Part shown: positions 1 through 64,000 of the stretch, one piece after another | How positions within the stretch are numbered: the first letter of the stretch is position 1 | Layout of the letters: each line of letters opens with the position of its first letter | NCBI GenBank assembly: GCA_024679065.1 | Contig: JAGIQG010000005.1 | Coordinates: 85,498,001-85,562,000, forward strand | DNA: 64,000 nt | Reading direction: 5' to 3' | From: Sphyrna mokarran | Lineage: Eukaryota | Made by a program: the position numbers and the translations under genes | The notes under the pieces: generated by a model | What the model was told of the DNA's origin: nothing | Database searches by the model: none | Seen by the model: only the letters and a program-made list of their open reading frames with translations

Positions 1-113
1 GCTAAATTCTCCCTCAGCGTACCCAAACAGGCACCAGAGTGTGGTGACTAAGGGATTTCACAATAACTTAATTGCAGTGTTAATATAATCCTACTTGTGA
101 CAATAATAAATAA
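1..113 (+). mobile_element. 3' part of a shark V-SINE/HE1-type SINE (truncated by window start)
   Basis: gctaaattctccctcagcgtaccc...cttgtgacaataataaa matches the reverse complement of 691-834 and the tail of the SINE at 33734-34100. Confidence 0.75.
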
Positions 114-329
114 GCTTAAATTTAAAAGTGATGAAAGATTTGAACATATTCCTTTTGCTTGAAGCAGACAAGTCCCTGTGTTTGAATGTTACTTCTAGCA
201 AACATAATTGAGTCACATTAGGAGACTGATAGATTATCTTAAATTACTTCTTAGTGTACTATTAACATACTCAGAATTGTTCATCAGGTGCTGCCCAATA
301 GTGGAATCACATCTAACAGTAGATGTTTT

Positions 330-455
330 GGGTGGAATTTTACAGCCTCTATTCTCCTGAAACCATAAAATCCTGCCTGAGGTCAACGGGCCTTTTCATT
401 GTATACCCCTTGCCTGTTCCAATTCTGTGGCAGGTGGGGCAGTAAAATTTCAGCC
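330..455. mobile_element. Short MITE with terminal inverted repeats (PIF/Harbinger-like)
   Basis: Left end gggtggaattttacagcc; right end ggcagtaaaatttcagcc (reverse complement ggctgaaattttactgcc); ttt on both flanks. Confidence 0.65.
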
Positions 456-690
456 TTTGTTTTGGATTTGCAAGACATAAGAGCCAAACTATGCACACAT
501 GTTTGCAAGTCTAATAAAAAGAACTAGAGTAGTTATTCTAAACAAGCGTAATTATGTTGACAAAATGCATTCCATTCTTAATGATGGCTTCAGGTTTGAA
601 TCTTTAGAATTGCCACCAATCCTTGCTCAAAGATGTGCTACAGAAATATTTTCTAGACTTGTAATTTAATTGCAAGAGTAATGTTTAAAG

Positions 691-834
691 TTTAATTATT
701 AGTGTCACAAGTAGGCTTTCGTTAATACTGCAATGAAGTCACTGTGAAAATCCCCTAGTTGCCACATTCCAGCTCCTGTTTGGGTACACTGAGGGAGAAT
801 TTAGCATGGCCAATGTACCTAACCAGCACATCTT
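691..834 (-). mobile_element. 3' part of V-SINE/HE1-type SINE
   Basis: Inverted copy of 1-113, extending into the V-domain motif agcatggccaatgtacctaaccagcac. Confidence 0.75.
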
Positions 835-1540
835 AGCTGCTTTGTGATGATATGATAGAACTCATTCTCTTGGCTCATTATGTTCTTGAATGGGCTACCA
901 AAGATACCAAAACCAATGACCCATTGTACCATATTTTATCAATGACCAATTCCATGCAGTATCGGCTTGCCAAATGAATTACAACAGCCAGTTCTTCATG
1001 AGTTTTCCACATACATGGACTTCACCTTCATAAAATGTGACTTGCATATTTAAGCCATTTACACTTGCGAAATGGTCCTCTATCATAGCAGAACAGAAGC
1101 ATCACTATTTTATGAATATGTATGCGCTGAACTTATAACTTAACAACTCAAGCAGTAAGGTTCAGTTTTAATGATATAATATATGGCCAATAACGACAGT
1201 GGCCTTGGGATCCTCTCTAGATCAGCATTCGCTAACAATTTTGTTGAAACATGTTTTTGATGGAATGAGCCCTGAACACTTGCCTATTTGCATATTTCTG
1301 ATATGTAGATGATACATTCATAACCTTTGAATCTACTGACACATGTAGGAATTTTCTTACTCATCTTAATACGCTCCATCCGATGCACTTGTGAAATGGA
1401 GCAGTCCAACACGCTTTTCTTCAAATTCCTAGTTCAGAATTTACGATTCTCCACCATTATGGACTAGAAATCTACCTTCAACAGTCATTATACATAGTGG
1501 GACTCCTGTACATCCAAACACTATAAAATTGACAGAGAAT

Positions 1541-2881
1541 AGGGCTAACATTTCAAGTTTGTCAAAGTTGAAGATAAGAGAAATGAGAATGATATTTATA
1601 CCGTTAGGGTGAGAAAAGAGAGGGAGTAATTGACAAAGATGTTAGGGACAATTCACCCAGCCTGCTGTGCTACATGAGCTGAAGACACAACAGGATTCAC
1701 GACTGACATCCAGTTCATGCGCCTCTCAGGCACTTTCGTTCAATGTAATCAGTCTTGTGCTGGAAATCAGCGCATGGCTGATTACAATACTGAAATCTCT
1801 ACTTCAATATCATTAGCAAGCCTAGGACGGTATTCTTCAAGCTCGTTAGTGTCTGCCCCTCTCCCCACACCCGTCCCTGCCAAGAAAGGTTTCCACTAGT
1901 GGGGATTAAAGCTGATCCCTATTACTGGTCAGGTGCAATCACCTCGATGGTGAGGTCAGAACCATTGAGGCCTGTTTCTGGAGATATGCCCTTTGGGTAC
2001 TGCCAGCCTGGCACCCTGATAGTATCCACTGGGCATCCTGGCCACCAGATACTGAGCTGTGCCAAGGCAGCAGAGATAGAGGGGGTGAGGCCAACTGCAG
2101 CGGTGGATGCTAATTGGTGGTGGAAAGGAGGACCTACTGTCCACTCTGCAATGGAATTGATGGAAAAAGGGAAGAGATGAATGGGGCTACATGTGGGAGG
2201 AGGAATGGGGCTGCACATGGGGGAGAACAGGACTACACATGGTGGAGAGAACGGGTCTGCACATGGGGCAGTTTGGTGCTGCATATTGGGGGATAGAGAT
2301 TGGGGTGGCATATGGGGGAAGGTTAGGGCTGGCTATAGGTGGCCGGATCAGGGAGACTTGTGATCATGGAGAGAGATTGGAAAGCTGATGATCGTAGGCT
2401 GGAAGAGGTGGTTTGGAAGAAATTGGAAGGCCAGAGATCTGAAGGCTGGCAATTTTCCATTTTTTCATCCATTGAGCACTTAGATTTTTTTGGGAGAATC
2501 ACCCCCTTCAAGACAAAGGGAATGTAAATTGTGGTGATTATGACTAAGAAGGGTGCTGATCACGGCCATTAAGAGATTGGAATGTGTAAGTGGCAGAACA
2601 AATGTTAACAGACACGAAGGACAACCTGAGACATGTAACAGAATAAGGGGAGGGGAAACAATGGTAGGGGGAAAAAGATGGAAAATGAGATTTAGGTGAA
2701 GGTGGAAGAATGAACCATGGAAGAAATGAAAACTTAAAAAAATATAAAATAAGATAAAGTAAATGGAAATGGGGTGAAGTTGGAGGAGAGAGTTCAGGCT
2801 CTGGGATTTTTGAACTTAATGTTTAATCTGGAAGATTGTAAAGTGCCTAATCAGAAGATGAAGATCTGTTCCTCCAGTTTG
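1541..2881 (-). mobile_element. Penelope-like retroelement 3' remnant (GIY-YIG end plus UTR), split by the MITE at 1645-2505
   Basis: Reverse strand of about 2810-2881 reads KLEEQIFIF*LGTLQSSRLNIKF, matching the fish/shark Penelope C-terminal motif KLEEQHLIFRLGTLQPxGLNIEF. Confidence 0.65.
1645..2505. mobile_element. Non-autonomous Harbinger-like MITE with an internal G-rich minisatellite
   Basis: Imperfect TIRs gggacaattcaccc ... gggagaatcacccc; internal repeats of about 22 bp (gggctgcacatgggggagaa-like) at about 2180-2300. Confidence 0.55.
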
Positions 2882-3475
2882 TATTTAAATATCACTTTCC
2901 ATCTTTTTCACCCGACCATTGTTTCCCATCATCACTCCATTAGAAATGTTACACCTGTTATGTGTCTCAGGTTGAGAAATACATTACCCAATGTTGTGGT
3001 GGTATTGGTGTTGGGCATTAGAATAGTTGTGGAAGGTGTGGAGGAGAGAGGGGGACAAGGAATTTGGGGCATAAAGATTAAATGGATCTATCCACCTAAA
3101 GATGTCTATGTTGGGATAGGAATGAATTTCTCGAGTGTTTGAAAATGATGAAAATTGTTCTAAATATTCCTTTCTAAACATTGTATTGCTAGCATTTCAG
3201 GAAGGTACTATAGAATAGGTTTAAAGGTACAAGACAAGTTGATGCACAAATTGCAAAATAAAATAGTCCCTAAACCTCTATTGTTCGTAATGAAGTGACT
3301 TTCTGGTACATTCGGTGAGTGATTCACCTGACTGGCATCCCAAGGCAACCTGCCTGGAGAATGACAATGTATCACTACTGACTTGAATTGACAACTGTAC
3401 CAAGTATTGGAAACAGTGTGTACACATCTGAAAACATATTGAGAATACTGAATTATAAAGATTCTGGTCAGCAAT

Positions 3476-3749
3476 ATAGAATTCCTACAGTACAGAAGGA
3501 GGCCATTCAGGCCATCGAGTCTGCACTGACAACAATCCCACCTTGGTTCTATCCTTGTTATCCCACATACCTACACTGCTAATCCCTCTAACCTATGCAT
3601 CCTGAGACATTAAGGGGCAATTTAGCATGGCCAATGACCTAACCCGCACATCATTGGACTGTGGGAGGAAACTGGAGCACCCAGAGGAAACCCACTGGGA
3701 GGTCCCTGGAGCTGACAGGCAGCAGTAGTAACCACTTTGCCACTGTGCT
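3476..3749 (-). mobile_element. HE1/V-SINE-type tRNA-derived SINE
   Basis: V-domain gactgtgggaggaaactggagcacccagaggaaacccac; tRNA-like head accactttgccactgtgc; CR1-like tail tacagtacagaaggaggccattc. Confidence 0.8.
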
Positions 3750-6016
3750 ACTCTATACACCACATGGACGGGATCTGCCTAATAATTGCCAGAATTATAT
3801 GCTCCCCACTGTCCCCAGCACCCCAGCAGGATTCGCTCCTGGATCCCATCTGCCCCAACTAGTAATGATTTTACTCTGAGGCAGGCAGGACCTCGAACAC
3901 AAAATCTGCCCTTCCCCATTTAATGTCCTTAAGTGGCCACTTCATAGACTTTTTCTGCCCAGTCTCAATTTTTAGGCTGATGAGTGGATGATAGATTAGA
4001 GAAGGAAATCTGAAACTGAACGAAGTTTTATCTTTGGTGGAAAGAAGTAGGCAGGGCATCTTCGTAAGACTCAGGGCACCCTCCCTTTAGGGCCCAATAA
4101 TTTCCGGTCATCTTTCACTCTCCTCAACTGAGACCCCAATCTCCCCCTGACAACTCTCAGGCCTTTCCTGTCTTCTCCCCCACTTGACCCCTGCCATTTG
4201 CCTTTCCTCCAGTTCATACTACTTAGTTCCACTCAGCTAGTTGCAGTGCCTCTTCTGGCCACTGTAGTGCTGTTCCTGAAATGACTGGACTACTGCTGGC
4301 CAATCTGGTCTTCAAAATAGACCTCCTCTCAGTGACAGACAGAAGTTACACCTTCTGCCAATCAACACATGAAGGAGTGCAAAATGGCATTGAGCTTGCT
4401 AGTGTCAATGAGAATATGTTCCCTGATATCCCTCCGGATATCTGGAAATTCTGTTTCTTGTTTACTGCTTGACCACCATAAATAAGGCTTAATATGAATT
4501 TAAACTCCTTTATTGCATCTCATACTTCAACACAGCACACAGTCAAGATGCAACTTATAATAAAAACATTTATTTTTGTAGGTTCAACATGTTGCATATG
4601 CAGGAGCGGTCACTGACACTTCTACTTTTGGAAATGAACCAACATACTGCCATTGAATAAGAATGGCATATTGTTCAGTGAGAAATTATGTAAAAGTACT
4701 GGCATTGCTGACCAGCAGATATTTCATGGTTTAATGCATATGTAGGCATTACGTTGTGTGATAGATATTACATTGCCATTAGAAACAAACAATAAGCGTA
4801 ACAGTTAAGGATGGTATCTCATCACTGTGGTAATTTTGCTGTCAGTTTCCTTGTTACAGACATTTTGAGTTGTAATTCGAACGCAAACTGAGAAGTTACC
4901 TAGGAGTTAATGTCAAGTCATTGTGCGAAGGATGTAAAGTATTCTGGGATTTTCTTACCTTGAAAAATGAAAACACCCTATCAGAAATGAATTTGGAGCA
5001 AATTTGGAGAAGCTTTTAAAAATTTTTAAATATATATAAAAAGTGTTAAAAGGATGAGGGCATGGAAATGTGACTAAAATAAAAGCTCTTAAAGAGAACC
5101 AACTCAGGCATGATTAAATAGCCTTTTGTACTACAAACATCTATTGTAAGAGAGTCAATTATATCATTAGTTAAAAACTTCATCTTCAGAAGCAATCTGA
5201 ACTCTTCAGCTCCACTCTTGAGGGGATGAATGCATCAAATCTCACTAGATAAACTGCTCACCAATATTATGCTGGGTGCTTTTGAAGCTAAATAAATTGA
5301 AACTCCCAACACAGGCAGTCACTATCCTTAGCTCCACCTCCTCAATGTCAATGGTCTGCTATGGTAGGATGAAGGCACCATCTCAAAACAATGTTGCTGG
5401 AGCCTTTCACATTAACCTAGGACTTGGTATAATCAAAATCAGAATTATGGTAAGAGTCTGCTTAAATAGCTAGAGAAATATCTCAGTATCTAAATCACTG
5501 ACTTACTAAAGTAACTTGAGCTTGGGGTACATTATTGAAAGCACTGAAATTATTTGGAAAACATTAGTTTTATAGATAGTTGTTAATAAGAAAGATATGA
5601 CTAAATTGGAATCATAGCACCTGTTCAGAAATTTTTATAGCTCTTATCTAACTCACTATAAAATTAATCTTAATTCGAGTACATTGGTTTGAACAATCAG
5701 ACAGTGCTATGTATGTGTAACACACAGGTCACAAACTGTAGGACTTTGTACATGAATGATCCAGGTTGGCTTAAACTTTGAACAAGACAATAAAACTCAT
5801 ATGCGTGGCAAGAATGTCACCTGGAGATAGATACAGCTACAAATAAAAGATTTGTAACCTTTATTTAAATGTGATTTCTTCTTTCACTTAACAGCTATCT
5901 GTACATATTTTCTGTTGGTTGGATCTGGTGGACGTCATTCTACAAAACTGTGTTTACTTCCTCCTCTCTCAATGAAATGCTACAGAACCCAGAGTTTGGA
6001 ATAATGCAAATATAAT

Positions 6017-6295
6017 GGCAGCACAGTGGCAAAATGGTTAACGCCAGGGTCCTGGATTCAATTCTGGCCTCAGGTCACTATATGTGTGGAGTTTGTACAT
6101 TCTCCCAATGTGGGTTTTCTCCAGACACTCTGGATTCCTCCCACAGTTCAAAGATGTGTGGGTGAGGTTGATTGGCCAAAATTGCCCCTTAGTGTCAGGG
6201 GATTAGCAGAGTATATATGTTGGGTTACTAGGAATGTGGTTAGTGCAGACTTGATGGGCTGAATGGCCTCCTTCTGCAGTGCAGGGATTCTATGA
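6017..6295 (+). mobile_element. HE1/V-SINE-type SINE
   Basis: ggcagcacagtggc head, gtgtggagtttgtacattctcc V-domain, tail gatgggctgaatggcctccttctgcagtgcagggattctatga. Confidence 0.8.
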
Positions 6296-6529
6296 AAAAT
6301 TATACAATACTCTTTTTAGTGGTCCTTTAAAACAACTATTTTGATTGTTAAGACATCACAAGCAAAATCCAATTCTATTCAAAATCTAAAATACAATAAG
6401 ATTAGACAACTGGTTTGAATTACAACCTTTTCAAGTTACATCCATTGCTTGTAATAATGCTTCCGTAAGTTTGTCATGACGCTGATTCACAGACCATGGA
6501 GCTTTTTCAAATTAATTATGTAATAGGGT

Positions 6530-8728
6530 TTGGCAAGTCCAGCAATTGTTGTCCATCCCAAATTGCTTTTGAACTGAGTGGCTTGTGAAGTGATTTCACA
6601 GGGCATTTAAGAGTCAACCACTTTGCCATGGGTCTGGAGACACACGGAGGTTAGACCAGTTAAGGACAGCAGATGGCTTCTTACAACAACTGACAATGGT
6701 CATTACAACTGTGGCTAACTTTTAAGAGTCATGGACTCATAGAGGTTTACAGCATGGAAACAGGCCCTTCGGCTCAACTTGCTGCATTTTTTAAAGCCCC
6801 AAAGCTAACCCCAATTGCCCACATTTGGCCCATATCCTACTATACACATCTTACGCATGTAACTATCTAAATGCTTTTTAAAAGACAAAATTGTATTATT
6901 ACCTCTGGCAGCTTGTTCCAGACACTCACCACCCACTGTGTGAAAAAAATTGCCCCTGTGACAATACTTTTGTATCTCTCCCCTCTCACCTTAAACTTAT
7001 GCCCTCTTTTGGGAAAAGGCATTGACTATCTACCGTATCTATGCTCTTCATTATTTTATATGCCTCCAAAAGATCACCCCTCAATCTCCTTTTCTCCAGA
7101 GAAAAAAGTCCCAATCTATCCAGCCTCTCCTTATAACTCATATCATCAAGTCCTGGTAGCATCCTAGTAAATCTTTTCTGCACTCTTTCTAGTTTGATAA
7201 TGTCCTTTCTATAATAGGGTGATCAGAACTGCACACAGTATTCCAAGTATGGCCTTACCAATGTCTAGTTCAATGTCAACAAGATGTCCCAACTCCTGTA
7301 CGCAATGTTCTGACCAAAGAAACCAAGCATGCCAAATACAATCTTCACCACTCTGTCCACCTGTGACTCCACTTTCAAGGAGCTAAGAACATGTAGCCCT
7401 AGATCTCTTTGTTCAGTAACTCTCCCCAACACCCTACCATTAACTGAGTAAGTCCTGCCCTGGTTCCATCTACCAAAATGCATCACCTTGCATTTGTTTA
7501 AATTAAACTCCATCTGCCATTTGTCAGCCCAATTGATCAAAATCCCTTTGCAATTGGAGATGACTTTCTTCACTGTCCACTATGCCACCAATCTTGGTGT
7601 CATCTGCAAACTTACTAACCATATTGCCTATATTCTCATCCAAGTCATTAACATAAATGACAAGTAACAGTGGACTCAGCACTGATCCCTGAGGCAAACT
7701 ACTGGTCACAGGCTTCTAGCTAGGAAAACAACCTTCTAGAACCACTTTCTGCCTTCTGTCAAGAAACCAATTTTGTATCCATTTAGATACCTCACCTTGG
7801 TTTCTGAGCAATTTAACCTTATGCAATAATCTACCATGCATACCTTGTCAAAAGGCCTTGAACAACATCAAATGTACCGTCCTCATCTATCTTCTTGGTT
7901 ACCCCTTCAAAAAATTCAATCAAATTTGTGAGACACGATTTTCCACTCACAAAGCCATGCTGACTGTCCCTAATCAGCCCTTGCATCTCTAAATGTCTGT
8001 AGGTCCTGTCTCTCAGAATACCTTCCAATAACTTACCCATTACAGATGTGAGGTTCACGAGCCTGTAGTTCCCAGGCTTTTCTCTGCAGCCCTTTTTAAA
8101 CAAGGGCAGAACATATGCCACTCTCCAATCTTCAGGCATCTTACCTGTGACCATCGATGATTCAAATATCTCGGATAGGGGACCCACAATTCCCTTCCTA
8201 GCTTCCCAAAATGTCCAGGGATATATTTCATCAGATCCTGGGGATTTATTGACTTTGATGTGTTTTAAGACTTACAGTAACCTCCTCCTCTATAATATGG
8301 ACATTCCTCAAGGCATCGCTATTTATTTTCCAAAGTTCTGTAACATCCATGTTTTTCTTAATGATAAATACTAATGAAAAATATTCATTTTGGATCTCAC
8401 CCATCTCTTGTGGATCTGCACATAGATGACCTTGTTGATTCTTAAGAGGCCCTACTCTCTCTCTTGTTAGTCTTTTGCCCTTTATGTATTTGTAGAAGCT
8501 CTTTGGATTCTCCTTTGCCTTATCTGCCAGAAAAATCTCATGTCCCCTTTTTGCCTCCTGATTTCTCTCTTAACTCTACTCTTACACCACCTATACTCTT
8601 TAAGGGTAATTTTAATTCCTGATTCAAATTTTACTAGTTGCTATGGTGGGCTATGAATCCATGTCCCCAGAGTATCAATCCAGGCCTTTGCTTTGTTATA
8701 GTCCTGTTCATTATCACTATGCTATCAT
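6530..8728 (-). mobile_element. Older SINE (DeuSINE/SacSINE-like), split into 6530-6725 and 8610-8728 by a CR1
   Basis: gagtcaaccac...gggtctggag core on the left; tRNA-like head ggtgggctatgaatccatgtcccc...atcactatgc on the right; halves join across the ttttaa duplication. Confidence 0.55.
6726..8609 (-). mobile_element. 5'-truncated decayed CR1 LINE (ORF2 RT remnant)
   Basis: ORFs with [53 protein letters not shown]; target-site duplication ttttaa at 6720-6725 and 8610-8615. Confidence 0.95.
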
Positions 8729-9539
8729 CGAGCTTGGGTGGGCCACTGGGATGTCTTCTTAATGTCTCATTTGTTTGCACTATATAAATGATGGCACACT
8801 ATATAAGACTTCTTGTATCCCTTTAAATGTAGTCACGATAGGAAAAGTTGCATGAAAGGATGAATGGGATCCTCCATGATGAAGACAAAGCTTCTGGGCA
8901 GATGAGCTTCGGTAAGAAGTGATTAAATGTTTTAGGCTGTCTTTTCCATCATATATTAATGCAGATATCTCAGACTCACTTCCATGTCATGCTCCTCAAC
9001 CTAAGTTGGTGAAACCTGCTGAATCAGGAAATTCCAAACAATCATGGTATCCTCAGGAATCCTTCATGTGCCAGTCTATGTCTGACCACCTTGTAGCATG
9101 GGCATCTCTCTGCCACGTGTCATCTTCCCCCTGCCTCCAATTTCCTCTCCTCTATTACCTCCTACTCTACTCTAGGGGTACATTCCCACTCTAGGGCTCC
9201 TACTCCCACTCTAGGGCTACATTCACTAGATCCTCACCTTTCTAAAGGGCCATGTTATGGAAACCAAGGCAGCCAACCATTATGGAGGAAAACCTTGCAG
9301 GAGAGTTTTGAAAGTGAACAGCTCTCGAGAGTCAGGACGTGAGTTAAGTTGCTGCAGAATTCTGAATTTCTGACCTGCTCTTCTAGCCACAGTTTCTTTA
9401 TGATTGATTTGATTAAATTTCTGGTCAATGGTCTGGCTTCACCTTCCTCATCCTTCAGTTCATTTTGAGAACTTGGTGGCAAGAGTTGCACCCTGATGTG
9501 AGTAGGTTGAAGAGGATGTGATAAACCATGGAAAACTTG

Positions 9540-10150
9540 AACATACTCTTTGATGAATAATAGCAGGCAGCTGAACAGTTTCATCATGACACAAATGGCT
9601 TGCTCGTTAGTGCTCCTGGTTGCTCTTATCATAAATCAGTTGTCCTATGTAGTCAGGTACCAGAGGTCATTAGCCAAATATATAATAGGTATTCCTTGGC
9701 ACCAGGCAGCCAGACTCTGCATCTTCATAGTTGCATAAAGATAATATCAAAGCTGATTGTCACAGTATGAAGGATCATAGTTGGTGCTAGCATTGCAGAC
9801 ATTCACCAAGAAGATCTAGTCATAATAGGACACCAACTCTATAATATATTTAGAGGCCTTGTTATTAAGCAATATCTCTCATTACCAGTGCCAGATGCGT
9901 GTAATGAATCGCAACCTCTGTCATTGTGAATTCTTTCTGCAGGAAATCCACCTGCTGTCTCCCCCTACCTCTCCAGACAGGGAGAATTTGATCAAATCCA
10001 CTCTCCTGCTATATGTCACTTGTCTTTGTCACTTTCATAATACAGTCCTACACAGAAGACAGTGAGATGTTGCTCATGTCATGTCTCTGAAGGACTGATC
10101 ACATAGAATTTGAGAACGACAGTGACCTTGACAGCCACCAACATTGTCCT
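9540..10150 (-). pseudogene. Decayed Harbinger (HARBI1-like) DDE transposase
   Basis: Reverse-strand pieces VAVKVTVVLKFY, DMSNISLSSV*DCIMKVT, WLPGAKEYLLYIWLMT (cf. WLLGDKGYPLxxWLMTP) and ATRSTNEQAICVMMKLFSCL occur in the correct order. Confidence 0.8.
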
Positions 10151-11799
10151 TATCCTGCTGTGAGGCTGCAGGCTGGGTCATAGTTTGGTGGCCACCACCT
10201 TGTTGAAAAGCAAGCACTGCTCTTGGTAGGGTTTGAATAAGGAGAATTGCTCACAAAAAACCCAAAATGGATAGTGGCTTCTACTGAGAATTCTGCTTTC
10301 CATCCCTTTGAGTACTGCTTCCTGTCTTTAAGTAATGTTGCAGCAGGCATTCTGTTAACACAACAAATGCTCTGAACAAATACCCTGACCTCCTTGTCAG
10401 GATTCCACATTCATTTTGCTGAAAGTCCAAGAAGTTAGCAAAATCTCTCCAGTTGCAACAATATTTCCACTAACTCTGCAGTAACAACAGTCAAAAATAC
10501 TTCACCTGCAAGTGGGATAGTTAGTCCTTTAAATAATGCTCATGGGGGAGAGTTGATGTGTGTTGCAGCTGCTGGACGCATGATCAGCTAGGACAGGAAG
10601 ATGGTATCAACTGAAACTTCTCTGTCCCAATTGGCATGATTGTGCATCAAATCAGTTTTAGAGGCTGTCTGACATTACATTCTACCAATACTTCTTGCAG
10701 GACACATGCACACTAGTGCTCTGTCAGTCAAAGCTGTGTGCACTGCATCAGAAGTGGCTGGATACATCCCAGCTGTTTTTTTCTTAGTTTGGGGCTTCCA
10801 TAACATTGGCAACAGCAATGCTAAAGATTTCAATTCCACAGCCAATAACTTGTATGTATATAACTTGCATTTTCAGTCACAAATCTTTTTTTATCCTCAA
10901 AGCAAAACTTTAACATGTATAAGCTAGTTTAGATTCTTCATTAACAGGTTGACTAAGTCAACAGACATGGAACAAAACAATACTGATTTAGAACTAATCC
11001 AGCAAACATGCAGGGTCTATTTGATTGCAGTATTTGCTTTAGATAAAACAGTAATGTTCTCAGCCATGACAGTTATTTAGCAGTAAAAACATTGGGAAAA
11101 TGTCAGATCAGCAGCTCTGTAAAGATACAAAAGTGAGATTACATGGCTTTTACTACATGATGGAAACTGCTTCTAAAACCAAATGAACAGAAAATTGTGC
11201 AGAATTCTAGAGAAGGGCAGAACAAGATTAAATAGCTCAAAATTGGAATTAAGCACTGAAGCATTGGAAATTAATGAATATTAAAAACCTTTACATAACA
11301 GAGAGTTCAACAATTGTACCAAGGTGAGATTGGCCTTGGCGGTGTCACAGCACACAGAAAAGTTTTACTTTGATATCAATGAGCAGGTTATTGATTTCCC
11401 ATAACCTAATACAAACCGGCTCCTATTTCTCAATTTTGCTTTTAAACCTCTACGTACCAGGGTCAGATTCCCAAGTACAAATATTGTCAGGGAGAGAGAA
11501 CAGAAAAGCTTAATACTGAGTAACCCGTGCAGATTCTTATCCATTGTTGAGTTAGATATTGTAATGGTGTAACAAGTACCTAGTTTGGCAGATTATTATC
11601 CAGTCTTAACTATAGCTATGTGGATTGGAATGGTTACTGTGGTGTTTCAAATGGTGATCATCACCAGGCAATGGTGTTATTATCAAGGGGAATTAATTAA
11701 ATTACACATTATTTGTAAGTGTCCAAACAACACTTCTCTGAGGAATATACATCACAAATTTATGTATCACAAAGTTTTAAATATAACAAAGAGTATTTC

Positions 11800-14660
11800 T
11801 AAGACACGCCAGTGACATACTGAGGAACACTCCAAATGGCAAGGTACTATTCATCCTGGGTAATTCAATATAAATGCTTGGGCAGATAGTGACTAATGGC
11901 CAACATGCCTCAGTCAAAGAAAATGTACAATGCCTTCTGCAGCTTTGCGCCCTGAATGAACTCTGGGTCACCATAACCTTCTTTCAGTGCAGACATCTCT
12001 CTAAAGTACTGTGGCATCATCCAAGGTCTTGACATTGGCACCAATCAAGCTTGGTCATCAAGAGAACGATAGAATTATAGAATCCCTACAGTCCAGAATC
12101 AGCCATTTAACCCATCAAGTCTGCACCGACTCTCCGACAGAGCATCCCACCCAGCGCCCATCCTGTAACTCATTAATCCCCCGAACCTACACATTCTGAG
12201 ACACTAAGGGGCAATTTAGCATGGCCAAATTTTTGCAGAAGGCATCATCTTCCCAGAGTTGTCCTCACCCACATCTACCACAATATTGATTACAGTATTG
12301 ACTACTCTTTTGTCAGCAGCTGAGAGAAGCTGCACTGTGTAAGTTCCACAAATCTAAATGTGACAGCCTGCCACACGTTAACATCCCAAGCACAAGTAAC
12401 AATGCAATATTACATTTCACACTGTCACTGGAACAAATGCTACCTACCAAAGGATTAGTTTGTGCCAATATTGGTATGGAGGTTTGAGGAAGCTTAATCA
12501 TCTATGAAATGGCAGAAGCATAATTTGATAAAGGTGGAACTTGAGAAAAGAACTGGTTTGAAACTTACATAGCTAAAATGTATCTGATATTAATACAATA
12601 AACATGCAAAAGTCTAGCTGATAACAACAGAAACTCAAGTGCTAAATATTTAACTATATGGAAGTAGCCAAAAGACGGAGAAACTGGGCAAACAGACACT
12701 TTTAGCAAGAAATCTAACAGCTTGTGACAATGGAAACCTACAAGCTGTGTACAATTGAATCAACAAGGCATTTGGCTTTTCTGTCAATAAAGTTGTTGCC
12801 TTGATGTTGTTAGATGGTAAAGCACTCACTGACAGAAGTGAATAAATGTCACACTGAATCGAAAACCACTGTGAGTCGGACATCTCTCAGTCCAGATTTG
12901 ATGCTCTTCCTTAACTTCCTGTCATGTATGAGTTAGATGAAGAAGCCTCATCACCTGAACTCAAGAAAACTTCTGCCTAATGAACAGAAGAGCCTCCGGC
13001 AAGCATGGAGTTTCAGCTGTGCTGCTCAAGCACAGACAGTTCCATCTATTGCCACAACTTTGTGACTTTCTTCTTCTCTGCTCCATTCCTCAGGAAATGT
13101 GTCATGTAAAAACCATCACACTGTGCAAAATCAATGGCATTTACCAGGGTCATCCTTAAAAGATTTCACTTACTTGCAGATTCAGTGTACCAGGAAACTC
13201 AGTGCAGTTTTCATACTGGCTGATCTATTGTGAAATTAAGCTTCTTCATATGGCTGCTACAGGAATAGTGCAGGAACAGGGTATATCTCTTCACCTTACT
13301 TTCATAAATCTCAAGCCTTTGACACTATTAGTAAAACACGGATATAGAAAACATTGGGAAAAATTGGCTGTCCACTAAAACTTCTTCATCTCACCTATTC
13401 TTTCAATTATAACATGCATTTCACTAAACAATTTGAAGGCTCCACTTCTAACAGTTTCAGAGTGAAGAATGGGGTGAAACAGGGCTATGGCCTAGCCCAG
13501 TTCTGCTTGGCATCTTTTTCGCCCATGCTTCTGACCTTCATCTTCCTGGCAGATATTGAAAGAGTTCACTTTCATACTATGGCAAGCTTTTTAATCTATA
13601 AGACAGAAAGTAAAGTACATTATTGTGTCCTGACCAGGGAACTTCTCTATGCTGATGATGTACACAGATCATGAAAACTCAGCTACAAAGACCAATGGAC
13701 TCTCTCTCGTGTCTTTACCTTTTCCCTCCTGACCATAACATCAAGAAAACCATATACATTGGACAAGATATTGCATCTCTGTCCCTGATCACATGAAGCA
13801 ATATTCTCTGAAAATGGTTAACAATTTGATAGCTTGGGGTTCATGGTGATAGACAATCTGTCCCTTGATATAGAGCTGGATGCATAAACAGGGAAAGTAG
13901 CTAACATCTTTGGCCAACTCATAAAATGTGAATGGGAGAACCCTTTACTGACTTTTAGGACCAAGGTGATGGATTCTAAGGCATGTGTTTTCAGTACTTT
14001 GCTGCATACCTGTGAAATGTGGGTGACTAACTGCTACCAAGAAAATAAACTGAGCAATTTCAATCTTCATTCTCTAGAGCAGATTATGGGTATATCCAAT
14101 TCTGAAACTGTTGGAAGTGGAGCCTTCAAGTTGTGTCGTGAAATGCACATTACAATTGAAAGACAAATCACAACTTTGACAGTCCTCACATACACAGAGT
14201 TCTCAGGTATGTGAGCACTAATTAAACATGGATCAGATATGTTTGCAGGTGGAAGACCCAAGGATCTTCTGTTAGTGAGGTAACAGGAGCCAAATCACCA
14301 GTGGAGCACCCAAGACTTCACTTCAAGGATGTCTGGAAGCATGGAATAAGGGCCCTAAATATTGTCTATTGCACATGGGAGTCACCAATTAATGAAAACG
14401 AGATTGGCAATACCTCCTTTGGGTTGGTGTGCACTACCACAGTGATTAGTGACTGCAGCAAGTTAGCGCCAAGTGTCCAATTCTGAAACAACATCCACAA
14501 TTTCACTTGGCAACTTCTCGTGTGATGCTTGTGGTAGAACCTACCTCTCAAGGATTGGCCTTCACAATCATTAAGAAAAATTCACCAAATGAAGATACCC
14601 CAGCTAAATGGATTGTTTGTTACATATCCATCATCTTTCACAGATAAAAGGATGCCAATA
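11800..14660 (+). mobile_element. Long decayed RTE-clade LINE (APE + RT), interrupted by a SINE fragment
   Basis: APE pieces LLQLCALNELWVT and WHHPRS*HWHQ; RT pieces LGKIGCPLKL, FRVKNGVKQG, RELLYADD; C-terminal PRLHFKDVWK; RTE-type 3' end catcatctttcacagataaaaggatgcc. Confidence 0.85.
12068..12228 (-). mobile_element. HE1-type SINE 3' fragment nested in the RTE
   Basis: atagaatccctacagtccagaa...gacactaaggggcaatttagcatggccaa, same tail as 3476-3749. Confidence 0.75.
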
Positions 14661-15057
14661 CAATATAAATATAATATCAGTTGTAATAATCTAACAAGAA
14701 TGATCAAGGCTGATTAAATCCATACTTAACTTCTAAACATCTTTTTTGATTGATATTCGAACCATGAAAGAAGTAGGTTCATGAAAGAAGATGATCTTGA
14801 TGTCCATCACTGGTGCCCGAGGTCTGTAGCATCCAGGTATGCTATAGGCTCTGGCAGCAAAGTAGATGTTTTTACTTTGGCTGCAGCTATTTGAGGTGTT
14901 GAGGTTACTGACAGGGGCTGAGAAGCAGAAGTAGATTGGCATTACTTCTCATCCCAGTTCTCAATATTATTTTCCAGACTACAAAAGATAGAATGGCAAT
15001 TGGAGGTATGTTCCACTATCTCAGCCCCCCTATCACTTAGCTGTTGCTCCACAGAAC

Positions 15058-15465
15058 TCAGCCAGAGCAATGATATGTGGGTCCCATTGCATATCCCACA
15101 GCCACTGAGTGGTTTGGTCTTGTGACAGTTGCCAACTTTTCTATGAAGGAAGCTATGTACTTGCACATCTGAGACATGGCAAAACTCAAAGGTGTGGAAA
15201 GATCCCTCTGTGTCACCACATAGCTCCATATAGCCTCTGTTAGTTTTACAGATATTCCCCAGTGTTTAAGCAACTCCAGATGGTTTTGTGTGGCTATGAC
15301 AAGAGGGACATCATCAGCCTGGAGCTCAGCATGGAACTTGCCTCCAACAGTCCTCTGACTGGCAGGTTCCTCAGCTTTGACAGCTTCCATCAGCTGCTCC
15401 GGAGTGTCTGTGTTGTGCTTCTCAGGTTCTGACCTTGATTCGAGACGTGATTCCAAATTCACCAA
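15058..15465 (-). pseudogene. Probable C-terminal remnant of a Harbinger-associated Myb/SANT-like protein
   Basis: 135-aa ORF with AEEPASQRTVGG...QADDVPLV...SFIEKLAT resembles the low-complexity/coiled-coil tails of fish and shark Harbinger ORF1 proteins (recalled similarity only). Confidence 0.4.
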
Positions 15466-17319
15466 GGTAACTGTGCTGGTGGGGAGTTTGTGGAAAAGAC
15501 ATTCTCTTTATCAGAGGTGGGCTGCAGAGTCACAGGGAATGAATCAAGCCTTCTCACTGAATGCAAAAATCTATATGAAAGAAACAAAATTAACTTCATC
15601 TTTTTCAGAATCCACTTTTGATCCCTTTCTGGCACAAATCTCCTTTTTGCCCAGTGGGGCACAGGAAGCTGAATGCCGCATTATTTTCTTCATTTTACAG
15701 TCCTGCTTTACTCTCCATGATTAACCAGCCACCATTAACCTATGGATGACTAAGCTCCAGTTCTGAGTCAATAATAGCTAGACTATTTCATGAAATTGTG
15801 TAGTTATTGCAAAGCAGTTATCAGAATGATAGTTCCTAATTTTCTAAAATGCTCATTTCCCAAACTTTGTTATCATGTTCAATTTTGCTGTCTTGGAGGT
15901 GGTGGCTATTTTTGTCTCTACGGTACTGATAGCTGAAAAAATCGCCATTTTTTATGATTATTCTTGCTTTGTGAGTTTCTCTTCAGCATTTTAATTCATA
16001 AATTTTTTTTACTGATATTTCAAATCAGTATGATCAGATCTTCCAACTGGAGGAAAGTTTTACAATAGGGACTACAGAGGCAACCGTTGAAACTCTAAGA
16101 TGCAACTAAATTCTGAGATTTGGGCTTCAGTCATCACAAACCATTTAATTTTTCAGAAGTATATCAATAAACACAGTAAATGATTTAAATGTAGGCATAT
16201 TAAAAATTGTTTAGAAAGACATTTTTGCAATCATTTTATCAGAAATCCATCCAATTCATGAGCATACTGACCAATATAAAATACTCATATCAGTAACTAA
16301 CCAGCAACTATCTATGATTTAATCTTTACTGGTGCTGCGAATTGACTGAGAGAATTGGAATAATACAATTGTTCTCTATTTGAAGTAAAATTCTTTGCAA
16401 TAACTTTCTTACAATAGAGACTGCTAGAGTATCAATTTTTAGTCCATTAGAAATAACATGGAGTTGTTGGGTTCAGCCACCGACTTCAGTACTTCACTAA
16501 ATACTGAAGATCTTACAGCTGAATAATGGAATTGCTCGTGAATTGAAAGTTGGCTCTTGCAAAGCCACATTTATTGCCCACCCCAAGATGGTGAAGGACC
16601 AACTCCTTCATGTTAAGGATGATTACATCATTTTTTTCTGCACTATAAATGTTATTGATAGCATTCTTTACAATCTATAAATAAAAATGTTAGTTTGGTT
16701 TCTCAGAGTTTTTCTATTGATTTACCTCTCAGCAAATCAGCACATTTTTATTATTTATTTCAACCAAATAGAAAAATAATAAACTAATAAAAAAAAACGA
16801 AATCTGGTGTCATATTAAAGATTAACATGCCAGCATTCATGGCTATGATGTTGTATTTTCAGAATGTCTGTACTTCAAAGGTTACTCTCGAACATAGATC
16901 CCCTTGGTTTGGAGATGATGAAAGCTTTATTACCATGAAGTCACAGACTGTTCTGAGCCAGTTTGTTTAAGAATCCCTTTAAATGGAAATTGTTTTTGGC
17001 AAGCCATTTTAAATTTGTTTGTGAGCACATGATACTTGCACTGATATTGATTTAACCTGGAGCGAGCTTTCACGAAAAGGGAACGCTAAGTGCAAAACAC
17101 ACTTACTGATCAAGAATACAGTTCTGAGGTAATGTTTGAATTTGACGACTGGTCCTGTTAGGAATGGTAATCTGCCCCATTTTCATACAGCATTTTCTAG
17201 ATCCCTAGAAGCTTAGTTAAGATGAAAATGCACTTCCTTGGGGAGGTTCAAACTCTTCTGGACAGTTGTTGCTCTGTGAGATCGCTGTAAAAATTTCTGC
17301 AGCAATGAATCTTCTTGCA

Positions 17320-17550
17320 GCAACATGTTGGAAGCAAACCTTCAGATTTTCTGGGATTTCTAGAAGTAATGGTCAAACAAGTGATAGCAAGGAAGGACCT
17401 TTTCTTTTCCAGTAATGTGAAGAAAATTCCAAAAATAACAGGCATTGACAAAAATTCCGATGATTATTGGCCCTAGGAGCTACACCACCAGAGCTTCAGT
17501 TTGGTGCAAGAAATGTTTCATGATCCTTTAGCTGCAGCAAGAGTGAGTTC
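17320..17550 (+). pseudogene. Myb/SANT-like DNA-binding domain remnant (Harbinger ORF1 type)
   Basis: Reads FLEVMVKQVIARKDLFFSSNVKK ... WCKKCF, cf. SLEVLLxxVxARREVLF ... QCRKRFNDL; followed by a gtgagt donor-like site. Confidence 0.45.
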
Positions 17551-17737
17551 AGCTCTTAATTTCTCTCAATAATATGACAACAGCCCTTCTTTCACTGAAG
17601 TTTTCTCTCCAGAATGACATCCTTCACCATCCACCACATAAACAAACAATATCACCTCTCAGTCTTGGTCCTTACTCTTTCTGTTGCTTTCACTGTGACT
17701 GCCGCCATGATTCTGTTCTCATTTGGTACTAACTTCG

Positions 17738-18165
17738 GAAGAACACAAGAATAAGGAGCAGGCCATCTGGCCCCTTCAGCCTGCTCTGCCATTCAAAAAG
17801 ATCATGGCTGATCATTTTGCGGACTCAGCTCCATTTACCTGCCCCCTCACCATAAAGCTTAATTCTTTTACTGTTCAAAATGTATCTATCCTTGCCTTAA
17901 AAGCATTCAATGAGCAGCCTCAACTGCTTCAATGGGCAGGGAATTCCACAGATTCACAATCCTTTGGGTGAAGAAATTCCTCCTCAATTCAGTCCTAAAT
18001 CTGCTCTCCTTGATTTTGAGGCTATGTCCCCTCATTCTAGTTTCATCTGCCAGTGGAAACAACTACTCTAATTTATCTATTTCCTTCATAATCTCATGTT
18101 TCTATAAGATCTGCCCTCATTCTTCTGAATTCCAGTCAGTATAGTCCCACTTTAGTCTCTTCAGA
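17738..18165 (-). mobile_element. CR1-type LINE 3' end
   Basis: ggagcaggccatctggccccttcagcctgctctgccattc...gatcatggctgatc tail and gggaattccacagattcacaatcctttgggtgaagaaattcc. Confidence 0.75.
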
Positions 18166-18274
18166 TGATTCTTTCCTCACTTTACACTCCAGCCATTTGT
18201 TTTCCATTTATTCCTCCCCACTTTGGTTAGATTTTGCTTCAATCCTTCTCAGCATATGCACAAATATAAGGCCC

Positions 18275-19265
18275 CATACTTGAAGAAACTTCTGAAAGAG
18301 ATAATTAATATCCACTTGGAAGGGCATGGATTGATTAGGGATGGTCAACATGGTTTTGTCAGTGGGAGGTCATGCCTAATAAATTTGTTAGAATTTTTTT
18401 TGATGAGGGAAGTTCAGTTGATACAGTTTATAAGGATTTTACCAAAGCTTCTGACAAAGTCCCACATGAGACTGACAAGGTTAAAGCACGTGGAATTCAG
18501 GGAAACCTAGGAAGATGAATCAGAAACTGGCTTATTAATAGAGTTCCTAGGCTAGCGGTCGAAGACTGTTTGAGTGACCGGAGGCTGACATACAGCAGTG
18601 TGCCATAAGAATCAATACTGAGACATTTGTTTGTTTTATCCATAAATGAAAATGTGGGGGGAATGTTAAGTAAGTTTGCAGATGGCACTAAGATGGGTAA
18701 GGTGGTTAATAGTGAAGAAGATGGTTATGGATTACAATAAGATATAGATGGGTTGGTCAAATGGGCAAAATAATGGCAAATGATATTTAACCCTGATAAG
18801 TGCAAAGTGATACACTTTGGAAGAGGGAACAATATTGGTTCCAGGATTGAGAAAATTCTCCTATGATGACAGGCTGAGTAAAATGGGCCTTTATCCAATG
18901 GAGTCAGAAGAATGACAGGTGATCTCATCAAAATATTCAAAATTATAAAGAGGCTTCGTGAGGATAAATATTGAGATGTTGTTTCTCTTAGCAAGGGAAT
19001 CGAGTTGCACAAGAGGCTGAATATTTGGAATGGAGATGAAGATTTTTTTTTTCTCAGGTTCTGATCTTTGGAATTCATTATGCCAAAGGGTTGTGGATGT
19101 GCCAATATTGAACATATTTAAGGCTGAGCTCAACAGATTTTTGGTTTCTCAATGAATCAAGAGCTATGATCAATGGGCAGAAATGTGAAATTGAAGTTGA
19201 GTTCAATCATGAGCATAATGAATGATGAGGCAAAGTTGATGGGCTGTGCGGTCTTTTGCTCCTAT
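18275..19265 (+). mobile_element. Decayed CR1 LINE fragments (RT to 3' UTR)
   Basis: HGLIRDGQHGFVSGRSCLINLLEFF, KFADGTK and FNPDKCKVIHFGR motifs; ends in a CR1-type tail. Confidence 0.85.
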
Positions 19266-19319
19266 TTATTATATTATTTGCACTTATTAGCTCAAGTTTG
19301 AATATTTTGCTTGGACTGT

Positions 19320-19680
19320 GTCAATATCTGAGGAGTTGCGAATGATACTGAACTCTGCGATTATCAGTGAACATCTCTATTTTAACCTTGTGATACAGAG
19401 GTAAATGAAGCAGCTGGAAATGGTACAAGCATGAGAACAGTCCTGAGGAACTCTTGCAGCAACATTATGGGATGAAATGATTAGTTTCCAACTACCACAA
19501 CAATTTTCTGTGCTAGATATGATTGTGGCCAATATGAGTAAATGTCATTGACTCCAATTTTGCTACTATCTTCAATACTACACTTGGTTAAATGCTGCCT
19601 TAATGTCTAAAGTAGTCAAAGGCATTCAACTTACCTCTGGAATTCAGTTCTTTATTTCATGCTTAGATCAGAGCTGTAAT
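19320..19680 (-). mobile_element. Old CR1/L2-group LINE RT fragment
   Basis: Reverse strand gives remnants of PQGSVL and MFxDD (atcagtgaacat ... cctgaggaactc). Confidence 0.55.
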
Positions 19681-20435
19681 TTTGAATAAGTTTTCCTTTG
19701 TTTCAAAATTTATTTCATAGATTCACCTTCTTTATATTTCCCCTACCACAAGGATGCACATTCACTCTCTATACTTAAAGTACTTCCCACTATCTAGACG
19801 AACCTCCAATTCTCTTTGCCCTGGTAATAGAACCTCTGTATTGCTTTAAAGGCTTCAACACTGCTAAAGGATATCCAGAGCTGGTGTGGAGCACTACATG
19901 ACCTTATGTGTTAATGACCTCCTATGATATATTATTAATACTATTGCCTTATTGACAATGAATATTTTCAGCATCTTTGCCTTATTGTCTGGCTATAAAT
20001 TGAATATCAACAACAGTGAATGTTTTCTATTCAACTCTATTGCCAAACAGATTCCCTTAATAGCTTTCCCGTTTCCTATGTCTATTGTTGCGTTTTGTTA
20101 TTTGAACGTGAACGTAACAAACTTTCTTGTGGCTCTTCACAAAACAAACTTTACAAAACTGGTCACCAAAATTAAAGTGGATTTACAGTATTGGGATAAT
20201 TTGCCTCTTCCCTTAGCTGACAGTATTCTGGTGTAAAAATGGATATTCTGCCCAGGTTCATGCTTTTTCAATGGTTCCCTATCTTTTTATCAAAATAATT
20301 TTTCCTCATGGCAAACAAGCAAATAATAATATTTTTCTGAGCTGGCAGGATCCCAAGAACCCATTGATCAATACTTCAGAGAGGGAAACAGAATGGTGGA
20401 TCATCACAACCTAACCTATGTATTATTATTGGGCA

Positions 20436-20548
20436 TGATATACATTATTGGGCATTTGCCTGAGGAAGACACAGAGTGTTGAAAGCTCGCGTTTTTACTA
20501 TCAAATAAATCGGTTGGATTATAAATTGGTGTTGCTAAATTCTTACTG
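20436..20548. mobile_element. Short Penelope-associated terminal repeat inserted in the L1
   Basis: cctgaggaag...gaaagctc...caaataaatcggttgga...tggtgttg...cttactg, flanked by repeated (t)attattgggca. Confidence 0.55.
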
Positions 20549-21446
20549 TATTATTGGGCAGCCAAGATTCAAAAGGTTTTAAAACAGTGTCATGACTCAA
20601 GTATAAACTGGTGTCGTATGGAAGCCAATTCCTGCTGCTCACACTTTCTGCCTTAATTTGTGCTCCACTATTCTTGTCTCCTTCGAAATGCACGTCAAAC
20701 CCCATTGTGATTGCTACTTTAAAAATATGCAATTCTTTAATATTTTAAACTTATCACTCCTTTACTATTAGGCCCTATTTGTAATAACCACTTGTTCTTG
20801 TCTTTCAAGCTTGACTTGGTGTTTGCTTTGTAGGGGGAGAGACTCACAAAGTTTACTGATCTGTTTGTTAATGGGACATTTGCCAGTTTCAGCTTGCAAT
20901 CAAATTTAACTTGCCTCAATCTTGTCTTTACCATTATTTTCAAGCCCATAGTTTTATAGTTTTGTGCACTTTCATTGCTCATCCTTTCCTCAAACTCAGA
21001 GGTTTTGTTTCAAGATTATATGATTACATGCTATCCTCTGGACCCTCTCTTCTCCACAAGGTAAAAAATAACTGGGAAGCCAAACTTGATCTCATAGACA
21101 ACTGGTGGGAGTAGATCCCTCCTAAGGGTCAACTCGACATCCTACTATGTTTAATTCAACTTAGTTCAATTTAAAGTTTTGCACAGAACTCACTTCACCA
21201 AGTGAGAACAGAATTAGCAAGATTTTTTTCAATGCAAGCAATAAATGTGATGAATGTTCACTTGCCTCTGAAGATCATATTCATTCATTCTGGTCATGTA
21301 TGAAACTAGTTGGTTTTTGTTATCTTTCTTTGATACTCTTCTAAATTCTAAATTTTGACTTGCAACCTTGTCCTTTGGTAGCTGTTTTTGGAGTCCCATA
21401 AGAACTGGCCACGAAGGTTACGGCAGATATCAGCGCCTTCACTTCA

Positions 21447-23005
21447 TGTGATGATTAACTCTTTAACGATCAATCGATGGAGTAATGGTCACATGATCCG
21501 GGGAAACAATCAGGGACCAGGTTGGGAGATCACACTGGTAAGTGTGGGCTTCTATACTCAGAGCCATCCCATGAGGCTGCAAGCCTCTATATAGTTTTAC
21601 ATGTTTATAAATGAGTTGTGTTTTCCCATAACTGGTAAATGAGCATCATTACATTTGATGCTGAGGATAAAAAAAAGACCCTCAAACACTGAGAGCTGAG
21701 CCAAGCACTGTGAACAGTACCAATTTCAATAAGGTTGCCTGCTGTAAGTCCACTGCACCCTTGGGAATGTTCCGGCCAGCCATGGGTGCGAGTACATGTT
21801 GATTAGGTTGGCTTATTCATGGGCACAATGTTACTACTAATTGTTGATGCACCCTCTGAGTCAACAGACATTTTTGAGGTGACGTCTCCTACATCACACG
21901 CTACCACTGAAAGATTATACTAATGTTTTTCCACCCATGAAATACCTTAGTCATGATGTCTGAAAATGGAACAGTATTCACAGGTGCTGAATTTTAAAAC
22001 TTCACCACACTAAATGGTATGAAGCACTTTAGAACTGTGCCTTACCACCCAGCATCCAACTAGCTGAGCAAATTATTCAAACTTTTATGTCTGGCCTGAA
22101 AAAGTAGTAAGGAGAAACCCTGGAGACCAGAATCTCATGCTTCCTGCTTGGCTACTGGACTACTCCACATGCAACAACAGGAGTCCCACCAGCAGAGTTG
22201 CTAATGAACAATCATCTCACAATGAAACTCTGCTTTGTGTCCACTAATTAAAGCAGTCAGAAGAGAAATCATGATTCATGTCAATCAACATGATCATTTA
22301 TGATGGGTGATACCATGTATGTGGAGGATTTTGGTGGTGGGTCGAGTTGGCTCCTTGGAATTGTTCTCTAAAACTGAACCCGTTTTATTAAGTGGACATA
22401 GAAAGAAAGATCGTCCAAAAACACATAGAATGTTTGAGAAAAAGAAATGCCCCAGCAGTTAATTTTGCCATCAGTAAGTATATTGCCATCCGGAAATGTT
22501 GCAAATGTTTTGGCACCAAAGTGTTTGGTCATCTTGTGGCAGGCACAACCCTTATCTCCAGTGAAACAGATAGAACTAGCTGTCTGTGCTGAAGAGGCAT
22601 CTGCCATTGTGGTTTTGGCTGACAACAATCTTTAGAGGATTTACCCACCCCACAAGGATTTGGAAAGCCCCTTAATGACTTGATTTATAATTGACTAAAT
22701 TCATTTACTGAAAGTTTAATTATCTGCAACTATGCAAATTGAATATTGGCATTTGTATAAATGGGGTTAGAGGGGGAGGGATACAGTGATTGTCCCTTTA
22801 AGAATCAATCTGCATAGTGAGAGTTACATGACCTGAGGAACCAACTGGTGGCAGGGTGGAACATCACCCTAGTAAGTGTGGGTTTCTCTACTTGGAGCCA
22901 GTTCAGGAGCTGGTTGCAGCCACAAAGATGCAAGCTTCTTTACAATTTTAACTTGTGAATAAACGAGTTGTGTTTTCCCAAAATTGGTGAACACGCATCT
23001 TTACA
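21447..23005 (+). mobile_element. Internally deleted Gypsy LTR retrotransposon (LTRs 21447-21653 and 22782-23005; integrase remnant)
   Basis: Two similar LTRs ending gagttgtgttttccca...ttaca; polypurine tract agagggggaggga; target-site duplication cttca/cttga; internal PLHPWE, PWVRVHVD, VPYHPASN, TTPHATTGVPPAELLM. Confidence 0.9.
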
Positions 23006-24288
23006 CTTGATTAACAGTCAGCAGGCAGATTCTATCAACTTAGAGATCGTCCAAGCCACCCATTGCTTCATCCTGATTAGAAGACTTAAAGTCTTTTCTT
23101 TATTTGGAGAAGATTAAATATACCATAAAAGCATCCACTCAGAAATGTTATCACAGGTGGCAACCTGATTTATCAACCAGTTTCTGGTCAGGTGGCCAGT
23201 ATTCTGGAGAAAAGTGCTGGCCACTAGGCAGTCTGAAGTTGGAGTATTATAGTGCAATGTGCTGGGGGTAGGGATTGGAGTATTAGTGGTGGAGCAGGGA
23301 GTGGTTTGTGGTCTAACAGCAGATAAGGAAGCAGATAACCTTGGTTACTTGTTGGATTGTGAGAAAACACTCCTACTCGCCCTGTCCCATGCATTGTGCT
23401 ATAAAGACACTGACCTCTTCCACAAAACAAACCTAATCTCCCTTCAACTGAAGGTTTCCAGAGACTTAAAAAACCAGGACGGCAACCTGTGTGATACACA
23501 GTCTCAGTATAACATTTTAATGGCCAACCCACTTCCTACGAGCAGGTTAGTCAGTTGCCCAGTATCCTGTTTCCATTACACACGGTAAGTTGAGGTCAGA
23601 TTTGAGGTTTCTTAAATTTTTGCATCTCACTCAACCAAAAACCATGATTTCGGGGGGTTAAATTCTCCCCTGATGCATCAGGTGATTGCAGTATCTGTTG
23701 TTTACAATGCTCATTATTTATCAATGTCAGATGACCAGATACTAAAACAAAGTTGATAAAGTTCTAGGTCACTTGCTGTTTACAAACGCACTGTTCTCTT
23801 CCAATGTTTAATTAAAACATTTTCAAGGAAAATATTAACAGATTATCTTTTGGAACAAACATTGAAAGAGGCATCGGATGTTTATGAGCTGAAATAATCT
23901 AATTTTTAAATAACTGATGCGTGACTCTCATATAATTGGAACTAAAATCGCAGACCTTTGGAAAGATAATGGGCAAAATTTTTGACTCCCACTCTATTTG
24001 AGGGTGAAATTAGCAGAATCCATTCAGCGTTTAGTATTGTCATTGCTGAATTCTTATCAATCCCAGGATCCATCTGAATGTAGTCAACCAGCAATGGACA
24101 CTAGGTGGGCACATGCAACATGCTGGCTATGGGAACACAGGAATCCTGTGCTGGGTCAGCAAGCAACTGGACCTTGGAAAGGGTCAGTCCTGATCCTTGA
24201 ACAGAGTACTGGCCGGCATTGAACTGCAGATGCTTTTTGAAGCCAGACAAACTTATGCTTACTTCTCCTGGCTCTGTAACATGCTTTA

Positions 24289-24880
24289 TGATTTGATTTG
24301 ATTTATTATTGTCACATGTATAAGTGAAAAATATTGTTTTTTGCATGCTATACAAAGCATACTGTACATAGAAAATGAAAGGAGTGCAGAATGCAGTGTT
24401 ACAGTCATTGCTAGGGTGTAGAGAAAGATTAACTTAATGCAAGATAGATCCATTCAGAAATCTGATGGCCAACAGGGGAGAAGCTTGAGGCAGTTCGTGC
24501 ATGACCTCAGACTTCTGTATTTCTTTCCCGATGGAAGAAGGTGGAAGAAAATATGTCCAGGTGAGTGGGGCCCTTAATTATGCTGGCCGCTTTTCTGAGG
24601 CAGCGGCAAGAGTCAACAGTCAATGGATGGGAGGCTGGTTTGTGAGATGGATCGACTACATTCACAACCTTTTGTAGTTTCACGCAGTTTTGGGCAGAGC
24701 AGAAGCCGTACCAAGCTCAATACAACCAGAAAGAATGCTTTTTATGGTGCATCTGTTAAAAGCTGGTGAGAGTTGTAGCTGACATGCCAAATTTCCTTAG
24801 TCTTCCGAGAAAGTAGAAGTATCAATGTGGGGGACCAGGACAGGTTGTTGGTGATCTGGACATATAAAAACTCTAAACTC
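24289..24880 (-). mobile_element. Rex1/Babar-type LINE 3' end
   Basis: gatttgatttgatttattattgtcaca tail plus a body homologous to 27860-28330 and 34136-34740. Confidence 0.8.
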
Positions 24881-25970
24881 TTTCAGTGAGCATTCTTGAG
24901 CGTTATGGGCCTGTTTTGCCTGCAGAAAGAAATGGAAATAAGTCTTAAAAATTTTACTGTCTTATCTGACACACATTTACCTTTTGAAGACTATCCGAGG
25001 TGACATTTTCCATTATAATAATTATAACAAAGTCAGAACCATCTCCAAGGTAACTGCATTTTATGACATTTCAGAACATTAACAAAGACTGCATTGTACC
25101 TTATCAAGATTACATTTGATACCTCAGGAACTGAATAGATAGAGCTACCATTTCTGCTCCTTAAATTTTACAGTCAGGAGTTGGGATTTTAAGTTTTAAC
25201 TATTTTATATATTAAGATGCATACATACCCTGATGGAATGTAATAAATCATTAAGTTTCTTTTAGATTTTCCACACCCTGCAATATTAACTTTGTTCTGT
25301 TCAACCTCATTCAATAGGATATCCAACTCATTTTCTGTGACATATGACTTCTTGAGTTGCTATATTCTAAATAAAAATGAATGAATATTTTAAGCAGGAC
25401 ACACATAAAGTTAAATAATAACTGTGCATAGTTAGTAATATTACAATTCAAAATAAAGAAAAATGTAAATATTGAATAATCAGTCATAAAAATAAATTAA
25501 TTGAGTAAATAATAAAAGCATTAATTACTTAAAAAATAACAAAAAAATGAAAAGATTTCAAAATACCTTTATAATAGTGCGTTTTCTGTGTTCACTTTCA
25601 AACTGTTCTGTCAAAAGATGCACTCAATGGACATTCCCAAACTAGGAGCATCATAAATGGCATGACTACACTTCTCATGCTGTGGCTTGTGGGCTGTCTT
25701 GCTGCAGGTTCCAAGTTGCTTCAGATTGGGATTTGGATCGCCATTTTTCAATGAACATAAGTATGTGTTGAAGTCTTCTATTTTCAGGGGGCCATGGCTT
25801 TCTGTCTTTATTTGGAAGTTAAATCCCCTGATTTTAGAAGTCCACGCTGGCTTTTTCTAATCAATCCACATTTTTCAATATGACTACTAATTCTATGCAG
25901 AATAAATATTCCTTGAAGTTTCACTGCCACTAAGTTAAACTGCATCTTTCTGAACAAGAGCATATTGGTT

Positions 25971-28430
25971 TAATTTGATTTATTATTGTCACGTATTAAT
26001 ATACAGTGCACTATACAAAGTATACCTTACGTAGGGAAGGAAAAGAGAGAAAGCAAAATGTAGTGTTACATAGAACATTACAGCACAGAACAGGCCCTTC
26101 GGCCTTCGATGTTGCGCTGACCAATATGAAAAGCAATGCCCCTCCAAACTAAACCATTCCCTTCTCTTCCATATACTTATCAACTAACCTCTTAAACGCC
26201 ACCAAACTTGGCGCATCTACAACCGCTGCAGGCAGGGCATTCGACTCCCGAACCACCCTTTGGGTAAAGAACCTGCCCTGATATCCGTCCTATAACTATC
26301 ACCCCTTAATTTAAAGCTGTGTCCCCTCGTGCTAGCTTTCTCCATCCTAGGAAAAAGGCTATCACTGTCCACCCTATCTAAACCTCTAATCATCTTATAT
26401 GTTTCGATAAGGTCCCCTCTTAGCCGCCTCCTTTCTAACGAAAACAACCTCAAATCCCTCAGCCTCTCTTCATAAGACCTGCCCTCCATACCAGGCAACA
26501 TCCTGGTAAACCTCCTCTGTACCCTCTCCAATGCCTCCACATCTTTCTTATAATGTGGGGACCAGAACTGCACACAATACTCCAAGTGCGTCCGCACTAG
26601 AGTTTTGTACAGTTGCAACATGACGTTGCGGCTCCGAAATTCAATCCCTCTACCAATAAAAGCCAAGACTCCATATGCCTTCCTAACAACCTTCTCGACC
26701 TGACTGCCTACTTTCAGGGATCTATGCACATACACACCAAGATCCCTCTGTTCATCTAGACTACTAAGAATCCTACCATTTGCCCTATACTCTACACATT
26801 TATTATTTCTGCCATAGTGCATTACCTCACACTTTTCCACATTAAACTCCATTTGCCACCTCTCGGCCCAGCTCTGCAACTTGTCCAAGTCCCTCTGCAA
26901 ACTATAACACCCCTCTTCACTATCACCACTCCACCGACTTTAGTGTCATCTGCAAATTTACTAATCCATCCTTCAATACCCTCATCCAGATCATTTATAA
27001 AAATTACAAAGAGCAGGGGCCCCAAAACAGACCCCTGAGGTACACCACTAGTCACCGAACTCCAAGATGAATATCTCCCATCTACCACCACCCTCTGTCT
27101 TCTATCTGCTAGCCAATTCCTAACCCAATTAGCTAAATCACCCTCTATCCCATACATCTGCATTTTCTGCAGAAGTCTTCCATGGGCCACCTTATCAAAC
27201 GCCTTACTAAAGTCCATATATACCACATCAACCGCCTTACCCCCATCCACCTCCCTAGTCACTTTTTCAAAAAACTCAATGAGGTTAGTAAGGCACGACC
27301 TACCCTTCACAAAACCATGCTGACTATCTCCAATCAATTCATTACTCTCTAAATAATTATAAATCCTATCCCTAATTATTCTCTCCAATACTTTGCCCAC
27401 AACAGAAGTAAGACTCACTGGCCTATAATTCCCTGGAAGGTCTCTCTTCCCCTTCTTGAACAATGGGACCACATTCGCTATCCTCCAGTCCTCCGGAACC
27501 ACACCCGTAACCAACGACGACCTGAAGATCAGAGCCAGAGGCTCTGCAATCTCCTCTCTTGCCTCCCAGAGAATCCTAGGGTAAATCCCGTCCGGCCCAG
27601 GGGACTTATCCAACTTCAAACCCTCGAGAATATCTAGCACATCCTCCCTATCTACTTCGATACCTTCCAGTTTGCTACCCTGTACCTCAGTGTTCCCCAT
27701 AACTACATTTACATCCCCCTGCGTGAATACCGAAGAGAAATATTTATTCAGTACCTCTCCAATCTCCTCAGGCTCCACGCGCAACTTCCCACTGCTGTCT
27801 ATACAGCAGTGTCTATGTTACAGTCTATGTTACAGTCTATGTTTACAGTCTATGTTACAGTCATAGCTAGGGTGCAGATAAAGATCAGCTTAATATGAGG
27901 TAGGTCCACTCAAAAGTCTAATTGCAGTAGGGAAGAAGAAGTTGTTTTTGAATCGGTTGGTACGTGATCTCAGAATTTTGTATCTTTTTCCCGATGGAAG
28001 AAGGTGGAACAGAGTATTTGCTTGGGGTCCTTGATTATGCTGGCTGCTTTTCTGAGGCAGCGGGAAGTGAACATAGTGTTAATGGATAGAAAGCTGATTT
28101 GTGTGATGGACTGGGCTACATTCACGATCCTTTCTAGTTTCTTGTGGTCTTGGAGAGAACTAGAGCCGTATCAAACTGTGATACAACCAGAAAAAATGCT
28201 TTCAATGGTACATTTGTAGAAGTTGGAGAGAGTTGTAGTGGACTTGCCAAATTTACTTAGTCTTCTGAGAAAGTTGAGGTATTGGTGGGCTTTCTTAACT
28301 ATAGTGTTTGCATGGAGGGACCAGGGATCAGGACAAATCCTGCACTATACTTCCTGAAGTCAATGATAATCTCATTTGGTTTGTTGACATTGAGGAAGAG
28401 ATTATGATCGTCGATCCAGTTCACCAGATT
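25971..28430 (-). mobile_element. Rex1/Babar-type LINE 3' part, split by a young CR1
   Basis: Tail at 25971; the host motif atgtagtgttaca|gtcatagctaggg is broken at about 26070 and resumes at about 27860. Confidence 0.8.
26069..27800 (-). mobile_element. Young 5'-truncated CR1 LINE; RT nearly intact (ORFs 26822-27784 and 26217-26900 joined by a 1-bp frameshift)
   Basis: [62 protein letters not shown]; frameshift at about 26925 (VV-DSEEG); catagaacattacag tail. Confidence 0.97.
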
Positions 28431-28569
28431 GTAAACCAGAAGCAAAGTATACGTTTACTACAGCAGCCATCCTCCCTGTCTTGATGTGTAAATTTCCTTT
28501 TAGTCCCCTTTTCCTCCTTTTACTACTTATATGCCAACAGAAAACTTTGGAATCACCTTTATATTGACT

Positions 28570-28810
28570 GTCAATTGACAATGAACAATTTTCTCATTGT
28601 TCACTTCTCTCATGGGATTTTTCATCTTCTTTATTATCACCACATGATAATGGTGTTTGGTTTGGTGGATTCTGTCATTGTGGCATCATCTGGTTCTTCG
28701 CTGTGGCCCTTGTTCCTCTTCTGTGGTCTGATGTTGGGACTCCTTATTTGTGCATACTGTCACTTCAGGGCTTCAATGGTTTTTACTTGTGATGGTACAT
28801 CCTTCCTCTT
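28570..28810 (-). mobile_element. Possible Gypsy integrase fragment
   Basis: Reverse strand has KTIEALK and a terminal ...CGDNKED/IIKK-like end; weak. Confidence 0.3.
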
Positions 28811-29889
28811 GTTCACATGATATCCAAGCAGCCCAACTGTATGATGCCAGGAGGATAACTAGCCCCTGAAGTGACAAGGGCCTCATTCTTATTTTGTCAC
28901 TCTCCAGAGATGAGCTTCTGCAACTTTTAAATCCATGCAGCAAATTCTTTTAGCCAGTTGAAAGCTTTCACCTGAACTTCAAAAGATTTCTCTGCTTTCT
29001 AACTCACCTCCATTTTCATTCATATATTCCCTCACTGGGTTTAATTCCTGAATACTGGCTTCTTCATGCAAAGCTCTATTCACTTGCCAATAAGAAGACT
29101 TTAACTAGGTACAGATCTATTTTAAGGCTCATATGCTTTCCAGCACCACTAAAAATACGTGGTTCTGGGAATGGCTGTTCATTAGCCATTTTTTTCTCTC
29201 AATCCTCTTTAATTCCATTTTGGGACAGGAAAATTCAACCTGGCTTTTCCTAAGCTAATTCATTGAGAACTCATCAGCTAATGTCATCAAGAAGATGACC
29301 AAACAACTGAAAATGTCTGCTCAGACTGAGAAGTATAGAAGTACTTTACGATGTATGATGTTAATTTTCTGAGATTGCATTTCCAGTAAGAAACCACAAT
29401 TACTGGGTGTATACCTCAAATATTTTGTCATGAAGTATGTATTTTAATATTTAAGTTAAAGATTAAATTGAAGATCAATTTGCATTACCAGCCTGAATTT
29501 CTGATATACTCCACTAAATAAAGTGAGAATACCTGAACACTGCCATTATATTTCCTTAAATGATCTAATTCCATCAGTTTCGTTACCTGTAGTGTTACAT
29601 TTTTAGTACAGACTGGTAAGTTGTAAAAATAAATCAAAATCCCCAGTTATTAACTGGAGAGATTACACAGCAATATTTTACATTTTAAAGGAAAAAGATT
29701 TTCCTGACAAAAAAAGCTGTTAAGTTTGCTGTATACCCATAACGGTGAAAGTTTCATTAACTCAACAATATAATCCACTATGGTATTACTTGACAATAAT
29801 TTCCTTTTAGTGTAATTTCATTCTTAGTTGTGCTTTAACTCTAGGTGTGAAACAAAAGGTCAAAGGTGTCTGTGAAAACCCCCCATCAG

Positions 29890-30560
29890 CCGCTCTGTGG
29901 AAGATCTAAGTGCTCATCTGGGTACTTCTTCTGGGCCAGTCATTTTCTATGGGTTGACTTTCAAGAACCTAATCTGACATCTGTGATACTGGTTTGGCTG
30001 AGGCTTCCTGGATGGATGATATCTTCTTGCTGAAAATGTGTGTATAGAATGCATTGTTGCTGGTGATTCTATATGCCTTCACTTTGTAGCCTATTATGTT
30101 GTGTAGATCTTGCCATAATTGGTAGGTATTCCTGTGGCTAGCATGGGACTTTAGCTTGGTCTGTTATTGTCTCTTGGCATCTTTGATGATTGTCCAAAAA
30201 GCATATCTTGATTTCGTGTATAGGTCAGGATCACTCCACTCGAATGCCTCAGGTCTGGGCTTCAGTAAGCAATAGATGTCACAGTTTACATTTGCTTCTT
30301 TGGCACGCAGTCTTCTATGCCCTTACTAATGAAGTCTGTTACTGTAATGGTGTACTCATTCAGGTTGGTCACTGAGTTCGTAAATATTGACCAATCAGCT
30401 GACTCAAAGTAGTTCTGTAGGAAATCAACCGATGTCTCATATCAACACTGCATGACTTCATCGGGAGTTCTTACTTGTAAATTGGGAGCAGAACCATAGC
30501 CTGTGGTCTGATTTGCCAAAGTGTGGACGGTCAATAGGCATGTTTGATATTTGTGTAACA
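29890..30560 (-). mobile_element. Rex1/Babar LINE internal fragment
   Basis: Homologous to 35500-36250; reverse strand reads NLNEYTITVTDFISKGIEDCVPK. Confidence 0.7.
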
Positions 30561-31864
30561 GTGGCATTTGAGCCTCTAGTGGGACTGGAGACATGGTAGT
30601 ATTTTGTAAGGATAACATATCATACAGAATCTATCCCAGTAAGTACACAGTCCACATAAATCAATAAGTGTAGTCAGGAATGCTACACCCTAAAATCAAG
30701 TTGACAAATGATACTCAAAACAACAGCTATGGATTTTTCATCAAATCCCCCCAGACACTTCTCACACTGTGAGCAAATAGACTTTCACATGAGGATGTCA
30801 TTTCTCTACTTTCAAAGAACATGCCTTGCAATCTTTTCCCCCAAAAAATGCTCCCTCTCGGATGTCTTCATCAAAGATCCATCTCCAGGGTTCTACGCTC
30901 TCCTTCCGGTATTCAGCTGCAATGGATTGTCAGATGCATTCAAGCTGCTATGTAATCTCTCAATAGTCAGCATACAAATACAACATCATTGCTTTACGGG
31001 GTTTATCAAGGTCACCAAACTATGGGTTACCCTGATCCTCATATTTCTCTCAAGATGACTTTAAATGTGCTTCCTGCGGCAGTCCCTTTAATTCAGAACT
31101 CTTTCTCTGCTCTTTACTGTCACTGAACAGAATTTTTGTTTTTAAAGATTTCTGTTCTTCATTCCTTTGACTTCAGTGTTCTGGGTACTGTTCTGTCCCA
31201 TCACCTTGTTTCTAAAGAACTTCCTGTTCTTTAGCATGCAACCTGCACTTTGCACTATTTCTTCATGTTTCCCCTGTTTTAGCAGTTTCTAATATGCTTT
31301 CTTCTAGGTTAACTGGCTCCAACTAATTCAAGACTCTTGCTGTGTCTCAGTGTGGCCCCGCTTGTTATGCAAGAATGTATTTTTCTTTAAATATTATTTA
31401 TTATATTTTTGTACAGCCCTCATTACAAAGCAAGCATCTAAACCAATACATAGACTTGCAGGTAGGCATTTTTTAAATGTCAAATTAAAACTGAAGTTTA
31501 AACCCTTTCTTTGCACACAAATATAGAAAAATTATGCATACTTAACTAGCGTTATTTCTGATAACTACAAATCAAGCACATATTACTTAAAACTCCATTT
31601 CAACACAATTATATCATTTACAAAAATATTGCAATTCAAGACATCTTTGCACTGGGTGAAGCAGGCTACTATTTCCAGATTTCTTGCTTGTTTTCTGCAA
31701 CCTGACTACAGTGGCAACACTGGCAGATGCACCGAATCTTAGAGAAATGGTTATACAGTCACAACAGCTTATTTTCTGGTATTTTTGAGCACTGGACAGG
31801 TAAATCTGGAATTAATTAACTTGATGTAAAACAGATTGTTCAAACAGCTTTATTTAAATATAAA

Positions 31865-32410
31865 CTTACAGAAAAGACGTAGCCCATTTGGCTGCTTGGT
31901 ATATCCTGCTATTCAATAACATCATGGCTTATCTGTTTTTACTGAGTTCCTTATTCAATGTGGAATAAGCTTTGAGTTCCTTACCTAATAAAAAATATGT
32001 ACCTCCGCCTTAAAAATACTCAGGTACACTGCATTCACTGCCTTCTGCAGTGGGGGAGCTTCAAAGTCCCATAACCTTCAGAGAAAAAACTTTCCCTAAT
32101 TTCTATTCCATAAGGGCATCTCCTATTTTTGAAATGAAGCCTCCCAAGTTTTTGATTCATGCACAAAAGGAAATGTCTACCTTGTCAATACTATTGAGGA
32201 TCATACATATCTCAATCCAGTCACTCTTCAATCTTCTAAACACTAATGGAAACAAGCCTAGCCTTTCCAACCTATCCTCAGGAAATGTATTCCAGATATG
32301 AATCAAATCAAACTCCCTTCTGACCTTCTTCTAAAACACCGACAATTTTCTTTAAAATATGGAGACCAATATTGCACGAAGTATTAGAGATGCGCTCTCA
32401 CTAATTACAA
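31865..32410 (-). mobile_element. Old CR1 3' end
   Basis: cctgctattcaataacatcatggct tail and ggagaccaatattgcacgaagtatt (EYxVQxWSP remnant). Confidence 0.65.
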
Positions 32411-32429
32411 ATATTCATCACACTGAAAT

Positions 32430-33290
32430 TGAGAGTCTTTTCTTTGTCAATATCTACACTGCCCTTCGTAAGACGAGCATTTTTTTCTGGTTGGATGTCC
32501 TTTAAGATCCTGACTGCAAAAATATCCAAAGACTATGAGCATCTGATGTTTTCCATAGGGCATATGATATTGATGTTTGTCTTCATCCTCACATTATATC
32601 ACATTCACAATATGGAAAACCTGATGAGTTTTCAGTTGAAGATCTTTCAGCTTTACAGCTTAACTTCGACTGTATTTTTGCTCGTCTCATGTAGATGCTC
32701 ACTTACTTGGATCTCTGTTGCATTCTTATTGCTGACAATAAGCAGAACATACTTCTTTTTGGTTATATCTTCCCTCTGGTGCCATCTCCAGAACCAGATT
32801 TCCTGCACAGGTGAGCCCGATGTCCTTTGATACAGTCTAGCTTAGAAAAATCTCGCAATGCAGACAGTGCTGCAGGCCACACTGCCCACATGACTTGCTT
32901 GGTTTTGACATTCTGGTTCAGCACCAATACTGATAGCTGCGTCTAATGAGAATGTAGGTGTCATTTTGCAGCTACAATTGCTTTTCGTTTTCTGCTATCT
33001 TTTTACAAGAGTTTACATCAGGATTTTTACTTTCCACTAAAAGATATTTTCGAAAGAGTCATATGGCATTGATTCTACAATCAGTTCCATTATTTTTTAG
33101 ATTGATCCTCTTTTGAGACATCATTATTCTTGTTGCAGCATTTTTTGACAAATTGATTAACTCATGGGCTGTTGTTTTTAAGCCAACAACTATAAAAGTG
33201 TATTCTGATGTTTACCCTTACCTAATTCTGATTCTCTAGCATTACAACATGACAGGATCCTTTTGATCTTCCTCAGACAATTCTTAAGTA
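32430..33290 (-). mobile_element. Deletion-compressed Gypsy gag/pol fragments
   Basis: Reverse strand SEEDQKDP...VRVNIRIH, IMELIVES, zinc-knuckle remnants CGQCG and DCIKGHRAHLCR. Confidence 0.6.
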
Positions 33291-33733
33291 TTGACTCTTC
33301 CTTAGGCAAGTCTCATTATTGATTATTCAAATCCTTGTTTCTAATGGACCTCTTTATTTACACTACTTCTTAATCTGTTTAATTATGGATAGATTTAATA
33401 AGTACAGCTCCATTCTCCACTGCACACAATAATTAATACATATTCTCATAAAGTTCCTGTTCCAATGAATCATAACATCCATACTATGATATTCATTCCT
33501 CTCGTAATGAAGGGTAGCACTCCAACAGCCTTCTTGGTTACATGCTGCACCTACATACTAACGTTTTGTGACTCATGCACAATATCCACATCCCTTTGCG
33601 CTTCGACATTCTGTAGTTGTTCTCAATTTAAATAATGCTCTGCTTTTTTATCTTTTGCCATTATGAACAACTTCACACTTTGCTACATGACCCTCCACCA
33701 GCAAAACTTTTGCCCACTCATTCAACACCATCT

Positions 33734-34100
33734 GGGGTGGCATGATTGCACAGTGAATAGCACTGCTGTCTCACAATGCCAGGGACCTAGGTTAAATTCC
33801 TGGCTTGGGTCAGTGTCTGGATGGAGTCTGCATGTTCTCCCCATATCTGCTTGGGTTTCCTTTGGGTGTTCTGATTTCCTCCCACAACAACTATAAAAGC
33901 TGTATTCTGATAGTTATCCTGACCTAATTCCGATTGTCCAGCATTACAACTGGATAGGATGCTTTTGATCTTCCTCAGACGTAAGGGTTAGGTGGATTTT
34001 CCATCAATGTACTCAAACAAGCACCAGAGTGTGGCAACTAGGGGATTTTCACAATAACTTAATTGCGGTGTCAATGTAAGCCTATTTGTGACAATAATTA
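33734..34100 (+). mobile_element. V-SINE/HE1-type SINE with a foreign insert of about 95 bp
   Basis: tRNA-like head ggtggcatgattgcacagtg...actgctgtctcaca, V-domain ggagtctgcatgttctcccc, tail as in 1-113; insert at about 33884-33980. Confidence 0.8.
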
Positions 34101-34135
34101 CAAAAAAAACTCTGCATGTCAACTTCACAACATTC

Positions 34136-36600
34136 TTGATTTATTACTGTCACATGTATTAGTATACAGTGAAAAGTATTGTTTGCTTGCTACACAAAGC
34201 ATACTGTACTTAGGGAAGGAAAGGAGAGAATGTAGGATGTAATGTTACAGTCATAGCAAGGTTGCAGAGAAATATCAAATTAATGCGAAGTAGGTCCATT
34301 AAAATGTCTGATGGCAGCAGGCAAGAAGCTGTTTTTGAGTCAGTTGGTATGTGGTCTCAGATTTTTGTATCTTTTTCCCAATGGAAGAAGTTGGAAGACA
34401 GAATGTCCGGGATATGTGTGGTCCTTGATAATGTTGGCTGCTTTTTCGGAGCAGCAGGAAGTGTAGATGGTATCAATGGATGGTTTGAGTAATGGACCGG
34501 GTTTAATTCACAACCCTTTGTAGTTTCTTGCAGTCCTTGAACTGAAGTAGGAATCATACCAAGCTGTGATATGGTGCATCTGTAAAAATTGGTAAGAGAT
34601 GTTGCAGGCATGCCAAATTTCTTTCATTTCCTGAGAAAGTAGAGGCATCGATGGGTTTCTTAACTACAGTGTCTGCGTGGGGGGACCAGAACAAGTCGTT
34701 GGTGATTTGGACATCTAAAAACTTGAAACTCTCGACCATTTCTACTTCATCCCCATTAATGTAGACAAGGGCACGCCCTCTACTTAGCTTCCTGAAGTCG
34801 ATGATATTCCCTTCATTTTGTCGACATTGAGGAAGAGATTATTCTCATTGTACCAGTACACCAAATTCTCTATTTCTTTCCTGTATTCTGTCTCATCATT
34901 GTTTGAGATCCATCCCACAACAGTGGCATCATCAGCAAACTCCAAAATCGAGTTGGACGGGAATTTGGCCATACAGTCAAAGGTGAATAAGGAGTATAGT
35001 AGGGGTTGAGGACACAGCCTTGTGGAGCATCAGTGTCAAGAATAATCATGGAGGAGGTGTTGTTGTCTATTCTTGCTGACTGCAGTCTGTGGGTTTGGAA
35101 GTCTAGGATCCAGTTGCAGGGAGGATCTGAGCCTCAGGCCACAAAGTTTGGAGATGACTGTCATGAGACTAACAATGTTAAAGGCTGAGCTGTAGATTAT
35201 GAATAGGAGTCTGACATATATGTCTTTGTTATCTTGGTGTTCCAGGGTTGAGTGTAGAGTCAGGGCTGGCATCTGTTATAGACTTATTGAGGCAATAAGT
35301 GAACTATAGTGGATCCAGTCAGTCCAGTAGAGTAGGAATTGAGTTGTGCCATGACAGACTTTCAGTGCCACAGCCACCAGACAACAATATTCAGGCACGC
35401 TGCCAGGCTTTTCTTTGGTATTGGGATCATGGTCATTTTTTTGAAGCAGTTAAGGACCTCAGATTGGTGTGAATACTCCTGTTAGATGGCCCACACAGGA
35501 CCTGAGTGCTCATCTGGGTGCTCTATCTTGGTCAGTTGCTTTCCATGGGTTGACTTTGAGAAGGCTGCTCCAGCATCGACAAGGGTGACCTCAGATAATT
35601 TGTCAGAGGCATCCGGGATGAAGGGCATGCTCATGCTGACCTCTTGCTCAAAACGGACATTGAATGTTTCGAGCTCAATGGGGAGGGTGCATTGGAGCTG
35701 GTGATTTTACCTATTTCATCTTGTAGCCTATTATATCTTGCAGACTGTGCCAAAATTGGCAAGAGTCCATGTGGATACTTTAAGATTCTAGCTTGGTCCG
35801 TACTGCTGTCTGGCATCTATGATGAGTCTCCATAGATCATATCTGGCTTTCTCGAATAGGTTAGGGTTGTCTGACACGAATGCCTCAGACCTTGACTTCA
35901 GCAAGTTGCGGGATCCTTGTTCATCTATGGTTTCCAGTTGGGAAATACATGGCTTTGTTTTGTTGGCACAGTCTTCTAAACATTTACAAATGAAGTTAGT
36001 TACTATAGTGGCATATCTGTCCAGGTTGGTCGCAGAGTTTTTAAATGCTGACCAGTCTACTGACTGTATGCAGTCTCATAGGAGATCATCTGATTTCTCA
36101 GACCAACACTGCATGGTTTTCTTTGATGATTTCTCTCATTTCAGTTTTTGCTTGTAAGCCAGGAGCAGGTGCACAAACTTGTAGTCTGAAGTGCAGGCAG
36201 ACAATAGAGCGGCAGGCATGTTTGATATTTGTACACTTGTGGTCTAAGATGTTTGGGCCTCTGGTGGAACAAGAGGTGCATTGGTGGAAAGCTCTTGAGC
36301 TTGGCCTGATTAAAGTCCCTAGCGATGATGAACAAAGCCTTGGGACGTTTCATCTCAAGGCTATTTATGGTGGTGTATATTTCATCCAGCATGGTCTTCA
36401 TGCCTGGGTTGGAAACTGCTGTCACAATAACAGAGATGAACTCTCGTGGAAGGTAGTGGGGGCAGCATTTTAGCATCAGGTATTCTAGGTCTGGAAAGCA
36501 GAAACTCATCCGTCTATGCGTGTTTAGGCAACATGAAGTGCTGATTAGGAGGTAGACCCCACCTATCCGAGGCCATTGTGTGGTCCATTTGGTGGATTGA
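34136..36600 (-). mobile_element. Long decayed Rex1/Babar LINE (APE + RT)
   Basis: CFPDLEYLMLKCCPHYLPREF (APE), YVRLLF...[24 protein letters not shown]. Confidence 0.9.
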
Positions 36601-37689
36601 GAAGCCCTTTTCTGCATATTTCGCTACCTCATCAAAGTCACTGATGTAATTTGTAAAACGTTGAGGCATCAGGACAGTCCACTGCAAGACTCAATTCATC
36701 TGGCCCTATCAAAGATTCATTTATGCATACTCTGTTTCATGTCAACTAATCAATCTTCAATGCAGGCTAAATTTACACCAAAAGCTCTTATATTTTGCAA
36801 TACTATCTGATGTGGCATCTTATAAATGCTTATATCTACATGCAGACAATCTCTTCAATATGCCCCTGGACAGTTTTTCACTATTCTTGGACAATGTTAA
36901 AGTTTTTCCCATGCACAGTCTATCACCATTCTCTTTTGACCATTGTCCAATGCACTGATGTTATCCTGCCTGAGATTAATTTGTTTGTTGTTGACCTTTC
37001 CATCACCCCAGTTCCAGATCTGTGCCACCTAATCTCCTATAGGTCTTGGAATCCCCTGTCCTGACTTCATCTTAATCTTCTCTTCTGGCTCTGTTGCTTC
37101 ACCCCGTCACACCGAGTCCAGTTAATGTCACACGTTTGCAACTTGGTCCTTGACCCAATTCCCAGTCCTGACTCAGTCTATCACCTCCACCCTGGTAGGT
37201 GTGCCCCTCCACCCACTTCTGCAACTGTATCACCCTTCTCTTCTGGACATGTGATGAACCTTAATGAATACATAAAAGTTATTTAGTTAATGGCTGGTGT
37301 TTGTTTTGTCATTCAGTGATCGTGAATTATCACACGAGAACCCTTAACATCATTCCCTTCTGGCCCTTGCCTGAAACCGCTGAAGTTGTCCTGCATCAGA
37401 TTAATTCTCCCTTGTGATCTTATCCACCACTCCGAGCCCTGGAGCTGTGTCAGCCCAGACGACAATAGATCTTCCAATTTGGTTCCAACTCTATTTCAAC
37501 TTTTCCCTCTGGCCCTGGTGCCCCGACCTTGCCACAGCCAACATCACACATTTTTAAAATGCTTCACACATCCTCACAGTCTTCCTGATATAATTACTAA
37601 CCCTGACTCATGCATAGCATATTTTGTGCACCTTCTTTACTCTATAACCATATGTTCCTCATGTAACTGAGAAATGAGGTCCTGGTGAA

Positions 37690-40600
37690 AAGTTACAGAT
37701 ACAAGCACCTGTCTTCTCTTGAAATACATTGTTCACAAACAACACCATCTGAGGGTGTCTTGCTTCTCTATTATATCAGATGAAGCTTCTCAGATGAATC
37801 TCACAATGCCTTGAGTCACACATGATTTTCTGCATTATACCGAAGTTGGTTACACTTCTGTTAACGAAAATTCATTATTTTGTCATTGATCGCATCTTCT
37901 ACATCAATGATTATGTAATTTTCTTATAGCTACAGCCAGATATCAGCAGTATTTTTCAGATTGGTATCCTGGTTATTGTTTTTTAAGTAACCATTTGTTA
38001 CCACATTTGTAATGGACTTCAAAGTTGCATCCCTGTATTTTTCTGTGGGTACTGGCATTTGGGTGGCACACTTGTCAGAAGCTTGCACAAAACCATTTCC
38101 AATGGTTTGTGGTCAATTGCCACGAGAATTATTCATCAAGTAGATATATGTGGAACATAATGATACTGAATACCAGATTGCTTGTTTCATGCTCGATTTG
38201 CAATAATTCGATTGTGCTTGTGATAGTTTTCCTTCCTGCATAATGTACATCCCTAATCCATTTTGACGTGCATTAACTTCATTAGACCATAAGATGCAAG
38301 AAAAAACGTAGGCCATTCAACCCATCTAGCTTAATTGTTAATTCTAATTTCCCACCATACCCCCATTATCCTTGATTTTCTTACTGATTAGAATTCTGTC
38401 CATCTCCATCTTGAATATGCTTTACGATCCAGCTCCATAGCACTCTTAAGGTAAAGAATCCCACAAGTTCAGTATGATCTCAGAGAAGAAATTCTCTGTC
38501 TTAAATGGGCAACCTTGACTCAAAGAGTCAATCTCTATCAAACCGACTGAGTATCTTACAAGTCTCTCAAGTGACACCTTTCATTCTTCTAAACTCCAAT
38601 AAGTATACGCCCTGTCTACTGAACCTCTCCAAATAATAAAAGTCCTTCATACTCAGGAACAACCAAGTGAATCTCTGAACTTCCTCCAATACCAGTATAT
38701 TATTCCTTAAATAAGGTGAACAAAACTAATCACAGTATTCTTGGGTCACTGTATTGTGGAAAAACTGTAATTTCTGATAATGTCTGCTTAAAGTGATGGA
38801 AATACATGTTGATGATCCTCCTACCCTTAACATGGTACATCCTTCCACAACAGATTCCTAAGCAATTGTGCTCCTTTACATTGGGCTGGTATGGTGCTAA
38901 TTTGTAACATCTGAAACATCTTTGCAAGTCCTTTTATTCCTGAGGACTAGACCTGCCAGGTATATATTAAGGTTTGATTGGGTTAGGACAGATCGAAGAA
39001 CTTGATATTTTGAATAATAAAGTTAATCTGTTGAAAACAAGTCTTTTATGATGGGCTGTTGTCATTTTTGATCCAAATGGCCCGATGATGCCATTATTCA
39101 TCATGTCATCCAACTCAGTCTTTAGCTTCTCCTATTTATGAACATGGTATTTCCTAGGACAGTCAATCAATCCACTTCATATCTTGAAAACGTAGCGTGA
39201 TCTGTCATCAAATCTGTCACCACGTAATTATTTTTGACCTCTTCTGTTGCAATTGATATCTTGATGATTCTGTCTTCGGTCACAATGTTGAGTTCCAAGA
39301 ATGCTGAGATCCTTTCTACTGCTGAGCCACTTGTGTAAAAATACTCATGATTTCCATATACACTTGCTGTATTTCAATGCCAACAAACACACGGAATGAA
39401 TAGACGACCCATTGTACACACTTTAGTTTCTTTGATATAACCTGTATATCATATTCAGGCTTTAGTGTCAACTCTGTTCTGAATGTGTGCAGCTTTTCTT
39501 TGGGCATATAGAGTTGATAATAACAACAGCTTCTGACCTTTAGACTTCATTCACACATTGTATCACATTCAGAATCAGGAAAACTTTTTTCACTCTCTAG
39601 AAGGTCTTCCTGGTCTGCAACTTCCTGTCTGTATCACTGTCAATCTTGCATATGTGCCTGTACTTATGTGGATCTCTGATGCCCTGTTGATGTGCCAATG
39701 TGCGACAAATACTTTTTATTTGCTTGCATCGTTCCTCTGGTGAGAGTCAGAAGCAAATTCTCTGCATTGATAAGCACAATGTCTTTATATCCCAAGATAC
39801 CATCCCAGCTGATATTACTGCTGGACAAATCAGACAGCAGGATGGATGCTGGCTTCATACATCCTCACCTTTACTTTTTCTTTAGATATTTGGAAGGCAG
39901 CTATTGAACAGAATTTAAGGACTGCTAATGAAATTTTAACAAAAAAAAATTAAAAACCAGGAGAAAATGAACTATGATTCCTTCATCCAAGCAATATGTT
40001 TACAGATAAGTCAGATTTGAGGACAACACAACATACAAAATCTCAGACATTGCACAGTACATGGAAATTAATAGGCAGACAATGACCAGTCTCTCCACAG
40101 ACTGAAACCAAGACATTGTCTATGAATTTCTCATCCACTCTCCTTAGAAGCTTATCACATTGAGCTAACTGGTCTGACTGGGCTTCTGACTTTCACATCA
40201 GGATTTCCAATCTTTGCATGCCTTGGAATCGAAACCCAATGTACTCTCTCCAATATCTACCAAAGTACAAACTTTATACTTTAAACTATCCCTTTGGGTA
40301 TTCGCCTGCCCTAGATCATCATGTCCAGTCAAGCTCCCACACAATCTCTCAGATACCCAGCCACGCCAACAGAACACCATTGCTTCACAGGCTTTATCAT
40401 GGTGACACCAAATTTTTGGTCACCTGGACTACTGACTATTCTCAAGCTGAGTTTAAATCTGCTTCCAGGTTATCTTCTTCTGGTTTATCTTTTGGGATAT
40501 CTTCTGGTTTATCTTTTGGAAAGCTTCAATTGACCGTGAAACTATAACCAGATCTAGTAATTGTTCAGGCATCTCATTTTGTAAGGTATCATCAGTCTTT

Positions 40601-40800
40601 TCCTCATCACAGCATTTTCTCACAAACTGAATGATTCTGGAGGTCTGTGAGCCATCAACTCTAAATAGTGAATTCTGAAGTTCACCTTTATGCAAAGCCA
40701 ATCCTTCAGCATGCTCCACAACTCGACAGGATGCTTCTGATCGACCTTGGACAGGACCAACATGCTGAATCTTCAACATCTCACTTTCAATGGGTATCTA
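37690..40800 (-). mobile_element. Patchwork of Gypsy gag/protease/RT/integrase fragments
   Basis: gag LDLVIVSRSIEAFQK (about 40500); protease-end region KACKD (about 40210); DGILGYKDIVL...RGTM (about 39700-39810); PRKYHVHK*EKLKTELDDMMNNGII (about 39085-39160). Confidence 0.65.
38285..38760 (-). mobile_element. Old CR1 3' end
   Basis: accataagatgc...gtaggccattcaacccatc tail; cattcttctaaactccaat and aaggtgaacaaaact...cacagtatt. Confidence 0.65.
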
Positions 40801-41254
40801 CATATTCACCACTTCATCATCCAGTTGAATTAGACAAAAAATAATAACCATAGTTCCACTCTTTGTTTAAAAGCCTCAATTCCAAATAGGATATCTGCAG
40901 CCTACCACTTAATGCTAGGGAAGTTGGTGGTCATCTTCCTGATGATATACTAATTCAACACCAAAGTGGCTACTCGAAATCAGGTATTCACTGCTCTGTG
41001 AAACAGTTTTGCAGGAATTCTGTCTTCCAGTTTCTCTAATGTATACACAAAATCTTATATGTGGCATTTTCTGTGATCTTCAAATCCTTGTCATTTATTT
41101 TAGAGAAATCACTGTGGCTTTGCTTGTTGCATTTTCATGTTTACTTCATGCATTTTATCAATCTCACACTATCCAACTAACATAAATCTTGGTTCAATTG
41201 ATTTGAAGATATAGTCCAAGGTTGCTCAACAGACAGATTTATAAGAGACAAATG

Positions 41255-41740
41255 TACAAATAAGAGGAGTCATCCATTTGGTCACCTGAGCATGTCCTGC
41301 CATTCAATAAAATCATGGCTGATTTGTTTGCGTTGAGTTCCACATTCTCCATCTATCCCCAATAAGCTTAGAGTTTCCCACCTGACAAGAATGATATCTA
41401 TCTCCACCTTAAAAATATTTAGCGACCCTGCTTCAGTCTTCAGAGAAAAATGTTCTCATCTTTGTCCCGCAAAGGCATCCCCAAAATTCTAGAACAGACT
41501 TTCCTAGTTCTAGATTCACCTACAAGAGGATACTTTTTCTCAATGCACACATTGTCAATGTCGTTCAGGGTCTTATATACTTTAATCTAACTTTTCCTCA
41601 CTCTTCTATGCTCTAATTGAAATAAATCTAGTCTTTCCAACCTATTAATGTCAAAACAATTATTGGAGCTATCAATCTAGTAAACCTCCCTTCTGATCTG
41701 TCTCCAAAGCACTTAAATCTTTCCTTACACGGGATCAATA
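41255..41740 (-). mobile_element. Old CR1 3' end, paralog of 31865-32410
   Basis: cctgccattcaataaaatcatggctgat tail; shared aataagctt..gagtt and ccttaaaaata motifs. Confidence 0.65.
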
Positions 41741-41754
41741 TTGCAGCAACAACT

Positions 41755-41990
41755 CCCCAACAACTTTTGTTTTCACATCCCATGAGGCCAGTTGTCCATG
41801 TGCAATTACATGGCCAAGGAACGTGACCTGGGCTTTTTCCAAACTCACTCTTAGTCAGGTTTACCTCCTGAAGTCGAACAAATACTTCCATCAGATGATT
41901 CAAAGTTTCTTTCCATGTCTGATTAAAAATCACCAGACTGTCTACGTATGCCGCACAATTGGGTAATCCTGAAATAACTCTGTTGATTAA
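41755..41990 (-). mobile_element. Gypsy RT fragment
   Basis: Reverse strand LPNCAAYVDSLVIFNQTWKETLNHLMEVFVRLQEVNLTKSEFGK (YxDD region). Confidence 0.75.
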
Positions 41991-42239
41991 TCAGAGAGCT
42001 GCCAAAATCATGTTTTATGTTCAAAAAAAACCCTCAAAATTTACTAACATCACAAAGTGTTAATGTTGATTGTGCAAATCCTTGTTTCTAATGGATCTCT
42101 TTAGTCATACCACTTCTTAATCAGTTTAATTATGGATAAATTTACTGAGCACAGCTCTATTCTACACTGCACAGTATTTGGTGTACAGTCTCACAAAACC
42201 CTCTTTTCCTGAATTGCAACATCCGTGCCATTATGTTCA

Positions 42240-42770
42240 TTGTCTCGTAATGAAAATTAGCATTCCAAAGCCTTCCTAATTACATGCTGCACCTGCATAC
42301 CAACATTTTGTGCCTCGTGCACAAGAACACTTAAATCTCTATGCACATTGGCATTATGTTGTCATTCCCTAATTAAATAATACTTTATTGAATTTATTAT
42401 TTGAATAATGAACAATAAAATGCTTTTTCATTTTTCCTGCCAAACGAACAATTTCAGTCTTTTCCATTGTACTACATGTGCAAAATTTTGTCACTCATTC
42501 AACCTTCATATATCCATCTGCAAACTCTGCATACCGTCTTCACAACATATTTTTCTATCTATCTTTCTGTCATCTGCAAATTTCACTACCTCATCTAAGT
42601 CAGTGATATAAGTTGAATAAGATTGTGGCCACAGGACAGACCACTAAAAGATTTTACTTGTCACGTCCTACAATCAGACAAAGAGCCATTTATGCATACA
42701 TTGCTTTATGCTAGCTGGTCACTCTTCAATTCAAGCAAATATGTTTTCCATTACACCTTGAGCTTTTATA
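42240..42770 (-). mobile_element. Old CR1 RT remnant
   Basis: tgctgcacctgcatac, gtcatctgcaaattt (KFAD) motifs; paralog of 33490-36800. Confidence 0.6.
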
Positions 42771-43641
42771 CTTTTAGATATTTTTGTTCTGTCTTCACAA
42801 AAGAGGACACAAATAACTATCAGAAATGTTGGGGACAGAACAAAAGTATGCCTTAGGTTGGTCAGCCATTCCTTATTATGTCATTATAAATTCTCCTGTT
42901 TCTGAATGTAACATACTTGCACAAACTTTACAAGTCACCTTTTAAGTTCAACATTATTAGTGAGTTTCTGTGCTTGTTTAATGCAAACTTGTCAATCTCA
43001 CACTGGACTGGCAAACTAAATGTAGATTCAGTTCCTTTGTCTGGCTTCTGTTGGTGCTTAACGTTATTCTTTTATTTGTTACAACTTCATATGATCTGGA
43101 CTCATTGCACACTTTGGGCATTTCTGTGAAAGAGTGCATGATTCTAAGCAGTTGTCTTTAATTATAGACTATGTAGTTTGTCACCTTGCATATTGGTCAT
43201 ACACAATCTGCATTCTCCCATGTGTTCCAGAGGTTCTTTTCTATGTCAGAGAAATGGGACAGTGATGGCTTGGCAACACTATCGTAATGTGGCTTCTGAA
43301 TATGATTTCTGCTGGTGCGTCAAAGACCAAATGTAGTATTGTGTCCCTTCAGCATAACATCTCCTTGGTGGCAACGCACTTCTTCATTGATTTAGTATTT
43401 TTCTGGGAGAATCTGGGACTTTCTAATGCTGTTCAGGCGAATGTTCCTCTTTGATTCGTGACAGTGACAGGCCCTTCTTCTCATCTGAAATACAGATGAG
43501 AAAAAGACAGTGTTCCTTACATCCTGCATTCACACACCTCCTTCTGCCCGTGAACCAATAAATTAGAGATATCATTGAAAATTCCTTAGGACTGTTCTGC
43601 TCTCCATGCCAGTGTCAAGCCTGTGGCCTGCCCAGTGTAGA

Positions 43642-43714
43642 CACAGTAAGAAGTCTCATGGTGTTGTGAGACTTACTGTGTTTACCCCAGTCCAATGTTG
43701 GCACGTGCACATCA
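43642..43714. mobile_element. Collapsed palindromic Penelope-associated terminal fragment inserted in an array unit
   Basis: cacagtaagaagtctca-tggtgttg-tgagacttactgtg hairpin followed by ttaccccagtccaa...cacatca; absent from other units; agacac on both sides. Confidence 0.6.
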
Positions 43715-46116
43715 CTGCAGACACGGCATCCTAAGGCAATCCTTTGCAGGTGAGTTACAATCTGGAGGTCCACGGTCAGTTCTGACAATGAGAATTTGGT
43801 CGTTAAAACTTGAACTCAGCTAACATTAATTTTCTATGTCTTGAGAAAGTAACTAATCAGATATCCCCCAAGATCACCCCAAAATGATGACTCTGAAATC
43901 CATTTACATGCCTTAAGATGACTCTATCATCTTCAAGCTTGTTTTTCAAACTGTATCATCACTCATTAAAAGGCAAAGATGGACAGGGGGGGTAATCCAT
44001 GAACAGCCCTCTAAATACATGCATAGTGTGGTACAATCACCACATAGTCTATTAAAAGCAATAAGTAACATTGTTTGCAAATGAGGCAATCTCTTCGAAC
44101 AACTACCTGTCCAGCATCTTCCCCTGATGCCCCATCAGGTCATGTTTGGCCGACAATCATGTTTGCAATTTAAGTTCTTGCTCCACTCCCCAGTCCTGAC
44201 TTCTACTATCTCCAACCTGCTACCTGTGCCCTTCCATTCTTGCCTCTGTTTCATCCTTCTTACGTTGGGCTGGTAAGTTAAAAGTAAATTTAGTTTTTGA
44301 AGACACAATACCAAGTTCCCTTGTCTGGTTTCTGTTTGTGCTTAACATCATTCCGTTGGGTGTTGCAACTTCACATGATCTAGATTCACTACACACTTTG
44401 GATTCTTCTGTGACAGAATGAATGATTCCAAGCTGTTGTCTTACTTGCAGACTGCAGTTTGTTTTTTGCTTGTTGGTCATACACTAACTTCATCCTTCCA
44501 TGTTTTCTACAACTTATGACTTGGCAAGGCTGTCCTAATGAGGTTTCTGAACATGCTTTCTGCTGGTGCATCCAAGTCCACGTGTAAAAATGTATCCCTT
44601 CCAGGTCAAATGTAGATTCAGAGAATAAACCATTGCTTGTAAGGAGTTAGTCTGCAGTTAATCTCTATAAGAATTCTGCAGCCATCTGGTTTTCTCGACA
44701 TGTGTGCCATATCGAAGATGTGCAATGGGCTCTTCATTTGAACTGGGTTCTCACCCTCTTTGAACCATCTGCTTCAACATCTACCTTGTCCAATTAACAC
44801 CCTGCTCCTCCATTTTTTTCCCTCAGGTCAACGCATCTCACATTTCCAGCACTAGGTTGCACAGGGTAGAGCTATTCGTGACCAATACATCATCAAGAGG
44901 CAAGCACTTCAGAATGCATCAACATGAAAAATACAATGAGAGCTCCCTGAGCAGGTAGCACAAATTTGCAGGATATGCTTTCTAGGATCAAAAGCCGGCA
45001 GTTCAGGAAGTGAAATCCATTACAATTAATTGAATTTGTAGCTAATCTGAGATTGACTTGCATCATTGATGTGGAATTGAACATATTGGTTAAGTGTTAC
45101 TGAAAACAGTATCTTCCACTTGTCAACCTGTGTGTCACTATTTGTGTGATTTCGCAAAGATCCCAACTGGGAACCTGAAAAGACCTGCAGATAATCAAGT
45201 CCTGATTTAGCAATTCTTCTGGACAATCTGTGACTTCCTAAAGCTCTGCTCAAGCAAACGTTCTTCCTAGATGTGACAATTGAGGCCCTTCTTTATATTT
45301 GAAATTCAGCTGGGAAAACAACAGTGTTTCCTGCGTTCAGCATTCATGTTTCTCTTCTGTCCTGGAGCAAATAGATTGGAGACATCACTGAAACTTCCTC
45401 ATGACTGCTCTTCTCCCCAAGCCAATGGTCGTTCCATAGTGTAGACATAGCATCCCAAAGCAACCCTTTGCAGGTGAACTACAATCTGGAGATCTGTGTT
45501 TGCTTCGACAATGAGCATTTGGCCCTTGAAACTAGAATTCAGTTGACACTTCTTCTCGATGTCATCAGCAAATAATTAATCAGATATTCCTAAGATTGTC
45601 CCAAAATGGTGACCTGGAAATCCTCTTACGTGCATTGACACCATTCCGGTATCATTACTTTCAAGCATCCTTTTCAAACTGCATTATCACTCAGTCAAGG
45701 GCAAACATCTTGCTGCTAACTTTTCTAAGTGTAACTAAAGCTTCAAACACACACCAAATTTGTCACATCTGCCCAAACAGTCACTGCCACCTAATTCACA
45801 ATGCTCCTGTTATTTTCCAGTCTCCTTGGCACCATCATTGCTCACGCTGACCTTTTTATTTGTTGCTCTCTGTTTCTCATTAAGGTTAATGCACCATGCC
45901 CTTTCCTGACCCGAGCTTTCTTTTATTGAAGCCAGCTTGTTTCCAAAATATCTCTCCCCATCCCCTGTACTCGAACCACCCAAGAAGATCATACAATATC
46001 CTACATCCACCCAATGACTACTCAATTGATGATATAACAAATTCAAAAGCCTCACGATTCTGGTGAGGTGTGCTGCCCAAATCATCCTTTGATGATTTGA
46101 TGGACAGCCCTCTAAA

Positions 46117-46292
46117 GACCTACCTTGCATTAAAAGTTGATCTTTGTCTACAGCTTAGTATAACTGTAACACTACATTCTGCATGCCTCTACTTCCTTCT
46201 CTATGAATGGTATGCTTTGTTTATGAAGCATGCAAGAAATAATACTTTTCACTTTTTGCTAATACATTGAACAATAATGAATAAAATCAAAA
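46117..46292 (+). mobile_element. Rex1/Babar 3' tail inserted in an array unit
   Basis: Reverse complement of the Rex tails at 24289, 25971 and 34136; splits cagccctctaaa|taccccc, which is intact at about 57520. Confidence 0.8.
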
Positions 46293-49200
46293 ATACCCCC
46301 ATAATGTGTGGTACAATTGCTGCATAGTCTATTAAACAGGCAGCATTGCCTCATTTGCAGACAATCTATTCTTACAACCTCTGGTCCAGACTACTTTGTA
46401 TACCTCCCCTTTTGCTCTATTGTCCCTGCCACACCATGTCCCTCCAACATCACATGTTTGCAGCTTAAGACCTTGCCCCATGTCATCTACCATCTCCAGC
46501 CTGCTACCTATGACCTTTCTCCCATTTCTGTCTCTGTTTCACCCTTTTCACATTGGACTGGTAAACAAAACATTGACTCGGTTTTTGAAGATATAGTACC
46601 AAATTCCCTTGTCTGGTTTCTGTTTGTGCTTAACATCAATGTGTTGTGTGTTGCGACATCATACAATCAGGATTCACTGCACTCTTTGGATACTTCTGTG
46701 AAAGACTGAATGATTCCAAGCTGTTATCTTACTTGCAGACTATGTATTTCGTTGCATGTTGGTTGTACACCATCTTCATCCTCCCATGTTTTCTCCAAGT
46801 TCTCTTCTGTGTCAGAGAAATGGGATTGGTGATGGCAACACTGTTGTATTGTGGCTTCTAAATATGATTTTCTCTGCTGCGTTAAAGTCCAAGAGTAAAA
46901 TGGGTCCTTCTAGGTTAAATGTAGATCTAGAGAATAAATCATTGCATGTGAAAGTTAGCCTGCAATTAACCTCCATAGGAATTCATTAGCCATCAGGTTT
47001 TTCAACATGTCTGCCATATTGCCATTTGTGTGATTCCACAAAGATCCCTCGAGGCCTGGAAAGACACGCTGATAATCAAGTCTTGTGCTGGAACGTTTTA
47101 CAAAGCCACTGACACATGGTTCCTTCCAAATCCTGGCAGCATGAAGTCTTCAAGGAACAGGCAGTTTATCTAAATTAGTAAATGCCTTGACAAAAATGCT
47201 CCTTGTTGAATCTTCTTTTACACATTTCCATGTATGGGCTGCATCTTCCATCTCTTTTTTGCATCATACTTCTTCATTGATATCACAATTTTTCAGGAGA
47301 ATCTGCAACTTCCTAGGGCTTTGCTCAGCCTACTGCTCAGGCAAATGTTCCTCCTGGATCTGTGACAAATGGTGACAGACCCTTTTTCTCATTCGAAATG
47401 CAACTGGGAAAATGACAGTGTTCCTTGCATCCTGTATTCACACTCTTCTTTTGGCCATGAACAAATGAATTAGAGACATTACTCAAACTTCCTTAAGACT
47501 ATCCTTCTCTCCAAGCCAGTGTCAAGCCAATGGTCTGCCAACAATATAGACACAGCATCTCGAGGCAACCTTTTCACGTGAACTACAATCTGAAGGTCCA
47601 TGGTCGGCTTTGACAATAAACATTTGGCTCTTAAAAATGGTACTCAGCTGACATTAGTTCTCTATATCTTGAGCAAATTGATCAGATATTTCCAAGATCA
47701 CCCAAAATGGTGACCATGAAATCCATTTACATACATTGAAACCACCTCCCGTATTTCAAGCTTGTTTTTCAAACTCCACCCATCATCCTTGGTACTATCA
47801 TTGCTCCCAGTGACATTTCTATTTGTTGCACCCTTATTCCCAAGGCCTTCTTTTATTGAGGCTAGCTTTAATTGCTCAAAAACCTCACCAAATTCACAGC
47901 ATTCTGATCCACACAATGGGATCAGACAATACCCATTCCTGGCCCAGACTCTTCAACTGCTGATTTAACAAATTCAAATACCTCACCATTCTGGTTAAGG
48001 TGCTCTGTCCAAACTATACACAAGTGACCAAGACATGTAAGCCAAGGACAGTCCACTAAATATATCCAATGAGCGTGATATAATCGCCATACAGTCTATT
48101 AAGCAGGCAATCAGCAGCATTGCCTCAATTGCAAATAGTGTCTTCTTACAATCCCTTGACCAGATTCCATCACAAACTTCCCCACTGACGCTGGAGGCTG
48201 GGCCAGACCATGTCTAGCCAACTTCACATGTTTATAATTTCAGTCCTTGCTCCATTCCCATCCTGACTCTGTCCACCATCTCTACCCAGCTACTTATGCA
48301 TTTCTTTCCATTCTTGCCACTGTTTCACCCTTCTCACATTGGTCTGGTAAGCCAGAAGTAGATTTAGTGTTTGAATATGCAGTACCAAGTCCATTATCTA
48401 CCTTTTGCTTGTGCTAAACATTCTTCCATTGGTTGTTGCAACTTCATATGATCTGCAGTCACTGCATACTTTTGATATTTCTGTTAACTAATGAATGATT
48501 CCTAGCTATTGTCTTACTTGCAGACTATGTATTTCATCACCTTCCCTTTTGTTGTACTTTTTCATCATCCTTCCATACTTTCCCGAAGTTCTCTTCTATG
48601 TCAGAGAAATGGACAGGTGGTAGCTTGGCAACACTATCCTAACATGGCTTCTGAACATGATTTCTGTTGATGCATCAAAGCCCAAATGTAAAAATATGTC
48701 CCTCCAAGGATACATGGAAGAAACCATTGCTTGTAAGAATTATCTTGTATTTAACCACCAAAGGAATTTTGTAGCTATCAGGATTTCCAGACATGACCGC
48801 CATATTAGAGATGTGCAATGGGATCTTCATTCGGCTGAGCTAAGTCCTCACCATCATCAGATCCATTCACTTCAATATTCTCCTTGGGCAATTAACATCT
48901 TGTTCCTCCATCTCTCCCTCAGGTCAACACCTCTCACATTTGCAGCACTAGGTTGCGCAGGGTACAGCAAAGCAATGATGATGTGAAACACACTCTCTGG
49001 TCAGTACTGCAGAGCCATTTGTGGCCAGTTGAAATATCAATAGTGCATCATCAGGAGGCAAGCACGTGAGATTGTGTCAACTTGAAAAATTTGTGAGAGT
49101 TTCCTAACTACCTGGCATAAATATGCTGGATCAGATTTCCAGCATCAAAAGAAAAGGAAGCAAGCAGTTCTGAAAGTGCAGTCCATTACAATTATTGAAA

Positions 49201-52200
49201 TTGTGCTGCTGTAGGTCCATCATCTCTGTCAGTTTGGCTTGCATTACAATTCTGGAACTGAGCATATTGGTTAACATTATTGAAACCAGTATCTTTCACC
49301 TGTCTTAAGATTCGTGTTATTTCACAAAAATCCCAAACGGAGGCCTGAAAAAGACTGCTGACAATTAAGTCCTGTGCTGGAACTTCTTACAAAGCCACTG
49401 GCATGTGGTTCCCTCCAAATCCTGGTGGTATGTGTTCTTCAACAAGCAGGAAGTTTGTCTGAGCTAGTAAATGCCTAGGCAAACAATGGTGCCTGTGGCA
49501 TCTTTTTTCACTCATTTCCAGATATGGGCTGCATCATCTATATCCCCTTTGTCGTACCACATTTCTTCATGGATTTAGCAATTCTTCAGGAGAATCTGTG
49601 ACTACCTCGCACTCTGCTCAGATGAATGTTCCTCTTCGATCAATGAAAACTGCTGACGGACCTTTCTTTATATTCTAAATACAGCAAAAAGTAAGTGTTC
49701 CCTGCATCCTGCTTTCACATTGCTCCTTATGTCCATTAACAATTAGATTGGAGGCATCGCTGAAATTTTCTTATGACTATTCTTCCTTCCAAGCCAGTGT
49801 CAAGCTAATAGTCTGCCCACAATGTGGACATGGCATCCCAAGGCAACTCTTTCCAGGTGAACTACAATCTGCAAGTCCATGGTTGGCTCCGAGAATGAGC
49901 ATTTGGCCCTAGAAACTAGAACTCAGCTGACAATGGTCCTCCAACTCTTGAGCAAATAATTGATCGGACCTCACTAAGATCATTCCAAAATGGTGATTTC
50001 AAAACTCTTTAATATGCGTTGAGACCACTCCTATATCATTATTTTCAAGTTTGTTTTTCAAGTTGCATTATCACTCAGTAAAGGGCAAAGATGTTGCTGC
50101 TAACCATCCCAAGTGTAACAGCTTCAAACACACACCAAATTCATCACATAGTAACTGCCACTTAATTCACATTGTTTCTGTTAATTTCCAGTATCCACCC
50201 ATTATCCTTGGCACCATCATTGCTCACACTGACATTTCTATTTGGTGGGCCCTTGTTTCCATTAACATTAATGCACCATGCCTTTTGCTGACCTGAGCCT
50301 CCTTTTATTGGGGCTAGCTTTAATTTTGAAGATATCTCCCCAAATTTACTGCACCTTGATTCACATAATAAGATCAGACAATACCTTATTTCCGGCCTAG
50401 ACTACTCGACTGCCGATTTAACAAATTCAAATGTCCTGCCATTCTGGTTAAAGTGCCCTGTCCAAACAACAGATCAGTGCCTCAGTCATGTCAGTCATGT
50501 CAATGATGGTCAGCCCACGAAATACATCCATACAGTTGACACAATCGCTGCACAATTTATTAAGCAGGCAATCAGCAGCTCTGCCTCATTTACAATCTCT
50601 TCTTGGAACTCCTTGACCATTCCCATCACAAATTTCTCCTCTGTCCCTAATGGCCCCGCAGACCATGACCAGTCACCATCACGTGTTTGCAACTTAAGAC
50701 CTTGCCCCACTCCCAGTCCTGAGACCCTGCCACCTATGCCTTTCTTGCTACTCTTGCCTGTTTCACCCTTCTCACATTGGTCTGGTAAGCTGAAAGTAGA
50801 TTTAGATTTTGAAGACGATGTACCAATTCTCTTGTTTGCCTTCTGTTCAACATTGTTCCATCGGATGTTGTGACCTCATATGATCTGGATTCATTGCACA
50901 CTTTGCATAGTTCTGTGAAAAAAACAAATGATTCCAAGTTGTTATCTTCCTTGCAGATTATGTAGTTCCTCGCTGTGCATGTTTCATCCTCCCATGTTTT
51001 CCCCAAGTCCTCTTTCATGTCAGATAAATGGGATAAGTGATAACTTGGCAACACTGTCATAATGTGACTTCTGAACATGATTTCTGCTGGTGTGTCAACG
51101 ACCAGGTGTAAAAGTGTGTCTCTTCAAGGTCAAATGTCAATAGAGAATAAACCATTGCCTGTAAGAGTTAGTCTGCATTCAACCTCCATAAGAATTTGGT
51201 AGCCATCAGATTTTCCTGCAATGTCTGCCATATTAACATTTGTCAAAGTCCCAAGTGGAAGCGTGGAAAATCTGCTGTGCTGGAACCTTTTATGAAGCCA
51301 CAGATGTGTGCTTACCTCCAAATCCTGGTGGCACAGGTTTTTCAAAAGACAGGAGTTAGCAAATGCCTAGACAAGCTATGGTGCTTGTGGCATCTTCTTT
51401 CACTCATTTCCATATATGGACTGCATCTTCCATACTCCCTTGGTTGTGCCACACTCCATTGATTTACCAATTCTTTGGGAGAATCTGTGACTTCTGAGGA
51501 CTCTGCTCAGGTCTACTACTCAGGCGAATTGGATCTGTGATAATTGGTGACAGACTCTTCTTCTCATTCCAAATACAGCTGGGAAAAAGGCAACGTTTCT
51601 TGCATCCTGTATTCACACTCTTCATTGGTCTGTCGAGAAACAGATTAGAGTCATAATTGAAACTTCCTTATGACTGCTCTTCTCTCCAAGTCAGTGTCAA
51701 ACAATGGTGTGCCACAATGTAGACACGGCATCTCAAAGCAACTCTTTGCAGATGAATTACAATATAGAGATCTGCTGTCAGCTCCGAGAATGAGCATTTG
51801 TCTGCTGAAACTAGAACTCGGCTGACACTAATTCTCCATGTCTTGAGCCACTAATTTAATTGGCTAACACTAAGATCATCCCAAAATTGTGACCATGAAA
51901 TCCACTTACATGCATTGAGGCCACTCCCACATCATTATGTTCATGCTTCCTTTTCAAACTGTGTTATCACTCAATAGAGCAAAGATATTGTTGCTAACTT
52001 TTCAAAGTGAAACCAATAGCTTCAAACACACCAAATTCAACATCTGCCCAGTCACTGCCTCAGAATTCACATCCCTCCTGTTTATTTCCCATCACCACCC
52101 ATTATCTTTGATACCATCATTGCTCCCATTGATATTTCTATTTGTTGCCCCTTTAGAGTGCCATTAATGTTCATGCATCATGCCCTTTGTTGATCTAAGC

Positions 52201-53345
52201 CTCCTTTTATTGAAACCTGCTTTAATTTCCAAATACGCCCCCCCAGCATCCGAACTATCCCTTCCATTCGAACATTCCCCTCTTCCCTTTGGCCGTGGTG
52301 CCTTGCCCAACAGTGTCCAGCCAACATCAAATTTGCAACTTAATTTCTTGCCCCACTTCCCAGTCTTGATTTTGTCTAGCATCTCCATTCTTCTACTTGT
52401 GCCCTTCCTCCCACTCCTGCCTAAGTTTCACCATTCTCACACTGGACTGGGACCTGAAATGTAGATTCAATTTTTGAAGATGTAGTACCAAATTCTCTTG
52501 TCTGGCTTCTGTTTGTGCTTAATATCATTCCATTGTGTGCTGCTACTTCATACAATCCAGACTCATCGCACACTTTGGATACTTCTGTGAAAGTATGAAT
52601 GATTCCAAGCTGTTGTCTTACTTGCAATTTATGTAGTTCATTGCCTTGCGTGTTGGTCGTATGCCATCTTCATCCTCCATGTTTTCCTGAAGTTCTCTTC
52701 TATGGCAAGGAAATGGGACATGTGATGGCTTGGTAATACTAACCTAAAGTGTCTTTGGAACATGACTTCTGCTTGTACGTCAAAGACCAAGTGTAAAACC
52801 GTATCCCTTTAAAGTAACATGCTGATGTGGAGAATGAACTATTGTTTGTAAGTGTTAGTCTGTATTTAACCTCTGTAAGTTAAAACTTTAATAATATCGT
52901 GTATTCTTCATCCGGATCAGCTAAGTCCTCACCATCTTCAATCCATTCGCTTCAACGTCCTCTCCCTCCAATTAAGATTCTGCTCCTCCATTTCTCTCTC
53001 AAGTCAACATCTGCAGCACAAGTTCCACAGGAAACAGCAAAACAATGATGTGAGACACTCTCTGAGGTGGGAACTGCAGAGAACTACTTCGTGACCAGTC
53101 CAGATATCAATAATACATCATCAGGAGCCAAGCACTTGACATTGCATCAGCATAAAGGATTCACGAGAATTCCCTGAATACCTCGCACAAATATGCCGGC
53201 AGTGCTTTCCGGGATCAAAAGTAAGCCAGCACTTCCGAAAGTGAAATCCATTTCAATTATTGAACTTGTGAGGAATCTGAGATTGCTGCAAGCCCAACAC
53301 CTCTGTCAGTCTGGCTGGCATCATTCATGTGGAATTGAACATATT

Positions 53346-54001
53346 AGAACATAGAACATTACAGCGCAGAACAGGCCCTTCGGCCTTCGATGTTGCACCG
53401 ACCATTATAAAAAGCAATGACCCTCCAAACTAAACCATTCCCTTCTCTTCCATAAACTTATCAACTAACCTCTTAAACGACACCAAACTTGGCACATCTA
53501 CAACTGCCGCAGGCAGGGCATTCCACTCCCTAACCACCCTCTGGGTAAAGAACCTACCCTGATATCCGTCCTATAACTATCACCCCTTAATTTAAAGCTA
53601 TGTCCCCTCGTGCTAGCTTTCTCCATCCTAGGAAAAAAGGCTATCACTGTCCACCCTATCAAAACCTCTAATCATCTTATATGTTTCAATAAGGTCTCCT
53701 CTTAGCCGCCTTCTTTCTAACAAAAACAACCTCAAATCCCTCAGCCTCTCTTCATAAGACCTGCCCTCCATACCATGCAACATCCTGGTAAACCTCCTCT
53801 GTACCCTCTCCAATGCCTCCACATCTTTCTTATAATGTGGGGACCAGAACTGCACACAATACTCCAAGTGCGGCCGCACTAGAGTTTTGTACAGTTGCAA
53901 CATGACGTTGCGGCTCCGAAATTCAATCCCCCTACCAATAAAAGCTAAGACTCCGTATGCCTTCCTAACAACCTTATCGACTTGACTGCCTACTTTCAGG
54001 G
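53346..54001 (-). mobile_element. Young CR1 3' fragment, same subfamily as 26069-27800
   Basis: Near-identical to 26069-26720; ORF LYKTLVRPHLEYCVQFWSP...LERRRLRGDL; target-site duplication atatt (53341-53345 and 54002-54006). Confidence 0.95.
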
Positions 54002-55489
54002 ATATTGGTGAGTAATAATTGAAATCCATATCTTTCACCTATCTTATGATTTGTATTCTGCCATTTGTGTTATTCCACAAAGATTTCAAGCCCCACACTG
54101 GAACCTCTGATAAAGCCAATGGTATGAGGTGCCCTCCAAATCCTGACAGCATGAATTCTTCAAGGAACAGGAGGTTTATCTGAGTTAGTAAATGCCTGAA
54201 GAAGCAATGGTGCCTGTGGTGTCATCTTTCACTGATTTCCTTATGTGGCTACATCTCCTGTCTCTTTTGGTCACGCCATACTTCATCGATTTAGCAGTTC
54301 TTCAGGAAAATCTCTGACTTTCTAGGGTAGGACTCTGCACAAGCCTGCTGTTCCTCCCGGATCCATGCCAGTGATGAGGCCTTCCGCTCATTCGAAATAT
54401 AGCTGGGAAAAAGGCAGTGTTCTTTGTATCGTGTATTCACACTCCTTCAGTCTGTGAACAAATAGATTGAAAACATCACTGAATCTTCCTCATAATTGCT
54501 GTTCTCTCCAAGCCAGTATCAAGCCAATTGTCTACCAACAGTGTAGACATGGCATTCCAAGGCAATCTTTTGCAGGTGAACTACAATCTGATGATCCATT
54601 GTCGCCTCCAATGAGATTCGGATCTTGAATCTACAACTTAGCTGACTCTACTTCACCATGTCTTGAGCAAATAATTAGTTGGATGTCCTTAAAATCATGC
54701 CAAAACAATGATTCTGAAATCTTCTTACGTGCTTTGAGTCATTCCTATATTATTTTCAACCTGGTTTTTCAAACTGCACCATCATTTAGTAAAGTGCAAA
54801 GATGTTGCTGCTAACCTTTGCAAGTCTAACAGCTTCAAACACACACAAAATTCATCACATCTGTCCAGTACCACTGTCTCCTAGTTTACCTCTTTCCTGT
54901 TACACTCCAAACTTCACCCATTACACTTGGCAGCATCATTGCTCACAGTGACATCTGTTGGGCCCCTTTCTCATTAATGTTAATGTATCATAGTTTGAGT
55001 GAGCTTCACTTTAATGAGGCCAGTTTTAATTTCCAAGATATCTTCCTAAATGAGATCAGACAACACCCTACTTCTTGTCAAGACTACTCAACTGCTGATT
55101 TAACAAATTCAAATGCCTCGCCATTCTGATTATGTGCTCTGTCTAAAACACGATGCTATCCAAGATATATAAGCCATGGACAGTCCACTAAATATGCCCA
55201 TTAAGTCTGGTATAATCGCAGCAGTTTATTAAACAGGCAATCAGCAGCACTACCTCATTTGCAAACAATTTCTTCTTACAACGCCTTGGCCAGACTCCAT
55301 GAGAAACTTTCTCTCTGGTCCTGGTGGCCGTTCCAGACAATGTCCAAACAATTTCACATGTTTACAAATTAAGTCATTGCCCCACTCTCCAGTCCTTACT
55401 CTGTCTACCATTTCCACTCTGCAACTTGTGCTTTTCCTCTTACTCTTGCCTCTCTTTCACCTTTCATATATTGGGCTGGTAAGCTAAAA

Positions 55490-55830
55490 GTAGATTTAGT
55501 TTTTGAAGACGCAGTACCAATTTCCGTTGCCTGGCTTCTGTTCATGGTTAATATCGTTCCATCGGGTGTTGTGACTTCATATGATCTGGATTCATTGTAT
55601 ACTTTGTATACTTCTGTTAAAGAATGAATGATTCCAAGCATTGTCTTACTTGTTGACTATGTATTTTGTTGCCTTGAATGTTGGTTATATGTCATCTTAA
55701 TCCTCCCAGGTTTTCCGGATGTTCTATTCAATGGCAGACAAATGGGTCAGGCAGTGGCTTGATACCACTGTTCTAATGTGACTTCCGAACATGAGTTCTG
55801 CTAATGCGTAAAAAACCAAATGTGAAAGTG
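55490..55830 (-). pseudogene. Representative Gypsy integrase C-terminal fragment of the array unit (present in all 10 units)
   Basis: Unit consensus APAEIMFRSHIRTVLPSHHL...GRMKMVYDQH...EVSKVCxESRSYEVxTPNGxxLxxNRSQxRE, cf. the Mag/K02A2.6-type motif SPAELxxGRxIRTxLP...PRSYxVxTxxGxxLRRNR. Confidence 0.85.
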
Positions 55831-56049
55831 TTTCCAAACAAGCTCAGATATCAATGTGGAGAAGAAACCATTGCTTCTAAGAATTAGATTGTATTTAACC
55901 ACCGCAGGAATTTTGTAGCCATCAGGTTTTCTAGACATGAATGTCATATTGGAGATATGCAATAGGTTCTTCATCCAGCTTAGCTAAGTCCTCACCATCT
56001 TCAGACCCATTTGCTTTAACATTCTCCTTGGCCAATTAACATATTGCTC

Positions 56050-56330
56050 TTCCATTTCTTCCTCAGGTCAACACCTCTCACATTTGCAGCGCAACGTTGT
56101 GCAGAATAAAGGAAAACAATGATGATGTGAGAATCAGTGTTCAGTACTGCAGAGCTCTTCATGAAAGTACAAATATCAGTAATATATCATCAGGAGGCGT
56201 ATACTTGAGACTGCATCACCATGAAGGATTTGTGACAGTTTGCTGAGTACCCCGCACAAATATGCAGGATCTGCTTTCTGGGAACAAAAGTAAGCTGGCA
56301 GTTCAAAAAGTGAAATCCATTATGATTTTT
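56050..56330 (-). pseudogene. Representative Harbinger transposase fragment of the array unit (also about 44805-45030, 48900-49200, 52985-53260, 60220-60490, 62435-62720)
   Basis: NGFHFLNCQL..RKQILHICAGYSANCHKSFMVMQSQV (cf. RKGFHSLNVQL..ILHVCARYPGSCHDSFILRQS), then LQY*PE..HIII.CCTLRNL..EMEE (cf. ALQYSPERVSxIIxxCCALHN); GDKGYP segment deleted. Confidence 0.85.
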
Positions 56331-59319
56331 AGACCTTTGAGGAAGCTGAGATTGCTGCAAGCCCACTACCTCTGACAGACTTGCTTGTGTCATTTCTATG
56401 GAATTGAACATGTTGGTAAGCGTTTTTGAAAACAGTATCTTTCACCTGTGTTATGATCCGTTATTTTGCAAACTCCCAAGTGGAGGCCCAAAAAGACCTA
56501 CTGAAAATCAAGTCCTGTGCTGAATCTTCTTACATTTGGTTCCCTTCAAATCGCCTATACCACCCCCCCCCCAATGTCGCACCAAATTTCATTGATTTAG
56601 CAAATTCTTTGGTTGAATCTGCAACGTTTTTGTGCTCTGCTCAGGCAAATGTTCCTCTTGGATTGATGCCAACTGGTTACAGACCCTTCTTTATATTCAG
56701 AATACAGCTGTGAAAAAGGCAGTGTTCCATACATCCTATATTCATACCCCTCCTTTCTGTCTGTGAACAAATATATTGGAGACATCACCGAATCTTTCAC
56801 GTAACTGCTCTTCTTACCATGGCAATGTTAAGTCACAATGTAGACATGGCATCCTGAGCCAATCCTTTACAGGTGAACTACAATATAGAGGTCCACAGAT
56901 GGGTCTGACAATAAGCATTTGGATCTTGAAACTAGGTGACAGCTGACACTGTTTCTTCATGTTTTGAGCAAATAATTAATCGAATCTCCCTATGATCAGC
57001 CAAAAATGGTGACCCTTAAATGCTCTTACATGCCTTGAGGCTACTCCCATATTATTATTTTCAAACTTGTTTTCAAACTAAACCATCACTACACCATCTT
57101 GCTGCTAATTTTTCCAAGTGTAACCAACAGCTTCAAACACATGACAAATTCATCACATCTGTCCAAAGAGTCATTGTCTCCAAATTCGTATTGCTCGTTA
57201 ATTTCTAGTTTTCATTCATTACCCATGGCATCATCATTGCTTGCACTGACAATTCTATTTGTTGCTTCTGGTTCCCATTAATGTTGATGCACCAGGCTTT
57301 TTGTTGACCTTAGCCTTATTTTATTCAGGTTAGCTTTAATTTCAAAAATACCCATGTGAATTCTCTGCACTCTGATTCACCCAAATAAGATCAAACAATA
57401 CCCTACTTTTCACCAAGACTAATCAATTGCCAATTTAACAAATTCAAATGCTCGCCATTCTAGTGAAGGTATGCTGCCCTCATGTAAGCCATGGGCTGCC
57501 CTCATGTAAGCCAAGGGCAGCCCTCTAAATACCCCATACAATATGGTACACAGTCTACTAAACAAGCAGATAGCAACACTGTTTGCAAATGAGGCAATCT
57601 CATCTTACGATTCCTTTTCCAGACACAATTGTAACTTTACTTACTGGCCCTGATGCCCTCACCAGATCATGTCCAGTCAACATCGCATGTTTGCAACTTA
57701 AGATGTTACTCCACTCCGCAGTCCTGAATCAAGTACATCTCACCCTGTTATCTGTGCCCTTCCAGTTTCAACCTTCTGACTATGTATGGAATGGTAAATG
57801 AAACACAGATTCAGTTTCTAAAGGTGCAGTTCCAAATTCACTTGCCTTGTTCTGTGTGTGCTTAACATCATTCCATTGTGTGTACTACTTCATATGATCT
57901 GGAATCACTGCATGCTTTGGATATTTCTGTTAAACAACTAATGATTCCAAGCTATTGTCTTACTTGCAGACTATGTATTTCATCACCTTCCCTTTTGGTT
58001 GTACACTTTCATCATCCTTCCATATTTTCTCAAAGTTCTCTTCTATGTCAGAGAAATGGGACAGGTGGTGGCTTGGCAACACTGTCCTAATCTGACTTCT
58101 GAACATGATTTCTGCTGGTGTGTCAAAGACCAAGTGTAAAAGTGTGTCTCTTCAAGGTCAAATGTCAATAGAGAATAAACCATTGCTTGTTAAGAGTTAG
58201 TCTGCATTCAACCTCCATAAGAATTCGGTAGCCATCAGATTTTCCTGGCATGTCTGCCATATTAACATTTGTGTTATTCTGCAAAGGTTCCAAGTGGAAG
58301 CGTGGAAAATCTTCTGACAACCCAGTCCTGTGCCGGAACATTTTATGAAGTCACAGACATGTGGTTGCCTCCAAATTCTGGTGGCACAGGCTTTTCAAAG
58401 GACAGGAGTTAACAAATGCCTAGGCAAGCAATGGTGCTTGTGGCATCTTCTTTCACTCATTTCCATATATAGACTGCATCTTCCATACTCCCTTGGTTGT
58501 GCCACACTCCATTGATTTACCAATTCTTTGGGAGAATCTGTGACTTCTGGGGATTCTGTTCAGGTCTACTACTCAGGCAAATTGGATCTGTGATAATTGG
58601 TGACAGACTCTTCTTCTCATTCCAAATACAGCTGGGAAAAAGGCAATGTTCCTTGCATCCTGTATTCACACTCTTCATTGGTCTGTCGAGAAACAGATTA
58701 GAGTCATCATTGAAACTTCCTTATGACTGCTCTTCTCTCCAAGTCAGTGTCAAACAATGGTGTGCCACAATATAGACATGGCATCTCGAAGCACCCTTTG
58801 CAGATGAACTACAATCTGGAGGTCTGTGGTCGGCTCCGAGAATGGGCATTTGGCTCTTGAAACTAGAACTCAGCTGACACTAATTCTCCATGTCTTGAGC
58901 CACTAATTTAATTGGCTAACATTAAGATCATCCAAAAATTGTGACCATGAAATCCACTTACATGCATTGAGACCACTCCCATATCATTAAGTTCAAGCTT
59001 CCTTTTCAAACTGCGTTATCACTCAGTAAAGAGCAAAGGTATTGCTGCTAACTTTTCAAAGTGAAACCAATAGCTTCAAACAACAAATTCATCACATCTG
59101 TCCAAACAGTCACTGCCTCAGAATTCACATCCTTCCCGTTTATTTCCCGTCACCACGTATTAGCTCTGGTACCATCATTGCTCCCATTGATATTTCTATT
59201 TGTTGCCCCTTCCAGAGTGCCATTGATGTTTATGCATCATGTCCTTTGTTGATCTAAGCCTCCTTTTATTAAAACGTGTTTTAATTTCCAAGATACCCCC
59301 TCCCCCCATGCAAACTATC

Positions 59320-59524
59320 CTTGGAGAGAAGAGCAGTCATAAGGAAGTTTCAATGATGACTCTAATCTGTTTCTCGACAGACCAATGAAGAGTGTGAATA
59401 CAGGATGCAAGGAACATTGCCCTTTTCTCAGCTGTATTTGGAATGAGAAGAACAGCCTGTCACCAATTATCACGGATCCAATTCGCCTGAGTAGTAGACC
59501 TGAACAGAGTCCCCAGAAGTCACA
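59320..59524 (+). repeat. 205-bp inverted copy of 58539-58743
   Basis: cttggagagaagagcagtcataagg...ccccagaagtcaca is the reverse complement of tgtgacttctgggg...ctcttctctccaag; absent at the equivalent site of the paralog unit (about 52260). Confidence 0.95.
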
Positions 59525-62500
59525 TTCGAACCTTACCCTCTTTCTTCTGGCCCTTGTGCCCGCCAGACCATGTACAGCTAACATCAAATTTGCAACATAA
59601 TTCCTTGCACCACTCCCCAGTCTTGATTTTGTCTAGCATCTCCATTCTTCTACTTGTGCCCTTCCTCCCACTCCTGCCTATGTTTCACTCTTCTCACACT
59701 GGACTGGGACATGAAATGTAGATTCAATTTTTGAAGACGTAGTACCAAATTGTCTTGTCTGACTTCTGTTTGTGCTTAATGTCATTCCATTGTGTGTTGC
59801 TACTTCATACGATCCGGTCTCATTGCACACTTTGGATACTTCTGTGAAAGTACGAATGATTTCAAGCTGTTGTCTTACTTGCAATTTATGTAGTTCATTG
59901 CCTTGCATGCTTCATCCTCCATGTTTTCTTCAAGCATCCTTCTATGGCAGAGAAATGGGACAGGTGATGGCTTGACAATACTGACCTAATGTGGCTTTGG
60001 AACATAACTTCTGCTTGTGCATCAAAGACCAAGTGTAAAAGTGTATCCTTTTAAGGTAACATGCTGATGTGGAGAATGAACCATTGTTTGTAACAGTATT
60101 TAACCTCTGCAGGTTAAAACTTTGATAACATCATGTATTTTTCATCTGGATCAGCTAAGTCCTCACCATCTTCAAATCCATTTGCTTCAATGTTCTCTTC
60201 GTCAAATTAACATTCTACTCCTCCATTTCTCTCTCAAGTCAACATCTACAGCACAAGGTTGCACACAGGGAACAATAAAACAATGACGATGTGAGATACT
60301 CTGAGGTGAGAACTACTTCGTCACCAGTCCAAATATCAATATTACATCATCAGGAGCCAAGCACTTGACATTGCATAAGCATAAAAGATGCGTGAGAATT
60401 CCCTGAGTACCTCGCACAAATATGCGAGTCGTGCTTTCCGGGATCAAAAGTAAGCCAGCACTTCCGAAAGTGAAATCCATTTCAATTATTGAACTTGTCG
60501 GGAATCTGAGATTGCTGCAAGCCCAACACCTCTGTCAGTCTGGCTTGCATCATTTATGTGGAATTGAACATATTGGTGAGTAATTATTGAAGTCCACATC
60601 TTTCACCTGTCTTACAATTTGTATTCTGCCATTTGTGTTATTCCACAAAGATTTCAAGCTCCGTGCCGGAACCTCTGATAAGGCCAATGGCATGAGGTGC
60701 CCTCAAATCCTGGCGGCATGAACTCTGATTTGCTAAGACTCTGCACAGGGCTGCTGCTCCTCCCGGATCCATGCCAGTGACAGGGCCATCTGCTCATTCG
60801 AAATATAGCTGGGAAAAAGGCAGTGTTCTTTGTATCCTGTATTCACACTCCTTCAGTCTGTGAACAAATAGATTGAAAACATCACTGAATCTTCCTCATA
60901 ACTGCTGTTCTCTCCAAGCCAGTAGAAAGCCAATAGTCTGCCCACAGTGTAGATATGGCATTCCGAGGAATCCTTTGCAGGTGAACTACAATCTGATGAT
61001 ACACTGTCGGCTCCAACAATGAGATTCGGACACTGAAACTAGAACTTAGCTAACAGTACTTCACCATGTCTTGAGCAAATAATTAATTGGATGTCCTTAA
61101 AATCATGCCAAAATGATGATTCTGAAATCCTCTTATGTACCTTGAGCCACTCCCATATCATTATTTTCAAACTGGTTTTTCAAACTGCACCATCACTTAG
61201 TAAAGTGCAAAGATGTCACTGCGAACCTTTGCAAGTCTAACAGTTTCAAACACACACAAAATTCATCACATCTGCCCAGTCCCACTGTCTCCTAGTTTAC
61301 GGACTTCCTGTTATGCTCCAATCTCCATCCATTCTACTTGGCAGCATCATTGCTCACACCGACATTTCCATTTGTGGGACCTCTGATCCCATGCATGTAA
61401 ATGTATCAAGCCTCACTCTACTGAGGCCAGTTTTAATTTCCAAGATATCTCCCTAAATGGGATCAGACAACACCCTACTTCTTGTCAAAACTACTCAACT
61501 GCTGATTTAACAAATTCAAATGCCTCGCCATTCCGATTAAGGTACTCTGTCCAAGGTATATAAGCCATGGACAGTCCACTAAATACACTCATGAAGTCTG
61601 GTATAATCGCAGCACAGTTTATTAAACAGGCAATCAGCAGCATTACCTCATTTGCAAACAATTTCTTCTCACAATGCCTTGACCAGACTCCACGGAGAAA
61701 CTTTCCCTCTGGTCCTGGTGGCCCTGCCAGACCATGTCCAGCCAATTTCACATGTTTACAAATTAAGTCATTGCCCCACTCTCCAGTCCTTACTCTGTCC
61801 ACTATTACCACCCTGCAACTTGTGCTTTTCCTTTTACACCTGCCTGGGTTTCACCCTTACTATATTGGGCTAGTAAGCTAAAAGTAGATTTAGTTTTTGA
61901 AGATGCAGTATCTATATCCCTCGGCTGGCATGGTTAGCATTGGTCCATTGAGTGTTGCGACTTCATATGATCTGGATTCATCGCATATTTTGCATACTTC
62001 TGTTAAAGAATGAATGATTCCAAGCATTGTCTTACTTGTTGATGATGCATTTTGTTGCCTTGAATGTTGGTTGTATGTCATCTTAATCCTCCCATGTTTT
62101 CCAGAAGTTCTCTTCAATGTCAGACAAATGGGTCAGGTGGTGGCTTGATACCACCATTCTAATGAGGCTTCTGAACACGAGTTCTGCTAACGCGCCAAAG
62201 ACCAATTGTAAAAGTGTTTCCAAACAAGCTCAAAAATCAAAGTGGAAAAGAAACCATTGCTTCTAAGAACGAGCCTGTATTTAACCACCGCAGGAATTTT
62301 GTAGCCATCAGGTTTCCCAGCCATGAATGTCATATTGGAGACATGCAATACGTTTTTCATCCAGCTTAGCTAAGTCCTCACAATCTTCAGACTCATTTGC
62401 TTTAACAGTCTCCTCGGCCAAATAACATCTCGCTCTTCCATTTCTCCCTCAGGTCAACACCTCTCACATTTGCAGCACAAGGTTGCGCAGGATAAAGGAA

Positions 62501-64000
62501 AACAATGATGGTGAGAATCTCTGTGTTCAGTACTGCAGAGCTCTTCATGAGAATACAAATATCAAGAAAACATCATCAGGAGGCATGTTCTTGAGACTGC
62601 ATCACCATTAAGGATCTGTGACAGCTCGCTGAGTACCCAGCACAAACATGCAGGATCTGCTTTCTGAGATTAAAAGTAAGCTCGCAGTTCAAAAGTGAAA
62701 TAAATCCATTATGATATTTGAACCTGTGAGGAAGCTGAGATGCAAGCCCACCACCTCTGACAGACTTGCTTGTGTCATTTCTGTGGAACTGAACACGTTG
62801 GTAAGCGTTTTTGAAAACAGTATCTTTCTCCTGTCCTGTGATCTGTGTTATTTCATAATGGTCCCAAGTGGAGATCTGAAAAGACATGCTGACAATCAAG
62901 TCCTGTGCTAGAACCTCTTACAAAGCCACTGGCATTTAGTTCCTTCAAATCATCCACATGCCCCTAGGTTGCACCACATTTCATTGATTTAGCAATTTTT
63001 TGGTTGAATCTGCAACTTTCTTGTGCTCTGCTCAGGCAAATGTTCCTCTTGGATTGATGCCAACTGGTGACAGACCTTTCCTTATATTCAGAATACAGCT
63101 GGGAAAAAGGCGGAGTTCCATATATCCTATATTCACATACCTCTTCTGTCCATGAACAATTAGATTGGAGACTTTGCTGGAACATTATGACTATTCTTCC
63201 CTCCAAGACAGTGTCAAGCCAACAGTCTGCCAACAGTCTTGACGTGGCATCCCAAGGCAATCCTTTGCAGGTGAACTACAATCTGAAGGTCTGTGGCCGG
63301 CTCTGAGAATGAGCATTTGGCCCTTGAAACTAGAACTCAACTGACACTGGTTCTCCAAGTCGTGAGCAAAGAATTTATTGGACCTCCCTAAGTTCATCCC
63401 AAAATGGTAATTCTGAAATCCTTTTATAATGTGTTGAGACCACTCCCATATCATTATTTTCAAGCTTGATTTTCAAGTTGTATTATCACTCACTGAAGGG
63501 CAAAAAGATGTTGCTGCTAACCTTCCCAAGTGTAACAGCTTCAAATACACACCAAATTCATCACACCTGGCCACATAGTAACTGCCACTTCATTCACATC
63601 CTGTTAATTTCCAGCATCCATCCATTACCCTTGGCACCATCATTGCTCACACTGACATTTCCATTTGTTGCACCCTTGTTTCCATTAACATTGATGCACC
63701 ATGCCTTTTGTTGATCTGAGTCTTTCATTGAAGGTAAATTTAATTTCTAAGATACCCTCCAAATTTACTGCACTCTAACCCACACAATGAGATCAGCCAA
63801 TATCGTATTCCTGGCCAAGACTATTCAACTGCCGATTTAACAACTTCAAATGTCCTGCCATTCTGGTTAAGGTGCCCTGTCCAAACAACACACCAGTGCC
63901 CAAGACATGCCAATGATGGTCAGCCCACAAAATACTTCCATAGAGTGTGACATAATCGCTGCACAATTTATTAAGCAGGCAATCAGCAGCACTGCCTCAT

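What the first reader, a model, noticed from the sequence alone, without database searches (positions are those of the whole stretch)
24289..64000. Strong one-strand bias of diverse transposon fragments: candidate uni-strand piRNA cluster
Seen: from 24 kb on, Rex (4 pieces), CR1 (7 pieces), Gypsy gag/pol/int pieces and all array Gypsy and Harbinger fragments are on the minus strand. The plus-strand exceptions I found are only one SINE, one Rex tail and a tiny CR1 piece at about 42780. In contrast, 1-24 kb is mixed. The plus strand looks pyrimidine/T-rich (not counted). Known: uni-strand piRNA clusters such as Drosophila flamenco accumulate antisense fragments of many families. Inference: a plus-strand long transcript would be antisense to several transposon superfamilies, and the tandem array would amplify and diversify guides against Gypsy and Harbinger.
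Basis: inference. Interest (0 to 1): 0.75.

Follow-up and report, generated by a model that had tools for sequence, protein, structure and literature searches.

The report
One-way transposon block before shark Tdrd15
A 60-kb stretch of probable shark DNA, just upstream of a likely germline small-RNA gene, is built from old jumping-gene scraps that mostly face one way and were then copied many times in place; it likely lies in a long opposite-strand RNA, but whether that RNA makes silencing piRNAs is untested.

Summary
The strand bias is real but smaller than it looks. In 24.2-64 kb, 29 of 32 merged fragments are on the minus strand. The plus strand is 55.1% pyrimidine, against 49.0-51.6% in 17 control windows. 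The block runs on to about 86 kb. Over half of it is a locus-unique array of ~17 units (43.0-79.9 kb), mostly 72-77% alike, each repeating one Gypsy and one Harbinger relic. Older direct duplicates surround it. Collapsed by hand, 14 independent elements are minus and 2-4 plus; 0.5-4.6% of control runs match that. Old and younger insertions both lean minus, which suggests a lasting plus-strand transcript (inferred). The block lies between APOB and a multi-Tudor gene (likely TDRD15), whose CpG-rich, promoter-like module occurs in four copies at the block's right edge. No host exon or left-hand promoter was found, and RNA could not be tested. The array's Gypsy part would guide poorly: 11 of 880 26-mers match outside copies, against 329 of 342 for a young CR1. 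I put a true piRNA cluster at about 0.3. This scan noted similar one-way blocks in other genomes.

The parts
24289..24885 (-). Rex1/Babar LINE 3' fragment (independent insertion)
   Evidence: no closer to the other local Rex copies than to copies elsewhere
25962..26070 (-). Rex 3' tail, abutting the young CR1
26068..27802 (-). Young CR1, 97% identical to other genomic copies; best potential source of antisense guides
   Evidence: 329 of 342 26-mers within 3 mismatches of L088
27851..28430 (-). Rex 3' fragment; counted as one element with 29844-30613
28438..28577 (-). Small old CR1 fragment
29844..30613 (-). Rex internal fragment
30634..31737 (-). Gypsy internal relic; duplicates at 39798-40753 and, beyond the window, 81952-83004
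   Evidence: orientation taken from Gypsy hits flanking the homologues in L228 and L241: inferred
31875..33725 (-). Old CR1 in two pieces; duplicates at 41274-42749 and, beyond the window, 83577-85183
33737..34111 (+). SINE (V-SINE type, name recalled); plus-strand exception
34135..36611 (-). Rex1/Babar, 2.5 kb
36841..39145 (-). Gypsy pol relic (RNase H, integrase zinc finger, stretch before RT), interrupted by an old CR1 at 38353-38740; duplicated beyond the window at 79.5-81.2 kb; shares sequence with the array unit and is its inferred source
41751..41993 (-). Gypsy integrase fragment of another family, inside the old CR1
42779..42835 (+). Tiny CR1 piece; likely the inverted 5' part of the adjacent minus-strand CR1
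43030..64000 (-). Locus-unique tandem array, ~2.2-kb units, ~17 units, running on beyond the window to 79.9 kb; each unit holds a Gypsy integrase end, a Harbinger transposase relic and unassigned sequence. Further right, outside the window, lie four promoter-like module copies (L003-L004) and the multi-Tudor ORF (L005:112-6231)
   Evidence: for the parts outside the window
46117..46292 (+). Rex 3' tail inserted in the array; plus-strand exception
53345..54007 (-). Young CR1 3' end inserted in the array (97% to other copies)
59320..59524 (+). Recent local inversion of an array piece (95-97% to 51486-51690 and 58539-58743)

Best explanation
A 62-kb block (24.2-86 kb) between APOB and a multi-Tudor gene is made of transposon relics that mostly face the minus strand and were multiplied by old local duplications; it likely lies inside a long, old plus-strand non-coding transcript, in which sense-facing insertions would have been weeded out. 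Step 1 (inferred): a plus-strand transcription unit, either a lncRNA or a far 5' extension of the Tudor gene, favoured antisense Gypsy, CR1 and Harbinger pieces. Step 2 (shown): this core was duplicated in direct orientation, and one ~2.2-kb Gypsy-plus-Harbinger piece was amplified ~17 times, leaving units 14-17% from their majority, with a few later recopyings. Step 3 (shown): younger Rex and CR1 insertions again lie mostly on the minus strand. The base skew largely follows from reading purine-rich element strands backwards (inferred). piRNA production is possible but not required.
For: Independent count 14 minus vs 2-4 plus (binomial p 0.004-0.03), matched by 2 of 401 and 17 of 373 control runs. 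The bias spans two epochs: old core 6 of 6, other insertions 8 of 10; the two local Rex copies dated are 11-13% from their family majority, younger than the array at 14-17%, and the young CR1s are 3% from other copies. Duplications are direct and confined to the locus. Array conservation is flat and deletions are not in threes (1 bp 80, 2 bp 39, 3 bp 17), so it is not a hidden coding gene. Young insertions are scarce in the array: 1 at 85% identity or more, 6.7 expected, Poisson P 0.009. CR1 sense strands in controls are 59.8% purine, which fits the skew. Antisense bias of LINE and LTR elements within genes is established (PMC3088655, PMC2911107; passages).
Against: No transcript is shown. No CpG island or copy of the promoter module lies near the left edge at 24-26 kb. 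AATAAA is not depleted on the plus strand (36 plus vs 44 minus), although its lower A content predicts fewer. Substitution asymmetry in the array gives no stable direction: A>G/T>C 0.77-0.96 and C>T/G>A 1.03-1.29 depending on filters. A flank window reaches 25 plus vs 9 minus (164-224 kb), and 4 of 14 control regions hold a 14-of-18 run. The passages read in PMC2911107 report intronic antisense bias in chicken and zebrafish for LTR elements and do not list it for their LINEs.
Confidence: 0.4

Rival explanations
1. A true uni-strand piRNA cluster: a plus-strand germline precursor over 24-86 kb is cut into piRNAs antisense to CR1, Rex, Gypsy and Harbinger; today the young CR1 pieces would be the useful guides.
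For: Four superfamilies lie on one strand over two epochs, in a sharply bounded 60-kb block. The plus strand is T-rich. The block ends at promoter-like copies of a likely piRNA-pathway gene. Productive mammalian clusters are rich in antisense transposons (PMC11615739, passages), most axolotl clusters are uni-strand, and elephant shark has the pathway genes (PMC7618676, passages). 329 of 342 26-mers of the young CR1 match another genomic copy.
Against: No small RNA or precursor is shown. It is not a trap for young elements. Recognised transposon content (13.7 of 60 kb) is within the control range. No plus-strand gene was found upstream to read through from: APOB points away. The array's Gypsy part matches outside copies poorly (11 of 880 26-mers), and no outside DNA match was found for its Harbinger part among the loci fetched.
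Confidence: 0.28
2. Chance plus duplication with no transcription: a handful of relics happened to face the same way, unequal crossing-over copied them into a complex satellite, and a scan of many windows picked the tail of the distribution.
For: About 37 of 62 kb is one amplified unit holding two elements. The collapsed bias is reached by 0.5-4.6% of control runs, and the genome holds about 46,000 windows of this size. Units decay neutrally. No PAS depletion, no stable substitution asymmetry and no left promoter.
Against: Insertions outside the old core are also 8 of 10 minus (weak alone: 60 of 485 control runs). The non-array part alone is more skewed than 182 of 183 control windows. Young insertions are scarce.
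Confidence: 0.25
3. Leftward transcription: the extra promoter-like copies at 87-91 kb fire away from the Tudor gene, so the block is read on the minus strand, with the elements in sense.
For: The skew ends at about 86 kb, next to the first module copy, and two extra copies keep 15-16 CpGs against 4 in the decayed one. One filter set shows A>G excess on the minus strand (ratio 0.77, p 0.002).
Against: Sense-facing LINE and LTR pieces are the disfavoured state in transcribed DNA (PMC3088655). The A>G signal fades when related units are collapsed (0.82-0.96, not significant). The flanks of the module were duplicated too, so the boundary may only mark two duplication blocks.
Confidence: 0.07

Closest known systems
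Drosophila flamenco and flam-like unistrand piRNA clusters (PMC10643416; passages read)
   Same: Transposon fragments mostly on one strand over a long, gene-free block.
   Different: Those clusters are 227-1,085 kb in the species listed, LTR-rich, with a bias driven by Gypsy alone and piRNA reads shown for several. This block is 62 kb, mixes LINE, LTR and DNA elements, holds only decayed Gypsy, owes over half its length to one tandem unit, and has no RNA evidence.
Mammalian pre-pachytene clusters downstream of genes, piC-DoG (PMC11615739; passages read)
   Same: Antisense LINE and LTR fragments beside a gene; tens of kb long.
   Different: piC-DoGs lie behind a same-strand gene and are made by read-through. 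This block lies in front of the Tudor gene, and the gene on its other side (APOB) points away.
Ordinary antisense bias of transposons inside genes (PMC3088655, PMC2911107; passages read)
   Same: Antisense excess of LINE and LTR elements in a transcribed unit.
   Different: No host exon was found here, and the raw bias (95% by length) is far above the control windows because of duplication.
Transposon-derived complex satellites (recalled, no call)
   Same: Head-to-tail kb-sized units made of transposon pieces.
   Different: Single locus, about 17 units, hardly homogenised, and embedded in a wider one-way block.

Membership tests
Uni-strand piRNA cluster | Dense 24-32-nt PIWI-bound reads from one strand, with 1U and phasing | not testable with these tools
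   No reads could be laid on the locus (see Tried and rejected).
Uni-strand piRNA cluster | Long single-strand precursor with its own or a borrowed promoter | tested here: inconclusive
   No CpG island or module copy at 24-26 kb; no stable substitution asymmetry; no PAS depletion.
Uni-strand piRNA cluster | Transposon fragments of several families on one strand beyond background | tested here: met
   14 vs 2-4 independent elements; 2 of 401 and 17 of 373 control runs match. Modest strength.
flamenco-like cluster | LTR/Gypsy-rich, with strand bias driven by Gypsy | tested here: not met
   3 of the 14 independent minus elements are Gypsy; 9 are LINEs, 1 a SINE, 1 Harbinger (hand count).
flamenco-like cluster | Traps currently active elements | tested here: inconclusive
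   Two young CR1 copies (97%), both minus, but young insertions are scarce overall.
piC-DoG read-through cluster | Lies downstream of a same-strand gene | tested here: not met
   The nearest genes found are APOB on the minus strand to the left and the Tudor gene to the right. Small or non-coding genes and the 5' end of APOB were not mapped.
Intron of a plus-strand protein-coding gene | Coding exons on both sides on the plus strand | tested here: not met
   0 of 103 plus-strand ORFs of 72 aa or more in 24.2-104 kb pass a Pfam cut-off (one weak DUF7479 hit). Non-coding 5' exons and short exons are not excluded.
Hidden repeat-exon gene | Conserved, frame-keeping blocks in each unit | tested here: not met
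   Flat conservation along the unit; deletions not enriched for multiples of three.
TDRD15 (neighbouring gene) | Multi-Tudor ORF, mostly one exon, next to APOB | tested here: inconclusive
   6 Tudor stretches, best solved relatives TDRD1 and Tudor, APOB neighbour. The synteny is recalled, and the paralog TDRD6 was not excluded by a tree or search.

The most novel reading that the evidence does not exclude
An ancient uni-strand piRNA source locus of a cartilaginous fish, placed directly in front of a piRNA-pathway Tudor gene whose promoter module has been quadruplicated. It grew by internal tandem amplification of captured Gypsy and Harbinger pieces and still takes up the young CR1 family in antisense.
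Probability: 0.28. Interest if true: 0.65.

Novelty: new member of a known kind. Interest (0 to 1): 0.4.

Why it matters
My searches (listings only) showed no paper mapping piRNA clusters in a shark or ray, and none placing one at APOB-TDRD15; subscription journals are mostly not covered. If small RNAs confirm it, this would be a defined source locus in an early-branching jawed vertebrate. Its diverged units allow unique read mapping, and it would test whether clusters grow by internal duplication and sit beside pathway genes. If not, it is a measured warning: duplication turns about 15 elements into more than 30 apparent votes.

Tried and rejected
RNA: no RNA holder was listed for window 54001-63900; this is no evidence either way, and no reads could be laid. 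Protein searches with two window ORFs found nothing. My first Gypsy library missed the array's Gypsy part, and Pfam on 12 read-through frames of two units gave nothing useful; it was identified only through homologues elsewhere. I considered that the whole unit was one Harbinger element and rejected it. A hidden repeat-exon gene was rejected. Rfam: 0 matches in 104 kb. SINE scarcity (1 vs 7-41 per 60 kb) was dropped as evidence because the SINEs are as old as or older than the array. The first A>G/T>C asymmetry did not survive collapsing of related units. The masked Gypsy library was contaminated by other elements and was filtered before counting. Penelope pieces were left out of run tests because their orientation is ambiguous. 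The 2.4-kb insert at 74.17-76.6 kb and the family at 39301-39447 could not be oriented and are not counted. The 5' end of APOB was not located. The Tudor protein is not in the exact look-up. Earlier notes near the locus or on look-alikes: none. The interval could not be compared with other sharks, and the same-strand Gypsy group on C838 was not examined further.
Full report
Setting. The window is G000:C1104:85498001-85562000 of a 2.77-Gb genome, probably a shark: the closest Rex proteins are from sharks and a skate, and earlier notes on this genome say shark. I fetched 200 kb on each side and twelve 60-kb control windows. Coordinates above 64000 or below 1 extend the window's numbering (offsets checked). 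To the left, a 2607-aa minus-strand frame at about -99 to -92 kb is APOB (E 0 to PDB 9bd1). To the right, a 2040-aa plus-strand ORF from 104112 has six Tudor stretches. I call it likely TDRD15 from recalled APOB-TDRD15 synteny. Hamster TDRD15 is testis-restricted and binds PIWI proteins (PMC12548254, passages).

Observation. I built a library from this genome's own elements and public Rex and Gypsy proteins, and ran it identically on the locus and the controls. In 24.2-64 kb, 29 of 32 merged fragments are minus (11,999 vs 635 bp); 1-24.2 kb is 6 minus, 7 plus. By length the twelve controls are 0.51-0.67 one-sided, and the most biased flank window is 0.78. Some library seeds came from the window itself (SINE and Rex pieces), which lifts their scores there but not their strand. 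The plus strand is 55.1% pyrimidine vs 49.0-51.6% in 17 control windows, and the cumulative skew falls steadily from about 26 to 86 kb.

Anatomy. From 43.0 to 79.9 kb lies an array of about 17 units of roughly 2.2 kb, found nowhere else by whole-genome search. Most pairs are 72-77% identical, with a few at 80-92%; each unit is 14-17% from the majority. Conservation is flat, and deletions are not in threes. The unit holds a Harbinger transposase relic and the integrase end of a Gypsy, both minus. The Gypsy call rests on locus L244, where the matching stretch follows an RNase H domain on the same strand. The same Gypsy also survives at 36.8-39.1 kb. That stretch, 36.6-42.7 kb, is an old direct duplicate of 79.5-85.2 kb, and 30.6-33.7 kb is a third partial copy. 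From 85.7 to 100 kb a second set of direct duplicates carries four copies of a 400-bp module (86895-87303, 90052-90424, 91119-91505, 98051-98454) found only here (4 of 4 candidates). Three copies keep 15-21 CpGs and one has 4. The last copy is followed by GC boxes and a predicted donor at 98840, and is the likely promoter of the Tudor gene, whose predicted acceptor ends at 104106 (inferred from sequence).

How strong is the bias once copies are collapsed? By hand, 24.2-86 kb holds 14 independent minus elements: four Rex, five CR1, three Gypsy, one Harbinger, one SINE. The three longer Rex copies are no closer to each other than to copies elsewhere. Plus elements are a SINE and a Rex tail, or four if the tiny CR1 piece (likely a 5' inversion) and the local inversion are counted. 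Two elements could not be oriented, and Penelope pieces were left out. Binomial p is 0.004 to 0.03; 2 of 401 and 17 of 373 overlapping control runs are as one-sided, in 1 and 4 of 14 regions. The six elements of the old duplicated core are all minus, and 8 of 10 others are, including Rex copies younger than the array and two CR1 copies at 97% identity.

Tests for a transcript. No plus-strand coding exon was found (0 of 103 ORFs over a Pfam cut-off) and no Rfam family. There is no CpG island or module copy at the left edge. AATAAA counts are 36 plus and 44 minus, so there is no depletion. Substitution asymmetry among units depends on the filter and points both ways. Young insertions are scarce in the array (1 vs 6.7 expected), which fits constraint or closed chromatin but not a trap. 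The skew is expected from reversed purine-rich elements, and most unassigned pieces are skewed the same way.

Would the array make useful guides? Only 11 of 880 26-mers from its Gypsy part come within three mismatches of the three closest outside copies I fetched, while 329 of 342 from the young CR1 match another copy. The genome search scores only the best candidates, so closer Gypsy copies may exist. If piRNAs are made here, the CR1 pieces would matter now and the array would be a relic.

Verdict. Most likely (0.4): a long-lived plus-strand non-coding unit with ordinary antisense selection, magnified by duplication. A true uni-strand piRNA cluster gets 0.28, chance plus duplication 0.25, and leftward transcription 0.07. 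It resembles flamenco (PMC10643416) and mammalian piC-DoGs (PMC11615739) in layout, but fails their Gypsy-driven and downstream-of-gene features, and the defining small RNAs could not be tested. I read passages, not whole texts, of six papers and no supplements; the sense/antisense counts in the supplement of PMC2911107 may bear on the intron baseline.

Noticed in passing
L003:2895-3303, L003:6052-6424, L003:7119-7505, L004:4051-4454 (extended coordinates 86895-98454): Four copies of a promoter-like module in front of the Tudor gene; three keep CpG islands, one has decayed. It carries reversed CCAAT boxes and sites that look like E2F, NRF1 and RFX motifs (names recalled). They may be alternative or divergent promoters.
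   Followed up: partly
L005:112-6231: Intact 2040-aa multi-Tudor ORF, likely TDRD15, next to APOB in a probable shark; the exact sequence is not in the protein collection.
   Followed up: partly
G000:C838:36.71-36.91 Mb (L060, L226, L247): Several Gypsy pol copies, all on the plus strand, within 200 kb; may be another array or one-way block.
   Followed up: no
L002:171-2605 (extended coordinates 74171-76605): A 2.4-kb dispersed repeat inserted in the array, with no long ORF and no class assigned.
   Followed up: partly
L011-L016 (extended coordinates 164000-224000): Flank with 25 plus vs 9 minus fragments; may mark an unannotated minus-strand transcription unit.
   Followed up: no
L130-L133, L135, L136: Endogenous retrovirus-like elements with long open pol- and env-like frames at several places in the genome (class judged by eye); used only as search queries.
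   Followed up: no
L041-L047: Seven intact Harbinger-type transposase ORFs of 387-660 aa, possibly domesticated genes.
   Followed up: no
G000:C1548:5.8-6.0 Mb and 10.45-10.48 Mb: A cluster of several vitellogenin-domain genes.
   Followed up: no
L288 (G000:C1104:9806682-9810136): A 248-aa intronless frame that reads like an RRM protein (by eye), possibly a retrocopy.
   Followed up: no
window 21686-23014: Plus-strand Gypsy pol fragment just left of the biased block, with many genomic copies.
   Followed up: partly

What the first reader, a model, noticed from the sequence alone, without database searches (positions are those of the whole stretch)
42980..64000. Macrosatellite built from a chimeric Gypsy-integrase + Harbinger-transposase + unknown unit
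Seen: at least 10 head-to-tail units of about 1.7-2.3 kb. Each fuses about 350 bp of a class I Gypsy integrase end with about 300 bp of a class II Harbinger transposase (6 of 10 units) and an unassigned block, with both known fragments on the minus strand. I see no LTRs, TIRs or target-site duplications at unit borders and no intact ORFs. Inference: this is not a mobile element but a patch of decayed fragments from unrelated transposon classes amplified by unequal exchange. Units are clearly diverged from each other, so the array is old and has persisted.
Basis: partly seen in the sequence, partly recalled or inferred. Interest (0 to 1): 0.8.

Follow-up and report, generated by a model that had tools for sequence, protein, structure and literature searches.

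The report
Old tandem array of dead transposons
A roughly 2.4-kb patch of broken jumping-gene remnants, probably in a shark genome, was copied head-to-tail at least ten times long ago and is now decaying like ordinary junk DNA, a clear example of an already described kind of repeat.

Summary
The array is real: ten units of 1.0-2.45 kb plus the start of an eleventh at 42,980-64,000, open at the window edge. Seven deep lineages are 71-77% identical (K2P 0.32). A later duplication of about three units (86-95%) and mosaic units point to unequal exchange. The Harbinger part is confirmed with shark HARBI1-like transposases and is larger than reported: about 950 bp per full unit, with protein-level hits in 9 of 10 units. 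The four 'Harbinger-less' units carry internal deletions. The Gypsy label rests only on recalled, colinear motifs; no database search confirmed it. About 900 bp per unit stay unassigned. Lesions are shared between units, Harbinger dN/dS is 1.02, and there is no convincing conserved island, RNA gene or Pfam-supported ORF. So the units descend from one already dead composite patch and have drifted near-neutrally since. One mild exception is a third-position excess in the integrase-like piece. Composite class I plus class II tandem monomers are known (TE-graveyard satellites; the human TAF11-Like macrosatellite). Verdict: new member of a known kind, modest interest. Copies elsewhere in the genome and orthologous arrays could not be checked.

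The parts
42980..64000 (.). Degenerate tandem array, 10 units plus the start of an 11th, cut by the window end; the left end is truncated inside the integrase-like tail
   Evidence: self-BLAST and unit alignment
42980..43984 (-). U1, truncated; has its own large deletion removing most of the Harbinger part
43985..45981 (-). U2, with the Harbinger middle block
45982..47914 (-). U3, carries the shared 504-column Harbinger deletion and a 175-bp dispersed-repeat insertion
47915..50366 (-). U4, the most complete unit, used as the model for the blocks below
   Evidence: no gap of 40 columns or more
47915..48172 (.). Block D in U4, unassigned; lies 3' of the integrase-like tail on the minus strand
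   Evidence: no hit (U5 copy) uninformative
48173..48742 (-). Ty3/Gypsy-like integrase C-terminal piece and tail in U4 (label from recalled motifs only); frame breaks shared between units
   Evidence: database searches negative
48743..49697 (-). Harbinger transposase relic in U4: C-terminal end 48,743-48,817, optional middle 48,818-49,348, N-terminal part 49,349-49,697; catalytic motif regions deleted
   Evidence: phmmer E 3.5e-08, Pfam DDE_Tnp_4 on the hits, names, tblastn 49,596-49,216 and 48,975-48,835; the two ends beyond the HSPs are by eye
49698..50366 (.). Block C-upper in U4, about 670 bp, unassigned; upstream of the transposase relic
   Evidence: no hit
50367..52199 (-). U5, shared Harbinger deletion
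52200..55048 (-). U6, interrupted by a CR1 3' end
53347..54001 (-). CR1-type LINE 3' end inserted in U6 and absent from its duplicate U9; flanked by a 5-bp ATATT duplication; 95.6% identical to 26,068-26,721
   Evidence: RVT_1 E 1.2e-29 on the longer copy; the family name CR1 is recalled
55049..57383 (-). U7
57384..59299 (-). U8, mosaic: a short U4-like stretch, then U5-like; shared Harbinger deletion
59300..61455 (-). U9, duplicate of U6
59320..59524 (+). 205-bp inverted copy of U8 sequence 58,539-58,743 (96.6%)
61456..63785 (-). U10, mosaic: U7-like, then U4-like
63786..64000 (-). Start of U11, U5-like; cut by the window end
58012..63172 (.). Later duplicate of 50,984-56,783 (about three units, 86-95% identity)
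63147..64000 (.). Later duplicate of 49,730-50,589 (85-93%), probably continuing past the window
46117..46291 (.). 175-bp dispersed repeat inserted in U3, also found at 24,292-24,450 and 34,136-34,296 in the opposite orientation

Best explanation
This is a degenerate composite macrosatellite: a local tandem duplication that stopped homogenising long ago. Step 1 (shown for Harbinger, inferred for Gypsy): in a transposon graveyard of a cartilaginous fish, a Harbinger transposase relic and a Gypsy-like integrase end, both already broken, came to lie side by side on one strand, joined within about 70 bp with no room for Harbinger's own 3' end, i.e. by deletion. Step 2 (inferred from a star-like tree): a patch of about 2.45 kb covering this junction and about 900 bp of unassigned neighbouring DNA was multiplied head-to-tail into at least seven lineages in a short time, most likely by unequal exchange or replication slippage and repair. 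Step 3 (shown): the units then diverged close to neutrally, lost pieces and took new insertions. Step 4 (shown): later unequal crossovers inside homologous sequence duplicated a block of about three units and left mosaic units, after which a CR1 end landed in one copy. The array most likely does nothing specific; it is recycled heterochromatin-type DNA.
For: Deep pairs are nearly equidistant (K2P 0.28-0.38, mean 0.32, 21 pairs), and the deep forks are unresolved (4 of 7 inner branches supported). Shared lesions show that the founder was already dead. In U6 the match to P0003 jumps from residue 250 (53,133) to 308 (53,127). In U6, U7, U9 and U10 P0002 residues 283-295 have no DNA. The integrase-like motifs change frame at the same places in the copies. 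Harbinger dN/dS is 1.02 (bootstrap 0.80-1.34), against a neutral simulation mean of 1.00, with no codon-position bias (p 0.29). There are 21 gap openings per kb, and CpG o/e is 0.26 with a TpG/CpA excess. The best conserved window reaches p 0.04 in only 1 of 5 window sizes, and the longest invariant run is 9 bp. Rfam gives 0 matches at gathering score and 3 weak scattered matches at E 0.7-5; there are 0 tRNAs. Duplication blocks 50,984-56,783 / 58,012-63,172 and 49,730-50,589 / 63,147-64,000 and the mosaic units U8 and U10 are the footprint of unequal exchange. No copy of blocks D, C or the Harbinger body was found in the 43-kb flank by nhmmer (best E 0.02 over 38 bp). The flank has only reverse-transcriptase Pfam hits (2 of 103 frames).
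Against: The integrase-like piece shows a third-codon-position excess (p 0.009 for all columns, 0.025 without CpG columns). Its dN/dS is 0.81 (0.60-1.10), just below the lowest of 60 neutral simulations (0.82), although six-frame scans across the unit range from 0.57 to 2.10. A star-like tree is also what a burst of independent insertions would give. About 900 bp per unit are unidentified and could hold element termini. The rest of the genome was not available. The Gypsy label has no database support.
Confidence: 0.78

Rival explanations
1. The unit is a non-autonomous chimeric mobile element, for example an internally deleted LTR retrotransposon that captured a Harbinger relic, with its LTR hidden in blocks D and C-upper, or a Helitron-type cargo. 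It formed the array by tandem insertion, LTR-LTR recombination or rolling-circle replication, and has dispersed copies elsewhere.
For: Star-like deep tree. Block D lies directly 3' of the integrase-like tail, where an LTR would be. Mild codon-position signal in that piece. A 140-165 bp relative of the tail lies at 37,076-37,240 (E 4e-12). These mechanisms are reviewed in PMC12628747, section 4.
Against: No shared polypurine tract at the expected place and no recurring terminal repeats. The left end of the array stops inside the tail rather than at a terminus. No flank copy of D, C or the junctions. Mosaic units and the multi-unit duplication need only unequal exchange.
Confidence: 0.12
2. The array is kept because it works: a one-strand piRNA or silencing source against Harbinger and Gypsy elements, a chromatin element, or a carrier of a small unrecognised exon or RNA gene, as gene-bearing macrosatellites are.
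For: Both relics lie on the same strand, as do most recognisable relics in the window (by eye). The array is old. Known macrosatellites with TE fragments carry genes (TAF11-Like, RNU2; PMC5687341). One 30-bp window near 57,130 reaches p 0.04.
Against: Flat conservation profile. No Rfam, tRNA or Pfam cargo. Free deletion and insertion across most blocks. Fragments at only 23-39% amino-acid identity (one 17-residue HSP at 71%) to the shark transposases found would make poor piRNA guides against current elements (inference).
Confidence: 0.08
3. The array is an assembly artefact.
For: Long tandem arrays are hard to assemble; no reads were available.
Against: The units differ by 5-29% with private indels. 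One has a LINE insertion with a target-site-like duplication that its duplicate lacks. There are no Ns in the window.
Confidence: 0.01

Closest known systems
Composite satellite monomers from 'TE graveyards' (Satovic-Vuksic, Majcen, Plohl 2025, PMC12628747; abstract, section 5 whole and first part of section 4 read)
   Same: A monomer with successive stretches of similarity to different TE types, in a region dense with decayed elements, tandemised after decay. This is the scenario the review proposes.
   Different: The unit here is large (about 2.4 kb), low-copy as far as seen (11 or more), no longer homogenised (71-77%), and the order of events can be read unit by unit. The review says the origin of such monomers is an open question.
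Human TAF11-Like (3.4 kb; LTR MLT1E3 + disrupted Charlie2a DNA transposon + partial Alu) and RNU2 macrosatellites (PMC5687341, passages read)
   Same: Kilobase tandem units that contain both class I and class II fragments.
   Different: Those units carry a gene, and RNU2 units are described as nearly identical within an array. No gene was found here, and the units are highly diverged.
PIF/Harbinger DNA transposons; shark 'putative nuclease HARBI1' XP_072346022.1, XP_067901236.1, XP_067838441.1
   Same: The transposase relic is colinear with these proteins from the N-terminal region to near the C-terminus.
   Different: Catalytic motif regions are deleted, no Myb-like second ORF or TIRs were found, and it is not an element of its own.
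Ty3/Gypsy LTR retrotransposons, Mag-like clade (label recalled, not from a call)
   Same: Three recalled integrase C-terminal motifs occur in the expected order on one strand.
   Different: Only a frame-broken end is present; no integrase core, RT, PPT or LTR was identified in the unit; no database hit.

Membership tests
Macrosatellite / large tandem repeat | Head-to-tail units of kilobase size at one locus | tested here: met
   10 units plus a partial, 1.0-2.85 kb; size definition in PMC5687341
Macrosatellite / large tandem repeat | Units kept alike by ongoing concerted evolution | tested here: not met
   Deep units are 71-77% identical and the youngest duplicates 85-97%; this is a decayed array
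Macrosatellite / large tandem repeat | Copy-number variation among individuals; total array length | not testable with these tools
   The window ends inside U11; no reads or other assemblies
Composite TE-graveyard satellite | Monomer made of successive fragments of different TE types | tested here: inconclusive
   Harbinger shown; a second, non-Harbinger piece follows it, but its Gypsy identity rests on recalled motifs
Composite TE-graveyard satellite | Fragments already decayed before tandemisation, in a TE-dense region | tested here: met
   Shared deletions and frame breaks; the flank yields only RT Pfam hits and further relics
PIF/Harbinger transposon (as an element) | Homology to the DDE_Tnp_4 transposase | tested here: met
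   31 HSPs, all on the minus strand, in 9 of 11 units; 0 in reversed or complemented controls
PIF/Harbinger transposon (as an element) | Intact DDE triad | tested here: not met
   The motif-bearing stretches have no DNA in the units checked
PIF/Harbinger transposon (as an element) | 25-50 bp TIRs, 3-bp TSD and a Myb-like second ORF (PMC9179366) | tested here: not met
   No recurring inverted repeat in 3 of 3 full units scanned; no Myb Pfam hit in 55 frames; a very decayed TIR or ORF2 in block C cannot be excluded
Ty3/Gypsy LTR retrotransposon | Integrase homology | tested here: inconclusive
   The recalled RSY-type motif has 8 hits in the array (all minus, one per unit), 0 in the flank, shuffle mean 0.78 and maximum 3 of 50; the units are not independent. 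Pfam, protein, PDB and Atlas searches were negative
Ty3/Gypsy LTR retrotransposon | LTRs, PPT, PBS, RT/RNase H | tested here: not met
   No shared purine tract 3' of the tail and no RT Pfam hit in the unit sequence. PBS was not tested (no tRNA set); an LTR shared between tandem units would not show as an internal repeat
Gene-bearing tandem cluster (RNA or protein gene) | A conserved cargo in each unit | tested here: not met
piRNA cluster | Strand-biased small RNA production in gonads | not testable with these tools
   No expression data

The most novel reading that the evidence does not exclude
The array is about 150-260 million years old, is orthologous across shark orders, and is retained as a one-strand small-RNA or chromatin locus built by amplifying one class I / class II junction. 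Alternatively, blocks D and C-upper are the termini of an undescribed chimeric non-autonomous element that carried a Harbinger relic and stacked itself in tandem.
Probability: 0.12. Interest if true: 0.7.

Novelty: new member of a known kind. Interest (0 to 1): 0.3.

Why it matters
It is a well-resolved vertebrate example of a proposed route from transposon graveyards to tandem repeats, whose origin the 2025 review calls open (PMC12628747). The order of events can be read from the sequence: fragments died first, a burst of tandem copying followed, homogenisation lapsed, a three-unit block was duplicated later, and then a LINE inserted. Because shark genomes change slowly, such an array may be datable by orthology and useful for measuring how long unselected arrays last. 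It reveals no new mechanism or function on present evidence.

Tried and rejected
Word-index protein searches found nothing: Harbinger alignment, 437 candidates, none at E<=0.001; integrase-like U5 frame, 126 candidates, none; U4 frame, 9 candidates, none at E<=10. PDB sequence searches gave nothing meaningful for the integrase-like piece or for the flank relics at 37.5-38.3 kb and 41.6-42.0 kb. Pfam gave nothing credible for 25 frames of those regions. The ESM Atlas returned C-type lectin clusters for the U5 frame (0.87, 122 of 256 features). I rejected this: the score is below 0.9, the look-alike stretch comes from a frame shift seen in that copy, and the other copies have a stop or other frames there. 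The Atlas gave only low-recognition DUF hits for the 193-codon plus-strand frame. A plus-strand frame across C-upper and D has few majority stops, but it shows no dN/dS signal and no family hit, so I did not accept it as an ORF. An uncorrected dN/dS of 0.57 for the integrase-like piece rose to 0.81 after transition-bias correction. Weak Pfam hits in the array (DUF7479 E 8e-04, SUa-2TM, Abhydro_lipase, DUF5655) are below gathering score and occur in single copies, so I treated them as chance. Three weak Rfam matches do not recur across units. TRF cannot see the array (period limit 500). The bacterial promoter scan was irrelevant and at chance level. U3+U5+U8 as one clade is neither shown nor rejected (p-AU 0.32). 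No fold or complex prediction was run, because the frames are broken.
Full report
The array is real. Self-BLAST shows a dense lattice of same-strand matches from about 43,030 to the window end. I cut it into ten units plus 215 bp of an eleventh and aligned them, leaving a 655-bp insert in U6 and an inverted piece in U9 out of the alignment. U1-U7 are 71-77% identical to each other. The exceptions in the array are U5/U8 86%, U6/U9 90%, U7/U10 85%, U5/U11 90% and U4/U10 79%. The window has no Ns, and the units have private indels, so an assembly artefact is very unlikely. The host is probably a cartilaginous fish: the only three proteins found are from sharks. This is an inference, not an identification.

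Harbinger is confirmed and larger than reported. Pfam on 27 frames gave only weak DDE_Tnp_4 hits (E 0.002 and 0.053). A full HMMER search with one 1,121-codon minus-strand frame of U3-U4 returned 3 proteins at E<=0.001 (best 3.5e-08). All three carry DDE_Tnp_4 (E 4.5e-37 to 5.4e-18) and are named putative nuclease HARBI1 from Scyliorhinus, Heterodontus and Heptranchias. Mapped back by tblastn they give 31 HSPs at E<=0.5, all on the minus strand, in U2-U10, and none in reversed or complemented controls. U3 and U4 were in the query, so the independent support is U6, U7, U9 and U10 (best E per unit 4e-08 to 6e-06). In U4 the relic spans about 48,743-49,697, with both ends placed by eye beyond the HSPs. 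U3, U5 and U8 lack the same 504 alignment columns, and U1 has a different, larger deletion but keeps 150 aligned bases of the 5' part. Whether U3, U5 and U8 form one clade is undecided (p-AU 0.32).

The Gypsy label is plausible but not shown. Three motifs that I recall from Mag-like Gypsy integrase ends occur in order on the minus strand. The most specific has 8 hits in the array, one per unit, none in the 43-kb flank, and a mean of 0.78 (maximum 3) in 50 shuffles. The other two are not enriched convincingly on their own (23 hits against a shuffle maximum of 25; 12 against 15), and the units are homologous, so this is one observation, not eight. Per-copy readings show the motifs in three different frames with the breaks at the same places. 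Every database test failed: two word-index searches, Pfam, PDB and the ESM Atlas, which offered only a sub-threshold lectin look-alike. A second Atlas look at the least broken frame was not possible, so that test stays open. A 140-165 bp relative of the tail lies at 37,076-37,240 (E 4e-12), inside a relic that looks like Gypsy pol by eye but also has no database hit. About 245 bp (block D) and 670 bp (block C-upper) per unit remain unassigned after HMMER, Pfam, Rfam, Atlas and nhmmer tests.

The founder was already dead. In U6 the match to P0003 ends at residue 250 (53,133) and resumes at residue 308 (53,127), and in U6, U7, U9 and U10 P0002 residues 283-295 have no DNA. By position these stretches hold the catalytic residues (motif positions recalled). 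The transposase end and the integrase-like piece meet within about 70 bp, too little for the second ORF and TIR that Harbinger elements carry (PMC9179366, passages), so the junction is best read as a deletion. No terminal repeat recurs across the three full units scanned, and no shared purine tract lies where a PPT should be.

Divergence since then looks close to neutral. The Harbinger pieces show no codon-position bias (p 0.29) and dN/dS 1.02 (0.80-1.34), against 1.00 in simulation. Conservation is flat: the best window reaches p 0.04 in one of five window sizes, and the longest invariant run is 9 bp. There are about 21 gap openings per kb between deep units, and CpG is depleted as in the flank. 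Rfam, ARAGORN and Pfam find no cargo. One result points the other way. The integrase-like piece has more variable third positions (p 0.009; 0.025 without CpG columns) and dN/dS 0.81 (0.60-1.10), just under the lowest of 60 neutral simulations. Six-frame scans elsewhere in the unit range from 0.57 to 2.10, and frame breaks shared between copies argue against selection on a protein, so I treat this as unresolved.

Unequal exchange left direct traces. The block 50,984-56,783 recurs at 58,012-63,172 (86-95%), and 49,730-50,589 recurs at 63,147-64,000 (85-93%). The switch points fall inside units: U10 is U7-like and then U4-like, U8 has a U4-like stretch and is then U5-like, and U11 is U5-like. The deep forks are unresolved, which suggests an early burst. 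A CR1-type 3' end (family name recalled; the longer copy has RVT_1 at E 1.2e-29) sits in U6 with a 5-bp flanking duplication and is absent from U9, so it came after the duplication. Its K2P to the copy at 26 kb is 0.044, against 0.11 for U6/U9 and 0.32 for the deep units. Scaling by whale shark / zebra shark dS of 0.061-0.111 over about 50 million years (PMC13100897, passages) gives roughly 145-260 million years for the burst. This is my extrapolation: the species is unknown, and dead repeats may decay faster than synonymous sites. The low shark mutation rate (PMC10587355, passages) points the same way.

Comparison with what is known. A 2025 review describes composite satellite monomers with successive stretches of similarity to different TEs and proposes that they arise by tandemising decayed 'graveyard' DNA (PMC12628747; abstract, section 5 whole, first part of section 4). 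Oyster satellites with fragmentary TE similarity are given the same explanation (PMC8268682, passages). The human TAF11-Like macrosatellite unit contains an LTR element, a disrupted DNA transposon and a partial Alu (PMC5687341, passages), so class I plus class II units are not new, although that one carries a gene. PMC9659126 (passages) reviews unequal crossover as the expansion route. Eight literature searches (listings only, apart from the papers named) showed no description of this particular shark array, and passages of two shark genome papers (PMC11406177; bioRxiv 10.1101/2025.06.08.657570) do not mention it. I read no supplements; the satellite table of PMC11406177 could bear on this. 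Repbase and Dfam were not available.

Verdict. This is a real, old, degenerate composite tandem array made from dead transposon pieces, most likely by local duplication and unequal exchange (0.78). A chimeric mobile unit (0.12) and a functional small-RNA or chromatin locus (0.08) are not excluded, because the rest of the genome, other species and expression data were out of reach. New member of a known kind; interest 0.3.

Noticed in passing
window 9,227-10,261 (-): A separate decayed Harbinger transposase relic: weak colinear tblastn pieces (best E 0.011) with no DNA-level match to the array.
   Followed up: partly
window 15,061-15,720 (-): A 149-codon stop-free frame that by eye resembles the C-terminal part of a Harbinger second ORF (recalled); no Pfam hit.
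   Followed up: partly
window 26,068-27,817 (-): A young CR1-type LINE with two long frames (331 and 240 codons, RVT_1 E 1.2e-29); an older relative lies at about 7,000-8,570.
   Followed up: partly
window 37,000-39,900 (-) and 41,500-42,030 (-): Two relics that look like Gypsy pol by eye, without database support. The first shares 37,076-37,240 and 37,502-37,548 with the array unit and has an internal duplication about 425 bp apart.
   Followed up: partly
whole window: Most recognisable TE relics are on the minus strand (about ten, against three on plus at 13.3-14.2, 18.2-18.5 and 19.9-20.2 kb; by eye, untested). This could reflect an intron of a plus-strand gene or a one-strand piRNA cluster. 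No host exon was recognised.
   Followed up: no
window 59,320-59,524: A 205-bp inverted copy of sequence about 600-800 bp upstream (96.6%) at the U8/U9 border, a template-switch-like event after the three-unit duplication.
   Followed up: partly
U5/U8 versus U6/U9 and U7/U10: Identity along the duplicated block is uneven (91-97% versus 85-94% in 200-column windows), hinting at gene conversion or at more than one duplication.
   Followed up: no
window about 57,130-57,160 (U7) and equivalents: The most conserved 30-bp window of the unit (0.92 mean identity, p 0.04 uncorrected), in the unassigned block.
   Followed up: partly
window 24,292-24,881, 27,852-28,324, 34,136-34,732, 46,117-46,291: An unidentified dispersed repeat family with several copies in the window, one of them inside U3.
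   Followed up: no
window 30,050-30,454 and 35,688-36,623 (-): Two related relics that look like Rex1/Babar-type LINEs (label recalled, no Pfam hit).
   Followed up: no
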